64,000 nucleotides of DNA from an uncultured delta proteobacterium. GTDB taxonomy: Bacteria > Desulfobacterota > Binatia > UBA9968. The notes beneath the pieces were generated by a model. That model was given only the letters and a program-made list of their open reading frames with translations. It was not told the origin of the DNA and made no database searches. Position 1 is the first letter of the stretch. Every line of letters begins with the position of its first letter. Of the stretch, positions 1 through 64,000 are shown piece by piece. Both the position numbers and the translations under genes were made by a program. The stretch is taken from NCBI GenBank assembly GCA_963745835.1, contig CAVUZH010000019.1:384001-448000 (forward strand). Reading direction: 5' to 3'.

Positions 1-2
1 CG

Positions 3-395
3 ATGGAAGTTAGTAGCGCCGATCAATATGAGCGGGTATTCGATCAAACATTCAAGACGCGCGGCACCGGGTTGGCGGTACTGTCGAATGCATTAGCGGC
101 TTCTAGTCAGCAAACAATCGTTGATTTGGCGGCGAAACACCGGCTCGCGGCAATCTATTTTCGCAGGGAGTTTGTGGCTCTAGGTGGTTTGATGTCGTAC
201 GGACCGGATCAGACTGAGCGCTTCAGGCGCGCAGCCGCACTGATCGACAAAATCCTCAAGGGCGCAAAGCCCGCCGATCTCCCAATCGAGCAGCCGACCA
301 AATTCGAATTAGTGATCAATCTAAAAACAGCCAAGCAGATCGGCGTAACGATTCCGCCAAACGTGCTGGCGCGAGCGGACAGAGTGATTCGATAA
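3..395 (+). CDS. ABC_sub_bind SBP, 5' truncated by window edge
   Basis: [48 protein letters not shown]. Confidence 0.93.
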   Translation: MEVSSADQYERVFDQTFKTRGTGLAVLSNALAASSQQTIVDLAAKHRLAAIYFRREFVALGGLMSYGPDQTERFRRAAALIDKILKGAKPADLPIEQPTKFELVINLKTAKQIGVTIPPNVLARADRVIR

Positions 396-421
396 CGTGA
401 CGTGACGCAACGAGCAACAGT

Positions 422-1408
422 ATGCAAGCTTTGATTGCTGCCATTGCGGTGTGCGCGACATTGTCCGCGCCTGGCTCTCACGCCTCGGCGCAAACTGCGC
501 GTGGAGTTTACCGTCTCGGCTTTCTCTCCCCGTCTGGTACCCTCGAGCCTTCCATCCCGGGCACCGCAAACCTTGTCCCCAAGCTGCTGCGGGATTCCGG
601 CTATGTCGAAGGCCGAAACTTGGAAGTACAGCGCCGCTTCGCTGACGGCAGAATCGACCGTCTGCCACAATTGGCGAAGGAACTGGTCGATTTGCGCATG
701 GATGTAATTGTCGCCGTCAGCCCGACTGCCATCAAGCCTGCACTCGATGCGACCAAAACAATTCCCATCGTCATGGGATTCGGTAAGGATCCTGTCAGAG
801 ACGGATTCATCACCAGCCTTGCCAAACCCGGCGGAAACATAACGGGTGTCGTCGTTGCGCCCGAAGACGTGCTTGCAGGTAAGCGGTTGGAATTGATCAA
901 GGAGGCCGTCCCGCAGGCGGAGACCATCGCCCTTCTGGGGACAGGTGAGCCGAGCTCGCGATTGCAGGTTGAAGAGGCACAGAAAGTTGCGCCGGCGCTA
1001 AATGCGAAACTTCGAGTAGTTGAACTGCAGGACGGCGACTACGAGAAAGCCTTCCGGTTCATCGTGCAGGAGAAAGCCGGCGCCATGTTCGTGCTCGCAA
1101 GCCCAATCCTCAACGCAGGGCGCGATCGCATCATCGAACTCGCCGTGAAGCACCGTGTTCCGGCAATTTATGAGTGGCCGGAGCAAGCAGAGATCGGTGG
1201 TATGATGGCTTACGGCAGCAGTCTTGCAGCGTTATCACGGCGGGTGGCCTGGTACGTCGAGCGAATTCTGAAAGGGGCGAAACCCGGAGATCTCCCTGTG
1301 GAGCAACCGACGAAGTTCCAGTTGGTGATCAATCTCAAAACCGCCAACCAAATCGGTCTGACGATTCCACCGCACATTCTGGCGCGAGCGGATAGGGTGA
1401 TCAAATGA
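422..1408 (+). CDS. ABC_sub_bind SBP
   Basis: Signal peptide ending ASA-Q, family motifs, conserved tail. Confidence 0.95.
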   Translation: MQALIAAIAVCATLSAPGSHASAQTARGVYRLGFLSPSGTLEPSIPGTANLVPKLLRDSGYVEGRNLEVQRRFADGRIDRLPQLAKELVDLRMDVIVAVSPTAIKPALDATKTIPIVMGFGKDPVRDGFITSLAKPGGNITGVVVAPEDVLAGKRLELIKEAVPQAETIALLGTGEPSSRLQVEEAQKVAPALNAKLRVVELQDGDYEKAFRFIVQEKAGAMFVLASPILNAGRDRIIELAVKHRVPAIYEWPEQAEIGGMMAYGSSLAALSRRVAWYVERILKGAKPGDLPVEQPTKFQLVINLKTANQIGLTIPPHILARADRVIK

Positions 1409-1640
1409 GGCTGAGAGTCATTCAGGTCGTTATAGCTGTTCTGCTCTTTGCGCTTAGCTTTCCAGCCCAGGCGCAGCAGCTCAAGAGCGCCCTCGGATAG
1501 AATTCCTAACTATCTAGTCTCTTCTGTTTTTCCCAAGGGGCGCATTGTGCTTTTCGCAGCCGGCTATGCGAGCTTGAGTAGCTAGAGGGAAAGAACATTG
1601 CCATTGACATGGTGATATTCACAGACAAAACGGGATCGCT
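1405..1640 (+). pseudogene. Degraded N-terminal SBP fragment
   Basis: ATGA overlap; MRLRVIQVVIAVLLFALSFPAQAQQ then decayed RELG.EGKNIAI-like sequence; end approximate. Confidence 0.75.
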
Positions 1641-1904
1641 CCATTGTCAATCGCAAGACGGGCCAAGTAGTTGCTGTTCGTCGGACAGATCGAATTTCTG
1701 GAATGGACGCCGGACGATCACCTGAGACATCCACGATTTCCAACCTACGCAGCGATAAAGACCCGCACGTGATTATCCATGAGTAGCCGAATCAAGTCTG
1801 ATCTCCCCTGTTATCGAATTGCAACGCCTGAATGGCCTTTGGACGAAAAAAACCAGGTTTTCACGGGTTCCCTTTATAGCATACCCGTTGCCGTGGGACA
1901 GTGA

Positions 1905-2891
1905 TTGGTGAAGAAACAGCTCTCCTGGCTCGCCACGCCTCTACTGCTCGTCTGCCTTTCTTCCGTTGAGGCGCAGCAGCTCAAAAAAGCTCCTCGGCTC
2001 GGTTTTGTCGCCCTGAGTTCTTCAGTAGCCGGGGGAGGAAATCTCGAAGCGTTCCGCCAAGGACTTCGCGATTTGGGCTATTTCGAGGGCGATAATTTTT
2101 CGCTCGAGCCGCGTTGGGCTGATGGATGGGCAGAACGACTGCCCGGCATTCTCAACGATCTGATCCAGCAAAGAGTGGACATCATCGTGATTAGTAGTGC
2201 CGCCGGCGCGCTCGCGGCGAAAAAAGCGACCACGACGATTCCCGTCGTCTTTGCCGCAGTCACCGATCCTTTCGAGAATGGCCTTATCGCCAACCTGGCT
2301 CATCCGGGAGGCAACCTGACAGGAACCTCGTTAGCGGTTGGTGAGGGGTTTAGCGGTAAATGGGTAGAGTTTCTGAGAGAGGCTGTTCCGAAAGCTACCA
2401 GCTTTTCGGTGCTATGGAACCCGGGTCATCCCGTGGCGGCTGTGTTCGCCAGAGAGGCCGAATTGGCCGCTCGAGCTTTAGGTATCCGTCTGCGCTTTTT
2501 TGAAGCCCGTGATCCCAAGCATCTTGATACGGCACTTGCAAATATCGAAAGAGACCGCTCAGCGGCGCTCCTGGTAATCGCCGATCCCATTTTCTTCACT
2601 CAACGAAAGCTAATTGCGGACTTCGCAATCCGTCAGCGCTTACCGTCAACTTTCCTATTCAGAGAATTTGCCGAGGCGGGCGGCCTGATGTCTTACGGCC
2701 CGAGTATTACAGACTCTCACCGGCGTGCTGCCATATATGTGGACAAGATCCTGAAAGGCGCAAAGCCGAGCGATCTACCGGTGGAGCAGCCCACGAAGTA
2801 TGAGCTGGTCATAAACCTGAAAACAGCCACGCAGATCGGCGTAACGATTCCGCCCAACGTGCTGGCGCGAGCGGACAAAGTGATCAAATGA
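1905..2891 (+). CDS. ABC_sub_bind SBP
   Basis: VEAQQ signal cleavage site, family motifs, tail. Confidence 0.95.
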   Translation: MVKKQLSWLATPLLLVCLSSVEAQQLKKAPRLGFVALSSSVAGGGNLEAFRQGLRDLGYFEGDNFSLEPRWADGWAERLPGILNDLIQQRVDIIVISSAAGALAAKKATTTIPVVFAAVTDPFENGLIANLAHPGGNLTGTSLAVGEGFSGKWVEFLREAVPKATSFSVLWNPGHPVAAVFAREAELAARALGIRLRFFEARDPKHLDTALANIERDRSAALLVIADPIFFTQRKLIADFAIRQRLPSTFLFREFAEAGGLMSYGPSITDSHRRAAIYVDKILKGAKPSDLPVEQPTKYELVINLKTATQIGVTIPPNVLARADKVIK

Positions 2892-2990
2892 TTTCCGCCG
2901 GGAGAATCATTCGCTTTTTGCGCTAGGCGTTATGTTGTTGGTTATTAGCTTTTCAGCGCAGGCGCTGCAGCCTGAAGAGGCGTCCTAGGA
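2888..2990 (+). pseudogene. Signal-peptide-only SBP remnant
   Basis: ATGA overlap; frameshifted hydrophobic stretch ending FSAQALQP; end approximate. Confidence 0.55.
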
Positions 2991-3025
2991 ATGTGCGCAT
3001 CTGGGGCGGCATCCAATTCAGAAAT

Positions 3026-3232
3026 TCACTGGAAGTGGGCTATGACATGGGTCAGAAGATCGCCGCTTATCTGATCGATAACTCTCTCAAGCCGGTGCGT
3101 TGAAGAGGTTGCAACGGCTACGCCGCTGCGCCAGTACGTGATCTGCATCGCCGCGGGATCAGGATGAATAGCTAGACGTACTGAACTCGAGCTATATGGA
3201 GTCCGCCATTTCGAGCCATAGGCAGAGCGCAT
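3026..3232 (-). CDS. Small hypothetical protein (68 aa) or remnant, antisense cargo
   Basis: TAAGGAG Shine-Dalgarno 9 nt upstream of ATG 3232; no recognisable family. Confidence 0.35.
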   Translation of the reverse strand: MRSAYGSKWRTPYSSSSVRLAIHPDPAAMQITYWRSGVAVATSSTHRLERVIDQISGDLLTHVIAHFQ

Positions 3233-3274
3233 ACTCACCCACTCCTTAAGTATGCTAATCAATGCTGCCCGGCC

Positions 3275-3409
3275 GTGTTTCCGCCCAACGTTCTGACTTT
3301 CGCAGATAAAGTTTTGCGCTAGCCGAACGATCTAAAATCAAAATCAAAAATCTAAATCGCTAGGGTCGCGCCGAATGCGCTGGCGCGCACGAACAAGGTG
3401 CTCAGGTAA
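3275..3409 (+). repeat. Double orphan SBP tail with heptamer spacer (empty unit)
   Basis: VFPPNVLTFADKVLR* + ccgaacgatctaaaatcaaaatcaaaaatctaaatcg + PNALARTNKVLR*. Confidence 0.75.
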
Positions 3410-3414
3410 AACCG

Positions 3415-4392
3415 ATGAATGGAAAGCTCGCTTGGCTGATCGTTTTATGCCTCCTCGCATCTATCCAATTGGCGCAGGCACAGCCACGGATCTATTCGGT
3501 AGGACTCCTTTCACTCGGAACCACTGTCACTGCGGAGGTTCAAGGCTTGCGCGACGGTCTGAGGGCAGCCGGATACGTTGAGGGAAAGAATCTGATTTTT
3601 GATGTAGGAGTAGCGAAAACTTATGAGGAACTACGTCCGGTTGCGCAGTCTTTCGTAGAGAAGAATTTCGACGTCATTGTCAGTACCGGTGCATCCGCAC
3701 CGCTCATTGCCAAACAATCGACACAAATCATTCCGATCGTGTTTCTCGGTGGTGCCGACCCTGTTCAAGTAGGACTCGTTAAATCACTGGGACATCCCGG
3801 AGGGAACATCACTGGAATCGCTCGCTACAGGGACACTGAAATCTACGGAAAACGGCTTGAGGTTTTCAAGGAAGCTGTGCCGAATTTGCGAAGAGTCACT
3901 GTGCTTTACAATGCCCGCGGTGAAAATCCGACGCATTTCGCAAGCCTTAAATTGCTCCAAAAAATCGCACCGAGGCTGGGCGTCACGCTCATCGAAAAGC
4001 CGATCAAAACAGTCAGTGAAATGGAAAACGTTATTTCGGATATCTCCAGAGATATCATGGATGGTTTGTTCCCGATATGCGCCACGATGTTCAGGGATTT
4101 GACTAAGTATATGGCTGAGACGGCAAGTCAAAGAAAGGTTGCGTTGTTCGGTTGCAGCCCTCTTGTAGTGACGGATTTCGGGGCTCTGTTGTACTACGGT
4201 GCGGACAATTACCGAATGGGACAACGAGGTGCCTGGTACATTGACCGCCTTCTCAAAGGCGCCAAGCCGCAAGATCTGCCAGTAGAAATTCCGAGTTATT
4301 TCGAAATGATCGTAAATCTAAAAACTGCCAAGCAGCTCGGCCTAACGATTCCGCCCAACGTGCTGGCGCGAGCGGATCGAGTTATTAGATGA
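3415..4392 (+). CDS. ABC_sub_bind SBP (divergent)
   Basis: AQAQ signal site, family motifs, tail. Confidence 0.95.
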   Translation: MNGKLAWLIVLCLLASIQLAQAQPRIYSVGLLSLGTTVTAEVQGLRDGLRAAGYVEGKNLIFDVGVAKTYEELRPVAQSFVEKNFDVIVSTGASAPLIAKQSTQIIPIVFLGGADPVQVGLVKSLGHPGGNITGIARYRDTEIYGKRLEVFKEAVPNLRRVTVLYNARGENPTHFASLKLLQKIAPRLGVTLIEKPIKTVSEMENVISDISRDIMDGLFPICATMFRDLTKYMAETASQRKVALFGCSPLVVTDFGALLYYGADNYRMGQRGAWYIDRLLKGAKPQDLPVEIPSYFEMIVNLKTAKQLGLTIPPNVLARADRVIR

Positions 4393-5416
4393 AAGTAGTC
4401 GTGAGTGGTCAGCAGTCAGTCTCAAAAACGCATTTTGTTTAACGCTCAGCGCTTTGCTCGTTTCGCTTTCATAGCGGCGGCGGCGACGTAAGAATTCCCA
4501 CGGGTCGGCATCGCCACAGGCGATCGAGAAGAACGCCGAAGCAGCACGCATCGAGTTCCATCCGGCAGGCCTGCGCGAGATGGGGTATATCGAAGGAAAA
4601 AATATCTTGAGTGAATACCGATTTTATGGCGAACAATTTGAACGTATTCCCACAGTCGTAAACGAGCTCGTACAGAGCAAGGTAGACGTCCTCGTACTTG
4701 AGAAACTTCCGGGCTATTCGGGCAGCCAAAGAAGCGACCAAGACTGTCCCTATCGTTATGGTCACGACACAAAATCCCGTCGAGGCTAAGATCGTCGACA
4801 GTTTGGCACGGCCGGGAGGCAATATTACCGGGGCTAACGAGACTTACACCGAGATTTAAGCGGGAAGCGTCTTGGAGTTACTGAAGGAGGTGCTCCGGCG
4901 CGGCACTCGCGGGAATGGTCTCGGGACGTCAAGGCCCGATGCTGAGACATCAGGATCCGCCATCGCTTATCGTGAATATGAGGCCGCCGCCGGCCCTCTG
5001 AAGCGTTCAAGCTGCAATCTCTCGAGGTACGCGGACCCGAAACCTGACTTCAACCGTGTTCTCCAGGCGGCGAAGGGACGTGTCGATGCGCTGATGATTA
5101 TACATAACGCCTTCATAGTGAATTACCGTATGGAAATTGCCGACCTGGCGATTAAACATCGCTTGCCCAGTATAAATGAAGGTAGCGCATACGTCGAAGC
5201 TGGGGGCCTGATGTCGTATGCCACCAGCGACGTCGAACTTTACAGGCGCTCTGCGTGTGTACATCGATAAAATCCTAAAAGGCGCCAAGCCCGCGGAATT
5301 GCCGGTAGAGCAGCCGACAAAGTTCGAACTACTGATCAATCTGAAAACAGCCAAGCAGATCGGCCTAACCATTCCGCCAAACGTGTCTGGCAAGGGCGGA
5401 CAAGATAATTAAGTGA
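4389..5416 (+). pseudogene. SBP with multiple frameshifts
   Basis: Pieces in ORFs 4580..4789, 4872..5270, 5218..5412 reconstitute one SBP. Confidence 0.85.
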
Positions 5417-5738
5417 AAACGAGTACGAGGATCATTCAGCTTGTGTTCAGCACTATGCTCTTGGCCCTCGGCTTTGCCGCCCATGCCCAGCAGGCGGGTA
5501 AGATTAGCCGAATAGTTTACGTTTCGACGGCAGGCGATCCCAAGAATCCTAGATCTGAGAGAGAGGCATTCCAAGAAGGGTTACGGGATTTCGGCTATGT
5601 CGACGCGCCACGACCGCGCTCAAAAGTGTTCAGCCAACGGGAAACGTCGCGTTCACCATTGATCTCGATATTGTCAGGCAGATTGGCTTGACGACTCCGC
5701 CGAATGTCTTGGCGCGGGCGGATCGGGTATTCAAATGA
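5413..5738 (+). pseudogene. Internally deleted SBP (N-terminus joined to tail)
   Basis: MKTSTRII..AHAQQ..GLRDFGYV then, in another frame, [36 protein letters not shown]. Confidence 0.8.
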
Positions 5739-5783
5739 AAAAGCAAAAGTAAAAATTAAAAATGAACAAATAGCCATGGGGAC

Positions 5784-6761
5784 ATGAAGAAAAAAATCTC
5801 GGTCATTACTCTTATCGCCATGCTCCTTGGGCTTTGTTCAATCGCCAATGCGCAGCAGCAAGAAAAAATTCCACGGATAGGTTTTCTTTCCGTCGCTTCT
5901 ATTGCGTCTCTGTCGCCCCGGCTCGATGCCTTCCGGGAAGGACTGCAGAAGTTCGGTTATGTCGAAGGCAAAAACATCGCGTTTGAATACCGATCCGCCG
6001 AAGGAAAAACCGCTCGGTTGCCGGAGCTGGCGTCCGAGTTGGTTCGTCTCAAAGTCGATTGTATCGTGACGGCCGGGACGGTGCCGACTCGCGCTGCCAA
6101 GCAAGCCACCAATACAATCCCGATCGTGATGACAAGTCCCGGCAATCCTGTTCAGTCAGGGCTTGTTGTTAGTCTTGCACGCCCAGGCGGAAACCTAACG
6201 GGGGTGAGTTCGTTTTCCTCGGACTTGGCCGGCAAGCGGCTCGAGTTGCTCAAAGAAACTATTCCAAATCTTTCTCGGGTTGCTACTTTCTGGAACCTGA
6301 GCAGTACGGACCTCTTCCGCAAAGAGACCGAGCAGGCGGCGGAGTTGCTAAAAGTGCAGCTCGTAGCAATAGAAATTCGCAGTCTTGACGGTTTACAAGA
6401 CGCTTTCGGATCCCTTGCTAGGGAGCGTGCAAACGCTGCCATCATAGGCGGCGGCGGGTTTTTCGTCACTCACCAAACGAGAATGATCGAGTTGGCGACA
6501 AAGCACCGGATGCCGGCGATGTATCCGGAGCTGGAATTCGTGCTGGCCGGAGGCCTGATGACCTACGGAACTAGCGTTCCCGATCTGTACCGGCGTGCGG
6601 CGACGTACGTCGATAAGATCCTCAAAGGTGCAAAGCCCGCCGATCTGCCCGTTGAGCAACCAACGAAGTTCAAATTGATCATCAATTTATCAGCCGCCAA
6701 GCAGATCGATCTCGCGATTCCGCAGAAGGTGCTGGCGCGGGCGGATAGGGTGATTCGATGA
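5784..6761 (+). CDS. ABC_sub_bind SBP
   Basis: Intact ORF, signal peptide, motifs, tail. Confidence 0.95.
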   Translation: MKKKISVITLIAMLLGLCSIANAQQQEKIPRIGFLSVASIASLSPRLDAFREGLQKFGYVEGKNIAFEYRSAEGKTARLPELASELVRLKVDCIVTAGTVPTRAAKQATNTIPIVMTSPGNPVQSGLVVSLARPGGNLTGVSSFSSDLAGKRLELLKETIPNLSRVATFWNLSSTDLFRKETEQAAELLKVQLVAIEIRSLDGLQDAFGSLARERANAAIIGGGGFFVTHQTRMIELATKHRMPAMYPELEFVLAGGLMTYGTSVPDLYRRAATYVDKILKGAKPADLPVEQPTKFKLIINLSAAKQIDLAIPQKVLARADRVIR

Positions 6762-7829
6762 ACACGTGGAGTAATGGAGTGGTGGAGTCATGGAGTGGTG
6801 GGTCAATCCGGATGAAAGCAGTACTCCAATACTCCAACATTTCAATTCTCCGATTGAGATTGTGTCTTACCCTTTGCGCCATGCTCTTTGCACTTTGCGC
6901 GTCCGCCGAGGCGCAGCAGGCAAAGAAGATCCCGCGCATCGGATTCCTAGGTGCTGCCTCCGCTTCCGCCAACTCGGCGCGGCTCGAGGCATTCCGGCAA
7001 GGGTTGCGCGAGCTTGGCTATGCCGAGGGAAACAACATCATCATTGAATATCGATATGCAGACGGCAGACCCGAAGGTCCTCCCGACACTTGCAGCGGAA
7101 CTGGTCGGTCTCAATGTTAATGCCATCATTTCAGGTGGTGCAGCAGCAACCCGCCCCGCGAAGCAAGCAACCGCTACGATTCCCATTATAATGACAGGAG
7201 ATAACGACCCTGTTGGGTCTGGGTTCGTAGCTAACCTTGCGCGACCTGGAGGAAACGTTACTGGGTTGTCCACTCTTACGAATGAACTCAATGGAAAACG
7301 GCTGGAGCTTCTCAAGGAGATGATTCCTAGGCTCTCGCGCGTGGCCGTTCTGGGCGTTCCAAACACCCCGCGTAATGACAAAGCGTTAAACGAGACGGAA
7401 CTTGCCGCAGGCGCGCTCAGAATCCAGGTTCAATACCTCAACGTACTAAGCCGCGAAGATATTGAGAGTGCATTTCGAGAGGCAGGCAGTGGGCGCGCCG
7501 ACGCAGTCCTCTTGCTGGGCGGCTCGGTGTTTGTTCTTGAGCGAAGGCAGATTGCGGCGCTTGCGGTGAAGAGCCGACTCCCGACGATACATTACAGGCA
7601 GGAGTTTGTGGAAGACGGTGGGCTTATGAGCTATGCGACAAGCCTTGCCGACTTATCTCGGCGTGCTGCAATTTATGTAGACAAGATCCTGAAAGGCGCA
7701 AAACCCGCCGAGTTGCCCGTCGAGCAACCGACCAAGTTCGAGCTAGTGATCAATTTGCACGCGGCCAAGCAGATCGGCCTTAGGATTCCGCTGAACGTAC
7801 TGGCGCGGGCGGACAGGGTGATCAAATGA
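6758..7829 (+). pseudogene. SBP with one frameshift near 7075
   Basis: ORFs 6758..7120 and 6951..7829 join at YADGRP/LPTLAAEL; may be a sequencing error. Confidence 0.8.
6767..6846. repeat. TGGAGTNN octamer repeats with inverted ACTCCAAT arm (leader hairpin)
   Basis: tggagtaatggagtggtggagtcatggagtggtggg ... actccaatactccaac; related copy at ~27284-27355. Confidence 0.75.
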
Positions 7830-7830
7830 C

Positions 7831-7968
7831 ATTTTGGATTTTCGATTTTAGATTTTGGATTGAAAGCCGGAAAAGAACTGATGAACGCATTTTCTTCTAA
7901 GTCTCTTTCTGACAATCCAAAACCTGTCCTGAGCCGTGTCGAAGGGTCGGCAATCCCAAATCGAAAAT
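7831..7968. repeat. ATTTTNN / NNAAAAT heptamer inverted-repeat leader
   Basis: attttggattttcgattttagattttggattg ... caatccaaaa..caatcccaaatcgaaaat. Confidence 0.85.
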
Positions 7969-8962
7969 GGCTGGAGCTTTGGGTATTCATTTTGGTGCTC
8001 CTGCTGACCGGGGCTGTGGTTCAAGCGCAGCAGCCGGCAAAGATCCTTCGCATTGGGTTCCTGGATTCAAGTACTGCTTCTGGTAGCACGGTCCTCGTGG
8101 AGGCGTTCCGACAAGAGCTTAGCAACCTTGGTTGGATCGAGGGAAAGAATATCAGCGTCGAGTACCGATTTGCAGAGGGAAAACCTGGGCGGCTGCCTGA
8201 CCTTGCCGCGGACCTAGTTCGTCTTAAGGTTGATCTAATTGTGGTTTCGGGGGGGCCGACGCCGTTCGCGGCGAAGAAAGCAACTAGCACTATCCCCATC
8301 GTAATGGCGACCTCTACGGATCCAGTGGCTGCAGGTGTGGTTGCCAGTCTGGCTCGGCCGGGAGGAAATGTCACCGGTCTTTCGGGTTTATCGCCCGAAC
8401 TCGGCACCAAAAGGCTGGAGATACTCAAGGACGCAATTCCACAGCTGGTCCGAGTTGCGCTTCTGCGGCCGCCGGGAAATGACATAACTTCTATCATCAC
8501 CATCAGACATCCAAGTGAAGGAGCTCAGGTCTGCGGCGCCCGCACTAAAGCTAAAAATCGAGGAGATCGGGGCACAAGCTGACGCCAAAGGGTTAGAAAG
8601 CGGATTTCAAACCGCAAAGCAGAAGCAGGTAGGGGCGATTATGACAACAAGTGGTCGCACTTTTTTCGCCGAAAGAAAGCGGATCGTCGAGCTTGCCGGC
8701 AAATACCGGTTGCCGGCTATTTACCCGCAGAAGGAGTATGTTGACGCCGGCGGTCTCATGTCCTACGGGGCGGACATCGCTGACTCTATTTCGGCGCGCG
8801 GCTGGTTACGTGGACAAGATCTTGAAAGGCGCCAAGCCGGCTGATCTGCCGGTGCAGCAGGCGACAAAGTTTGAATTCGTCATCAACCTTAAAGCGGCAA
8901 AACAAATCGGTCTGACGATTCCGAACCGTGTGCTGGAGCGGGCGAATCAAGTGATTCGGTGA
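7881..8962 (+). pseudogene. SBP with two frameshifts
   Basis: ORFs 7860..8582, 8515..8844, 8651..8962; close paralog of 26111..27205. Confidence 0.82.
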
Positions 8963-8997
8963 GGCGTGAGCCGTGAGGCGTCAGGCGTCGGAGCAAG

Positions 8998-10038
8998 ATG
9001 GTCTTTAATCTAAAATCCAAAACCTGTACTGAGCGACGTCGAAGTATCCAAAATCTAAAATGGGTGGGGATTTTTGCAATCGTTCTCACGCTTGCGGCGT
9101 GGGGGACCAGGGCAGAGGCGCAGCAGCCAACAAAAATTCCGAGGGTAGGATATCTAACCCTCTCGCATCTTTCCGCAATCACCAACCGCACCGACGCATT
9201 TCGCCGAGGTCTGCGTGACCTTGGGTATGTCGAAGGGAAAAATATTGTCATCGAGTGGCGACCCGCAGAAGGAAAATTCGATCGTCTCGCCGCGCTCGCC
9301 GCCGAGCTTGTGCGGCTCAAGGTGGACGTTATCGTCACAGGTGGCGAGGCAGCAACCCGTCCCGCTAAGGAAGCCACCGCATTGATTCCCATCATCATGA
9401 CGCAGGACGACGATCCCGTTGGAGCTGGTTTTGTCGCGAGTCTCTCAAAACCGGGCGGGAATATTACTGGATTGTCCACGCTCGCGCCGGAGAGAAGCGC
9501 AAAGCGACTGGAGCTTTTGAAGGAAATCGTTCCCGGGCTCTCGCGTGTAGCTATCTTCGGTACTTCGACAGAACCGAACAATGCGCGAGAGTTAAAAGAG
9601 ATCGAAGTCGCCGCAGAGGCATTGGGAATTAAGCTTCAATACCGAGACGTACTAAGTCTCAAGGATGTTGAGATTGCGTTCAGAGCTGCGGTCAAGGACA
9701 GGGCTGGGGCAGTTCTAAAGAACGTGTCCGGCCCCATCACTAATGCTCACCGGAAAGAGATCGCAGAGCTCGCTATTAAGAGCAGGGTCCCAGTGATATA
9801 TGGCCGGCGAGAACCCGTCGAAGCCGGGGGGCTCATGTCATATGGCGTGAGCGTTGATGACTTGGACCGACGTGCTGCGATCTACGTGGACAAAATTCTC
9901 AAAGGCGCGAAGCCGGCCGATCTTCCCGTCGAGCAGCCGACAAAGTTCGAGCTGGTGATCAATCTGAAAGCTGCGAAGCAGATCGACCTAATGATTCCGC
10001 CCAACGTGCTGGCGCGGGCGGATAAGGTGATCAGATGA
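8998..10038 (+). CDS. ABC_sub_bind SBP
   Basis: Intact ORF; n-region derived from heptamer repeats (NLKSK..IQNLKW). Confidence 0.94.
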   Translation: MVFNLKSKTCTERRRSIQNLKWVGIFAIVLTLAAWGTRAEAQQPTKIPRVGYLTLSHLSAITNRTDAFRRGLRDLGYVEGKNIVIEWRPAEGKFDRLAALAAELVRLKVDVIVTGGEAATRPAKEATALIPIIMTQDDDPVGAGFVASLSKPGGNITGLSTLAPERSAKRLELLKEIVPGLSRVAIFGTSTEPNNARELKEIEVAAEALGIKLQYRDVLSLKDVEIAFRAAVKDRAGAVLKNVSGPITNAHRKEIAELAIKSRVPVIYGRREPVEAGGLMSYGVSVDDLDRRAAIYVDKILKGAKPADLPVEQPTKFELVINLKAAKQIDLMIPPNVLARADKVIR

Positions 10039-11030
10039 ACGTGTTGCGCAAACTCGTTTACTTCGCATCAGCCACTATGCTCTTAGGCTTCCGCACAGCG
10101 GAACCACAACAACCGACAAAAATACCGCGCATTGGTTACGTCTCCGGCACAGGCAACTCTACGGACCAGGGACCCTATGTCGAAGCACTGCGACAGGGGC
10201 TGCGAGATCTCGGTCATGTTGAAGGACGAAGCTTCGCAATCGAGTTTCGCGGCGCGGAGGGAAAGCTGGACCGTATTCACGGCATCATAAATGATCTCGT
10301 GAAACTTAAGGTCGATGTGCTCGTCGTCCCAATTCGAGCGGCAATTTTTTCTGCAAGGGAGGCGACCAATACCATTCCTATCGTCATGATAGCTGGTACA
10401 GATCCAGTTGCGGATGGGCTGGTCAATAGCTTGGCACGTCCAGGCGGGAATATCACCGGGCTTAGCACGCTTACCCGGGACTTAGGCGGAAAGCGGTTTG
10501 AATTGCTTGCAGAAGTGCTTCCGCAACTGTCGCGAGTCGGAGTACTCAACAAATCAGACGAACCATCCGCAGCTGCTGGTGTTTTCGAGCAGTATCGGAC
10601 TGCGGCGAACGCTCTGAAAATACAGATCCAATCTCTGGAAGTGCGCGGTCAGAATCCCGATTTGGAGGACGCATTCCGAACTGCGGTCAAGGGGCGCGTG
10701 AATGCGATGATCACAATCACGAGTGCCCCGCTTTTTCTACAGCGAAAGCGAATCGCCGATTTGGCAATAACGCACCGCCTACCGACGCTCTATCAAGGAA
10801 GTGCCTGGGTGGAAGCAGGTGGACTCATGTCCTATTCAATAAACGAGATCGAGGCTTTTCGTTATGCCGCGACCTATGTGGACAAAATATTGAAAGGTGC
10901 CAACCCCGCTGATTTACCGATCGAGCAGCCGACGAAGTTCGAATTCGTCATCAATCTGAAAGCCGCCAAACAGATCGGCCTCACGATTCCGCCAACGTGC
11001 TGGCGCGGGCGGATCAAAGTCATCAGATGA
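10035..11030 (+). CDS. ABC_sub_bind SBP (compensated -1/+1 indels in tail)
   Basis: Tail reads IPPTCWRGRIKVIR instead of [14 protein letters not shown]. Confidence 0.9.
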   Translation: MNVLRKLVYFASATMLLGFRTAEPQQPTKIPRIGYVSGTGNSTDQGPYVEALRQGLRDLGHVEGRSFAIEFRGAEGKLDRIHGIINDLVKLKVDVLVVPIRAAIFSAREATNTIPIVMIAGTDPVADGLVNSLARPGGNITGLSTLTRDLGGKRFELLAEVLPQLSRVGVLNKSDEPSAAAGVFEQYRTAANALKIQIQSLEVRGQNPDLEDAFRTAVKGRVNAMITITSAPLFLQRKRIADLAITHRLPTLYQGSAWVEAGGLMSYSINEIEAFRYAATYVDKILKGANPADLPIEQPTKFEFVINLKAAKQIGLTIPPTCWRGRIKVIR

Positions 11031-12066
11031 CAGAGATCAGAGGTCAGATGTCAGAGATCAGAAAGATCGACGCGACAGCAGATAACTAAAAAAATCATTC
11101 TTCTTTGCTCTATGCTCGCTGCTCCTTGCTTTGTGCTCTGCAGTCGATGCGCAGCAGCCAACAAAGATCCCACGGATAGGATACCTAAGTACAGTCTCCC
11201 CTGCCGTTAATGCCACTCGGATCGAAGCATTACGTCAGGGGCTGCGCGAGCTTGGATACGTTGAGGGAAAGAACATTCTCATTGAGTGGCGATATGCAGA
11301 GGGGAAAGTAGATCGCCTACCATCGCTTGCCGCGCAACTAGTGCATCTTAAAGTCGACCTCATCGTCACGGCTGCTTCGCCACCAACCCGTGCAGCCAAA
11401 GAATTAACTAGCACGATTCCCATCGTCATGGCATTCGACGATGATCCTGTTGGCTCGGGATTTGTCGCCAGCCTGGCCCGACCTGGAGGAAATATTACGG
11501 GTCTATCCAGTCTTGCGCTGGAGATAGGTGGAAAACAACTCGAGCTTTTGAAGGAGATCATTCCCCGACTCTCGCGCGTGGCCATTCTCGGAACTTCGAC
11601 CGTCCCTCAGTATGCAAATCTGGTAAAAGAGATTGACCTTGCGGCAAAAGCGGTGGGCGTGAAGGTTCAACATCTAGACGTGCTAAACGCCAGTGATATT
11701 GAGAACGCGTTTGGAGCCGCAAGCAAGGCGCTGGCGGGCGCAGTGCTGGTGATTGGGAGTCCCATTCTCAATTCTCACCGAACGCAGATTGTAGTACTCG
11801 CAGCAAAGAGTCGGTTTCCGGCCATATACAGCAGGCCAGAATACGTACAAGACGGCGGGCTTCTGTATTACGGCACCAGCTTCCCAGACTTATTCCACCG
11901 CGCCGCCACTTACGTGGACAAAATCTTGAAAGGCGCCAAACCCGGTGATCTCCCAGTTGAGCAGCCCACGAAATTCGAGCTGGTCATCAATTTGAAAAAC
12001 GCGAAGCAAATCGGCCTCACAATTCCGCCGCAGGTGCTGGCGCGGGCTGATCGAGTGATTCGATGA
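11027..12066 (+). CDS. ABC_sub_bind SBP, leader/signal peptide frame-disrupted
   Basis: Mature part intact in ORF 11131..12066; ATGA-coupled leader stops early. Confidence 0.82.
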
Positions 12067-12079
12067 AAGTAGTCGGTCA

Positions 12080-13081
12080 GTGTCAGTAGTCTCTAAAAAC
12101 GTACTTTGTTTAACGCTCAGCGCTTTGCTCATTGGGCTTTGCACGTCCGTGGGAGCGCACCAGGCGAAGAAAGTTCCGAGGCTTGGTTATATATCGGCAA
12201 CCGATCGCGCTACCGATGTCAGCCGCGCCCAAGCAATTCGCACGGGACTCCGCGATCTTGGTTATATAGAAGGACAGAACATTACGATCGAGTACCGCTA
12301 TGCCGAGGGAAAGCGCAATCGATATTCTGACCTTTTAGCCGACCTAGTTCATCTAAAGTTAGACGTCATTATAGTAGCCGGCGGAGACCCGCTGATTCGC
12401 GCGGCCATGAAGGTAACCACCACCATTCCCATCGTTATGACGGGTGGCGGCGCTGACCCGGTCGAGGCTGGGTTGGTTGAAAGCCTTGCTCATCCTGGCG
12501 GTAACGCCACCGGCATTACAAACGTCTCCACTGAATTAGGTGGGAAGCGGCTGGAACTGCTCAAAGAAATCGTGCCCAAACTCTCTCGTGTCGCGGTTCT
12601 TTATGATCCTGCACTTCCGGCCGGCGTAATCGACATGAAAGAGAATCTCCCAGCCGCGGCCCGGCAACTGAAACTAACTCTTCTCGCTTGGCAAATAGGA
12701 AGTGAGGAGGATTTCGAAAGAGCATTCGCTGGCGTGAACAAGGACCGTCCGGATGGACTCTACGTCCTCGGCGGCGCGCTTATTCGTGCTAAACGAAATC
12801 TTATTGCCCGCTTTGCGTTAAACAGCCGGTTGCCATCGACGTATTTCCAAAAAGAACCGGTAGATGCGGGCGGGCTCATGCACTACGGGGTGGACATGGA
12901 AGCTAGCTACCGGCGCGTCGCTTATTTCGTAGATAGGATTCTCAAAGGCGCTAAGCCAGCCGAATTACCGGTCGAACAGCCGACAAAGTTCGAGTTAATG
13001 ATCAATCTGAAAACCGCCAAGCAGATCGGCCTGACGATTCCCCAGAACGTGCTGGCGCGGGCGGACAAAGTCATAAAGTGA
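12080..13081 (+). CDS. ABC_sub_bind SBP
   Basis: Intact ORF, motifs, tail; leader resembles that at 4389. Confidence 0.93.
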   Translation: MSVVSKNVLCLTLSALLIGLCTSVGAHQAKKVPRLGYISATDRATDVSRAQAIRTGLRDLGYIEGQNITIEYRYAEGKRNRYSDLLADLVHLKLDVIIVAGGDPLIRAAMKVTTTIPIVMTGGGADPVEAGLVESLAHPGGNATGITNVSTELGGKRLELLKEIVPKLSRVAVLYDPALPAGVIDMKENLPAAARQLKLTLLAWQIGSEEDFERAFAGVNKDRPDGLYVLGGALIRAKRNLIARFALNSRLPSTYFQKEPVDAGGLMHYGVDMEASYRRVAYFVDRILKGAKPAELPVEQPTKFELMINLKTAKQIGLTIPQNVLARADKVIK

Positions 13082-14091
13082 AGGTCCTAAGGAGCAAGCG
13101 GTCATTCGTCAGCCGAAGCGTGATCGGGCCGGCTCTTGCCGTCCTACTCTTTGCGATGTGCTCCTCGATTGAGGCGCAGGAGCCAACAAAAATCCCTCGC
13201 ATAGGATTTCTCATTGCCACGACACCCTCCGCCATTTCGGCGCGCCTGGACGCATTCCGACACGGTCTGCGTGAGCTTGGCTATGTCGAGGGAAAAGGAA
13301 TCGCAATCGAGTACCGATGGGCGGAGGGGAAAGTCAATCGGATGCCGGAGCTTGCGGCCGAACTAACGCGACTCAAGGTCGACCTCATCTTCTCAACCGG
13401 TCCGCGATCGACCCATGCCGCAAAGAAAGCAACTTCTACAATTCCCATCGTCATGGGGTTTGACAATGACCCGGTTGGCAATGGATTCATCGCCAGCCTG
13501 GCGCGGCCTGGTGGTAACATCACTGGTTTGTCGATCCTTGCCCCTGAAATTAGTGGAAAGCAATTGGAGCTTTTGAAGGAAATCCTTCCGGGACTTTCTC
13601 GCGTGGTGGTTTTAGGGACTTCAACGCAGCCCGGCAACACGCAAGCATTAAAGGAGGTGGAAGTCGCCGCAGGCACGCTCGGAGTGAAGCTTCGCTTCAT
13701 CGACATATTAGATCCAAAGGATATTGGAACCGCATTGGCAACGGCGGGCAAGGAGCGCGCTAACGCAGTCCTCGTGCTCAACAGCCCGGTCTTTAATTCT
13801 CAACGAACATACATTGCAGACCTCGCAGTAAAGAACCGGCTACCGACGACATACTGGGCGACAGAATTTGCCGAGGCCGGCGGTCTCATGACCTACAGCG
13901 TGAGCTTTACCGATTTATTCCGGCGCTCCGCAACGTACGTTGACAAAATTCTCAAAGGCGCGAAGCCCGCCGACTTGCCAGTCGAACAACCAACCAAATT
14001 TGAGCTGATCATCAATTTGAAAACTGCCAAGCAGATCGGATTAACAATACCTCCGAACGTGTTGGCGAGAGCGGATCGAGTCATTCGATGA
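13078..14091 (+). CDS. ABC_sub_bind SBP
   Basis: GTGA-coupled start, IEAQ signal site, motifs, tail. Confidence 0.95.
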   Translation: MKVLRSKRSFVSRSVIGPALAVLLFAMCSSIEAQEPTKIPRIGFLIATTPSAISARLDAFRHGLRELGYVEGKGIAIEYRWAEGKVNRMPELAAELTRLKVDLIFSTGPRSTHAAKKATSTIPIVMGFDNDPVGNGFIASLARPGGNITGLSILAPEISGKQLELLKEILPGLSRVVVLGTSTQPGNTQALKEVEVAAGTLGVKLRFIDILDPKDIGTALATAGKERANAVLVLNSPVFNSQRTYIADLAVKNRLPTTYWATEFAEAGGLMTYSVSFTDLFRRSATYVDKILKGAKPADLPVEQPTKFELIINLKTAKQIGLTIPPNVLARADRVIR

Positions 14092-14181
14092 CCGAACAAT
14101 CCGAAATCCAAAATCTCAAATCTAAAATCGTACGGCGATCCCGCAGAAGTGCTGGCGCGAGCGGATAGAGTGATCAGGTGA
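14092..14181 (+). repeat. Empty unit: heptamer spacer + orphan tail
   Basis: ccgaacaatccgaaatccaaaatctcaaatctaaaatcg..IPAEVLARADRVIR*. Confidence 0.85.
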
Positions 14182-14890
14182 CAGCAAGCACTGCAGCGAT
14201 GGAGATAAGAAGAAAGCAACTGCGGGGTCTCGTTATATTTTTGCTCTTGCTCCCGGGTTGCAGCCAGGCTGCCGGGCCGGCAACATTGTTTCCTTACCGC
14301 GCTCGACGGTTGGAACAAAATACCGTCCATTGTTGTCTTAGGGCAGGAAGGAGACTCGAGAAATCAGTTGGTGAGCTGACGCGGTCGATTTCTGGAATCA
14401 ACAGCTCACCGAGATCGGCAGTGGATTTAGATTGGGGCCGGTTAAGTTTGTAAGCGAAATCCTGCCAGCCACCGAACTTGCGGCGTTGAGTCAGGCTATG
14501 CTCGATGGGCAAAGGGCACTGGTCGGTCCGCCATCAGGTTTTATGCAGATGAAGGGAGATTTGATCATAGCGTTGTCTGACGGGGCTTTTGTTTCCTTCG
14601 CAATGTCTTTCCAAAACACCGACAAACGTCTCATCGCTATCCGTAGCTTTCATACCGCGCCGTTCCGGTTCACCAATGTCGGTCGCAACCTCATGGCCCA
14701 CGAGTTGGGCCATGCGATAGGACTCGGGCACAACGACGACCGGAGTAAGCTCATGTGCGGTAGACCCGCGCCTTGTCGGCCGGACGCCTTTCGTTCCGAC
14801 GCGGAGCGGTTTTTTCCTCTGATGGAAGAAGAAAAACAATCTCTACTAAAGCTTTATCCGCCGACGTGGAAGGACGTGCACACAGATTAG
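14178..14890 (+). pseudogene. Matrixin-like zinc metalloprotease (possible lipoprotein), frameshifted
   Basis: HELGHAIGLGH (HExxHxxGxxH) plus Met-turn-like KLMC in ORF 14432..14890; LLLLPGC lipobox-like motif in ORF 14178..14453. Confidence 0.7.
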
Positions 14891-14914
14891 AGTGGCAACG
14901 AAGAACAGACTGCC

Positions 14915-15203
14915 GCAGAGATTTTGTTGTCAGCGGTGGTTTGATGTTCTACGGTGCCGATCGTTTGAACCGTTGAGGCGGGTCGCCGCTTGGTAGACAA
15001 AATGTTGAAGGGCTGTCCCGTGCGACAACTACAAGCGTGTTGCATATTACGTCGACAAGATCGTCAAAGGCGCCAAATCGTCTGAACTGCCCGTGGAACA
15101 GCCGACGAAATTCGAGCTGGTGATCAATCTCAAGACGGCGAAGCAACGGGCTCACGATTCCGCCGAATGTGCTGGCGCGGGCGACAGAGTGATGCGAAGT
15201 AAC
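14915..15203 (+). pseudogene. Decayed SBP 3' end following the metalloprotease
   Basis: DFVVSGGLMFYGAD...[42 protein letters not shown]. Confidence 0.8.
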
Positions 15204-15243
15204 ATTTTGAATTTTCGAATTGCGGATTTTGGATTAAGCCGGG

Positions 15244-16299
15244 ATGAAGAAACCGATGAACGCTTTGCGGGATCGGAAGTGTCTTTCCGACAATCGGAAA
15301 TCGGCAATCCAAAATCTAAAATTGCTGGAGTTTCTTACAATCCTTGCATTGCTTGTCGGGTGGGCAGGAACGGCTCAAGCGCAGCAGCCGGGAAAAGCCC
15401 CGCGCATAGGATTTCTCATTACTTCCTCACCTGCAGCAATTGCGCCACGCATGGATGCATTCCTGCAGGGTCTGCGTGAACTCGGCTACGTGGAGGGGAA
15501 AAACATTGTCATTGAGCGGCGACATGCAGAGGGAAAATTTGATCGGCTACCCGCGCTCGCGGCTGAACTAGTGCATCTTAAGGTAGACGTCATCGTCAGC
15601 AGCTGGTCCAACAGCAACGCGTCCGGCTAAAGAGAGCAACTTCTACAATTCCGATTGTCATGACGTTCGATGATGACCCGGTCGGTAGCGGCTTCGTCGC
15701 CAGTCTGGCGCGACCCGGAGGGAACATCACCGGATTGTCGACCCTTTCCCCGGAGATAAGCGGAAAACAATTGGAGCTTCTGAAAGAGATTGTTCCAGGC
15801 TCAGCCGAGTGGCTGTCATCGGGACTTCAACCAGACAGGGCACCGCACAAGCTTTAAAGGAAATGGAAGTCGCCGCAGGCGGCGTTCGGAGTGAAGCTTC
15901 AATACCTGGATATACAGATCCCAAGGATATTGAGAGCTGTATTCCGAGCGGCGAGCAAGGAGCGCGCTGACGCAGTCCTCGTGCTGCAGAGTCCCGGTTT
16001 TTAATTCTCAGCGAGCACAGATTGCAGACCTCGCGGTAAAGAACCGGCTCCGGCGATATACCCGAGGCGACAGAATTTGTCGAGGACGGCGGACTAATGA
16101 GCTACGGCGTGAACTTCAGCGACTTGGACCGGCGCGCCGCTACGTATGTGGATAAAATTCTGAAAGGCGCGAAGCCCGCCGATCTGCCAGTCGAGCAGCC
16201 GACGAAGTTCGAGCTGGTGATCAATCTGAAAACGCCAAGCAGATCGGATTAACGATTCCGCCGAACGTGTTGGCTAGAGCAGATCGAGTCATTCGCTGA
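15244..16299 (+). pseudogene. SBP with many single-base indels
   Basis: ORFs 15244..15630, 15660..15857 and downstream pieces; very similar to 13078..14091. Confidence 0.82.
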
Positions 16300-16388
16300 C
16301 CGAACAATCCGAAATCCAAAATCGCAAATCCAAAATGGATGAGATTCCGCCGCACGTGCTAGCGGGAGCGGACAGGGTGATTCGGTAG
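16300..16388 (+). repeat. Empty unit: heptamer spacer + orphan tail
   Basis: ccgaacaatccgaaatccaaaatcgcaaatccaaaat..IPPHVLAGADRVIR*. Confidence 0.85.
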
Positions 16389-16392
16389 AGAA

Positions 16393-17382
16393 ATGATAAG
16401 GGGCAACAAAATACTCAAGTTTCTTCCCTTTGTTCTGCTTGTCGCGCTTTCCTCGTATGCGGACGCTCAGCAGTCAACGAAAACATCGCGACGGATAGGT
16501 TACCTAGGCGGTGGATCGGTCGAACTCGAAAAAGTCTGGCTAGATGCTTTTTTACAAGGACTGCAGGAATTAGGGTATTTCGAAGGCAAGAACATCATCG
16601 TCGAGCGACGCTACGCGGATGGACGGTACGAACAACTGCCGGCCCTCGCGGCGGAACTCATCCGTCTTAAAATAGACGTCATCCTTGCCGCAAGCACGCC
16701 GGTAGCGGATAGCGTCAAGAAGACGACTAACTCAATTCCCATCGTAATGGTCGTCGCAGATCCGATCGGTACGGGGCTCGTTGCCAGTCTAGCGCGGCCG
16801 GGAGGGAATATAACCGGCCTCTCGGATTTTCACGCGAATTTAGTGACGAAGCGTTTGGAATTGCTCAAAGAGGTTGTCACGTCATTGTCTCGCGTCGCTG
16901 TTCTCTCGAATCCGGCGAGCCCCACATGCTCGACACAATTGAAAGACCTCAACACAGCCGGACCGGCGCTGGGCCTTACGCTCGTTGCCATAGAGGCGAC
17001 AAATCCGGAAGATCTCCCTAACAGTTTTTCTAGAATAAAAAAGGAACGGGTCGGAGCGGTCTTTGTTTGTGGCGACCGGATGTTCAACACTCACCGAAGG
17101 CAAATTTTCGAGCTCGTGAACAAAAATCAGTTGCCGGCAATTTATTCAACTAAGGAATATGCGGATAGCGGCGGCCTGATGTCTTATGGTGCGAACTTTC
17201 CTGAGTTGTATCGCCGTGCCGCGACATACGTGGACAAGATTCTAAAAGGCGCCAAGCCCGCCGAGCTTCCCGTGGAGCAACCGACGAAGTTCGAGTTGGT
17301 GATCAATCTTAATACGGCCAAGCAGATCGGGTTAACAATACCTCCCAACGTGCTGGCCCGGGCGGATAAAGTAATCAAATAG
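16393..17382 (+). CDS. ABC_sub_bind SBP
   Basis: Intact ORF, ADAQQ signal site, motifs, tail. Confidence 0.95.
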   Translation: MIRGNKILKFLPFVLLVALSSYADAQQSTKTSRRIGYLGGGSVELEKVWLDAFLQGLQELGYFEGKNIIVERRYADGRYEQLPALAAELIRLKIDVILAASTPVADSVKKTTNSIPIVMVVADPIGTGLVASLARPGGNITGLSDFHANLVTKRLELLKEVVTSLSRVAVLSNPASPTCSTQLKDLNTAGPALGLTLVAIEATNPEDLPNSFSRIKKERVGAVFVCGDRMFNTHRRQIFELVNKNQLPAIYSTKEYADSGGLMSYGANFPELYRRAATYVDKILKGAKPAELPVEQPTKFELVINLNTAKQIGLTIPPNVLARADKVIK

Positions 17383-17426
17383 CATTTTCGATTTTAGATT
17401 TTGGATTGAATGCCGGAGACAAACCC

Positions 17427-18458
17427 ATGAAAGCACTTCCTTCGAAGTCCTCTTCGCAAATTTCAAAATCCAAAATCGAAAATCCAAAATGCCGGGTGCT
17501 TTCGCTCAGTGCTTTGGCGCTCGTGGCGGTTAGCACTTTGGTCTCGGCGCAGCAGCCGAAAAAGATGCCGCGGGTCGGCTACCTGAGCGCGTCCTCGGCT
17601 TCCGAAGCATTGGTGCGCACAAACGCCTTCCGTCAGGGGCTCCGCGACCTCGGCTATGTTGAAGGAAAGAACCTTATTGTCGAGTTGCGCTACGCCGACG
17701 GAAAATTCGACCGGCTTCCCACGCTTGCTGCCGAGCTCGTGCGGCTCCCGGTAGACGTCATCGTCAGCGCGGGTCCTTCCGTGACCAGCCCTGCCAAGAA
17801 AGCGACTACCGATATCCCGATCGTCATGACGAACGACAGCGATCCCGTCGGCAGCGGGTTCGTTACCAGCCTCGCGCGCCCCGGCCGAAACGTAACCGGC
17901 CTCTCCAACCTCGCTCGGGAGTTAAGCGGTAAGCGAGTCGAGATTTTAAAAGAGCTCCTTCCCCAGCTAACTCGCGTAGCTATTCTCGGGGCCATCGCCA
18001 TTCCCGGAAACACACAAGCAACCAAGGAGACCGAAGAAGCCGCAGCAGGTTTGCAGCTGCAGACAGAGTATTTTGACCTACGCGACTCAAAGGATATCGA
18101 CCTTGCATTCCGCGCAGCGAGCAAATGGCGCGCCGACGCAGCCGTGGTGCTGAACGGTCCACCCCATATTCAACGACTCATTCCCGCCGCTGCAGCGAAG
18201 ATTCGGCTGCCCGCCATCTATTCCAATTTGTCCATGATGGAAGACTCCGGCCTGATGAGCTACGGCACGAACCTCACCGACCTCGACCGCCGCGCCGCCG
18301 CATACGTCGACAAAATCCTCAAAGGCGCCAAGCCCGGCGATCTGCCAGTCGAACAACCAACCAAGTTCGAGCTGGTGATCAATCTCAAAGCAGCGAAGCA
18401 AATCGGTCTCACCATTCCGCCGCACGTGCTGGCCCGGGCCGATAGGGTGATCAAGTGA
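17427..18458 (+). CDS. ABC_sub_bind SBP
   Basis: GGAG SD before ATG 17427 inside heptamer hairpin loop; motifs, tail. Confidence 0.93.
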   Translation: MKALPSKSSSQISKSKIENPKCRVLSLSALALVAVSTLVSAQQPKKMPRVGYLSASSASEALVRTNAFRQGLRDLGYVEGKNLIVELRYADGKFDRLPTLAAELVRLPVDVIVSAGPSVTSPAKKATTDIPIVMTNDSDPVGSGFVTSLARPGRNVTGLSNLARELSGKRVEILKELLPQLTRVAILGAIAIPGNTQATKETEEAAAGLQLQTEYFDLRDSKDIDLAFRAASKWRADAAVVLNGPPHIQRLIPAAAAKIRLPAIYSNLSMMEDSGLMSYGTNLTDLDRRAAAYVDKILKGAKPGDLPVEQPTKFELVINLKAAKQIGLTIPPHVLARADRVIK

Positions 18459-19444
18459 GAATGGCGGAACCAGTCATCCGAGTGGGTGTCGCTATGCTGC
18501 TCCTAGCTACCATTGCGATTAGCGAGGCGCAGCAGAGATCTGGAAAGATCGCTCATATCGGTTTTCTCGGGATCGATCGGTCTGCGTCCACCGTGACCCG
18601 AGAGAAAGCCTTCCTTCAAGGACTTCGCGAACTCGGTTGGATCGAAGGGCAGAACCTTATAATCGAGCGCAAGTATTGGGAGAATCGATCCGAGCGACTA
18701 CCGGCCCTCGCTGATGAATTAGTTCGTCAAAAATTAAATATAATAGTGACGACTAGCGGAACGGCGGCGTGGGCCGTGAAGAAGGTCACAAATATCATCC
18801 CTATCGTTATGGTTACGTCAGCGGACGCGGTAACTCAGGGGCTGGTCGCCAGCCTAGCGCGGCCGGGCGGGAACGTCACCGGGTTAACCAATATCTCTAC
18901 GGATGTGATCGGGAAGCAACTCGAAGTCCTCAAAGAAGCTTTCCCGAAAGTCTCACGGGTGGCTGTTCTGTACTGTCCTGCATCAGGAGGACTGATAGCC
19001 GAAAACCGATGGAGTGAAATAGAAGCCGCAGCCCGAACCCTAAAACTTCGCCTCCAGCCCATAGAGGTAAGCGGCCCCGGAGAGATCGATCCTGCACTTC
19101 GAGCGGCGACTTCCGAAGGTGCTGATGCTATTTTCGTACACGACTGCTCGGTGATCCCAACGAAGGCTGTAGACCTAATAGCCAAGACCAGACTACCGGC
19201 AATATATCCTACCAGCCGATTTGCGGAAGCAGGTGCTCTGATGGTCTACGGACCCAGTGGGACGGAATTAGCACGGAGAGCTGCGTACTTTGTGGATAAA
19301 ATTCTCAAAGGCGCCAAACCTGCCGAGCTTCCGGTGGAGCAGCCGACGAAGTTCGAGTTGGTCATTAATCTGAAAACGGCCAAGCAAATCGGTGTGACGA
19401 TCCCACCGAATGTATTGGCGCGAGCGGATAAGGTGATTAGATAA
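18455..19444 (+). CDS. ABC_sub_bind SBP
   Basis: GTGA-coupled, SEAQQ signal site, motifs, tail. Confidence 0.95.
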   Translation: MRMAEPVIRVGVAMLLLATIAISEAQQRSGKIAHIGFLGIDRSASTVTREKAFLQGLRELGWIEGQNLIIERKYWENRSERLPALADELVRQKLNIIVTTSGTAAWAVKKVTNIIPIVMVTSADAVTQGLVASLARPGGNVTGLTNISTDVIGKQLEVLKEAFPKVSRVAVLYCPASGGLIAENRWSEIEAAARTLKLRLQPIEVSGPGEIDPALRAATSEGADAIFVHDCSVIPTKAVDLIAKTRLPAIYPTSRFAEAGALMVYGPSGTELARRAAYFVDKILKGAKPAELPVEQPTKFELVINLKTAKQIGVTIPPNVLARADKVIR

Positions 19445-19489
19445 CTCTGAGCACGAGCTAACAACTACAGAATCCTCTTACCTCGTGCA

Positions 19490-19525
19490 TTGACTTAGTT
19501 CACTTGCTAGTTTAAAAAAGAACTA
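19490..19525 (+). promoter_or_regulatory. Putative TA promoter/operator
   Basis: TTGACT-N17-TAAAAA directly before ATG (leaderless-like); inverted repeat TAGTTC..GAACTA overlaps it. Confidence 0.5.
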
Positions 19526-19770
19526 TGATCAAGCTCAACGTTCATGAAGCCAAAACTCATCTCTCACGTTATTTAGAAAGACTCGCGCGGGGAGAAACGA
19601 TTCTCCTATGCAAGCGCAACATACCGATTGCGGAAATTCGCCCGCTGCCGCGACAGCGCAATACCAAACGTCCGATCGGCCTGGCGAAAGGGAAGTTCAA
19701 GGTTCCACGTAAGTTTTTTGAACCTCTGCCCGCGGAACTGGTGGACGCATTTGACGGCAAAAAGCCGTGA
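19525..19770 (+). CDS. Phd/YefM-family antitoxin
   Basis: N-terminal NVHEAKTHLSRYLERLARGETI..KRNIPIAEI; C-terminal RPIGLAKGKF..FFEPLP. Confidence 0.9.
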   Translation: MIKLNVHEAKTHLSRYLERLARGETILLCKRNIPIAEIRPLPRQRNTKRPIGLAKGKFKVPRKFFEPLPAELVDAFDGKKP

Positions 19771-20153
19771 GGATTCTACTAGACACCGTCACATTCTTGT
19801 GGGCCGTGACGGATGCTCCTGAGCTCTCCAACGACGCGCGGGAGTTGTTCGAAGATCCCGACAATGAGATCTATCTGAGTTCGGTTTCTACTTGGGAGAT
19901 CGCCGTTAAGTATTCTCTCGGCAAGCTGCCGCTTCCCGAGACGCCGGCAAAATTTGTCCCAATACAGCGAAAGCAGCACGACATCGATTCCCTTCCACTG
20001 GATGAAGAAGCGACTCTGTATCTGACACGGCTTCCGCTTCTTCATAGAGATCCGTTTGACCGGATGATCGTGTGCCAGGCAGTTGTGCAGCATCTCGTGA
20101 TACTGACTCCCGATGAGCTGATCAGCCAGTATTCGGTGCGGACGATCTGGTAA
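19767..20153 (+). CDS. vapC: VapC-like PIN-domain toxin
   Basis: LLDT..FLW, SSVSTWEIAVK..LGKL, HRDPFDRMIVCQA, LTPD; overlaps antitoxin by GTGA. Confidence 0.9.
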   Translation: MRILLDTVTFLWAVTDAPELSNDARELFEDPDNEIYLSSVSTWEIAVKYSLGKLPLPETPAKFVPIQRKQHDIDSLPLDEEATLYLTRLPLLHRDPFDRMIVCQAVVQHLVILTPDELISQYSVRTIW

Positions 20154-20186
20154 GAGTGATCACCGCCGCGCAGCGTACTTCGTTGA

Positions 20187-20450
20187 CCCCTTTGAGAATC
20201 TTATCCACGAACACCGCTGATCGACGGCACGTATCTACGATGTTCGCGGCATAAGAAAGCACCCCACCAGACTGCGCAAACTGCTGTCCACCAGCGATAG
20301 TCGGCGGACTTACGCCCCTAACAATGCGGGCCAAAGCGGGGGAGCTTCCGATTCAACTGGCCGACGAAATTTGATTTCGTCGGCAATCTCAAACTGCTAA
20401 GCAGATCGCTCGACTATACCGCCGCACGAGCCGACAGGGTGATCAAGTGA
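20187..20450. pseudogene. SBP 3' remnant with internal inversion
   Basis: Minus strand [39 protein letters not shown] (~20310-20187); plus strand decayed AK.GELP..PTKFDFV.NLK..ADRVIK* (~20328-20450). Confidence 0.75.
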
Positions 20451-21434
20451 GATTGAATCAGAGAATCATTCAGTTCGGTCTAGCTGCTATGTTTTGGTCG
20501 CTTAGCTTTTCCGCCGAGGCGCAGCAGCCGAAGAAAGTCCCGCGGATAGGTTATATGTCATTAAGCTCTGGCTTTGGGGCCAGCGATGAAGCGTTTCGAG
20601 AGGGCTTACGACAGCTCGGTTACATTGAGGGACACAACATAGTGGTTGATGGCGCTTTGTAGACGGCAAATCTGAACAATATGATTTTTTCGCCGCTGAG
20701 TTCGTTCGCCTTAAAGTTGATGGCATTGTAACGGCCAGTGGGTGATGAACCGATCATTGCTGCCATGAACGCTACCAAAACAATCCCGATTATCATTCCG
20801 ACTGGCTCTGATCCACTTGTTCGCGGCTTCGTCGCTAGTCTCACGCATCCCAATGGCAACGTCACGGGCGTCAGCTATATGCTCCATGAATTAAAAAGGA
20901 AGCGCCTGGAACTGCTCAAAGAAATAGTACCCAGGCTCTCGCGCGTGGCCGTCCTCGGCAATTCAACTAACGTAGGCAACGCGCAGCAGTTAAAAGAGAC
21001 GGAACGAGCCGCAGGAGTATTCGGGATGCAGCTTCAATCGTTGGACGCAGTAGACGCTAGGGGATGTTGAATCTGCGTTCGCAGCTGCGCGCAAGCTGCG
21101 GGCTGACGCACTGGTTGTACTTCGGGGTCCTCTGCTTAATGTTGAGCGAACAAAGATAATTGAACTCGCAGGAAAGAGTCGGCTGCCGGCTACATACCCT
21201 CAGAGCAGATATGTGGAAGAGGGCGGGCTTATGAGCTACGGGGTGAGCGTTGCCGCATTAGAGCGGCGCGCGGCCACGTATGTAGACAAGATCTTAAAAG
21301 GCGCAAAGCCGGCGGATCTCCCTGTGGAGCAGCCGACCACCTTTGAGCTTTTCATCAACTTGAAGACAGCGAAGCAGATCGGAGTCGCGATACCGGCGAG
21401 CGTGCTGGCGAGGGCTGATCGGGTGATCAAGTGA
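20447..21434 (+). pseudogene. SBP with two frameshifts
   Basis: ORFs 20447..20662, 20738..21070, 21213..21434. Confidence 0.82.
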
Positions 21435-22459
21435 CAACGGCGAGTAAACAGCGAGGAATCAGCAGAACGACTCGACACGGGGTCAGCAAAATCCTGCTGA
21501 TTATCTTCTTTCTGATACCGCCTGCTCTCTTAGCAACTGTGACACAGGCGCAGCAACCCTTACATATGCCACGTATTGGTGCGTTACATTTAGGCACAAC
21601 CAAAGCGGCCGCCGCGCCATTTGAAGCCTTCCAACGCGGAATGAGGGAGCTGGGCTATGTAGAGGGTAAGAATATTACGATCGAGTACCGATATGGTGAC
21701 GGTAACGAGGAGAAGTACGCGTTTGTGGCAAGCGAGCTTGTTGCTCTTAAACCGGCGGTGATCGTCACATGGGGAACCGATGTGGCGGCGGTCGTAAAGA
21801 AAACGACCAGGACCATTCCGATAGTTTTCGCGTTGGCGGATCGGCCCGATATCTTAGGGCTCGTGGATAACCTTGCCCGTCCTTCGGGTAATCTGACCGG
21901 ACTCACGACGCTGAACTTTGAGCTCAGCACGAAACGATTGGAGTTGCTGAAAGAAACGATTCCGTCACTTAGTCGGGTCAGCGTATTGGCGATGTCCCAT
22001 CCGTTGGTCGCGATTACGTTTAAGGAAATTCAGGCAATGGCTCGTTCTTTGGGAATCCAGATTCAGCTAGATGAGATCAAAGGTGCGCCCGACATGGCCC
22101 GTATTTTCAAGCAACTTACCAACGATTCAGCAGGTGCGGTTTTGTTGTTGCCAGGCCGCGAAGTTGTCTTTGGTCCTTCGGCCGTAACAGTTGCCATTCA
22201 ACACCGCCTACCTACTATGGCTAGTCAGACTGTAATCGCTGATGCCGGTGGGCTCATGAGTTATGGGGCTCGCGTTAGCGACATGTCTAAACGTGCCGCA
22301 ACTTATGTCGATAAGATTCTTAAAGGAGCCAAGCCGGCTGATCTGCCGATCGAGCAGCCAACGAATTTTGATTTCGTCATCAATCTGAAAGCCGCCAAGC
22401 AGATCGGTTTGACCATTCCCCCGAACGTCTTAGCCCGAGCGAACAGAGTGATCCGATGA
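21431..22459 (+). CDS. ABC_sub_bind SBP (divergent)
   Basis: Intact ORF, TQAQQ site, motifs, tail. Confidence 0.94.
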   Translation: MTTASKQRGISRTTRHGVSKILLIIFFLIPPALLATVTQAQQPLHMPRIGALHLGTTKAAAAPFEAFQRGMRELGYVEGKNITIEYRYGDGNEEKYAFVASELVALKPAVIVTWGTDVAAVVKKTTRTIPIVFALADRPDILGLVDNLARPSGNLTGLTTLNFELSTKRLELLKETIPSLSRVSVLAMSHPLVAITFKEIQAMARSLGIQIQLDEIKGAPDMARIFKQLTNDSAGAVLLLPGREVVFGPSAVTVAIQHRLPTMASQTVIADAGGLMSYGARVSDMSKRAATYVDKILKGAKPADLPIEQPTNFDFVINLKAAKQIGLTIPPNVLARANRVIR

Positions 22460-22512
22460 GCGTGCGCAATCCAATCCAAAATCGAGAATCCAAATCGAAT
22501 GATTCCGCCAAA
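22421..22512 (+). repeat. 92-bp direct repeat, copy 1 (tail-spacer-tail junction)
   Basis: Identical by eye to 29342..29433. Confidence 0.9.
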
Positions 22513-22579
22513 CGTGCTAGCGCGAGCGGACAAGGTCATCCGCTAAAAATTCCGAGTTACACGTTTCTGATTTCGAGGT

Positions 22580-23386
22580 ATGAATCCAAAATATCTCTTG
22601 ATGGGTGCTTTGCTCTTTGCGCTTTATTCAACGGCCCAAGCGCAGCAGTCGGCGAAAACTCCCCGGATAGGATTTCTAAGTACTGGCTCGCCATCCAACG
22701 TACCGGCCCGCCTTCAGGCGTTCCGGTACGGTCTACGTGAACTCGGCTATGTTCACGGCAAGAATATTGTGATCGAGGAACGCTATGCAGACGGCGAAGT
22801 AGATCGGCTTACCGCACTTGCGCAAGAGCTTGTACATCTAGAAGTGGACGTGATTGTTACCTCTGGTCCATCGCCCACCCGTGCTGTCAAGAAAACAACC
22901 GCCGCAATTCCCATTGTTATGACATGGGACTATGACCCTGTTGACAATGGCTTGGTCGCCAGCCTTGCCCGGCCCGGCGGCAACGTTACGGGTATCCACA
23001 CTGGCACCGGAGATTAGTGGAAAGCAACTGGAGCTCTTGAAAGAAATCATCCCCAAGCTCTCGCGCATGGCCGTACTCGGGACCGCAAACGTTCCGGGCA
23101 ATGCAGAAGCGTTGACAGCGACCGAGGTGGCCGCAGAAGCGCTCAAGGTGCAGCTGCAATACTTAGAGACACAAAAGGCAACGATATCGCGACTGTATTC
23201 CAATCCGCGCGTAAGGGCGTGCCGACGCAATGCTCACGCTGGCGAGCCGCGTTCTTTTTTTTCACCGCACTCAGGTGGCAGATCTCGCCGTAAAGAACCG
23301 GCTCCCAGCGATATACGGCGAAAGCGAACATGTCGAAGCTGGCGGGCTTATGACGTATCGCGTGAGCATCGTCGACTTGTTCCGGT
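22580..23386 (+). pseudogene. SBP, frameshifted and interrupted at DLFR by a ~1.4 kb insert
   Basis: ORFs 22580..23017, 22932..23417, 23230..23580; homology stops after VSIVDLFR. Confidence 0.82.
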
Positions 23387-23628
23387 GGTATCGAGAGCCG
23401 CCTCGTCTTTCGTATAAAAGACGGCTCGATTCACGACGAGAGGGTATTCTTCACGCATTGGCAAGGTATTTACACTGCAGAACTACCGTCTGGGAGTTAA
23501 GATTCCCGCTCCTTTTCCGTGTCACTTCGTGGAGTAGTGCAGCACTCGGCGCCGACACGCGCAGCACCCATCAGCAATGAAACTGTTTTAAAAACTACTT
23601 TTTCTACAGGCTCGTTAGGCCGCTCTCC

Positions 23629-23664
23629 AAAAAAGAAGGGGCCGGCAAACCGACCCCTTCTTTA
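23629..23664 (-). terminator. Intrinsic terminator of secreted-protein gene
   Basis: Minus strand AAAGAAGGGGTCGG-TTTG-CCGGCCCCTTCTTTTTT, just downstream of the stop. Confidence 0.8.
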
Positions 23665-23691
23665 ATCGACCGAGTTTCAGGCCTCGATGCG

Positions 23692-24471
23692 CTACTTCGC
23701 GAAGCAGGCCGAGTCATCAATCTCGCCCGGCCAATCAACCGGTACCAACGTGGTGCAGTGATAGAAGCGTAGCTGGAGTAGCTTCAGTCCCTTGTTGTCA
23801 TAGCTCCAGAAGTAGTCCTGCAGGACGTCCGAGAACAACGGGATACGCTTGTAGAAGGCGCCATCGATCGTGACGTTGTAGAGATACAACAGGTTTGCCG
23901 TCACGTTCTCGAACTTCGCCGGGCGGCCGCTGGCATCGAGTGTCAGCTTGTTGGTGGTGCCGCACACTTCTGTAATGCCATCGTCGGCCAAGCCGCAAAG
24001 CATCATGACTGCCGTACCGCGCGGGTTACCCAGCGCGCGGACGAAGACGGAGTACACGCTGGTGCCGCTGCCGCAGACGTAGTAGTCGCCTAGGTCAGGA
24101 ATGCCATCGGGATCGACCGTCCCATCGGCGTTGTACAGTGTGCATTCGTCATTTACACCGGGCTGGTCATTGATCACGCCACTGTCGGCTGGGGGAAGCT
24201 GGAAGCTTGCTGAGCCATCCGTGCCGTTCCGGTCGAGCACTCCGAAATCCAAACCCTCGATCAGGTTGATCTTGGTCGTGCTCTCACAAGGAACGAAGAT
24301 CGTGTGGCCCTGCGTGCCGGTCATGTCGGCCTTCTTGCCCTTGGGCACGCAGATGATGTTCAAATTGTAGTGCGGCCCATTGGGAGCACCATTACCGGTT
24401 TGTCCGTACGTAGCGCTCGTGCCCAACCCAAGGGCGAGAACCAGCCCCATGCAAAAGATAGATCGGTTCAT
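23692..24471 (-). CDS. Secreted hypothetical protein (GNGAPNGPHYNLNII motif, Cys-containing)
   Basis: GAGGAG SD, signal peptide, 259 aa intact ORF. Confidence 0.85.
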   Translation of the reverse strand: MNRSIFCMGLVLALGLGTSATYGQTGNGAPNGPHYNLNIICVPKGKKADMTGTQGHTIFVPCESTTKINLIEGLDFGVLDRNGTDGSASFQLPPADSGVINDQPGVNDECTLYNADGTVDPDGIPDLGDYYVCGSGTSVYSVFVRALGNPRGTAVMMLCGLADDGITEVCGTTNKLTLDASGRPAKFENVTANLLYLYNVTIDGAFYKRIPLFSDVLQDYFWSYDNKGLKLLQLRFYHCTTLVPVDWPGEIDDSACFAK

Positions 24472-24639
24472 TTTTTCTCCTCTTTGTTTTGGATTCCGAT
24501 CACCCTGCTGAATTTAGTTCGTTGGCTGACATAAAGCGCACTCATTTGTAATTGTGAGTCACAAACCTCCTTTCTGTTGAGTACGCCCAAGAGCTCAAGG
24601 AAGGCAAAAGTCCACTGGCTGATCGTGAGCTACTTGGCG

Positions 24640-24655
24640 AGCAAAGCAAGTGCCT
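24640..24655 (-). promoter_or_regulatory. Putative sigma54 (-24/-12) promoter
   Basis: Minus strand AGGCACTTGCTTTGCT = GG-N10-GC, close to TGGCAC-N5-TTGC, ~170 bp upstream of ATG 24471. Confidence 0.55.
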
Positions 24656-24808
24656 TTATTTATTTTGCGCTAGAATCTCCGCATTGATGTACATTTACCT
24701 CTAAGTCCCACATGGACGACTTTTAAGGTGAGCAGAAAAATACTATTGTTGTGCTCGAACGTACAAAATCGGATCGGGGCGACCACTTTCACTTATTATA
24801 ATCGTCAT

Positions 24809-24996
24809 CGGGCGGCGATTTACGTGGAAGAATCCTGAATTTTCGATGCAGGACGAAGAGATAAATAGAAGATGTTGCATGCCGGTGGAGCAACCGACCA
24901 AATTTAAGTTAGTGATCAATCTTAAAACCGCAAAACAGATCGTCTTTGACGATCCCGTCGAATATATGGGCCCGTGCGGACAAGGTCATAAAGTGA
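24809..24996 (+). pseudogene. Decayed SBP 3' end resuming after insert
   Basis: RAAIYV..IL...[36 protein letters not shown]. Confidence 0.8.
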
Positions 24997-26114
24997 TTTT
25001 GGATTTTAGATTGCCGATTTTCGATTATGTGGGAAGACGCGTGAAAGTAATTTCTTTGGAGCGAGTTTCCGCTTCTTGTTCCGGAAATCGAAAATCGAAA
25101 GCCTGTACTGAGCTAAGTCGAAGTATCCAAAATTCGAAAATGGTTGGGGCTATCGGTAATCGCTTTCTCGCTCGTGGTGTTGGATGTGTGGCCGCGGCGC
25201 AGCAGCCAATGAAAATCCCGCGGATAGGATACCTAAGTGCTGCTTCACTTTCCGCTATTTCGGAGCGTGTGGAGGCGTTCCGGCAAGGGCTGCGTGAGCT
25301 TGGGTACGTCGAAGGAAAGAATATTGTGATTGAATGGCAATCCGCAGAGGGAAACCTAGATCGCCTCCCTGCACTCGCCGCCGAACTCGTGCGTCTCAAA
25401 GTAGACGTCATCGTTACCAGTGCTTCGACGCAAACTCCTGTTGCCAAGGCAGCAACTTCAACGATTCCCATTTTTATGGCGCAGGACGGTGATCCCGTTG
25501 CCGCCGGGTTCGTCGCCAGCCTGGCGCGGCCTGGCGGAAACATCACCGGGTTGTCAACCCTTTCTCCGGAGGTAAGCGGAAAACGACTTGAGCTTTTGAA
25601 GGAGATTATTCCTAAGCTTTCCCGCGTGGCTGTTTTCGGAAGTTCAAATAACCCGGGCAATACCCAATCGCTCAAGGAGATTGAAGTAGCTGCAGGAGCT
25701 TTCGAGCTGCAGCTTCAATTTCTAGACGTACTAGGTCCTGAGAATATTGAGACTGTATTCCAGGCGGCCAGCCATGGGCGTGCTGATGCGGTTCTCGTCC
25801 TAGCGGGTCCTGTGTTCTTTTCTCACCGAAGACGGGTCGTAGACGTCACGGTAAAGAGCCGGCTTCCGGCGACCTATCCCAGGCAAGAATTTGTGGAGGC
25901 CGGTGGACTTGTGACTTACAGCGTGAACATTACCGATTTGCACCGCCGCGCAGCAATTTATATCGACAGGATCCTGAAAGGCGCCAAGCCAGCGGATCTT
26001 CCCGTCGAGCAACCGAGCAAATTTGAGCTGATCATCAATTTGAAGGGCGCCAAGCAGATCGGCCTGACAATTCCGCCGCACGTGATAGCGCGGGCCGACA
26101 GAGTGATCAAATGA
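24993..26114 (+). CDS. ABC_sub_bind SBP (signal h-region shifted by compensating indels)
   Basis: GTG 24993 or 25041 in frame with ORF 24846..26114; WLGLSVIAFSLVVL lies in another frame. Confidence 0.85.
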   Translation: MILDFRLPIFDYVGRRVKVISLERVSASCSGNRKSKACTELSRSIQNSKMVGAIGNRFLARGVGCVAAAQQPMKIPRIGYLSAASLSAISERVEAFRQGLRELGYVEGKNIVIEWQSAEGNLDRLPALAAELVRLKVDVIVTSASTQTPVAKAATSTIPIFMAQDGDPVAAGFVASLARPGGNITGLSTLSPEVSGKRLELLKEIIPKLSRVAVFGSSNNPGNTQSLKEIEVAAGAFELQLQFLDVLGPENIETVFQAASHGRADAVLVLAGPVFFSHRRRVVDVTVKSRLPATYPRQEFVEAGGLVTYSVNITDLHRRAAIYIDRILKGAKPADLPVEQPSKFELIINLKGAKQIGLTIPPHVIARADRVIK

Positions 26115-27205
26115 TTTTTGGATTTGCGATTTTGGATTTTGGATTGCGGAGAAAAGCAGTCAGGGAAATAATCCGGTCCGAATCTCTTTCCGTGAACAAT
26201 CTAAAATCTAAAATCCAAAAACTAAAATGGCTGGGGATCGTCGCGATCGCTTTCACATCCGCCTTTGATGCGGCTGAAGCCTCGGCGCCGCAGCCAGGAA
26301 AAATCTTCCGCGTAGGTTTCCTCGAACCAAGCACTGCTTCTGGTATCGCGGTCCTCTTGGATGCGTTTCGGCAAGAGCTTAGCAAGCTTGGCTGGATTGA
26401 AGGAAAAAACATCATCATCGAGTATCGGTTTGCCGAGCAAAAATCTGAGCGCCTACCTGAGCTTGCGGCGGAGCTGGTTCGTCTAAAGGTTGATTTGATC
26501 GTGACCTCAGGCGGACTGACACCGTTAGCGGCGAAGAAAGCAACTAGTACCATCCCCATCGTGATGACGAACTCTGTGGACCCCGTGGGTGCAGGTTTGG
26601 TTGCCAGTCTGGCGCGGCCGGGCGGCAATATCACCGGGAACTCGGGTTTATCGCCCGAGCTAATTACCAAAATGCTAGAGATACTCAAGGACGTGATCCC
26701 CAAGCTCAACCGAGTTGGACTTCTGCGGTCGGCGGTCGGCGTAGCAACAGACCTCCAACTGAAAGAGCTCAGGCCTGCGGCTGTGGCACTGAAGCTAGAA
26801 TTGGAGGAGATCGAGGCTCAACCCGACGCCAAAGGCTTAGAGAGCGCGTTTAAAACCGCAAAGCAGAAGCAGGTCGGCGCGATCATGGTGAACCCCGGTC
26901 GCCGCTTTGCCGCCGAAAGAAAACGGATCGTCGAGCTTGCCAGCGAATATCGGTTGCCGGGTATTTACTTTTCTAAGGAGTATGTCGATGAGGGCGGTCT
27001 CATGTCCTACGGAGTGGATTTCGATGACCTGTTCCGGCGCGCGGCTGTTTACGTGGACAAGATCCTGAAAGGCGTCAAACCGGCTGATTTGCCGGTGCAG
27101 CAGGCGACCAAATTTGAATTCGTGATCAATTTAGAGGCCGCAAAACAGATTGGTTTGACGATTCCAAACAACCTGCTCGAACGTGCGAATAAAGTTATCA
27201 AATAG
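26111..27205 (+). CDS. ABC_sub_bind SBP
   Basis: ATGA-coupled, heptamer leader in frame, variant tail QQATKFEFVINL..LLERANKVIK. Confidence 0.93.
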   Translation: MIFGFAILDFGLRRKAVREIIRSESLSVNNLKSKIQKLKWLGIVAIAFTSAFDAAEASAPQPGKIFRVGFLEPSTASGIAVLLDAFRQELSKLGWIEGKNIIIEYRFAEQKSERLPELAAELVRLKVDLIVTSGGLTPLAAKKATSTIPIVMTNSVDPVGAGLVASLARPGGNITGNSGLSPELITKMLEILKDVIPKLNRVGLLRSAVGVATDLQLKELRPAAVALKLELEEIEAQPDAKGLESAFKTAKQKQVGAIMVNPGRRFAAERKRIVELASEYRLPGIYFSKEYVDEGGLMSYGVDFDDLFRRAAVYVDKILKGVKPADLPVQQATKFEFVINLEAAKQIGLTIPNNLLERANKVIK

Positions 27206-27278
27206 ACAGTCGGCGATCCCGCGAGAATCAGAGATCCCGCCGCACGTGCTGACGCGAGCAGACAAGGTGATCAGATGA
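27206..27278 (+). repeat. Orphan tail unit
   Basis: ..IPPHVLTRADKVIR* with ATGA start of next gene. Confidence 0.8.
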
Positions 27279-28348
27279 AAATCAGGAGTAATGGAGCGTT
27301 GGATTCCTGGAGTGTCGGGTCACTCCGGTTAAGAGCATCACTCCAGTATTCCAAACCTCACTTCACTCGATACCGATTGAGATCGTGCGTTACCGTTTGC
27401 GCTCTGCTAGTTGTGCTTGGCTCGTCGCCTGATGCACAGCCGGGTACGACGAAAACTCTTCGTCTCGGTATTCTTGAGCCGGGCGGGTCCACGAACGTGT
27501 GCAACGACGGCCTTCGACAAGGGCTGCGCGGGCTGGGGTACGTAGAAAAGGAGAATCTAGCGATAGAAGCGCGTTATGCTGAGTGGAAGCCGGACCGACT
27601 GAAGCGCTTTGCTAGCGAGTTGGCTCAACTCAAGCCTGACGCGATCTGGACTCATGGACCGATCTCCGTTCGTGCGCTCAAACCGGTTACCGCGACAATT
27701 CCGATCATTCTCGGTGTTTCCCGCAATCTGGTGGAACTGGGAATTGTTGCCAGTCTCGCGCGGCCAGGCGGCAACGTTACCGGGATGGACTTGCGTGATG
27801 ACGAGATACTAGGGAAACGGCTGGAACTATTTAAAGAAGCTCTGCCGAAGAGTTCCCGTGTGGCCGTTCTGGCGGATCCTAATGATACCGGTCACGCATC
27901 CATTCCAAAGAACATAGAACAGGAGGCTCATGCTCTTAGGGTTCAGCTGCAACGTGTTGAGACGAGCGGGCCGGAAGATTTCGACCGAGCGTTCGTCACC
28001 ATGCTGCGTGAGCAAGCTGACAGCCTGATCCTTCCAGAAAGCCCACTCTTTTCCCAAAACCGACACCGCATATTCAAGATTGCAATCGGCAAGCGACTTC
28101 CCACAGCCGCGGGAGGATCACATTTCGCCGAAGCAGGTAGTCTGATCTCGTATGGAGCGAACGTCTTCGATGTATGTCAACGTTCTGCTTTTTTTGTGGA
28201 CAAAATCTTCAAAGGCGCGAAACCGGTAGATCTTCCGATCGAACGGCCCACCAAGTTCAACCTTGTCATCAACCTCAAGACCGCAAAGCAGATCGGTGTT
28301 ACGATCCCGCCCAACGTGCTGGCGCGGGCGGACAGGGTGATCAAGTGA
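27275..28348 (+). CDS. ABC_sub_bind SBP (octamer-repeat leader)
   Basis: Intact ORF, motifs, tail. Confidence 0.94.
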   Translation: MKIRSNGALDSWSVGSLRLRASLQYSKPHFTRYRLRSCVTVCALLVVLGSSPDAQPGTTKTLRLGILEPGGSTNVCNDGLRQGLRGLGYVEKENLAIEARYAEWKPDRLKRFASELAQLKPDAIWTHGPISVRALKPVTATIPIILGVSRNLVELGIVASLARPGGNVTGMDLRDDEILGKRLELFKEALPKSSRVAVLADPNDTGHASIPKNIEQEAHALRVQLQRVETSGPEDFDRAFVTMLREQADSLILPESPLFSQNRHRIFKIAIGKRLPTAAGGSHFAEAGSLISYGANVFDVCQRSAFFVDKIFKGAKPVDLPIERPTKFNLVINLKTAKQIGVTIPPNVLARADRVIK

Positions 28349-28384
28349 CCCTTCTTCGATCGTGTTCGCAACGGTGAATGCGTC

Positions 28385-29380
28385 ATGCTTAAAGGCCCGA
28401 TTTGGCTATTCGTACTTATCATTCTCGGCTGCGCTAGTGTTATCGAAGCGCAGGAACAGAAAAAGATAGGGATTTTGTCCGGCGGCTTTGCTGAATCAGC
28501 ATCCGCTAGTACGGAAGCTCGCCAACCGAGAACCAACGTCCCCAACCTTCGCCAACACCTGCAAGAGCTTGGATGGACCGAACGCCGAAACGTACGATTT
28601 GAGGAAAGGTACGCAAAAGGTCAACTGCGGCAGCTTCCCGAATTTGCGCGCCAGCTTGTTAACAACAAAATGGATGTAATTGTCGCCCATGCTCCGGCTG
28701 CTGTTCGTGCCGCAAAAGACGCAACGACATCCATTCCCATCGTCATGGCTCATGGCGGCGACCCCATCGCTCAGGGCTTTGTTGCCAGTCTTGCGCGACC
28801 CGGAGGCAATGTGACAGGAGTCGCCAATCTTTCTGCTGAGCTGAGTGGCAAACGACTCGAACTCCTCAAAGACGTGTTGCCTAAGCTCTCCCGTGTCGCT
28901 GTGCTATGGAATCCGGACGCGCCTGGACCAACCCTTGGGTTTAGGGAGTTGGAATCCGCAGCCAAGCTTGTCGATGTGCCTCTCGAATCTTTGCGCGTGC
29001 ACGGTCCGAAAGAGTTCGAGACAGCTTTCAAAATAGCCAAAGAACGGGCGAGCGGCTTGATCGTGATTCAAGATGTTATGACGGTTAGCCATATCAAAGA
29101 TATTGTGAAATTAGCGGCTCACCATCGGATAGCGGCCATTTACACGGAAAGCGAATGGACCGAAGCTGGCGGGCTGATGTCCTATGGGCCAAGCTTTTTT
29201 GACTTGGAGCGGCGCGCCGCAGTCTATGTGGATAAAATCCTCAAAGGCGCAAAGCCCGGCGATCTTCCTGTCGAGCAGCCAACAAAATTCGAGCTGGCGA
29301 TCAATTTAAAGACCGCGACACAGATCGGCCTGACCATTCCGCCGAACGTCTTAGCCCGAGCGAACAGAGTGATCCGATGA
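28385..29380 (+). CDS. ABC_sub_bind SBP
   Basis: IEAQ site, motifs, tail. Confidence 0.95.
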   Translation: MLKGPIWLFVLIILGCASVIEAQEQKKIGILSGGFAESASASTEARQPRTNVPNLRQHLQELGWTERRNVRFEERYAKGQLRQLPEFARQLVNNKMDVIVAHAPAAVRAAKDATTSIPIVMAHGGDPIAQGFVASLARPGGNVTGVANLSAELSGKRLELLKDVLPKLSRVAVLWNPDAPGPTLGFRELESAAKLVDVPLESLRVHGPKEFETAFKIAKERASGLIVIQDVMTVSHIKDIVKLAAHHRIAAIYTESEWTEAGGLMSYGPSFFDLERRAAVYVDKILKGAKPGDLPVEQPTKFELAINLKTATQIGLTIPPNVLARANRVIR

Positions 29381-29433
29381 GCGTGCGCAATCCAATCCAA
29401 AATCGAGAATCCAAATCGAATGATTCCGCCAAA
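29342..29433 (+). repeat. 92-bp direct repeat, copy 2
   Basis: Identical by eye to 22421..22512. Confidence 0.9.
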
Positions 29434-29515
29434 TGTGCTGGCGCGGGCAGACAAAAGTAATGAAGTGAAAGCGTGGCAGAAGGTGAGAGAGTTCGCTTCT
29501 GTGGGGGAAATTGCA

Positions 29516-30490
29516 ATGATGAACCCGATTTCGACACTGTTTTCGGCTGCCCTGATTCTTATCTCACTGCACGTGGCGGAAGCGCAGACACAAGCAACGA
29601 CTTCACGGATCGGTGTTTTATATCTCGGTGCGCCCAACGTAAATGTCGATGTATTCATTCACGGGCTGTGGGAATTGGGTCATATTGAAGGGAAGAACAT
29701 TACTATCGAGTACCGCTTCGCGCAGGGAAAGGAAGATCGTCTTCCTGACCTTGCGACAGAACTAGTCGGACTGAAAGTGGACGCGATCTTCACCGCAGGG
29801 ACACCGGCAATTTTCGCCCTCAAGCGAGCGACTAAGACAATCCCCATTATTTTCTTCGGCACTAGCGATCCGGTTGGCACCGGTGCTGTCGCGAGTCTGG
29901 CCCACCCCGGTGGCAACATCACGGGCATAACTACGCAAGCCTCCGACCTATGGCCCAAGCGGTTAGAGCTGCTTAAGGAAATCTTTCCTAAGCTCTCAAG
30001 GGTCGCCATGCTTTGGAACAAGGGCAATGCCGGTATGGCGCTCGAAGCAAAAGCGACTCAAGAAGTGGCAGAACCGTTGGCTCTTACGGTACAAGATCGC
30101 GGCGTGAAAGACCCTAACGAGCTCGATACAGTATTTGCGGTGATGACGAAGGATCGACCAGATGGATTTCTAGCGTTAATGGATCCTGTCCTTAATTCTT
30201 ACCGGAAGCGGATTATAGATTTTCTCGCACAAAATCGACTGCCGGCGATGTTCGAAAACAGTGATTGGGTCGAAGCTGGCGGGCTTATATCGTACGGCCC
30301 CAGTTTTCCTGCGGCTTTCCGTCGCGCCGCCGTTCTAATGGACAAAGTCCTCAAGGGAACGACACCAACTAAAATACCGGTGGAACAGGCGAGGAATTTT
30401 GAGCTAGTGATCAATCTGAAAACCGCCAAGCAGATCGGTCTAACGATTCCACCCCATGTGCTGGCGCGGGCGGACCGGGTGATTCGGTAA
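29516..30490 (+). CDS. ABC_sub_bind SBP
   Basis: Likely ATG 29516 after GGGGG; ORF 29420..30490 begins in an orphan tail. Confidence 0.92.
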   Translation: MMNPISTLFSAALILISLHVAEAQTQATTSRIGVLYLGAPNVNVDVFIHGLWELGHIEGKNITIEYRFAQGKEDRLPDLATELVGLKVDAIFTAGTPAIFALKRATKTIPIIFFGTSDPVGTGAVASLAHPGGNITGITTQASDLWPKRLELLKEIFPKLSRVAMLWNKGNAGMALEAKATQEVAEPLALTVQDRGVKDPNELDTVFAVMTKDRPDGFLALMDPVLNSYRKRIIDFLAQNRLPAMFENSDWVEAGGLISYGPSFPAAFRRAAVLMDKVLKGTTPTKIPVEQARNFELVINLKTAKQIGLTIPPHVLARADRVIR

Positions 30491-30497
30491 AGAAACT

Positions 30498-40775: not shown

Positions 40776-41809
40776 CCTCAGGTGATAAGCAGAAACCGGT
40801 TAGCAGAGAAAACTCGGAGCCCGATGGGATGATTAGAAGCATTGCTATCTGCCTAGTGATCACTGCTGTGCTGCCAGCTGTTTGCCTCGCCGAGGCGCTG
40901 CAGCAGGGGAAACGAGTGTACCGAATCGCGGTTCTGTCACCGGCCACACGGCCGCGGCCGGTCATCGACGCACTTCGACAAAGGTTACGAGAGCTCGGCT
41001 ATACGGAAAATCAAAACGTCGCGTTTGAAGATCGTTACGCCGAGTTTAAAATGGAACGTCTGCCAGAACTGGCTTCCGAGTTGGTCAAGCTCAGGCCCGA
41101 TGTCATCTTTACGCATTCGATGACCGGCGCAAGGGCGGCCAAGCAAGCCACTTCAACCATTCCAATAGTCATTGGAGCGGCCGGTGATCTGGTAACGGAC
41201 GGCATAGTCGCCAGCCTGGCGCGTCCAGGTGGAAACGTCACCGGCGTGACTTTGCTAAGCTCCGAGCTGGAAGGTAAAAGGCTCGAGCTTTTGAAGGAAA
41301 CATCCCGCAAACTCTCTCGCGTGGCGGTTTTAGTGAATGCGGCAAACTCCGCCTGGGAGAATTACCCGCAGGTTCTCGAGCCCGCTGGTCAGGCGCTCAA
41401 GTTGCGTCTCGAGCGCGTTGAAGTCAGGCAATCCGCCGAGTTCGAAGACGCGTTCGCCGCGATGCGTCGCAATGGAGTCGATGGCGTGCTGGTAGTCAGC
41501 GATCCCATGTTTCAAACTTATCAGAATCGCATCGCGGAGTTCGCGGCCAGGCAGCAACTGCCGAGCATTTCAGAAGTGCCGGGGTTCGCGGAGGCCGGCG
41601 GTCTGATCCAGTATGGGCTCAGCATTCACGAGATGGGGCGACAGGCAGCAGTGTATGTCGACAAGATCCTCAAGGGTGCACAGCCGGCGGATCTGCCGGT
41701 CGAGCGGCCGACAAAATTCGAATTCCTCATTAATCTGAAAACAGCTCGACAATTGGGTTTGACCCTGCCCCCGGCTATGCTGGCGCGGGCGGACAAGGTC
41801 ATAAAGTGA
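40772..41809 (+). CDS. ABC_sub_bind SBP, last of array
   Basis: GTGA-coupled, motifs, tail. Confidence 0.94.
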   Translation: MTSGDKQKPVSRENSEPDGMIRSIAICLVITAVLPAVCLAEALQQGKRVYRIAVLSPATRPRPVIDALRQRLRELGYTENQNVAFEDRYAEFKMERLPELASELVKLRPDVIFTHSMTGARAAKQATSTIPIVIGAAGDLVTDGIVASLARPGGNVTGVTLLSSELEGKRLELLKETSRKLSRVAVLVNAANSAWENYPQVLEPAGQALKLRLERVEVRQSAEFEDAFAAMRRNGVDGVLVVSDPMFQTYQNRIAEFAARQQLPSISEVPGFAEAGGLIQYGLSIHEMGRQAAVYVDKILKGAQPADLPVERPTKFEFLINLKTARQLGLTLPPAMLARADKVIK

Positions 41810-41840
41810 TATATCGATACCCACAAGGTGATCAGACGAA

Positions 41841-44243
41841 ATGAAGCTGCGTGATTTGCCCGTGTTGAAAAGCTTTGGCGTGCGTCGCCGGCGCGAACGG
41901 CTGCTGCGCGATTATTTCTTGATTTCCGTGCTGCTGATCGGCGGCGGCTTGATCACCAGCGGCCTGGTCGAGATCTATTTTCGATATCAGGAGAGCCAAG
42001 AGCAGCTCGCTCTGCTGCAGAAGGAAATTGCCGCCGGCGCCGCCTTCAAGATCGAACAGTTCGTTCAGGAGATTCATAACATCTTGAAAGGAGCCACCAA
42101 GAGCCGCGATATCGCGCCGAAAGGTTTGACGCCGGAGTTTCGGTTTGAATTAGAGAAACTCTTGATCATTGCGCCGGCGGTAACTGAGGCGCTTGCGGTC
42201 GACGAAAACGGTACTATCCAAGTGCAAGCATCGCGATTGCGCACGGTTTTACCGGACGCCAAGAAAGACCTCTCCACCTCGCCGTCCTTCCGTCAAGCAA
42301 GGCAGGGCAAATCCTATTTCGGCCAGGTTTATTTCGTTCGCGGATCAGAACCCTATATGACCATCGCCGTGCCCATCGAGCGGTTTGCCGGCGACGTCAT
42401 CGGCGTGCTTCAGGCCGAAGTCAATTTGAAATACATCGGCGACGTTGTTTCCAACATCCGCGTGGGCAAAGCCGGCCACGCTTATACGATCAGTCGAGCC
42501 GGCGAATTAATCGCCCATCCGGATATCAGCCTCGTGCTGCAGCGCCGCAATGTGCTCCACCTGGAACAGGCCAGAGCCGCGTTTCGACCAAACACGCCCG
42601 GTGTCGCGGCGTCCAATGCAATTGTCGCCGCGGATCTGCAAGGCAAAGATGTGCTCAGCTCGTTCGCCTTGATCCCAACTCTCGACTGGGCGGTGGTGCT
42701 CGAGCGGCCGGTCGAGGAGGCCTACGAAGCGCTATATGCTTCGATGATTCGAACCTCGACGCTTTTCATGATCGGTCTCGGCATGGCTCTCATCGCCAGC
42801 CTGTTCTTAGCGCGTCGTGTTATTCGACCGGTGAGAATCCTGCGCCAAGGTGTCGAACGAATCGGCAGCGGCGATCTGGCATATCGGCTCAATCTTAAAA
42901 CCGGCGATGAGATGGAAATATTTGCCGACGAGTTCAACAAGATGACATCTCAGCTGCAAGAGTCCTATGCCAATTTGGAGCAAAAAGTCGAAGCGCGCAC
43001 CAAGGAGCTCACCGAATCGTTGGAGCAACAGACGGCAACGAGCCAGGTTCTGGGCGTTATCAGCAGTTCGCCGAGAGACCTGCAACCGGTATTTGAAACC
43101 ATGCTCGCCAACGCCACACGTTTGGGCAGTTCCGACTACGGCGCGATTTTTAGATTTGATGGAAAGGTCTTCAGCCTAGTTACGGCTCAATATGTTTCGC
43201 CGCATATGACCGTATTGGCTGATCGAACATTTCCGCCGGACCCGACGACCGCAGTCGGCCGCCTTGGGCTGGAGAAGAAGATCGTGCACATTCCTGATGT
43301 TACAGCGGATCCTAAATGGAACCCTCCGGAAGAATACCGCAAGGAGGGCATACGGAGCGTTCTCGCGGTGCCCATGCTCAAGGAAAATAATCTGGTCGGC
43401 GCGATTGTTGTTTACCGCAGAGAAATTCAACCATTCACGGAAAGTCAAATTGCCCTGCTCAAGACTTTCGCCGATCAGGCCGTCATTGCCATCGAGAATG
43501 TTCGTCTCTTTAAAGAGCTCGAAGAAAAGAATGAACAGCTCGAAGCCGCCAACCGGCATAAGTCTCAGTTCCTGGCGAACGTCAGCCATGAGCTGCGCAC
43601 ACCGCTGAACTCGATCATCGGCTTTACCCGGCTCGTGCTGCGAAAGATCGAGGGACAGATCGAAAAGCTGCAGAAAGAAAATCTGCAGAAAGTGCTGGTC
43701 AGCGCGGAACACCTGCTCAAATTGATCAACGGTCTTTTGGATTTGGCCAAGATCGAAGCCGGCCGCATGGAAGTGTATGCCGAAACATTCAAGATCGATG
43801 ACGTAGTCCGGATTGCAACGGCAACGGTCGAGCCGATGCTCAGAAATGGCAACGTGCGCCTCGTTACTGAGATGTCTCCCGAGCTTCCGGCGATCAAAAC
43901 AGACCGAGATAAACTGAAACAAGTCATTCTCAATCTCTTGAGCAACTCGGCTAAATTCACCGAAGCAGGAGAAATCAAAGTAGCCGCGTGGTCGGAGAAC
44001 GGTTCGCTGAAGCTGGCTATTTCCGACACCGGAATCGGCATGAACAAAGACGCCTTGCATTATATCTTCGATGAATTCCGCCAAGTGGACATGTCGACGA
44101 CTAGAAAATACGGCGGAACCGGACTCGGGTTGGCTATCGTCAAACGACTCATTGATTTGCTCGGCGGCGAAATCGGCGTCGAGAGCGAAGTAGGCAAGGG
44201 TTCAAAGTTTACCATCACCCTGCCGCTCAGCCAGAACAACTGA
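41841..44243 (+). CDS. Membrane sensor histidine kinase (TM-dCache-like-TM-HAMP-GAF-HisKA-HATPase)
   Basis: Two TM helices, YFGQVY..PYMTIAVPI Cache-like motif, HAMP (GDL..GDEM..FNKM), GAF (FADQAVIAIEN), H-box HELRTPLNSIIGF, N/G1/F/G2 boxes. Confidence 0.93.
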   Translation: MKLRDLPVLKSFGVRRRRERLLRDYFLISVLLIGGGLITSGLVEIYFRYQESQEQLALLQKEIAAGAAFKIEQFVQEIHNILKGATKSRDIAPKGLTPEFRFELEKLLIIAPAVTEALAVDENGTIQVQASRLRTVLPDAKKDLSTSPSFRQARQGKSYFGQVYFVRGSEPYMTIAVPIERFAGDVIGVLQAEVNLKYIGDVVSNIRVGKAGHAYTISRAGELIAHPDISLVLQRRNVLHLEQARAAFRPNTPGVAASNAIVAADLQGKDVLSSFALIPTLDWAVVLERPVEEAYEALYASMIRTSTLFMIGLGMALIASLFLARRVIRPVRILRQGVERIGSGDLAYRLNLKTGDEMEIFADEFNKMTSQLQESYANLEQKVEARTKELTESLEQQTATSQVLGVISSSPRDLQPVFETMLANATRLGSSDYGAIFRFDGKVFSLVTAQYVSPHMTVLADRTFPPDPTTAVGRLGLEKKIVHIPDVTADPKWNPPEEYRKEGIRSVLAVPMLKENNLVGAIVVYRREIQPFTESQIALLKTFADQAVIAIENVRLFKELEEKNEQLEAANRHKSQFLANVSHELRTPLNSIIGFTRLVLRKIEGQIEKLQKENLQKVLVSAEHLLKLINGLLDLAKIEAGRMEVYAETFKIDDVVRIATATVEPMLRNGNVRLVTEMSPELPAIKTDRDKLKQVILNLLSNSAKFTEAGEIKVAAWSENGSLKLAISDTGIGMNKDALHYIFDEFRQVDMSTTRKYGGTGLGLAIVKRLIDLLGGEIGVESEVGKGSKFTITLPLSQNN

Positions 44244-44350
44244 ACAGCTTCGAGCTTTCGATTGGGAGCCGCAGGGAACAACAACCCCATCGCGAGCTGG
44301 TATGGAAGAATTCACCGCAGTCTAAATTCAGCTCTGCCAGCGAGGATCCT

Positions 44351-44719
44351 ATGGGAAAAAAGAAAAAAATACTTGTAGTCGATGACACTGAATTCAATCG
44401 CGATTTAGTGGTGCAACTGCTTGAAGACGAGTTTGAATTGATTATCGCCGAGGACGGCGCCCAAGGCCTCAAACAAACGCAATCCGAAAGGCCGGACCTC
44501 ATCTTGATGGATCTCGGCATGCCGATCATGGATGGCTGGGAAGCGACGCGCAAAATAAAAGCTAACGATGAGCTAAAGCATATTCCGATTATTGCCGTAA
44601 CATCCCATGCCATGGCGGGCGACGAAGTCGAGGCGCGCAAGGCCGGCTGCGATGATTATCTGCCGAAGCCTATCGATGAAGACGAATTGTTGAAAAAGAT
44701 CAGAAAATTTCTCGATTGA
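44351..44719 (+). CDS. Single-domain response regulator (DivK/CheY-like)
   Basis: VVDD, LILMDLGMPIMDG, IIAVTSHAM, PKPID. Confidence 0.92.
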   Translation: MGKKKKILVVDDTEFNRDLVVQLLEDEFELIIAEDGAQGLKQTQSERPDLILMDLGMPIMDGWEATRKIKANDELKHIPIIAVTSHAMAGDEVEARKAGCDDYLPKPIDEDELLKKIRKFLD

Positions 44720-44784
44720 TGCCTGAGTTGAGCCGAGCAGAAGCAACTCCCGATTAAATCGAAAACTGTAGAAGCGATACGCTC

Positions 44785-45873
44785 ATGACCAACAAAATTC
44801 TGATCGTCGACGACGAGCCATTCAATCTTGATCTGCTCGAGCAAGAGTTACAGGAGCAAGGTTACGAGATCGAAAGAGCCAGCGACGGCGCTGAGGCGCT
44901 CGAAAAACTGCCGGCCTTTGTACCGGATGTCGTGCTCCTCGATTACATGATGCCGAGGATGAACGGGCTGGAGGTTCTGAAGCGGCTTCGAGCCGACGAG
45001 AAATGGCGCAGTCTTCCGGTGATACTTCTCACGGCGAAGGCGGCGCAGGAAGATAAGATCACCGGTCTCGACGCCGGCGCCGACGATTACGTCATCAAGC
45101 CGTTCGATGCATTCGAGCTGTTGGCCAGAGTCCGTTCGATGCTGCGTATAAAAGAGCTGCACGATTCTTTGGAGGACCTGAACAAGACACTGGCTCAAAA
45201 AGTCGAACAACAGGTTGGCGAGATTGAGCGCATGAAGCGCCTGAAGCGATACTTTTCGCCGCAAATCGCCGATACTTTGATCGAGAGCAATGATGAGAGT
45301 TTGTTCAAAACCCACCGGCGCGAAATCACGGTGGTGTTCCTTGACCTGCGCGGCTTTACCGCGTTCTCCGATAGCGCCGAACCGGAAGAGGTGATGGAAT
45401 TGCTGCGAACCTATCACGCCGCAATGGGCAAGCTGGTTTTTAAATACGAAGGCACCCTCGAGCGCTTCGCCGGCGATGGCATCATGATCTTCTTCAATGA
45501 CCCGATAGTGTGCGACGATCATACCGAGCGGGCGATTCGTATGGCCCTCGAGATGCGTAGCCGAAGCACAGAGCTTCGCAGTGGCTGGATGAAGAAAGGT
45601 TACGATCTAGATTTGGGCATCGGCCTGGCCGCCAGCTATGCAACCTTGGGAAACATCGGCTTCGAGGGCCGCATGGATTACGGCGCGGTGGGTAACGTCA
45701 CCAATCTTGCGGCGCGCCTTTGCGACGAGGCCAAGGGCGGGCAGATCCTGACCAATCAGAGAACCTTGAGCAAAGTCGAAGACCTGGTCGAATTCGAAAC
45801 TTGCGAAGAGTTGCATCTCAAGGGCTTTAGCCGGGCCGTCGCTGCTTTCAATATAGTTAAGCTCAAATCGTGA
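44785..45873 (+). CDS. REC domain + class III nucleotidyl (adenylate/guanylate) cyclase
   Basis: N-terminal REC; VFLDLRGFT, FAGDG, GNVTNLAARL. Confidence 0.92.
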   Translation: MTNKILIVDDEPFNLDLLEQELQEQGYEIERASDGAEALEKLPAFVPDVVLLDYMMPRMNGLEVLKRLRADEKWRSLPVILLTAKAAQEDKITGLDAGADDYVIKPFDAFELLARVRSMLRIKELHDSLEDLNKTLAQKVEQQVGEIERMKRLKRYFSPQIADTLIESNDESLFKTHRREITVVFLDLRGFTAFSDSAEPEEVMELLRTYHAAMGKLVFKYEGTLERFAGDGIMIFFNDPIVCDDHTERAIRMALEMRSRSTELRSGWMKKGYDLDLGIGLAASYATLGNIGFEGRMDYGAVGNVTNLAARLCDEAKGGQILTNQRTLSKVEDLVEFETCEELHLKGFSRAVAAFNIVKLKS

Positions 45874-45999
45874 ACGACCAATACCAATCGAGCTCAGCGT
45901 GGAGACTCACTTTAAAAATATCCTTCCGTCCGCTTTCCGTAGCGAGAACTTGACGTTCTTCCCAGCCCGACCCTACAATCCAGCCGTCCGATATCCGCA

Positions 46000-47347
46000 A
46001 TGGCACATAGAATTTTACTCGTCGATGACGAGCCCTTTAACTTAGACCTGCTGGAGCAAGAGTTAGCGGATCAGGGCCATTCGATTGCAACCTGCGCCAG
46101 TGGCGAGGAGGCTCTGGAGAAGTTGCCCGGATTTCAACCCGATTTGATTCTGCTCGACTACATGATGCCCGGGATGAATGGTCTGGAAGTGCTAAAAGAA
46201 ATCCGGCGAAAAGGTCTCGACACTCCGGTGGTCATCATCACCGCCCATGGTACCATCGAGCGGGCGGTAGAGACGATGAAGGAGGGCGCCGAAGATTTTC
46301 TTACCAAGCCGTTCGATCCTGATCATCTCGCTATCGTAGTCAAGAAAGGCGCTGGAGCGGACCCGGCTTCGTGAAGAAGTAGAAATTCTTTCCGAACAGC
46401 TCGACGCTCGCTTTAAGATGGTTCAGGGCAAAAGCCTGTCGATGGCGCGGGCGGTCAGTGAGGCCCAAAAAGCCGCGGTCAGCAAGTCCACGGTTCTGCT
46501 GCTCGGCGAGAGCGGCACCGGCAAGGAAATTTTTGCCAGAGCAATCCACAATTGGAGTCAAAGAAAATCAGCGCCGTTTATACCGATCAATTGCGTAGGC
46601 CTTTCCAAAGATCTTTTGGAAAGCGAGCTGTTCGGTCATGAGAAAGGCGCATTTACCGGCGCGCACCAGTTAAAGAAAGGAAGAGTCGAGCTAGCCGACG
46701 GTGGAACGATTTTTCTTGACGAGGTTGGCGATATCTCCCCGGAGCTTCAAGCCAAGCTTCTGAGGTTTTTACAAGAGCGCGAGTTCGAGCGCGTCGGCGG
46801 AACACACCAGATCAGCGTGGATGTGAGAATCGTTGCGGCAACCAACCGCAATATCGACAAAGCGGTGAGCGATGGCACGTTTCGTGAGGATCTCTATCAT
46901 CGGCTAAACGTCATTCCGATCATCCTCACCCCGCTTCGGGAACGCCGTGAAGACATCTCCGAGCTGGCAGCCCATTTCTTACAGCGATTTTCTATTGAAA
47001 CCAAGAAGCTATTTTCGGGAATCAACGCCGATGCGGACGCAACTCTCATGGCCTACGGTTGGCCCGGGAATGTGCGCGAGTTAGCTAATGTAATCGAGCG
47101 CGCAGTAGTTCTCGGAGACGGTCCCCTTCTGACCATTGACCTGCTGCCGGCGCGCATCGCCGGTCTAAAGCCAACCTATACAACTGCCGAAGCTAAATCC
47201 TATCACGATACAATCAATCATCACCGGCGCGATCTGATCCTGAAGGCGCTGTCTGAGGCCGGTGGCAATCGCGCAGCCGCTGCCAAGGCTCTCGGATTGC
47301 ACAGAACTCATCTACTGAAGCTGATCAAAGCTTTACAGCTCGGCTAG
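46000..47347 (+). pseudogene. NtrC-family sigma54-dependent response regulator with one +1 frameshift (~46346)
   Basis: REC in 46000..46374; AAA+ ([18 protein letters not shown]) and Fis-HTH in 46418..47347; removing one A from aagaaaggcg restores [13 protein letters not shown]. Confidence 0.85.
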
Positions 47348-47699
47348 AGCTTTTTCATTGGCTGAACCGTTCAACTGTCTCTCAGTGTAAAGTTTGGCTG
47401 TATAGCATTCCTGGCTGTGTGCGAAGATCATCCAAGTGATCCGGGGCCATGGCGATTTCCCTGACATTTGGACTGATCTAAGTTTCTAATTCCGCACAGC
47501 GGGTTGGCTGCTCAGTGAGAAAGTGTGCCAAACTTACTGCCTTTTAAAGCGGCAAGTCACATGCGGAGAGCTGAATAAAACATTCTGTTCGTTTCTCAAA
47601 AGAAATAATCTAAGGTGTTCAATTGATATTCAGAAGCGATTTTGTTTTGCCGTGAAATTAAAAAATTCAAAAAATGTTTTCTAAAATGGTATTTTTTTC

Positions 47700-47729
47700 T
47701 TGACATACAACTTATAGCGCCTTTATAAT
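47700..47729 (+). promoter_or_regulatory. Consensus sigma70 promoter
   Basis: TTGACA-N18-TATAAT with AT-rich upstream (UP-like) tract. Confidence 0.85.
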
Positions 47730-47839
47730 CCGGTCAGCTACAAAATATGGGAGGGTTTTTGTTCTACTTCTCTTCGCCTGAGTCACGCTTTAACTCCCCT
47801 CGATACAGCCCGCCCGCCGAATCCTAAAAGGAGGTGCCT

Positions 47840-47893
47840 ATGGCAACTAAGAAAAAAGCGGCAAAGAAAAAAGCCAAGAAGAAAAAGAAGTAA
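47840..47893 (+). CDS. 17-aa Lys/Ala-rich microprotein MATKKKAAKKKAKKKKK
   Basis: AAGGAGGT SD just upstream of ATG; lies between consensus promoter and terminator; below ORF-track size cutoff. Confidence 0.75.
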   Translation: MATKKKAAKKKAKKKKK

Positions 47894-47972
47894 CTGTTTT
47901 TTTGATGTGGGGTTGTGGTGGATAAACCCTCCTAGACTCTCAGGCGGCTAGATAGTCGTTCTGGCTATCTCG

Positions 47973-48015
47973 AAAACAGGCCCTCCGGTGATCGCCGGGG
48001 GGCTTTGTTTTTGTT
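47973..48015 (+). terminator. Intrinsic terminator
   Basis: AAACAGGCCCTCCGG..CCGGGGGGCTTTGTTTTTGTT hairpin plus T tract. Confidence 0.75.
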
Positions 48016-48191
48016 GTATCTCAACCGAATCTCTCCATTCAGAACCAGCCTAGCTGCACCGCATCGATCACTGATCGCGATCATACACCCTAGATATACG
48101 ATGGACGCGCCCGATGGCGCATGCGGAGAACCAGGTTAGGCAGGCAACACAATTCCGGACATTGCGTCGATTCAGCCAGTTCGCTACAGTC

Positions 48192-48761
48192 ATGGCTATG
48201 AATTATCCGTTTCCTAAGCGATCGCTTTTGTTGCTGCTAATCATACCGGCGCTCCTTTCGACGGCTTCAAGCTATGCTTGGGCGCAGAGCAAGATCAATT
48301 ACAAGGTCATTCCGAATTTGGAGGCGATGAAGGATCAAGCGCCGACGCCGGATTTCACTTTGCCGAATCTCGATAGCAAGAAAATCTCGTTGAAAGATTT
48401 TCGCGGCAAATTGGTTTTTTTGAATTTCTGGGCGACATGGTGCGTCCCATGTCGCGAAGAAATGCCGGCCATGGAAAAGCTTTACCAGGAATTTAAAGAA
48501 AAGAACTTCGTGGTTCTGGCAGTCAATGTCAAAGATCGCAAGCAGGACGCAGCAAATTTTGCCAAGGAACTAAAGCTCTCCTATCCTATTGTCATCGATC
48601 CGGATGCTCAGGTAGGACTACTCTACGGCGCCTGGGGATTGCCGACGACCTATTTGATTGGGCCCAAAGGCGAAGGAGTGGCGCGCGCATGGGGACCGGC
48701 GGAATGGTATAGCCCCGCAGCCCGTAACCTCATCAAAGATCTCCTCGATGGAAAAAGATGA
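48192..48761 (+). CDS. TlpA/ResA-family thiol-disulfide oxidoreductase
   Basis: Signal/anchor, APTPDFTL, NFWATWCVPCREEMP, GLPTTY; start approximate. Confidence 0.92.
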   Translation: MAMNYPFPKRSLLLLLIIPALLSTASSYAWAQSKINYKVIPNLEAMKDQAPTPDFTLPNLDSKKISLKDFRGKLVFLNFWATWCVPCREEMPAMEKLYQEFKEKNFVVLAVNVKDRKQDAANFAKELKLSYPIVIDPDAQVGLLYGAWGLPTTYLIGPKGEGVARAWGPAEWYSPAARNLIKDLLDGKR

Positions 48762-49495
48762 GCGATGTTAACGTTTTTGTCGCCTTTGCCGCTGGTATTT
48801 TTTCGTTCCTCTCGCCTTGCGTTCTACCGCTGATTCCGTCGTACCTGTCGTTCATATCCGGCGTATCTCTCGAAGATATGCGCCATGATCAAACACTCAA
48901 ACGAGTCCGCGCGCGCGTCGTGCTCAATTCCGTCGCTTTCATCGCCGGTTTCTCTTTGGTGTTTATTTCCCTGGGCGTATCCGCCAGTTTTCTTGGCAGC
49001 CTGTTTTTCGGCTATCGCAATAGTATTCGAATCGTCGGTGGTCTCTTCATTCTACTGGTCGGACTGTATCTGATCGGTCTTATCAAGATCCCGGCGCTCG
49101 AACGGTATCTACAATTCAATTTACGGGATAAGCCGGCCGGTTACTTAGGTTCTGTCTTGGTCGGCATCACCTTCGCGGTGGCGTGGACGCCCTGCGTCGG
49201 GCCGATTCTCGGCGCCATTCTCGCTTTAGCCGGAACTTCGGGAGAAGTCGGCCGCGGCACTCTACTGCTCTCGACCTATGCCGCGGGCCTTGGTCTGCCT
49301 TTTTTTATGAGCGCGGTGGCCATCAATTCATTTATGCGATTCTCACAATCATTTCGTCGCTATATCCGAGCATTTCATATTGCGGGAGGAATTTTGCTGG
49401 TGATTGTCGGCCTGCTCTTGATAACCGACTACATGACGATGCTGAACATTTATGCGTTGCGTTTCACCCCTGACTGGTTGCTCAAAAGACTTTAG
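48758..49495 (+). CDS. ccdA: Cytochrome c biogenesis protein CcdA
   Basis: SFLSPCVLPL and WTPCVGPILG motifs, multiple TMs. Confidence 0.93.
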   Translation: MSDVNVFVAFAAGIFSFLSPCVLPLIPSYLSFISGVSLEDMRHDQTLKRVRARVVLNSVAFIAGFSLVFISLGVSASFLGSLFFGYRNSIRIVGGLFILLVGLYLIGLIKIPALERYLQFNLRDKPAGYLGSVLVGITFAVAWTPCVGPILGAILALAGTSGEVGRGTLLLSTYAAGLGLPFFMSAVAINSFMRFSQSFRRYIRAFHIAGGILLVIVGLLLITDYMTMLNIYALRFTPDWLLKRL

Positions 49496-49612
49496 CCGCT
49501 GCTCCTTAGAGCTTACCAATATTTGACCTGCTTGTGGCTAAATGTTAGCTTTTTGCGATCATCAAATTGCTTTTCAATCGTCAACCTCGCCAAGCGCCTT
49601 AAGCCGGAAAAC

Positions 49613-50179
49613 ATGGAGACTGACAACAGCATGGAAGAGCAGATTCGATTCATTTTGAAGTCCCTGGGCGAAGATCCGGAGCGTGAAGGGCTGGTCAAAA
49701 CACCACAGCGCGTTGCTCAAGCGCTAACTTTCCTGACCAGAGGTTACGACATGGATCCGGCAAAGGTCATCAACGATGCCCTCTTCACCGAAGACTACCA
49801 AGAGATGATCGTTCAGAAAGATATCGACTTCTTTTCTCTTTGCGAACATCACATGTTGCCGTTTTTCGGCAAAGCACACGTAGCGTACATCCCGCATCAC
49901 AAGATCGTCGGCATCTCCAAACTGGCGCGTTTGGTCGACGTCTATGCGCGCCGCCTGCAAGTTCAGGAACGAATGACCAATCAGATAGCGACGATCATCA
50001 TGGAAAAGCTCGATCCATTGGGAGTCGCAGTAGTGATAGAAGCCGAACATCTATGCATGAGAATGCGTGGCGTGGAAAAGCAAAATTCGATGGTGATCAC
50101 CAGTACGTTGCTTGGCGCTTTTCAAAATCGGCAAGAAACTCGAAACGAGTTTATGACGCTGATTCGGCAACGAGGTTAA
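49613..50179 (+). CDS. folE: GTP cyclohydrolase I
   Basis: [38 protein letters not shown]; start 49613 or 49631. Confidence 0.96.
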
Positions 50180-50189
50180 CCGAAGCTCT

Positions 50190-51668
50190 ATGGAAATTAG
50201 ATTCAAAGATATCGGGCCGGAAAGTTTGAAGACCGACCTTTTGGTGGTGCCTGTTTCCGAGAAGAGGCTTGAAGAGACAAGCATTCGCGCACTGGACCGC
50301 CGACTAAAGGGAAAGCTACAGGAGCGCATCCAGAAAAGTAAGTTTGCCGGGACGGAAGGCGCCAGCCTGCTCTACTCGACGGCCGGAGTGCTCCCTGCCG
50401 CAAATCTGCTGCTGATTGGACTCGGTAAGGCCTCGGATGTAGATGCTGAAGTTTGGCGTAGATCCGGAGCGCGGGCCAGACGAGAGGCCACTGCGCTTGG
50501 GCTTGAGGATATCGGATTTTTTTTCTCTCCCGAACGAGATCCCGCTGGCGCTGCGGCGGCAATCGTCGAGGGAGCATTGCTGGCTTCTTACCAGTTCACT
50601 AAATACCGCTCCAACGCCAAGAACCCTTTAGGGATCAAGACTCTCACGCTCCATAAACCCGGGCTGAGTCGCAGCAGCGGTATGGATCAGGCGGTGCGCA
50701 TTACTGAACAAACTGTCGGCGCGGTTTTCTTAGCGCGCGATTTGATCAACGAGCCTCCCTCGGTCACTACGGCACGATATTTAGGCGAACAGGCGGAGCG
50801 TCACTGTCGTGGCCGCGGCCTGTCTGTGGACGTCTGGGGTAAAAAGAAAATCGAATCCATGAAGTTGGCGGGGCTCTTGGCCGTTAATCGCGGCAGTCAA
50901 GAAGAGCCACGTTTTATAACGATTCATTACAAGCCGGCGGGTAAACCTAGGAAGAAAATCGCCCTAATCGGCAAAGGAATCACTTTCGACTCAGGTGGGC
51001 TATCGCTCAAGCCGTCCAAGTCTATGGAGACTATGAAACTGGATATGGCGGGTGGCGCGGCGGTCATTGCCGCCATGAGTCGGCTGCCGGTGCTGCGTCC
51101 GGCAGTTGAGGTCATTGGCTACATCCCGACGACGGATAATCTGCCCGGCCCCAACGCTCAGAAGCCCGGCGATGTCATTCGTTACCTTAATGGCAAAACC
51201 ATCGAGGTCTTGAACACCGACGCCGAAGGCCGTTTGATTCTTGCCGATGCTTTGGCGTTAGCCGCTAAGCAAAAGCCGGATTACATGATCAATTTGGCTA
51301 CCTTGACCGGCGCTTGCATGGTCGCTTTGGGCACGCAGGTGGCCGGTATGTTCAGCAACCACCAAGCTCTCGCCGAGAGAATCATGCGCTGTGCGCAGGA
51401 ATCGGGCGAGAAGCTGTGGCAACTTCCGCTCGTCAAGGAGTATCGCGAGGACATCAAGAGTAGCGTTGCCGATATCAAGAATATTGGTGGCGGCCACGGC
51501 GGCGCGATAACTGCGGCCCTGATACTACAAGAGTTCGTCGAAGAAATTCCCTGGGCTCATCTCGACATCGCGGGGCCCGCATATACCGACCGCGACATTG
51601 CCACCTGTCCCAAGGGCGGAACCGGATTTGGCGTGCGCACCCTGCTGAGATTTCTTATGACCGTATAG
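50190..51668 (+). CDS. pepA: Leucyl aminopeptidase (M17)
   Basis: GKGITFDSGG, MKLDMAG, NTDAEGRL, HLDIAG. Confidence 0.96.
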   Translation: MEIRFKDIGPESLKTDLLVVPVSEKRLEETSIRALDRRLKGKLQERIQKSKFAGTEGASLLYSTAGVLPAANLLLIGLGKASDVDAEVWRRSGARARREATALGLEDIGFFFSPERDPAGAAAAIVEGALLASYQFTKYRSNAKNPLGIKTLTLHKPGLSRSSGMDQAVRITEQTVGAVFLARDLINEPPSVTTARYLGEQAERHCRGRGLSVDVWGKKKIESMKLAGLLAVNRGSQEEPRFITIHYKPAGKPRKKIALIGKGITFDSGGLSLKPSKSMETMKLDMAGGAAVIAAMSRLPVLRPAVEVIGYIPTTDNLPGPNAQKPGDVIRYLNGKTIEVLNTDAEGRLILADALALAAKQKPDYMINLATLTGACMVALGTQVAGMFSNHQALAERIMRCAQESGEKLWQLPLVKEYREDIKSSVADIKNIGGGHGGAITAALILQEFVEEIPWAHLDIAGPAYTDRDIATCPKGGTGFGVRTLLRFLMTV

Positions 51669-51685
51669 AAAAGGAGACAACCATC

Positions 51686-52012
51686 GTGGGAAAAATCACT
51701 GAAGTTGGCGACAACAATTTCGACGTTGAAGTGATCCAAAGTAGCGTGCCGGTGCTGGTCGATTTCTGGGCCCCCTGGTGCGGTCCATGCCGGTCGATCG
51801 CGCCAATTGTCGAAGAAATCGCCGGAGAGTACGAAGGCAAACTGAAAGTAACTAAACTCAACGTCGATGAGCATCCCGCCACAGCATCGCGCTACGGCAT
51901 TCGCGGCATCCCAAATCTGCTTATACTCAAGTCCGGCGCGGTAAAAGAACAAATCGTTGGCGCCGTCCCCAAAGCAAAACTGGTCAGCGCAATCGACAAA
52001 GCCCTACAGTAA
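51686..52012 (+). CDS. trxA: Thioredoxin
   Basis: DFWAPWCGPC; AAGGAG SD before GTG. Confidence 0.96.
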   Translation: MGKITEVGDNNFDVEVIQSSVPVLVDFWAPWCGPCRSIAPIVEEIAGEYEGKLKVTKLNVDEHPATASRYGIRGIPNLLILKSGAVKEQIVGAVPKAKLVSAIDKALQ

Positions 52013-52147
52013 GAAGATACGGGTTGTTTGAAGGGGTTACTTGATTCGAACAAGCATCAGCTTTACCGCAGGCATCCGAACCAGGAGGCTCAGCGTCTCA
52101 ATGATCGATGCTCGAGTTGCAAAACGGACTGTTCGGACTCGCTCTCC

Positions 52148-53251
52148 TCAGAAAGTGTACCGGCGCATACTGACGTTTATCATCATGCCGACTGCGAACA
52201 TCATTGATGCCAGTGCCGACCCGCCATAGCTGAATAGCGGCAATGGGACGCCCACTACCGGCATCAGGCCCGCCACCATGGACACATTGATCACCACATG
52301 CCAGAACAGGATTGCCACCATGCCGAAGATTAACAGCGCGCCGAATCGATCTTTGGCTCGTTCAAAGAGCTTAAGACAATAGACCATCATGGCAAAATAA
52401 CAGGCAAGCAAAACGAAACAGCCGACAAAGCCCCACTCCTCGGAAAACACTGCGAAGATAAAATCAGTATGCTGAGCCGGCAAGAAATCCAGCCGGTTTT
52501 GGCTACCGTGCAAGTAGCCTTTGCCGAACATCATTCCTGATCCGATCGCAATCTGTGATTGAATGACGTGGTATCCTGCACCCAGCGGATCACGATCAGG
52601 ATCAAAAAATGTCAGCACACGCTGCCGCTGGTAAGGCCACAGGAGATTCCATCCAATTGGCAGAAATGCCAGCCCGGCAGCGGCCAAACCGAGAAATGAC
52701 TTTAATCGCAGCCCGCCGATCAGCATCATACTCATAAAAACCAGGCCGAGAATAATCGCAGTGCCAAGATCAGGTTGAACCAGCGTCAGTAATATTAACG
52801 GCGCAACCAATACGAACGGCGCCCAAAGGTCACGTAAATAATAGCCCCGCGACGGCTCGCTATCTTGAAAATATTTCGCCATCACCAAGACAATGGCCAG
52901 CTTTGCCGGCTCCGAGGGCTGCAGTCTGAAGAACCCGAGATTAATCCAGCGCTGCGAGCCACCTCCTGAATGTCCGACAAAGAAAACCGATATCAGCAGA
53001 AGTAAGATCAACCCGTAAAACGGATATGCCAGCCGATCGACGTAGTGGTAATCAAACGCAATGGTGGTGAACATAACCGCGAGTCCCAGCCCCAGCCAAA
53101 GGAGCTGGCGCGAAGGGAGGCCCCCGGCATGCTCCGCCGTGATGTCGTAATTGGCGCTATAGATGGTCACGATCCCCATGCCGACGAAGGCAAGGGTTAG
53201 AAGAAACAGAGGCCAATCGAAATGTGAAATGAGGCGGCGATCAATCTGCAA
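52148..53251 (-). CDS. rodA: Rod shape-determining SEDS protein RodA
   Basis: QPSEPAK, QPDLGT, HTDFIF, PLFSYGGS; follows PBP2. Confidence 0.96.
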   Translation of the reverse strand: MQIDRRLISHFDWPLFLLTLAFVGMGIVTIYSANYDITAEHAGGLPSRQLLWLGLGLAVMFTTIAFDYHYVDRLAYPFYGLILLLLISVFFVGHSGGGSQRWINLGFFRLQPSEPAKLAIVLVMAKYFQDSEPSRGYYLRDLWAPFVLVAPLILLTLVQPDLGTAIILGLVFMSMMLIGGLRLKSFLGLAAAGLAFLPIGWNLLWPYQRQRVLTFFDPDRDPLGAGYHVIQSQIAIGSGMMFGKGYLHGSQNRLDFLPAQHTDFIFAVFSEEWGFVGCFVLLACYFAMMVYCLKLFERAKDRFGALLIFGMVAILFWHVVINVSMVAGLMPVVGVPLPLFSYGGSALASMMFAVGMMINVSMRRYTF

Positions 53252-55124
53252 CGATCTCTCCTGGCGCCCGGGCTTGTTGTTGATCCTTTGGCTGGTTTTT
53301 CATTTCGATGTATTTCTCGAAAACTTTTTTTGCCATGGGAGCAGCGGCTTCACCGCCGTGCCCGCCGTGCTCTACCAACACGACGATGGCGACTTGTGGA
53401 TTCTCGACCGGCGCATAGGCGACGAACCAGGCATGGTCGCGGTTAAAATAAGAGAGTTGCTCGCTCTTGAGATAAGCTGCCTTCATCTCGACAACCTGCG
53501 CTGTGCCGGTCTTGCCGGCGACCGATATCATGTTCGAACGCGCCGCCCCACCGGTGCCGCCTCTGCCTCGCACCACATCAGCTAGAGCCGTCTGAACCCG
53601 CTGTAAGGTGGTTGGCTTCAAATTGATGGTGCGAATCCTTTCGGGCCCATACTCGCGCACCATTGTGCCATCCACAGACTCAACTTTGTTGACGATGCGC
53701 GGGCGATAAAGAGTCCCTCCGTTGGCCACCGCCGCCATCATATTGGCGAGTTGCAATGGAGTGGTCGTTAAATACCCCTGGCCGATTGCCACCGAGGGTG
53801 TTTCGCCCGGATACCAGGGCTGACGGTAACGCTTTCTCTTCCACGCGGTGTCCGGCACCAGTCCGTCTTTTTCATCGTCGAGAAAAGCACCGGTTTTTTC
53901 GCCCAACCCGAAGGCGCGGGAATACTTGGCGATCTTGTCTATGCCCAGGCGCTGGCCGAGCTGATAGAAATAGACATCGCAGGATTCGACGATTGCCTTG
54001 TGCAGGTCGACCGAGCCATGACCGCCCTTCTTCCAATCACGGAAGCTGCGATTCCCGAACGGGAAAAAACCGGGATCAGAAATCCGCGCATCCGGGTCAA
54101 TCACGCCTTCTTCAAGTCCGGCGATCGCCATGATGATTTTGAACGTCGATCCCGGAGGATACTGTCCTTGAATCGCGCGATTATTAAGCGGCCGCAGCCT
54201 ATCTTTTGTCAGGGTGCGCCATTCTTCAGGTTTGATTCCCCGGGCAAAGAGATTGGGGTCGAACGCCGGCGTGCTCACCATCGTCAAAATCGCGCCGGTC
54301 TGAATGTCCAGCGCTACAATGGTTCCTTCCTTGCCTTTGAGCGCTTCGTAAGCGGTTTGCTGCAGCTGCCGGTCCAGCGTGAGGTGAACCGTGTAACCGG
54401 GAACATCAACCACTTCGTGCAGCACCCTCACACGCCGTCCTAAGGCATCGACTTCAACCTGCTGCCCGCCGTTTTGGCCTTTAAGAAATCCCTCCCATCT
54501 CTTTTCTAAGCCATACTGGCCGATCTCATCACCGGATCCGTAGCCCTGCTCTTTAAGAATCTTGAGCTGCTTGGGGCCGATCTCACCAAGATAGCCCAAC
54601 ACATGCGCCGCCATCGGGCCGTCAGCGTAGTTGCGCCGGGGTCGTACCCGCAAGTTGACCCCCGGAAGATCGAGCTGATGTGTTTCGACTGCTACCACCG
54701 TGGCCCAATCCACATCCCGCCCTAAGATGATTTCATCGAATGCGGCGCGACTCTTGTTCTCCTCGAAAACTGCAATGAGCTCATGCTCCGGTCGCCCCAA
54801 GTACTTCGCCAGTTGCCGCAATGTGCTTTGCGGGTCTCCCGCATCTTCGGGCACAAACAACAGGTCAAATGATGGTCGGCTGTCAACCATCAACTCGCCT
54901 TGACGATCCATGATCATGCCACGGGTGCCGGGAACTCTCTTGATTCGCACCCGGTTGTTCTCAGAAAGGAAAGTATAGCGTTCGCCCTGAGCAATCTGGA
55001 GAACCGCCAGGCGTGACATGATTCCGAGAAAAGCGATAATTAAAACAAGATAAACAAACCGCGTACGGACGCGGAGTTCCGGGGCGCCATCTTTTCGAGC
55101 CACATCGCCGAGAATAGCCATCAA
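53241..55124 (-). CDS. mrdA: Penicillin-binding protein 2
   Basis: PGSTFK (SxxK), SCD, KTGTAQ; in mre operon. Confidence 0.96.
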   Translation of the reverse strand: MMAILGDVARKDGAPELRVRTRFVYLVLIIAFLGIMSRLAVLQIAQGERYTFLSENNRVRIKRVPGTRGMIMDRQGELMVDSRPSFDLLFVPEDAGDPQSTLRQLAKYLGRPEHELIAVFEENKSRAAFDEIILGRDVDWATVVAVETHQLDLPGVNLRVRPRRNYADGPMAAHVLGYLGEIGPKQLKILKEQGYGSGDEIGQYGLEKRWEGFLKGQNGGQQVEVDALGRRVRVLHEVVDVPGYTVHLTLDRQLQQTAYEALKGKEGTIVALDIQTGAILTMVSTPAFDPNLFARGIKPEEWRTLTKDRLRPLNNRAIQGQYPPGSTFKIIMAIAGLEEGVIDPDARISDPGFFPFGNRSFRDWKKGGHGSVDLHKAIVESCDVYFYQLGQRLGIDKIAKYSRAFGLGEKTGAFLDDEKDGLVPDTAWKRKRYRQPWYPGETPSVAIGQGYLTTTPLQLANMMAAVANGGTLYRPRIVNKVESVDGTMVREYGPERIRTINLKPTTLQRVQTALADVVRGRGGTGGAARSNMISVAGKTGTAQVVEMKAAYLKSEQLSYFNRDHAWFVAYAPVENPQVAIVVLVEHGGHGGEAAAPMAKKVFEKYIEMKNQPKDQQQARAPGEIVAD

Positions 55125-55624
55125 TAATACAACCCGGGTATCTGGACCTTTTCGAGATAGGTTTGGCCGCGGCGCAAGAGCGCAAAGACGAACGGAGCCA
55201 GCAGTGCAGCGACCAAAGCTTCAAGTAGTATATACCGTAAGGCCCCCATCCAGAAGCCTTCGGTGCTGAGAAAAATCACGGAGACCAACACTAACGCGAC
55301 TCCCTTGACCAATGAAGCCAAGAGAACAACCACGGCGCTGACCAGGTGATTATGAAGCCAGATTGAACGAGAGCTGAGGTAGACGGCCAGGAATACCAGT
55401 GACATTGCGAACGCGTTGATACCCAAGATCGGGCTGGAAACAACATCAACCGAGTAGCCCAATACAAACGAGGCCAGAACAGCGCCGACGGTCGGATGGT
55501 GCAGCCCCCAGTAAACGCAAAGAACAAGTATCAAATCAGGAACCAAGGGAAAAAAATGGAGGAAAGTCGTTTGTAGCAGAACCATCAGGAGTCCAATGGC
55601 GAATAAGAGCAACGAGAGTTTCAT
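55121..55624 (-). CDS. mreD: Rod shape-determining protein MreD
   Basis: Hydrophobic, VPDLIL motif, position between mreC and mrdA. Confidence 0.88.
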   Translation of the reverse strand: MKLSLLLFAIGLLMVLLQTTFLHFFPLVPDLILVLCVYWGLHHPTVGAVLASFVLGYSVDVVSSPILGINAFAMSLVFLAVYLSSRSIWLHNHLVSAVVVLLASLVKGVALVLVSVIFLSTEGFWMGALRYILLEALVAALLAPFVFALLRRGQTYLEKVQIPGLYY

Positions 55625-55642
55625 GTCCGACCCACAGAACCG

Positions 55643-56476
55643 TTATTTCGCGGCTGATCTCCCTTCGGCGCTGACTACCAGCACGATTTCAGTGCGAGCA
55701 AGACTGACCGCCGGAATGACCTCGATGACTTGAAACAAACCCAAACTCTCTTTGCGCACCTTGGTGATCGTGCCGACCATCAAGCCTTTGAGAAACACCC
55801 CATCGAGACCCGACGTGATAAGCCGATCGCCAACCTGAACATCCTCAGTACGTTTGATGTATTTCAGCACCGTGCCATTTTCCAACGAGCCCGACACAAT
55901 GCCCCGCGCGCGAGTGCGCTGCACCATGACATCGATTCCACTGTTGGAATCGGTGAGCAACAAAACCTTGGCGCTTCGCGCCGCCACGTCCACGACTCGT
56001 CCCACAACTCCCAAAGGCGTAACTACAGACATTCCCTTGCGCACTCCGTCGGCAGTGCCTTTATCGATGGAGCAGCTCTGAAACCAGTTGCTCGCGCTGT
56101 TGGCAATAATCGAGGCTGTGATGCCGGCAGCTGGCAAATGCGAGCGGAAATCCAATAAGTGTCGGAGTTGCTGATTGGTTGCTTCCGCTTCCAAAAATCG
56201 ATTTCGCTCCATCTCAAGCTCTAAGATACGTTCTCTGAGCCGTTCATTTTCAGCCTTGTAGCCGGCTGCCGTGAGATGGCTTTCCTGCAATCCCTTGATC
56301 CAGCTCGTGGTTGCATGCGCTGCAATCTGCAATGGCCGGATTAGCCATAGCAGAAGCGGTCCGATGGGATCGTTTTTGAGCTGGCCGCGAGCAGCCGCGG
56401 TCATTATATAGAGGGATAAGACAATGCAGAAACAGCAGCTAAGAGGAATTTGGTACTTGCGAAAAAAAGCGAGCAT
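55643..56476 (-). CDS. mreC: Rod shape-determining protein MreC
   Basis: ENERLR coiled coil, IDKG..DGV, TSGLDGVF. Confidence 0.94.
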   Translation of the reverse strand: MLAFFRKYQIPLSCCFCIVLSLYIMTAAARGQLKNDPIGPLLLWLIRPLQIAAHATTSWIKGLQESHLTAAGYKAENERLRERILELEMERNRFLEAEATNQQLRHLLDFRSHLPAAGITASIIANSASNWFQSCSIDKGTADGVRKGMSVVTPLGVVGRVVDVAARSAKVLLLTDSNSGIDVMVQRTRARGIVSGSLENGTVLKYIKRTEDVQVGDRLITSGLDGVFLKGLMVGTITKVRKESLGLFQVIEVIPAVSLARTEIVLVVSAEGRSAAK

Positions 56477-56523
56477 TGAAGGCTCGAACGTGCAGGAGCA
56501 GGAGACATTGCGGGTCTCGAAAC

Positions 56524-57567
<1,044 letters not shown>

Positions 57568-57761
57568 TTATTAGCGCGAAAAGAAGAAGACTAAAGCAGC
57601 GTAAAAATAGCAGATTTGTCACTACCAAGCAAGAAAATGAAATTTTCACCAGGGTAGAAACTGGTGAATTATGCGATGGTTGCATTGCCAATGACCTTTC
57701 CCTATCATTAATCTTCTCTCAAATACGCTCTTCCGACCTAACGCTGAAAGGCTTGTCGCGC

Positions 57762-59672
57762 ATGCTCGATTTTCTAAGAAAAAAGAAACGGTCCTGGATC
57801 ATCACCATACTATTGGGCCTGATTATTGTCGTCTTTATCGCATTTTACGGCGGCTCCCAGCAGCCGACCGGCGTCACCTCTCACGTCGCGGAAGTAAACG
57901 GTGAAAGCATCTCGCAGCGAGAATTCATAGTGCACTACCAGCGCGCCGTGGAACGCTACCGCGAAATGTTCAAAGGTTCTTTTACGCCGGAACTGCTGAA
58001 AAATTTAAATATCAAGCAGTCGCTGTTGGAAGAGATGATCGAGGCCCGTTTAGTGCTTCAGGAAGCGCGCCGTTTAGGTCTCAGCGCCACCGATGAAGAA
58101 CTCATGAATGCCATCGCGCAAGTCCCCGAGTTCCATGTCAACGGCCGGTTTAATAAGGAGCGCTATATACAGCTTCTTCGTGCCAATCGGCTGACTCCAG
58201 CGCAGTTCGAAGAAGATCAGAGAAAACAGCTCACCATCCAACGCTTACTCGGAGTTCTCGCCGACGCCGCGCATGTGACTGAAGCCGAGGTGCGCGAGCG
58301 CTATCGCTTCGAACAGGAAAAGATCAATCTGCAGTTTATCCGGTTTTCAGTCAGCGACAACTTATCTGAGGTAGAGATCAATGACGAAGATGTCCAGAAA
58401 TTTTATGACCGTAACAAGGAATCCCTCAAGGAGCCGCTCAAAGTTCAAGTAGAATACATCCCCTATTCTTTCGAACAGTTCTCCGGCCCGGTGCACCTCA
58501 CTGATAAGGAGGTTGAGGAATATTACAGCGCCAACCGCGCAACCAAGTTTACCACGCCCAAACAGGCAAAGGTCCGTTACATAATGATTCGTCTCGATGC
58601 CGGAGCAGACGCTAAACAGAAAGAGGCTGCTCAAGTTCGGGCGAATCGGATCGTCGCAGAGGCGCGTGGAGGAAAGAATTTCGCCGAATTAGCCAAAAAG
58701 GAATCGCAGGATCCCAGCGCAGAAAAAGGTGGAGAGATCGGCTGGCTCAATCAAGGACAATTGCCGGAAGCTCTGGACAAGCAGATATTCGCGTTGGCTA
58801 AAGGAGAAATCAGCGAGCCTATCGAAACGCCGGTGGGTTTCCACATCGTCAAAGTCGAAGATATCAAGGAAGAAAAAACACTGAGCTTGGCCGAGGCGAA
58901 ACCGGTTATCACGCGCGAGCTCAAACTTGAAAAAGGAAAGTACGAGGCGGCAAAGATCGCCGATCGCGACCGCGAAAAAGCGGCCTCCGGCAATGATCTC
59001 GCCAAGATCGCGCAAGACAGCGGCTTGTCGCTAAAGACAACCCGACTGTTCAGCGAGGGAGAAGTATTGCCCGAGATTGGCCCAACGCAAGACTTCTACA
59101 AGACAGCGCTAGCACTGAAAGCCAAGGAGGTTAGTTCAGTCATCGAAGGACCGAATGCCTACTATGTTCTCAAAGCGAAAGAACGTACGGAAGCAGTTGT
59201 TCCGCCGCTGGACGCGGTCCGCGGTAAAATCGAGAAAGGTCTGAAAGAATCAAAGGCTTATGAAATGTCCGTGCAGCAAGCTAACGATTCGCTCGATCAA
59301 GTCAAAAAAGAACCGAACCTTGCAAAATTTGCTCGTGATAAAAAACTGAAGCTGGAGGAAACCGGATGGTTCGCCCGCAACACACAACAGTTGCCCAAAG
59401 TGGGCGAGCTGCAAAATCTCACGGCCGGAAGTCTGGCACTCTCCGCGCGCAAACCTATTCCCGATAGGATTTTCACGCAAGCTGACGCAGCCTTCGTGTT
59501 TGCCTTCAAAGAGGCGCAACCGGCTGACATGGCTCAGTTTGAGAAGGATAAGAGCCAACTGATGCAACAGGCATTAGCCGAGGCCCGCCAGCGGATCCTG
59601 TTAAAGTTCAAAGACGAGCTCAAAGCCAAGGCCAAGATCGAAATTAATTCCGGGCCTCTTGAAGAAATCTGA
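57762..59672 (+). CDS. PpiD/SurA-like membrane-anchored parvulin chaperone
   Basis: MLDFLRK.. TM anchor, SurA_N-like region, FAELAKKESQD..KGGEIGW..GFHIVKV rotamase domain. Confidence 0.9.
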   Translation: MLDFLRKKKRSWIITILLGLIIVVFIAFYGGSQQPTGVTSHVAEVNGESISQREFIVHYQRAVERYREMFKGSFTPELLKNLNIKQSLLEEMIEARLVLQEARRLGLSATDEELMNAIAQVPEFHVNGRFNKERYIQLLRANRLTPAQFEEDQRKQLTIQRLLGVLADAAHVTEAEVRERYRFEQEKINLQFIRFSVSDNLSEVEINDEDVQKFYDRNKESLKEPLKVQVEYIPYSFEQFSGPVHLTDKEVEEYYSANRATKFTTPKQAKVRYIMIRLDAGADAKQKEAAQVRANRIVAEARGGKNFAELAKKESQDPSAEKGGEIGWLNQGQLPEALDKQIFALAKGEISEPIETPVGFHIVKVEDIKEEKTLSLAEAKPVITRELKLEKGKYEAAKIADRDREKAASGNDLAKIAQDSGLSLKTTRLFSEGEVLPEIGPTQDFYKTALALKAKEVSSVIEGPNAYYVLKAKERTEAVVPPLDAVRGKIEKGLKESKAYEMSVQQANDSLDQVKKEPNLAKFARDKKLKLEETGWFARNTQQLPKVGELQNLTAGSLALSARKPIPDRIFTQADAAFVFAFKEAQPADMAQFEKDKSQLMQQALAEARQRILLKFKDELKAKAKIEINSGPLEEI

Positions 59673-59684
59673 TTCGCCTCTGTA

Positions 59685-60305
59685 TTGATGCAAATCGTCT
59701 TGCTTCGCCATGGGGCGACAGATTGGAATCTTCAAGGCCGCTGCCAAGGTTCGAGTGATCGCCGGCTGACCGAAGTGGGCCTGCGCCAAGCCGAGCAGAT
59801 TTCAACTCAGCTCAGCAACGAAACCATTCATGCTGTTTATTCGAGCAGTCTTGAGCGGGCGCGCCAAACCGCGCAGCTGGTGAGCCGACCGCACAATCTT
59901 CCGGTCATGATCGAGGATGACGTACGTGAGCTCGACCATGGCGAATTGGAGGGACTGACTTTTAACGAGATCAAGGAGAAGTATTCCGAATTTCTAACGG
60001 GCTGGAGAACCGCGCCCGCGGAACTCCAGGTACCTGGCGGAGAAAGGCTCGCCGATGTTGCCGAGAGAGCCTGGGACGCTTTGACACGCATCGCGCAGCG
60101 TCATCAAACAGATCATACCGTGATCGTGGTAAGTCATAACTTTCCTATTCTTGGCGTCGTTTGCCGGGTGACTGGAACCGATCTAAACAATTATCGATCA
60201 TTTCATCTCGATCCCTGCGGCATCACGCGGATTACTCAGCACCGCGATAATATCTGGAAAGTCACTCACGTTAATAGCAGGCCCTACAGCTTGCCGCGGC
60301 CATAG
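59685..60305 (+). CDS. Histidine phosphatase family protein
   Basis: LRHGATDWN..QG, SS.LERARQTA, ELDHGELEG, VSH. Confidence 0.92.
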   Translation: MMQIVLLRHGATDWNLQGRCQGSSDRRLTEVGLRQAEQISTQLSNETIHAVYSSSLERARQTAQLVSRPHNLPVMIEDDVRELDHGELEGLTFNEIKEKYSEFLTGWRTAPAELQVPGGERLADVAERAWDALTRIAQRHQTDHTVIVVSHNFPILGVVCRVTGTDLNNYRSFHLDPCGITRITQHRDNIWKVTHVNSRPYSLPRP

Positions 60306-60331
60306 GCGCTTCGAGAGCCGGGCCTTTATTT

Positions 60332-61897
60332 TTACGAAGAATCCGCGTTAGCGTGCCTCCGTTTACCTGGAGCGAACGAGAAGGCCAGGAATAACAAGGC
60401 GAGCAGTATATAACTGGCTGCAAACTCAGGAGCTTCAAGCAAGCCGAAACGCGCGGCTACGCCGGCGGGCGTCAATTCGTAGGCGTGGATAAGGCCGATG
60501 GCGGAGAAAGCCGCTGCAGCTAAGGACCAGCCAGCCGCTTTTTTAAATTGTCTTTCGATCAAGGCAACACCAATGGCCGCAAGAATCATCGAGGTAAAAA
60601 TAAACCCTTGCTGAAGCGAGATCATGCCATGCATCGCGGGGTTTTGGCCAAAAGGCGCAAGTCCGACTGAATGCAACGATTTGCCCGCGACGCGCACACC
60701 GGTCTCGACCATTAACAGCCCCCATGCGGCCAATGCCGGCACAATCCCCAGCGCCACTGCCGGGGCATGTTCCTTTGGCGTCTCCTGAAAAGATTGGGCA
60801 ACAATGATAACGCCGATATAGAGAAGAATACCGATGCCGGACTCCAGCGGAATAAACGCAAGCACGGCTTGAATCGTTCCGGTGAGGCAAATCAACGCAA
60901 TGAAAAGACCGTTCAAAACCGAGTATCCGGAGCGCGCGCCGAGCCGCTTCCAGCCTGGATGGCCGATGTAAATCGTGGTCGGGAAAACGCTGCCGAGCAA
61001 AGCCGCCACCACGGAGCCCACGCCGTTGGCCAGCAGCGACGGAAAGGCTCGATAGCGATCTCCGGCGGCTTCCGCGCTTTCGATATTCTGCAGTGATCCA
61101 ACAACGTTGAAAATTCCCATTGGAATGATCACTGAAAGATAATTCAAAAATGCCGGATGGCGCAGCGCCTCGAGTAAGGAACCGCCGGTGAAATCGGGCC
61201 GTGCTAAAGCGAAATCGATGCTGGGCGGCGGACCTTTTACAGCTCCCAGCCACCATCCCAAAAGTGTTCCCACGGCGACAGCCACCATTCCGCCGGGCAG
61301 CCCGAGCGGAAATTTTTGCTGTGAGAAATAGGCGATAAAAATTAGTGCCAATGGAATCAGCGCCACCAAAGGCTGCGCGAAGATCCGGAAGGTAAAATCC
61401 ATCGAAATGAAAGTGATCGCGATGCCCGCCAAAGCTGAAAGTAACGCCGCCCGCGGCGTTACGCTACGGACGCGATCGGCGACAAAGGCTCCCGCGATTT
61501 CGATGACGCCATTAAGAAAACAAGCGACCAAGCCGACTTTCCATGCCCAAACCGGATCCTGCGTCTCCTGATAGATCGGCATCATGATGAAGAAAATAAA
61601 CGCGAACAGGCTGACCGTATTGATACCGTAAGGCAGCGCGGTGACGTCGTCTCGACCGGTTTCGCGCGCCAGCCGCCGCGCCTGCCATGCGTAAAACAGG
61701 TTGCCAACCAATATGGAAAACGCGGCGCCGGGTAGAATTTTGCCGAATATATATTCGTCGGGAAGATGGATCAGCTCGCGGCACAGGCTGACAATCAGGA
61801 TTAGCTGAATCAGATTATCGATCATCAATCCGAAAAAGCCGTCGAGATCTTTACGGACAAACCATGCTGGATTGAATGGATGTTGAGGCATATGCAA
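60332..61897 (-). CDS. NCS2/AzgA-like nucleobase permease-type membrane protein
   Basis: DLDGFFGL..DN, TALPYG, ESAEAAGD, YIGHPGWK; many TMs. Confidence 0.8.
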   Translation of the reverse strand: MHMPQHPFNPAWFVRKDLDGFFGLMIDNLIQLILIVSLCRELIHLPDEYIFGKILPGAAFSILVGNLFYAWQARRLARETGRDDVTALPYGINTVSLFAFIFFIMMPIYQETQDPVWAWKVGLVACFLNGVIEIAGAFVADRVRSVTPRAALLSALAGIAITFISMDFTFRIFAQPLVALIPLALIFIAYFSQQKFPLGLPGGMVAVAVGTLLGWWLGAVKGPPPSIDFALARPDFTGGSLLEALRHPAFLNYLSVIIPMGIFNVVGSLQNIESAEAAGDRYRAFPSLLANGVGSVVAALLGSVFPTTIYIGHPGWKRLGARSGYSVLNGLFIALICLTGTIQAVLAFIPLESGIGILLYIGVIIVAQSFQETPKEHAPAVALGIVPALAAWGLLMVETGVRVAGKSLHSVGLAPFGQNPAMHGMISLQQGFIFTSMILAAIGVALIERQFKKAAGWSLAAAAFSAIGLIHAYELTPAGVAARFGLLEAPEFAASYILLALLFLAFSFAPGKRRHANADSS

Positions 61898-62013
61898 CGG
61901 GTTTAAAGGATTGGCAGAATCTAGCCGTCACTATATTCCCTGTCAAACGTTATACGTGCCGGTCCACTCCACCTTGAAAGATCGGGCCGCGGTGGATAAG
62001 ACTAAACCAACCT

Positions 62014-62715
62014 ATGGCACAATTGCTTTACCAAGATCTGGGCCGGTTGGACTTCCTCGCCGCGCTGTCATGGCAAGAACAACTCATCGAGCTAAAACAA
62101 CGGCAAGGGGTTGCCGATATTCTTCTCTTCGTCGAACATCCGCATGTCTATACGATCGGCCGTAGCGGTGACCTCAATAATGTTCTCGCCGCGCATGACG
62201 TGCCGCTGCATCGCGCTAGTCGCGGCGGCGATGTCACCTATCACGGACCTGGTCAACTGGTGGTATATCCGATTATCGGCTTGCGCTCGAAATTGCGTAA
62301 AGATGTGCATCGCTATGTCAAAAACCTCGAGATGACGGCGATCGAAACGCTCAAGAACTTCGGCCTCGAAGCCAGGCGCCGACCGCCATATACCGGCATC
62401 TGGATCGATAATCGAAAAATTGCCGCCATGGGTATCGCCGTGCGAAAGGGCATCACCTACCACGGTCTAGCGCTGAACGTGAATACGGATCTTTCCTATT
62501 TTGATCGAATTATTCCGTGCGGCCTGAGCTGGGCCGATGTAACGTCTATGGCCAAGGAACTGGGCAAAGATCCAAACGTACATAACGTAAGAGAAAATTT
62601 TCTTTGCCACTTCGCCGAGCTGTTTGGCTATACGGAAATCGAAAATATTTCTCATTTTTCAGAGTTTCAGACTGGTCAAAAAGGCGGCAGGTACGAGGCG
62701 CGCGATAATCGATGA
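62014..62715 (+). CDS. lipB: Octanoyltransferase LipB
   Basis: EHPHVYTIGR, RGGDVTYHGPGQLV.YPI, HGLALN, IIPCG. Confidence 0.96.
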   Translation: MAQLLYQDLGRLDFLAALSWQEQLIELKQRQGVADILLFVEHPHVYTIGRSGDLNNVLAAHDVPLHRASRGGDVTYHGPGQLVVYPIIGLRSKLRKDVHRYVKNLEMTAIETLKNFGLEARRRPPYTGIWIDNRKIAAMGIAVRKGITYHGLALNVNTDLSYFDRIIPCGLSWADVTSMAKELGKDPNVHNVRENFLCHFAELFGYTEIENISHFSEFQTGQKGGRYEARDNR

Positions 62716-62792
62716 GCGGAGGCGTACGTGTTAGTACGTTGGAGCGAATCGGGCGAGCGCAACGAAGTAGATGGTCCTTTTTCACCAGCCTG
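62668..62792. mobile_element. Putative 125-bp MITE/REP-like element
   Basis: Terminal inverted repeats CAGACTGGTCAAAAAG / CTTTTTCACCAGCCTG (14/16) with central gcgtac..gtacgt palindrome. Confidence 0.6.
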
Positions 62793-62802
62793 CTAAAGTA
62801 GT

Positions 62803-63651
62803 ATGCCGCGAAGACATCCCGACTGGATCAAAGTCAAAGCCCCGGGAAGTCCCAACTACCTGCGCCTGAAACATATCCTGCGCGAAAAAAATCTTCATAC
62901 GGTTTGTGAGGAGGCGCGCTGTCCTAATATCGGTGAGTGCTGGGGCAATAAGACTGCGACGTTTCTCATCCTGGGGGACACCTGCACCCGAGGTTGCCGT
63001 TTTTGCGCCATCGATAAAGGTAAACCACTGGCACTCGATCCCGAGGAACCGCGCAATGTGGCGCTGGTCGTCAAAGATCTCGGCTTGGATCACATCGTCG
63101 TAACATCTGTTAATCGCGATGATCTTCCGGACGGCGGCGCTGGACATTTTGCCAAGACGGTTTTCTGGATTAAAGCTTTGAATCCGCAAACCCGCGTGGA
63201 ACTACTGATTCCAGATTTCGACGGCAATCTCCAGGCGCTCAAAACTGTCGTCGAATCCGGAATAGAAATTCTCAATCACAACATCGAAACCGTGCCGCGT
63301 CTTTACGGCAAAGTTCGCCCTGGGCACAGCTACGAATGCTCGTTGAATATCTTGAGTGAAGCGAAAAGATATCGCGATGACGTGCTCACGAAGTCCGGTT
63401 TAATGCTTGGGGTCGGCGAAACTCATAACGAGGTCATTGCCACGCTGGAGGAGCTGCGCGACAAAAAGGTCGACATCGTCACTCTCGGGCAATATCTGCA
63501 GCCGTCGAACCGCCAACTGAAAGTCGACCGATACGTCACGCCCGATGAATTCAACGAATTCAAAATGGCGGGGAAAAAGCTCGGGTTTCGTCATGTCGAA
63601 TCCGGCCCACTGGTGCGCAGTTCGTATCACGCGTGGAGTCACGTCGGTTAG
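62803..63651 (+). CDS. lipA: Lipoyl synthase
   Basis: CEEARCPNIGEC, CTRGCRFC, RSSYHA. Confidence 0.97.
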   Translation: MPRRHPDWIKVKAPGSPNYLRLKHILREKNLHTVCEEARCPNIGECWGNKTATFLILGDTCTRGCRFCAIDKGKPLALDPEEPRNVALVVKDLGLDHIVVTSVNRDDLPDGGAGHFAKTVFWIKALNPQTRVELLIPDFDGNLQALKTVVESGIEILNHNIETVPRLYGKVRPGHSYECSLNILSEAKRYRDDVLTKSGLMLGVGETHNEVIATLEELRDKKVDIVTLGQYLQPSNRQLKVDRYVTPDEFNEFKMAGKKLGFRHVESGPLVRSSYHAWSHVG

Positions 63652-63732
63652 GCGTTTCGCAATTTGCGCTTTCCCCGCCAGCGAATCGCGCTTGACATCC
63701 GTGACGAAGATTAGTTAGCTTTCGCGCATCTT

Positions 63733-64000
63733 ATGTCCGGTCGCCCGTTCCTTCAAATTCCTGGTCCGAGCATTGTGCCGGAGCGTGTGGTTCGGGCTAT
63801 GTCCCAGCCGCTGATTGACCATCGCGGCCCTCAGTTTGCCGTCCTTCTGAGCGAAGTGCTCGAAGGCCTCAAAAAGCTCTTTCAAACTGCTCAAGGTAAA
63901 ATCCTCCTCTTCCCCGGCTCCGGTACGGGAGGTTGGGAGTCCTGCATCGTCAATACGCTGTCTCCCGGCGATCAAGTCCTGGGTTGTGTCAACGGCCACT
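63733..64000 (+). CDS. Class V aminotransferase (serine/alanine-glyoxylate type), 3' truncated by window edge
   Basis: MSGRPFLQIPGPSIVPERV..DHRGP..SGTGGWE..NTLSPGD..NGH; absent from the ORF track because there is no stop. Confidence 0.88.
   Translation, partial: MSGRPFLQIPGPSIVPERVVRAMSQPLIDHRGPQFAVLLSEVLEGLKKLFQTAQGKILLFPGSGTGGWESCIVNTLSPGDQVLGCVNGH

Follow-up and report, generated by a model that had tools for sequence, protein, structure and literature searches.

A tandem array of substrate-binding protein (SBP) genes of the PF04392 family, found in a soil bacterium of the Candidatus Binatia, ends directly upstream of a sensor histidine kinase with a periplasmic dCache domain. The best overall explanation, to which we assign a probability of about 0.5, is that this PF04392 subfamily provides ligand-binding co-receptors for membrane sensors and not components of ABC importers. 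Judged by sequence comparison, the conserved unit appears firmly to be a two-gene module in which one PF04392 SBP gene lies directly upstream of a dCache sensor gene. The long transporter-less array ending at such a sensor suggests a many-receptors-to-one-sensor way of chemical sensing, in a family that accompanies its sensor across several phyla. The window (the whole 64-kb stretch analysed, part of contig C19) contains the following features, numbered from its first nucleotide.

1..41809, + strand: window part of the PF04392 (ABC_sub_bind) tandem SBP array (ORFs, Pfam, tail profile)
3..395, + strand: 3′ part of an intact SBP gene whose start lies beyond the left window edge (C19:383376-384395)
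422-1408, 1905-2891, 3415-4392, + strand: three intact SBP genes
4580..5735, + strand: broken SBP copy in several frames (truncated tail 5257-5385, tail remnant 5631-5735)
5784..6761, + strand: intact SBP gene
6758-7829 (two frames), 7860-8962 (three frames), + strand: two frameshifted SBP copies, the breaks being real or assembly indels
8998-10038, 10035-11030, 11131-12066, 12080-13081, 13078-14091, + strand: five intact SBP genes, several with 4-bp overlaps; the last ~12 residues are altered in 10035-11030, and the ORF called at 11131-12066 lacks a signal peptide
15036..16296, + strand: tail remnant (15036-15146), then a fragmented SBP copy, its tail frameshifted (16133-16296)
16393-17382, 17406-18458, 18455-19444, + strand: three intact SBP genes
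17385..17495, strand not assigned: intergenic palindromic element of ~110 nt (example)
19525..20153, + strand: Phd/YefM-like antitoxin (19525-19770) and PIN-domain toxin (19767-20153), inserted within the array
20122..21434, + strand: fragmented SBP copy with a complete tail (21267-21431); the fragment 20122-20334 is on the - strand
21431..22459, + strand: intact SBP gene, with a short tail-end remnant after it (22499-22543)
22580..23580, + strand: fragmented SBP copy in three frames
24846-26114, 26111-27205, 27275-28348, 28385-29380, + strand: the first four of seven intact SBP genes (24846..32530); the called N-terminus of 24846-26114 includes a tail remnant (24879-24993)
29420-30490, 30498-31490, 31529-32530, + strand: the last three of these seven
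32534..33531, + strand: frameshifted SBP copy (three frames) whose tail is complete
33573..34613, + strand: intact SBP gene
34658..36295, + strand: 545-aa protein within the array, with a hydrophobic segment at the N-terminus and TPR repeats at the C-terminus
36481-37488, 37512-38510, 38592-39578, 39807-40775, + strand: four intact SBP genes
40772..41809, + strand: kinase-adjacent (last) SBP gene
41841-44243, + strand: sensor histidine kinase of 800 aa (dCache_1, HAMP, GAF, HisKA, HATPase_c)
44351-44719, + strand: single-domain response regulator (REC)
44785-45873, + strand: REC fused to a class III adenylate/guanylate cyclase domain
46000..47347, + strand: NtrC-type sigma54 activator, REC (46000-46374) plus AAA+/HTH_8 (46418-47347)

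The 35 PF04392 tails detected in the window were all co-oriented on the + strand, in agreement with the initial annotation, which had counted about 34 paralogs; 27 belonged to intact genes (26 wholly inside the window and the one at 3-395, cut by its left edge) and eight to broken copies or remnants. The SBP-type ORFs of ~311–422 aa in the window's ORF list were likewise all on this strand, as were the 33 matches in the window to a tail peptide pattern. With a profile built from the last 55 alignment columns, 40 matches were obtained in the window on the + strand and none on the - strand; these resolved into 32 complete tails, three partial or frameshifted tails and three short remnants. Each of the seven SBP ORFs submitted to Pfam matched PF04392 (E 1e-42 to 1e-55), and a signal-peptide-like N-terminus was present in 24 of the 26 intact window genes. 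The array, first estimated at 42 kb or more, covers ~45.2 kb (C19:380563-425809) and ~37 diversified exported SBPs; its left end lies 3.4 kb left of the window and adds three intact genes, including the edge-cut one. In the favoured explanation it is a birth-and-death tandem array of exported class-I SBPs of one PF04392 subfamily.

It is extremely unlikely that the array is an assembly artefact or stems from a chimeric bin. The bin has an estimated contamination of 9.3% and the assembly contains indel errors, but the paralog bodies are only 27–82% identical and therefore do not represent collapsed or duplicated reads. Further, composition is even across the window, the right end of the array is common to four independent assemblies, and similar arrays are present in other genomes, one of them, in a 7-contig genome from another family, with six SBPs preceding the kinase. 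Some broken SBP copies may be assembly indel errors, since PutA here and the kinase in the assembly of a relative (L024) are both split; otherwise, the eight broken copies among 35 would fit relaxed selection on single members, a point against the co-receptor reading.

The array had been described as lacking a permease and an ATPase, and neither was found beside it, its left end included. PF02653 permeases were absent from the whole of contig C19, ABC ATPases from the scanned ORFs of the window and of the adjoining 14.5 kb on its left, and permeases from the vicinity of every array in the genome. Genome-wide, the intact array-type copies number ~60 and are spread over six or more arrays, versus one canonical SBP-permease-ATPase operon, located on contig C23 and comprising a double SBP, a STAS protein, a permease and an ATPase. 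A somewhat doubtful alternative restricts the co-receptor role to the kinase-adjacent SBP; the others would be orphan uptake proteins served by a common transporter from elsewhere in the genome, a pattern that would resemble the Bug/TctC proteins or multiple OppA paralogs sharing one permease. Candidate transporters are the single COG4120/COG1101-type system on C23 and the four LivHM-type systems, each with a permease pair. The family members characterised in PMC6816091 and in Table 1 of PMC10443332 are aromatic amino-acid uptake SBPs, and the lineage of the last SBP is conserved while the remaining array turns over; both points favour a shared transporter. However, among 41 related genomes a homolog of the C23 permease was found in two (E ≤ 1e-10) and PF04392 SBPs in 29, many of these SBP carriers having 30 or more matches at at least 95% completeness, and the kinase-adjacent SBP falls inside the array clade.

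The co-receptor reading draws on the linkage between SBP and sensor. The gap of 31 bp between the last SBP gene and a Cache-HAMP-GAF kinase was confirmed, the Cache domain being dCache_1 in Pfam (residues ~48–303, between transmembrane segments predicted from hydropathy at ~24–47 and 305–328). All four dCache-histidine kinase paralogs of this genome have a PF04392 gene directly upstream. Kinase homologs were examined at 52 loci from 22 relatives (two unpublished genomes were left out), two of these loci being uninformative because of too little upstream sequence. At 38 of the 50 informative loci a co-oriented SBP gene ended <400 nt upstream of the kinase gene; at six more the SBP lay 470–1470 nt upstream, and at six there was none within ~2.4 kb of the kinase. 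SBP genes directly upstream of kinase homologs were also found in a Pyrinomonadaceae MAG (Acidobacteriota), a Rokubacteria MAG and one further MAG; four Rokubacteria/Methylomirabilota kinase loci had no SBP within 10 kb. On pRL11 of Rhizobium ruizarguesonis, an SBP gene (38% identity) and a dCache-HAMP-cyclase gene overlap each other by 17 nt; the product of the latter has an N-terminus 34% identical to that of the kinase (E 1e-43). The Rhizobium and Binatia pairs thus have the same input but different outputs, a cyclase in place of a kinase. The linkage persists between phyla, despite this output-domain change, and over kinase identities of 27–99%. Many SBP-sensor pairs overlap by 1–17 nt, which suggests translational coupling, and PF04392 also occurs fused to a Ser/Thr kinase (P0107). 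SBP and kinase co-occurred in 27 of the 41 genomes and were both missing from 12; no genome had the kinase only, and two had the SBP only, one being 82% complete and the other having a single weak match.

The last SBP has an ortholog series of its own (64–90% identity; 87.8–96% nucleotide identity in four relatives), itself nests inside the array clade, and is probably a functional partner of the kinase. Adjacency without binding is an unlikely reading, in which the dCache domain would sense its ligand directly and the SBPs would sequester, buffer or scavenge, or have no shared partner. Direct binding of small ligands is common for dCache domains. Such a kinase is missing beside five of the six or more arrays, and the SBP copy number, at least 43 matches in some other genomes of the genus but as low as 1 in others and 133 here, fits dispensable genes. 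Cerna-Vargas and Krell (PMC11113362) report three P. aeruginosa SBPs that are encoded beside sensor kinases and did not activate them. The reach of the linkage across phyla and outputs and the gene overlaps argue against this reading, as do the complex prediction and the conservation of the predicted interface on both partners.

Docking of the last SBP on the dCache domain is supported by a complex prediction. The complex of this SBP with the kinase periplasmic domain received a median score of 0.66 (runs 0.54, 0.67 and 0.66), the best control 0.00; 116 of 157 solved complexes attain that mark, as do 2 of 215 mismatched pairs, counts that are only a rough guide here because our own alignments were used as input. 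The runs share at least 90% of contacts, with a partner pLDDT of at least 87; the AF2 model of the SBP has a pLDDT of 91.7, its best PDB fold matches being 3LKV, 3LFT and 6HNI. Solved SBP-sensor complexes exist (LuxP-LuxQ), so the prediction may partly reflect likeness to them, and the structure predictor may prefer conserved surfaces. The predicted SBP interface coincides with a paralog-invariant loop, helix and C-terminal tail. Over 60 paralogs, its 29 positions have an entropy of 1.02 bits versus 1.77 for the rest (permutation p 5e-5), or 1.27 versus 1.95 without the tail (p 0.004). The array consensus is matched at a median of 23.5 of these positions by the array paralogs (range 14–27), at 26 by the last SBP, at 11 by an SBP paired with a class-B kinase, and at 5 and 7 by the two halves of the transporter-operon SBP, a difference that argues against a shared transporter. 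On the kinase, 26 of 27 interface residues are kept in 59 homologs (periplasmic identity 0.80), 24 and 20 in more distant loci (0.60 and 0.55), and 12 in Rokubacteria kinases without an adjacent SBP (0.45). The Rhizobium pair keeps 16 of 29 SBP positions (overall identity 0.40) and 13 of 27 sensor positions (0.36).

Variable bodies with a nearly invariant C-terminal ~50 aa, as noted in the initial annotation, were borne out by pairwise identities of 0.76 for the tail and 0.42 for the body. Among the genome's 60 full-length paralogs, the frequency of the most common residue averages 0.77–0.88 in the last ~44 aligned columns versus 0.39–0.72 elsewhere. Synonymous codon identity is 0.46–0.48 in the tail and 0.32–0.42 in the body, so it is mainly the protein sequence of the tail that is maintained. 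The general tail motif occurs throughout the family, also in transporter-linked homologs of solved structure (3LFT, 3LKV, 6HNI); part of the invariance may therefore be structural (hinge strand, lobe packing), and the motif also lends some weight to a shared transporter. The ligand pockets are not identical: the equivalents of Glu-263 and Tyr-279 of CD0873, named as specificity determinants in PMC6816091, carry 15 and 14 different residues among the 60 paralogs.

Under the co-receptor reading, the input part of the module would be an SBP gene directly upstream of a TM-dCache-TM-HAMP sensor. The SBP would bind a small molecule in its inter-lobe cleft and dock on the periplasmic dCache domain through a three-part surface (the SLARPGGN loop together with the GKRLELLKE helix and, at the C-terminus, the [11 protein letters not shown]...AR tail), altering kinase autophosphorylation. 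The kinase would then signal to the products of the genes that follow it. REC, REC-cyclase and NtrC-type activator were found in that order from their Pfam domains, as first described, except that the last two ORFs are one gene with a 1-nt insertion; in the relatives L022 and L023 the activator is a single ORF of 448–450 aa. Signals would thus pass to the single-domain REC, to a cyclic-nucleotide output (REC-cyclase) and to transcription (activator). Matches to the sigma54 promoter consensus were not enriched in the window (4 versus 4.67 expected), which counts against the reading.

The ~35 other array paralogs and those of the genome's other arrays would retain the docking surface while their pocket positions diversify, most likely with different ligands being presented to one or two shared class-A kinases. 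That many array SBPs signal through the kinase is a tentative proposal: use of the kinase by members other than the last, and all ligand identities, are what we infer. The initial claim of many SBPs and one sensor gains from the linkage of the last SBP, the predicted docking and the variable pocket. Its many-to-one part stays tentative since only one SBP is conserved beside the sensor, the upstream genes are replaced in a close relative, only one of the six or more arrays abuts such a kinase, and the tail motif extends to transporter-linked homologs. Across genomes, it is the single SBP beside the sensor that is conserved; the other arrays of this genome end in a REC and Tad genes, in multi-GAF kinases without this dCache domain, or in transposases.

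The close relative is L024, which is 96% identical over window positions 40608–54229. Synteny begins at 40608, the tail start of the SBP gene 39807-40775, and the 7.6 kb upstream of it in L024 have no close counterpart anywhere in this genome. Array members would be added and removed by unequal recombination at the conserved tail-coding segment. The break exactly at a tail start, the tail remnants beside complete genes and the breakage of about a quarter of the copies would also fit silent upstream donors recombining through the tail into one expressed kinase-adjacent locus. This is very unlikely, as the kinase-adjacent locus is not variable in its ortholog series, intact copies mostly have their own start and signal peptide, and synonymous sites between paralogs are near saturation, so recent conversion has not taken place. 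The palindromic element has the layout (GATTTTN)3-4, ~55-nt spacer, (AAAATCN)3-4, and further copies lie near 7830-7940, 15205-15330, 24995-25100, 26115-26225 and 33530-33645.

The source genome (7.28 Mb, 25 contigs) carries in the window a tandem row of substrate-binding protein (SBP) genes, here called the array, whose members all lie on the + strand between positions 1 and 41809. A profile built on the 55 C-terminal alignment columns, covering the conserved tail of these proteins, matched 40 times on the + strand of the window and never on the − strand; the matches resolve to 32 complete tails, 3 partial or frameshifted ones and 3 short remnants. The initial annotation had described a large co-oriented SBP array, lacking a transporter, next to a histidine kinase cascade, and this description proved correct: 26 intact SBP genes lie wholly in the window and one more is cut by its left edge, and contig C19, to which the window belongs, contains no match to the permease family PF02653. 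Eight tails belong to broken copies, the number of those truly broken being uncertain because assemblies of this kind carry indel errors. Single-base indels split the NtrC-type gene (window 46340–46420), a PutA gene in the left flank (L001:5861–8819) and a kinase gene in the related assembly L024 (8832–11235). These splits look like long-read assembly errors, and pseudogene counts in such MAGs appear to be unreliable.

The array starts at C19:380563 and spans 45.2 kb. Its left flank contains an AI-2E-family transporter gene on the opposite strand, a thioredoxin-TPR gene and metabolic genes, and no ABC permease or ATPase; nor does a permease flank any of the other arrays of the genome. The genes inside the array and at its right end are these:

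19525–20153, + strand: Phd/YefM-like antitoxin and PIN-domain toxin, inside the array
23692–24471, − strand: 259-aa ORF with no family assigned, interrupting the array
34658–36295, + strand: 545-aa TPR protein with a hydrophobic N-terminus, interrupting the array
40772–41809, + strand: last SBP of the array
41841–44243, + strand: sensor histidine kinase (HK)

A second PIN gene lies inside the array of contig C22 (L005:103–705).

All seven SBP ORFs run against Pfam were assigned to PF04392 (146–189 bits versus a cut-off of 25.9; E 1e-42 to 1e-55), and cover the profile over its full length, from positions 11–22 to 292–293 of 293. The AF2 model of the last SBP (pLDDT 91.7) has the class-I two-lobe periplasmic binding fold, its best Foldseek matches being 3LKV, 3LFT and 6HNI/6HNJ (E 1e-23 to 1e-24). 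The characterised COG2984 proteins CD0873 (6HNI, Tyr), VC_1101 (3LKV, Phe), SP1069 (3LFT, Trp) and S. suis TrpX belong to the same Pfam family as the array SBPs, have the same fold (Foldseek E 1e-24, TM 0.82–0.85 normalised to target length) and share with them a general C-terminal motif. A hydropathy heuristic, rather than a trained predictor, recognised a signal-peptide-like N-terminus in 24 of the 26 intact window genes; an A-x-A-Q-Q-type motif mostly follows the hydrophobic N-terminal segment of the intact SBPs.

The HK (800 aa) begins 31 bp past the last SBP gene and comprises dCache_1 (residues 52–287), HAMP, GAF, HisKA and HATPase_c domains, with TM segments placed by hydropathy at about residues 24–47 and 305–328. 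It is followed by a REC protein, a REC-cyclase, a second REC and a sigma54 AAA+/HTH_8 ORF. The last two form one NtrC-type gene that an extra base splits in this assembly: REC, sigma54-interaction AAA+ and Fis-type HTH are all present over the two ORFs, and in L022 and L023 the gene is a single ORF of 448–450 aa. The sigma54 (−24/−12) promoter consensus (TGGCAC-N5-TTGC, one mismatch allowed) matched 4 times in the window versus 4.67 expected, which is no enrichment; the targets may lie elsewhere.

The association of SBP and kinase is not limited to this locus. A tblastn search with the periplasmic part of HK identified four dCache-HK paralogs in the genome (100, 55, 32 and 29% identity), and all four have a co-oriented PF04392 gene directly upstream, frameshifted in two cases. 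The initial annotation had suggested testing whether such arrays end in the same kinase in relatives; what relatives conserve at most loci is the pair of an SBP and the sensor: among 52 kinase-homolog loci fetched from 22 relatives, a co-oriented SBP gene ends less than 400 nt upstream of the kinase in 38 of the 50 informative ones. At the others the SBP lies 470–1470 nt upstream (six) or is absent (six); two loci had no upstream sequence. Kinases of the low-identity class (27–36%, ∼975 aa) are preceded by a single SBP, whose frame reaches the estimated kinase start or a few bases beyond it, and those of the high-identity class often by at least two. A genome from another family (7 contigs) encodes an 805-aa kinase of the same architecture as the window HK, with six SBPs and a 267-aa ORF ahead of it. 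Beyond the order, an SBP was also found directly upstream of a kinase homolog in one MAG, in a Pyrinomonadaceae MAG and in one Rokubacteria MAG, and was absent at four other Rokubacteria/Methylomirabilota loci. Plasmid pRL11 of Rhizobium ruizarguesonis carries at L108:4959–7755 a PF04392 gene, its product sharing 38% identity with the last SBP, that has a 17-nt overlap with a dCache_1-HAMP-cyclase gene; the first 330 residues of the cyclase protein are 34% identical to HK (E 1e-43). An SBP–cyclase pair is annotated under the match in 10 of the 25 plasmid records among the matches listed. The input module and its SBP stay together while the output domain changes. The Rhizobium SBP, probably translationally coupled to an adenylate/guanylate cyclase sensor, represents a cultivable, genetically tractable counterpart of the module. 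No SBP–histidine-kinase fusion was seen in the 120 longer homologs among the matches listed, which are mostly tandem double SBPs of ∼650 aa and include a single fusion each with a Ser/Thr kinase and with PQQ repeats. Among metagenomic proteins, PF04392 is joined to a Ser/Thr protein kinase in P0107 (760 aa) and to PQQ-repeat domains in P0105 (981 aa). Full-text literature searches, with subscription journals outside their coverage, returned no paper on PF04392 arrays or on a PF04392–dCache module.

The complex of the last SBP with the periplasmic domain of HK, another check suggested by the initial annotation, was predicted by folding HK residues 48–303 (67-row alignment) with SBP residues 43–345 (116-row alignment). 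The median docking score was 0.66 (runs 0.54, 0.67 and 0.66), the best of three controls reaching 0.00; at least 90% of contacts are common to the runs, with partner pLDDT of at least 87. The mark for this score is attained in 116 of 157 solved complexes and in 2 of 215 mismatched pairs, counts that hold only roughly because our own alignments were used. Since solved SBP–sensor complexes such as LuxPQ exist, the score may partly reflect likeness to them. The model supports binding between the two proteins, without demonstrating it.

The predicted SBP interface comprises residues 141, 148–151, 162–172, 204–209, 298–316, 335 and 338–339, which in sequence terms are the SLARP loop, the GKRLELLKE helix and the tail. 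Among the 60 full-length array-type paralogs of the genome, the 29 interface positions have an entropy of 1.02 bits versus 1.77 for the other 269 (p 5e-5); leaving out the tail, the values are 1.27 and 1.95 bits (p 0.004).

Identity to the array consensus at the 29 predicted interface positions
Array paralogs: median 23.5 (range 14–27)
Last SBP: 26/29
SBP paired with a class-B kinase (one of the two groups of dCache kinase): 11/29
Singleton beside a CHASE2-cyclase: 12/29
Transporter-operon SBP, two halves: 5/29 and 7/29

The array SBPs differ from the genome's own transporter-linked SBP at 22–24 of the 29 predicted docking positions. On the kinase side, homologs with an adjacent SBP keep 26, 24 and 20 of 27 interface residues at overall periplasmic identities of 0.80, 0.60 and 0.55, and Rokubacteria kinases without an adjacent SBP keep 12 of 27 at 0.45. 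Judged from these alignments, kinases with an adjacent SBP conserve the predicted interface more strongly than the remainder of their periplasmic domain, and the Rokubacteria kinases lacking one do not. In the Rhizobium pair, the SBP keeps 16 of 29 positions (overall identity 0.40) and the sensor 13 of 27 (0.36).

Among the closest known systems is LuxP–LuxQ of Vibrio, in which a transporter-less class-I SBP is encoded beside a membrane histidine kinase. LuxP senses AI-2 and docks on the kinase, whose periplasmic part is tandem-PAS/dCache-like. LuxP, however, is ribose-binding-like whereas the array SBPs belong to PF04392, and the HK studied here has HAMP and GAF domains. Further, each LuxQ has one LuxP; the partner here has multiplied into dozens of divergent SBP paralogs with the predicted docking surface retained, and binding is a prediction in the present case. 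The last SBP and HK most likely form a LuxPQ-like co-receptor pair, with a probability of roughly three in four.

Membrane sensors are also activated by SBPs in TorT–TorS, ChvE–VirA and XylFII–LytS, and in the chemoreceptors Tar and Trg with MBP, RBP and GBP; Trg, which takes two different SBPs, is a small-scale case of several SBPs serving one sensor. ChvE, MBP, RBP and GBP serve transporters as well. These SBPs differ from those of the array in being single genes, and their sensor domains differ from that of HK; to our knowledge none occurs in arrays or belongs to PF04392. Expansion of an SBP family is known from Bug/TctC (PF03401) in Bordetella and relatives, where dozens of orphan paralogs face one or two cognate transporters, and one member has been reported to talk to a sensor kinase (BctC–BctE). 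Bug/TctC proteins are of another SBP family and transporter class, and their genes are mostly scattered rather than in co-oriented arrays of 20–45 kb; we know of no shared sensor-adjacent module described for them.

A role of the array SBPs in import has to be weighed, since characterised PF04392 proteins are described, in PMC10443332, PMC6816091 and PMC9382623, as encoded with a permease (COG4120, PF02653) and an ATPase (COG1101) and as importing aromatic amino acids. The array genes, in contrast, have no permease or ATPase neighbours. The count that the initial annotation had proposed is lopsided: the genome has 133 PF04392 matches and a single canonical PF04392 operon, on contig C23 (L017:2439–7445). 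A profile from 23 window genes retrieved 152 ORFs in the genome, 69 of which cover more than 85% of the profile and 60 of which are full-length array-type SBPs. These SBP genes are arranged as arrays on C19, C3 (∼24 kb), C22 (∼21 kb), C24, C14 (two) and C13, and further copies stand alone. The genome has nine PF02653 permease genes: eight make up four pairs, of which one or more come with a Peripla_BP_6 SBP, and the ninth, a single gene, belongs to the C23 operon. The products of that operon are a 661-aa double PF04392 protein, the permease, an ATPase and, encoded between SBP and permease, a STAS-domain protein of 412 aa. In metagenomes, double (∼650 aa) and quadruple (∼1250 aa) PF04392 forms are common.

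Other genes accompany some arrays and singletons. The C22 and C24 arrays are each preceded by genes for an ECF sigma factor, a DUF2275 membrane protein and a DUF4139 protein (L004:10225–13708, L006:8532–11906), a trio that may be their dedicated regulator. Behind the C22 array and a C13 singleton SBP lie very large histidine kinases with multiple GAF domains, which are split over several ORFs as read and lack the dCache domain found in HK (L005:6884–13104; L015:2441–10706). A diverged singleton SBP is head-to-head with CHASE2 and cyclase ORFs and a FecR-TPR gene (L019:5747–9370; C19:185.7–189.4 kb).

Conservation among the paralogs is highest over the last ∼55 residues. Gene conversion as the cause of this invariance was rejected, since the tail exceeds the rest only slightly in synonymous codon identity (0.46–0.48 versus 0.32–0.42); the constraint is thus mainly on the protein. 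The idea of a tail specific to this array was also rejected: the motif is general in the family, its pattern being found in 3LFT and 3LKV and most of it in 6HNI. Only the identity of the predicted interface residues, not the tail motif, is subfamily-specific. Table 1 of PMC10443332 lists Trp, Tyr or Phe as ligands of characterised PF04392 proteins, and PMC6816091 names two positions that set specificity in CD0873, VC_1101 and SP1069. Their counterparts in the last SBP are V269 and I285, and the 60 paralogs have 15 and 14 different residues there; in the sequence alignment both specificity positions are hypervariable.

The initial annotation saw in the array a repertoire of variable receptors with a constant tail. 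The SBP–sensor linkage, the docking model and the hypervariable specificity positions strengthen this view; its further element, that numerous SBPs signal through one or few kinases, is an extrapolation from the shared predicted docking surface, the diversified pockets and the missing transporter. Against it stand the turnover of all but the last array gene, the five arrays that do not adjoin a dCache kinase, the chance that the invariance is structural, and the failure elsewhere of sbp–kinase adjacency in a functional test, as reported in PMC11113362. We regard use of the same HK by the other array members as possible, at odds somewhat short of even. The broader picture is put forward just as tentatively: the array may constitute a chemoreceptor repertoire of dozens of exported SBPs with diversified pockets and one invariant docking surface, feeding a few dCache sensors, which would be kinases here and cyclases in Rhizobium. 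A wide range of chemicals would in this way converge on one signalling cascade, and recombination at the conserved tail-coding segment would reshuffle the repertoire between close relatives.

The last SBP has a history apart from the other paralogs and a surface like theirs. It forms an ortholog series at 64–90% identity and is 36–49% identical to the window paralogs, and it nests in the array clade of the tree, where genes of different arrays are intermixed. The right end of the array is common to four assemblies (87.8–96% nucleotide identity). One of them, L024, is 96% identical over window 40608–54229, and its 7.6 kb upstream have no counterpart of at least 150 nt in this genome besides short stretches of ∼80% identity. 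Synteny breaks at 40608, the first base of the tail of the penultimate gene; unequal recombination at tails fits the presence of tail remnants beside complete genes. Cassette switching was rejected in view of the ortholog series, the right end kept in relatives, the separate signal N-termini of 24 of the 26 genes and the low synonymous identity.

PF04392 was found in 29 of 41 genomes (this one and 40 relatives), with 24 of 24 other genomes of the same family, four of five of a second family and none of 11 of a third. Many genomes have at least 43 matches, and within the genus the count runs from 1 to at least 43, versus 133 here. A homolog of the C23 permease (E ≤ 1e-10) occurs in 2 of 41, and one of the 335 N-terminal residues of HK (E ≤ 1e-15) in 27 of 41. 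These tallies include the unpublished G012 and G018; without both they become 27/39 for SBP, 2/39 for permease and 25/39 for kinase, and claims beyond the tallies rest on other genomes. SBP and kinase occur together in 27 genomes, SBP alone in 2 (one 82% complete, the other with a single weak match), kinase alone in none and neither in 12 (n = 41), counts that ignore kinship: relatives are not independent, and 11 of the 12 genomes with neither belong to one genus.

The family is very large: at E ≤ 0.001 it has 133,916 cluster representatives, a number that falls to 13,439 at E ≤ 1e-30. SBP-dependent sensing has so far been known from a handful of one-to-one pairs; given the size of the subfamily and its presence in several phyla, the proposed repertoire, if real, would be a widespread and so far unstudied sensing mode in soil bacteria. 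The module of PF04392 SBP and dCache-HAMP sensor, found in uncultured Binatia, Rokubacteria, Acidobacteriota and cultivable Rhizobium, accounts for the kinase-adjacent members of the large annotation class ‘ABC transporter substrate-binding protein’, often encoded without a transporter, and would account for many more if the arrays are such a repertoire. Should they feed one sensor, sensory range would have been widened by amplifying the receptor rather than the kinase, and biosensor design would gain a natural collection of binding proteins that share a constant scaffold. The core claim can be addressed genetically in Rhizobium, through the pRL11 pair.

About 5–6% of sampled window words were present in four sequencing runs. 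Short contigs from two soil metatranscriptome libraries align to the last SBP and HK at ∼93–99% likeness. No contig bridging 41809–41841 was seen in them and DNA carry-over is possible, so they are not evidence on co-transcription.

An intergenic palindrome of ∼110 nt recurs within the array, at these window positions:

∼7830–7940
15205–15330
17385–17495
24995–25100
26115–26225
33530–33645

Its arms consist of 3–4 heptamers, (GATTTTN)n and (AAAATCN)n, flanking a conserved spacer of ∼55 nt, and it folds as a long hairpin (−34.2 kcal/mol, z −3.7). Rfam matched no family in the window, this element included. A 12-mer of the palindrome occurs 28 times in the window versus 0.63 expected, and genome-wide 46 of its 77 matches lie within 600 bp of SBP ORFs. 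The element is REP/MITE-like, and because of it several SBP ORFs have been called with overlong N-termini.
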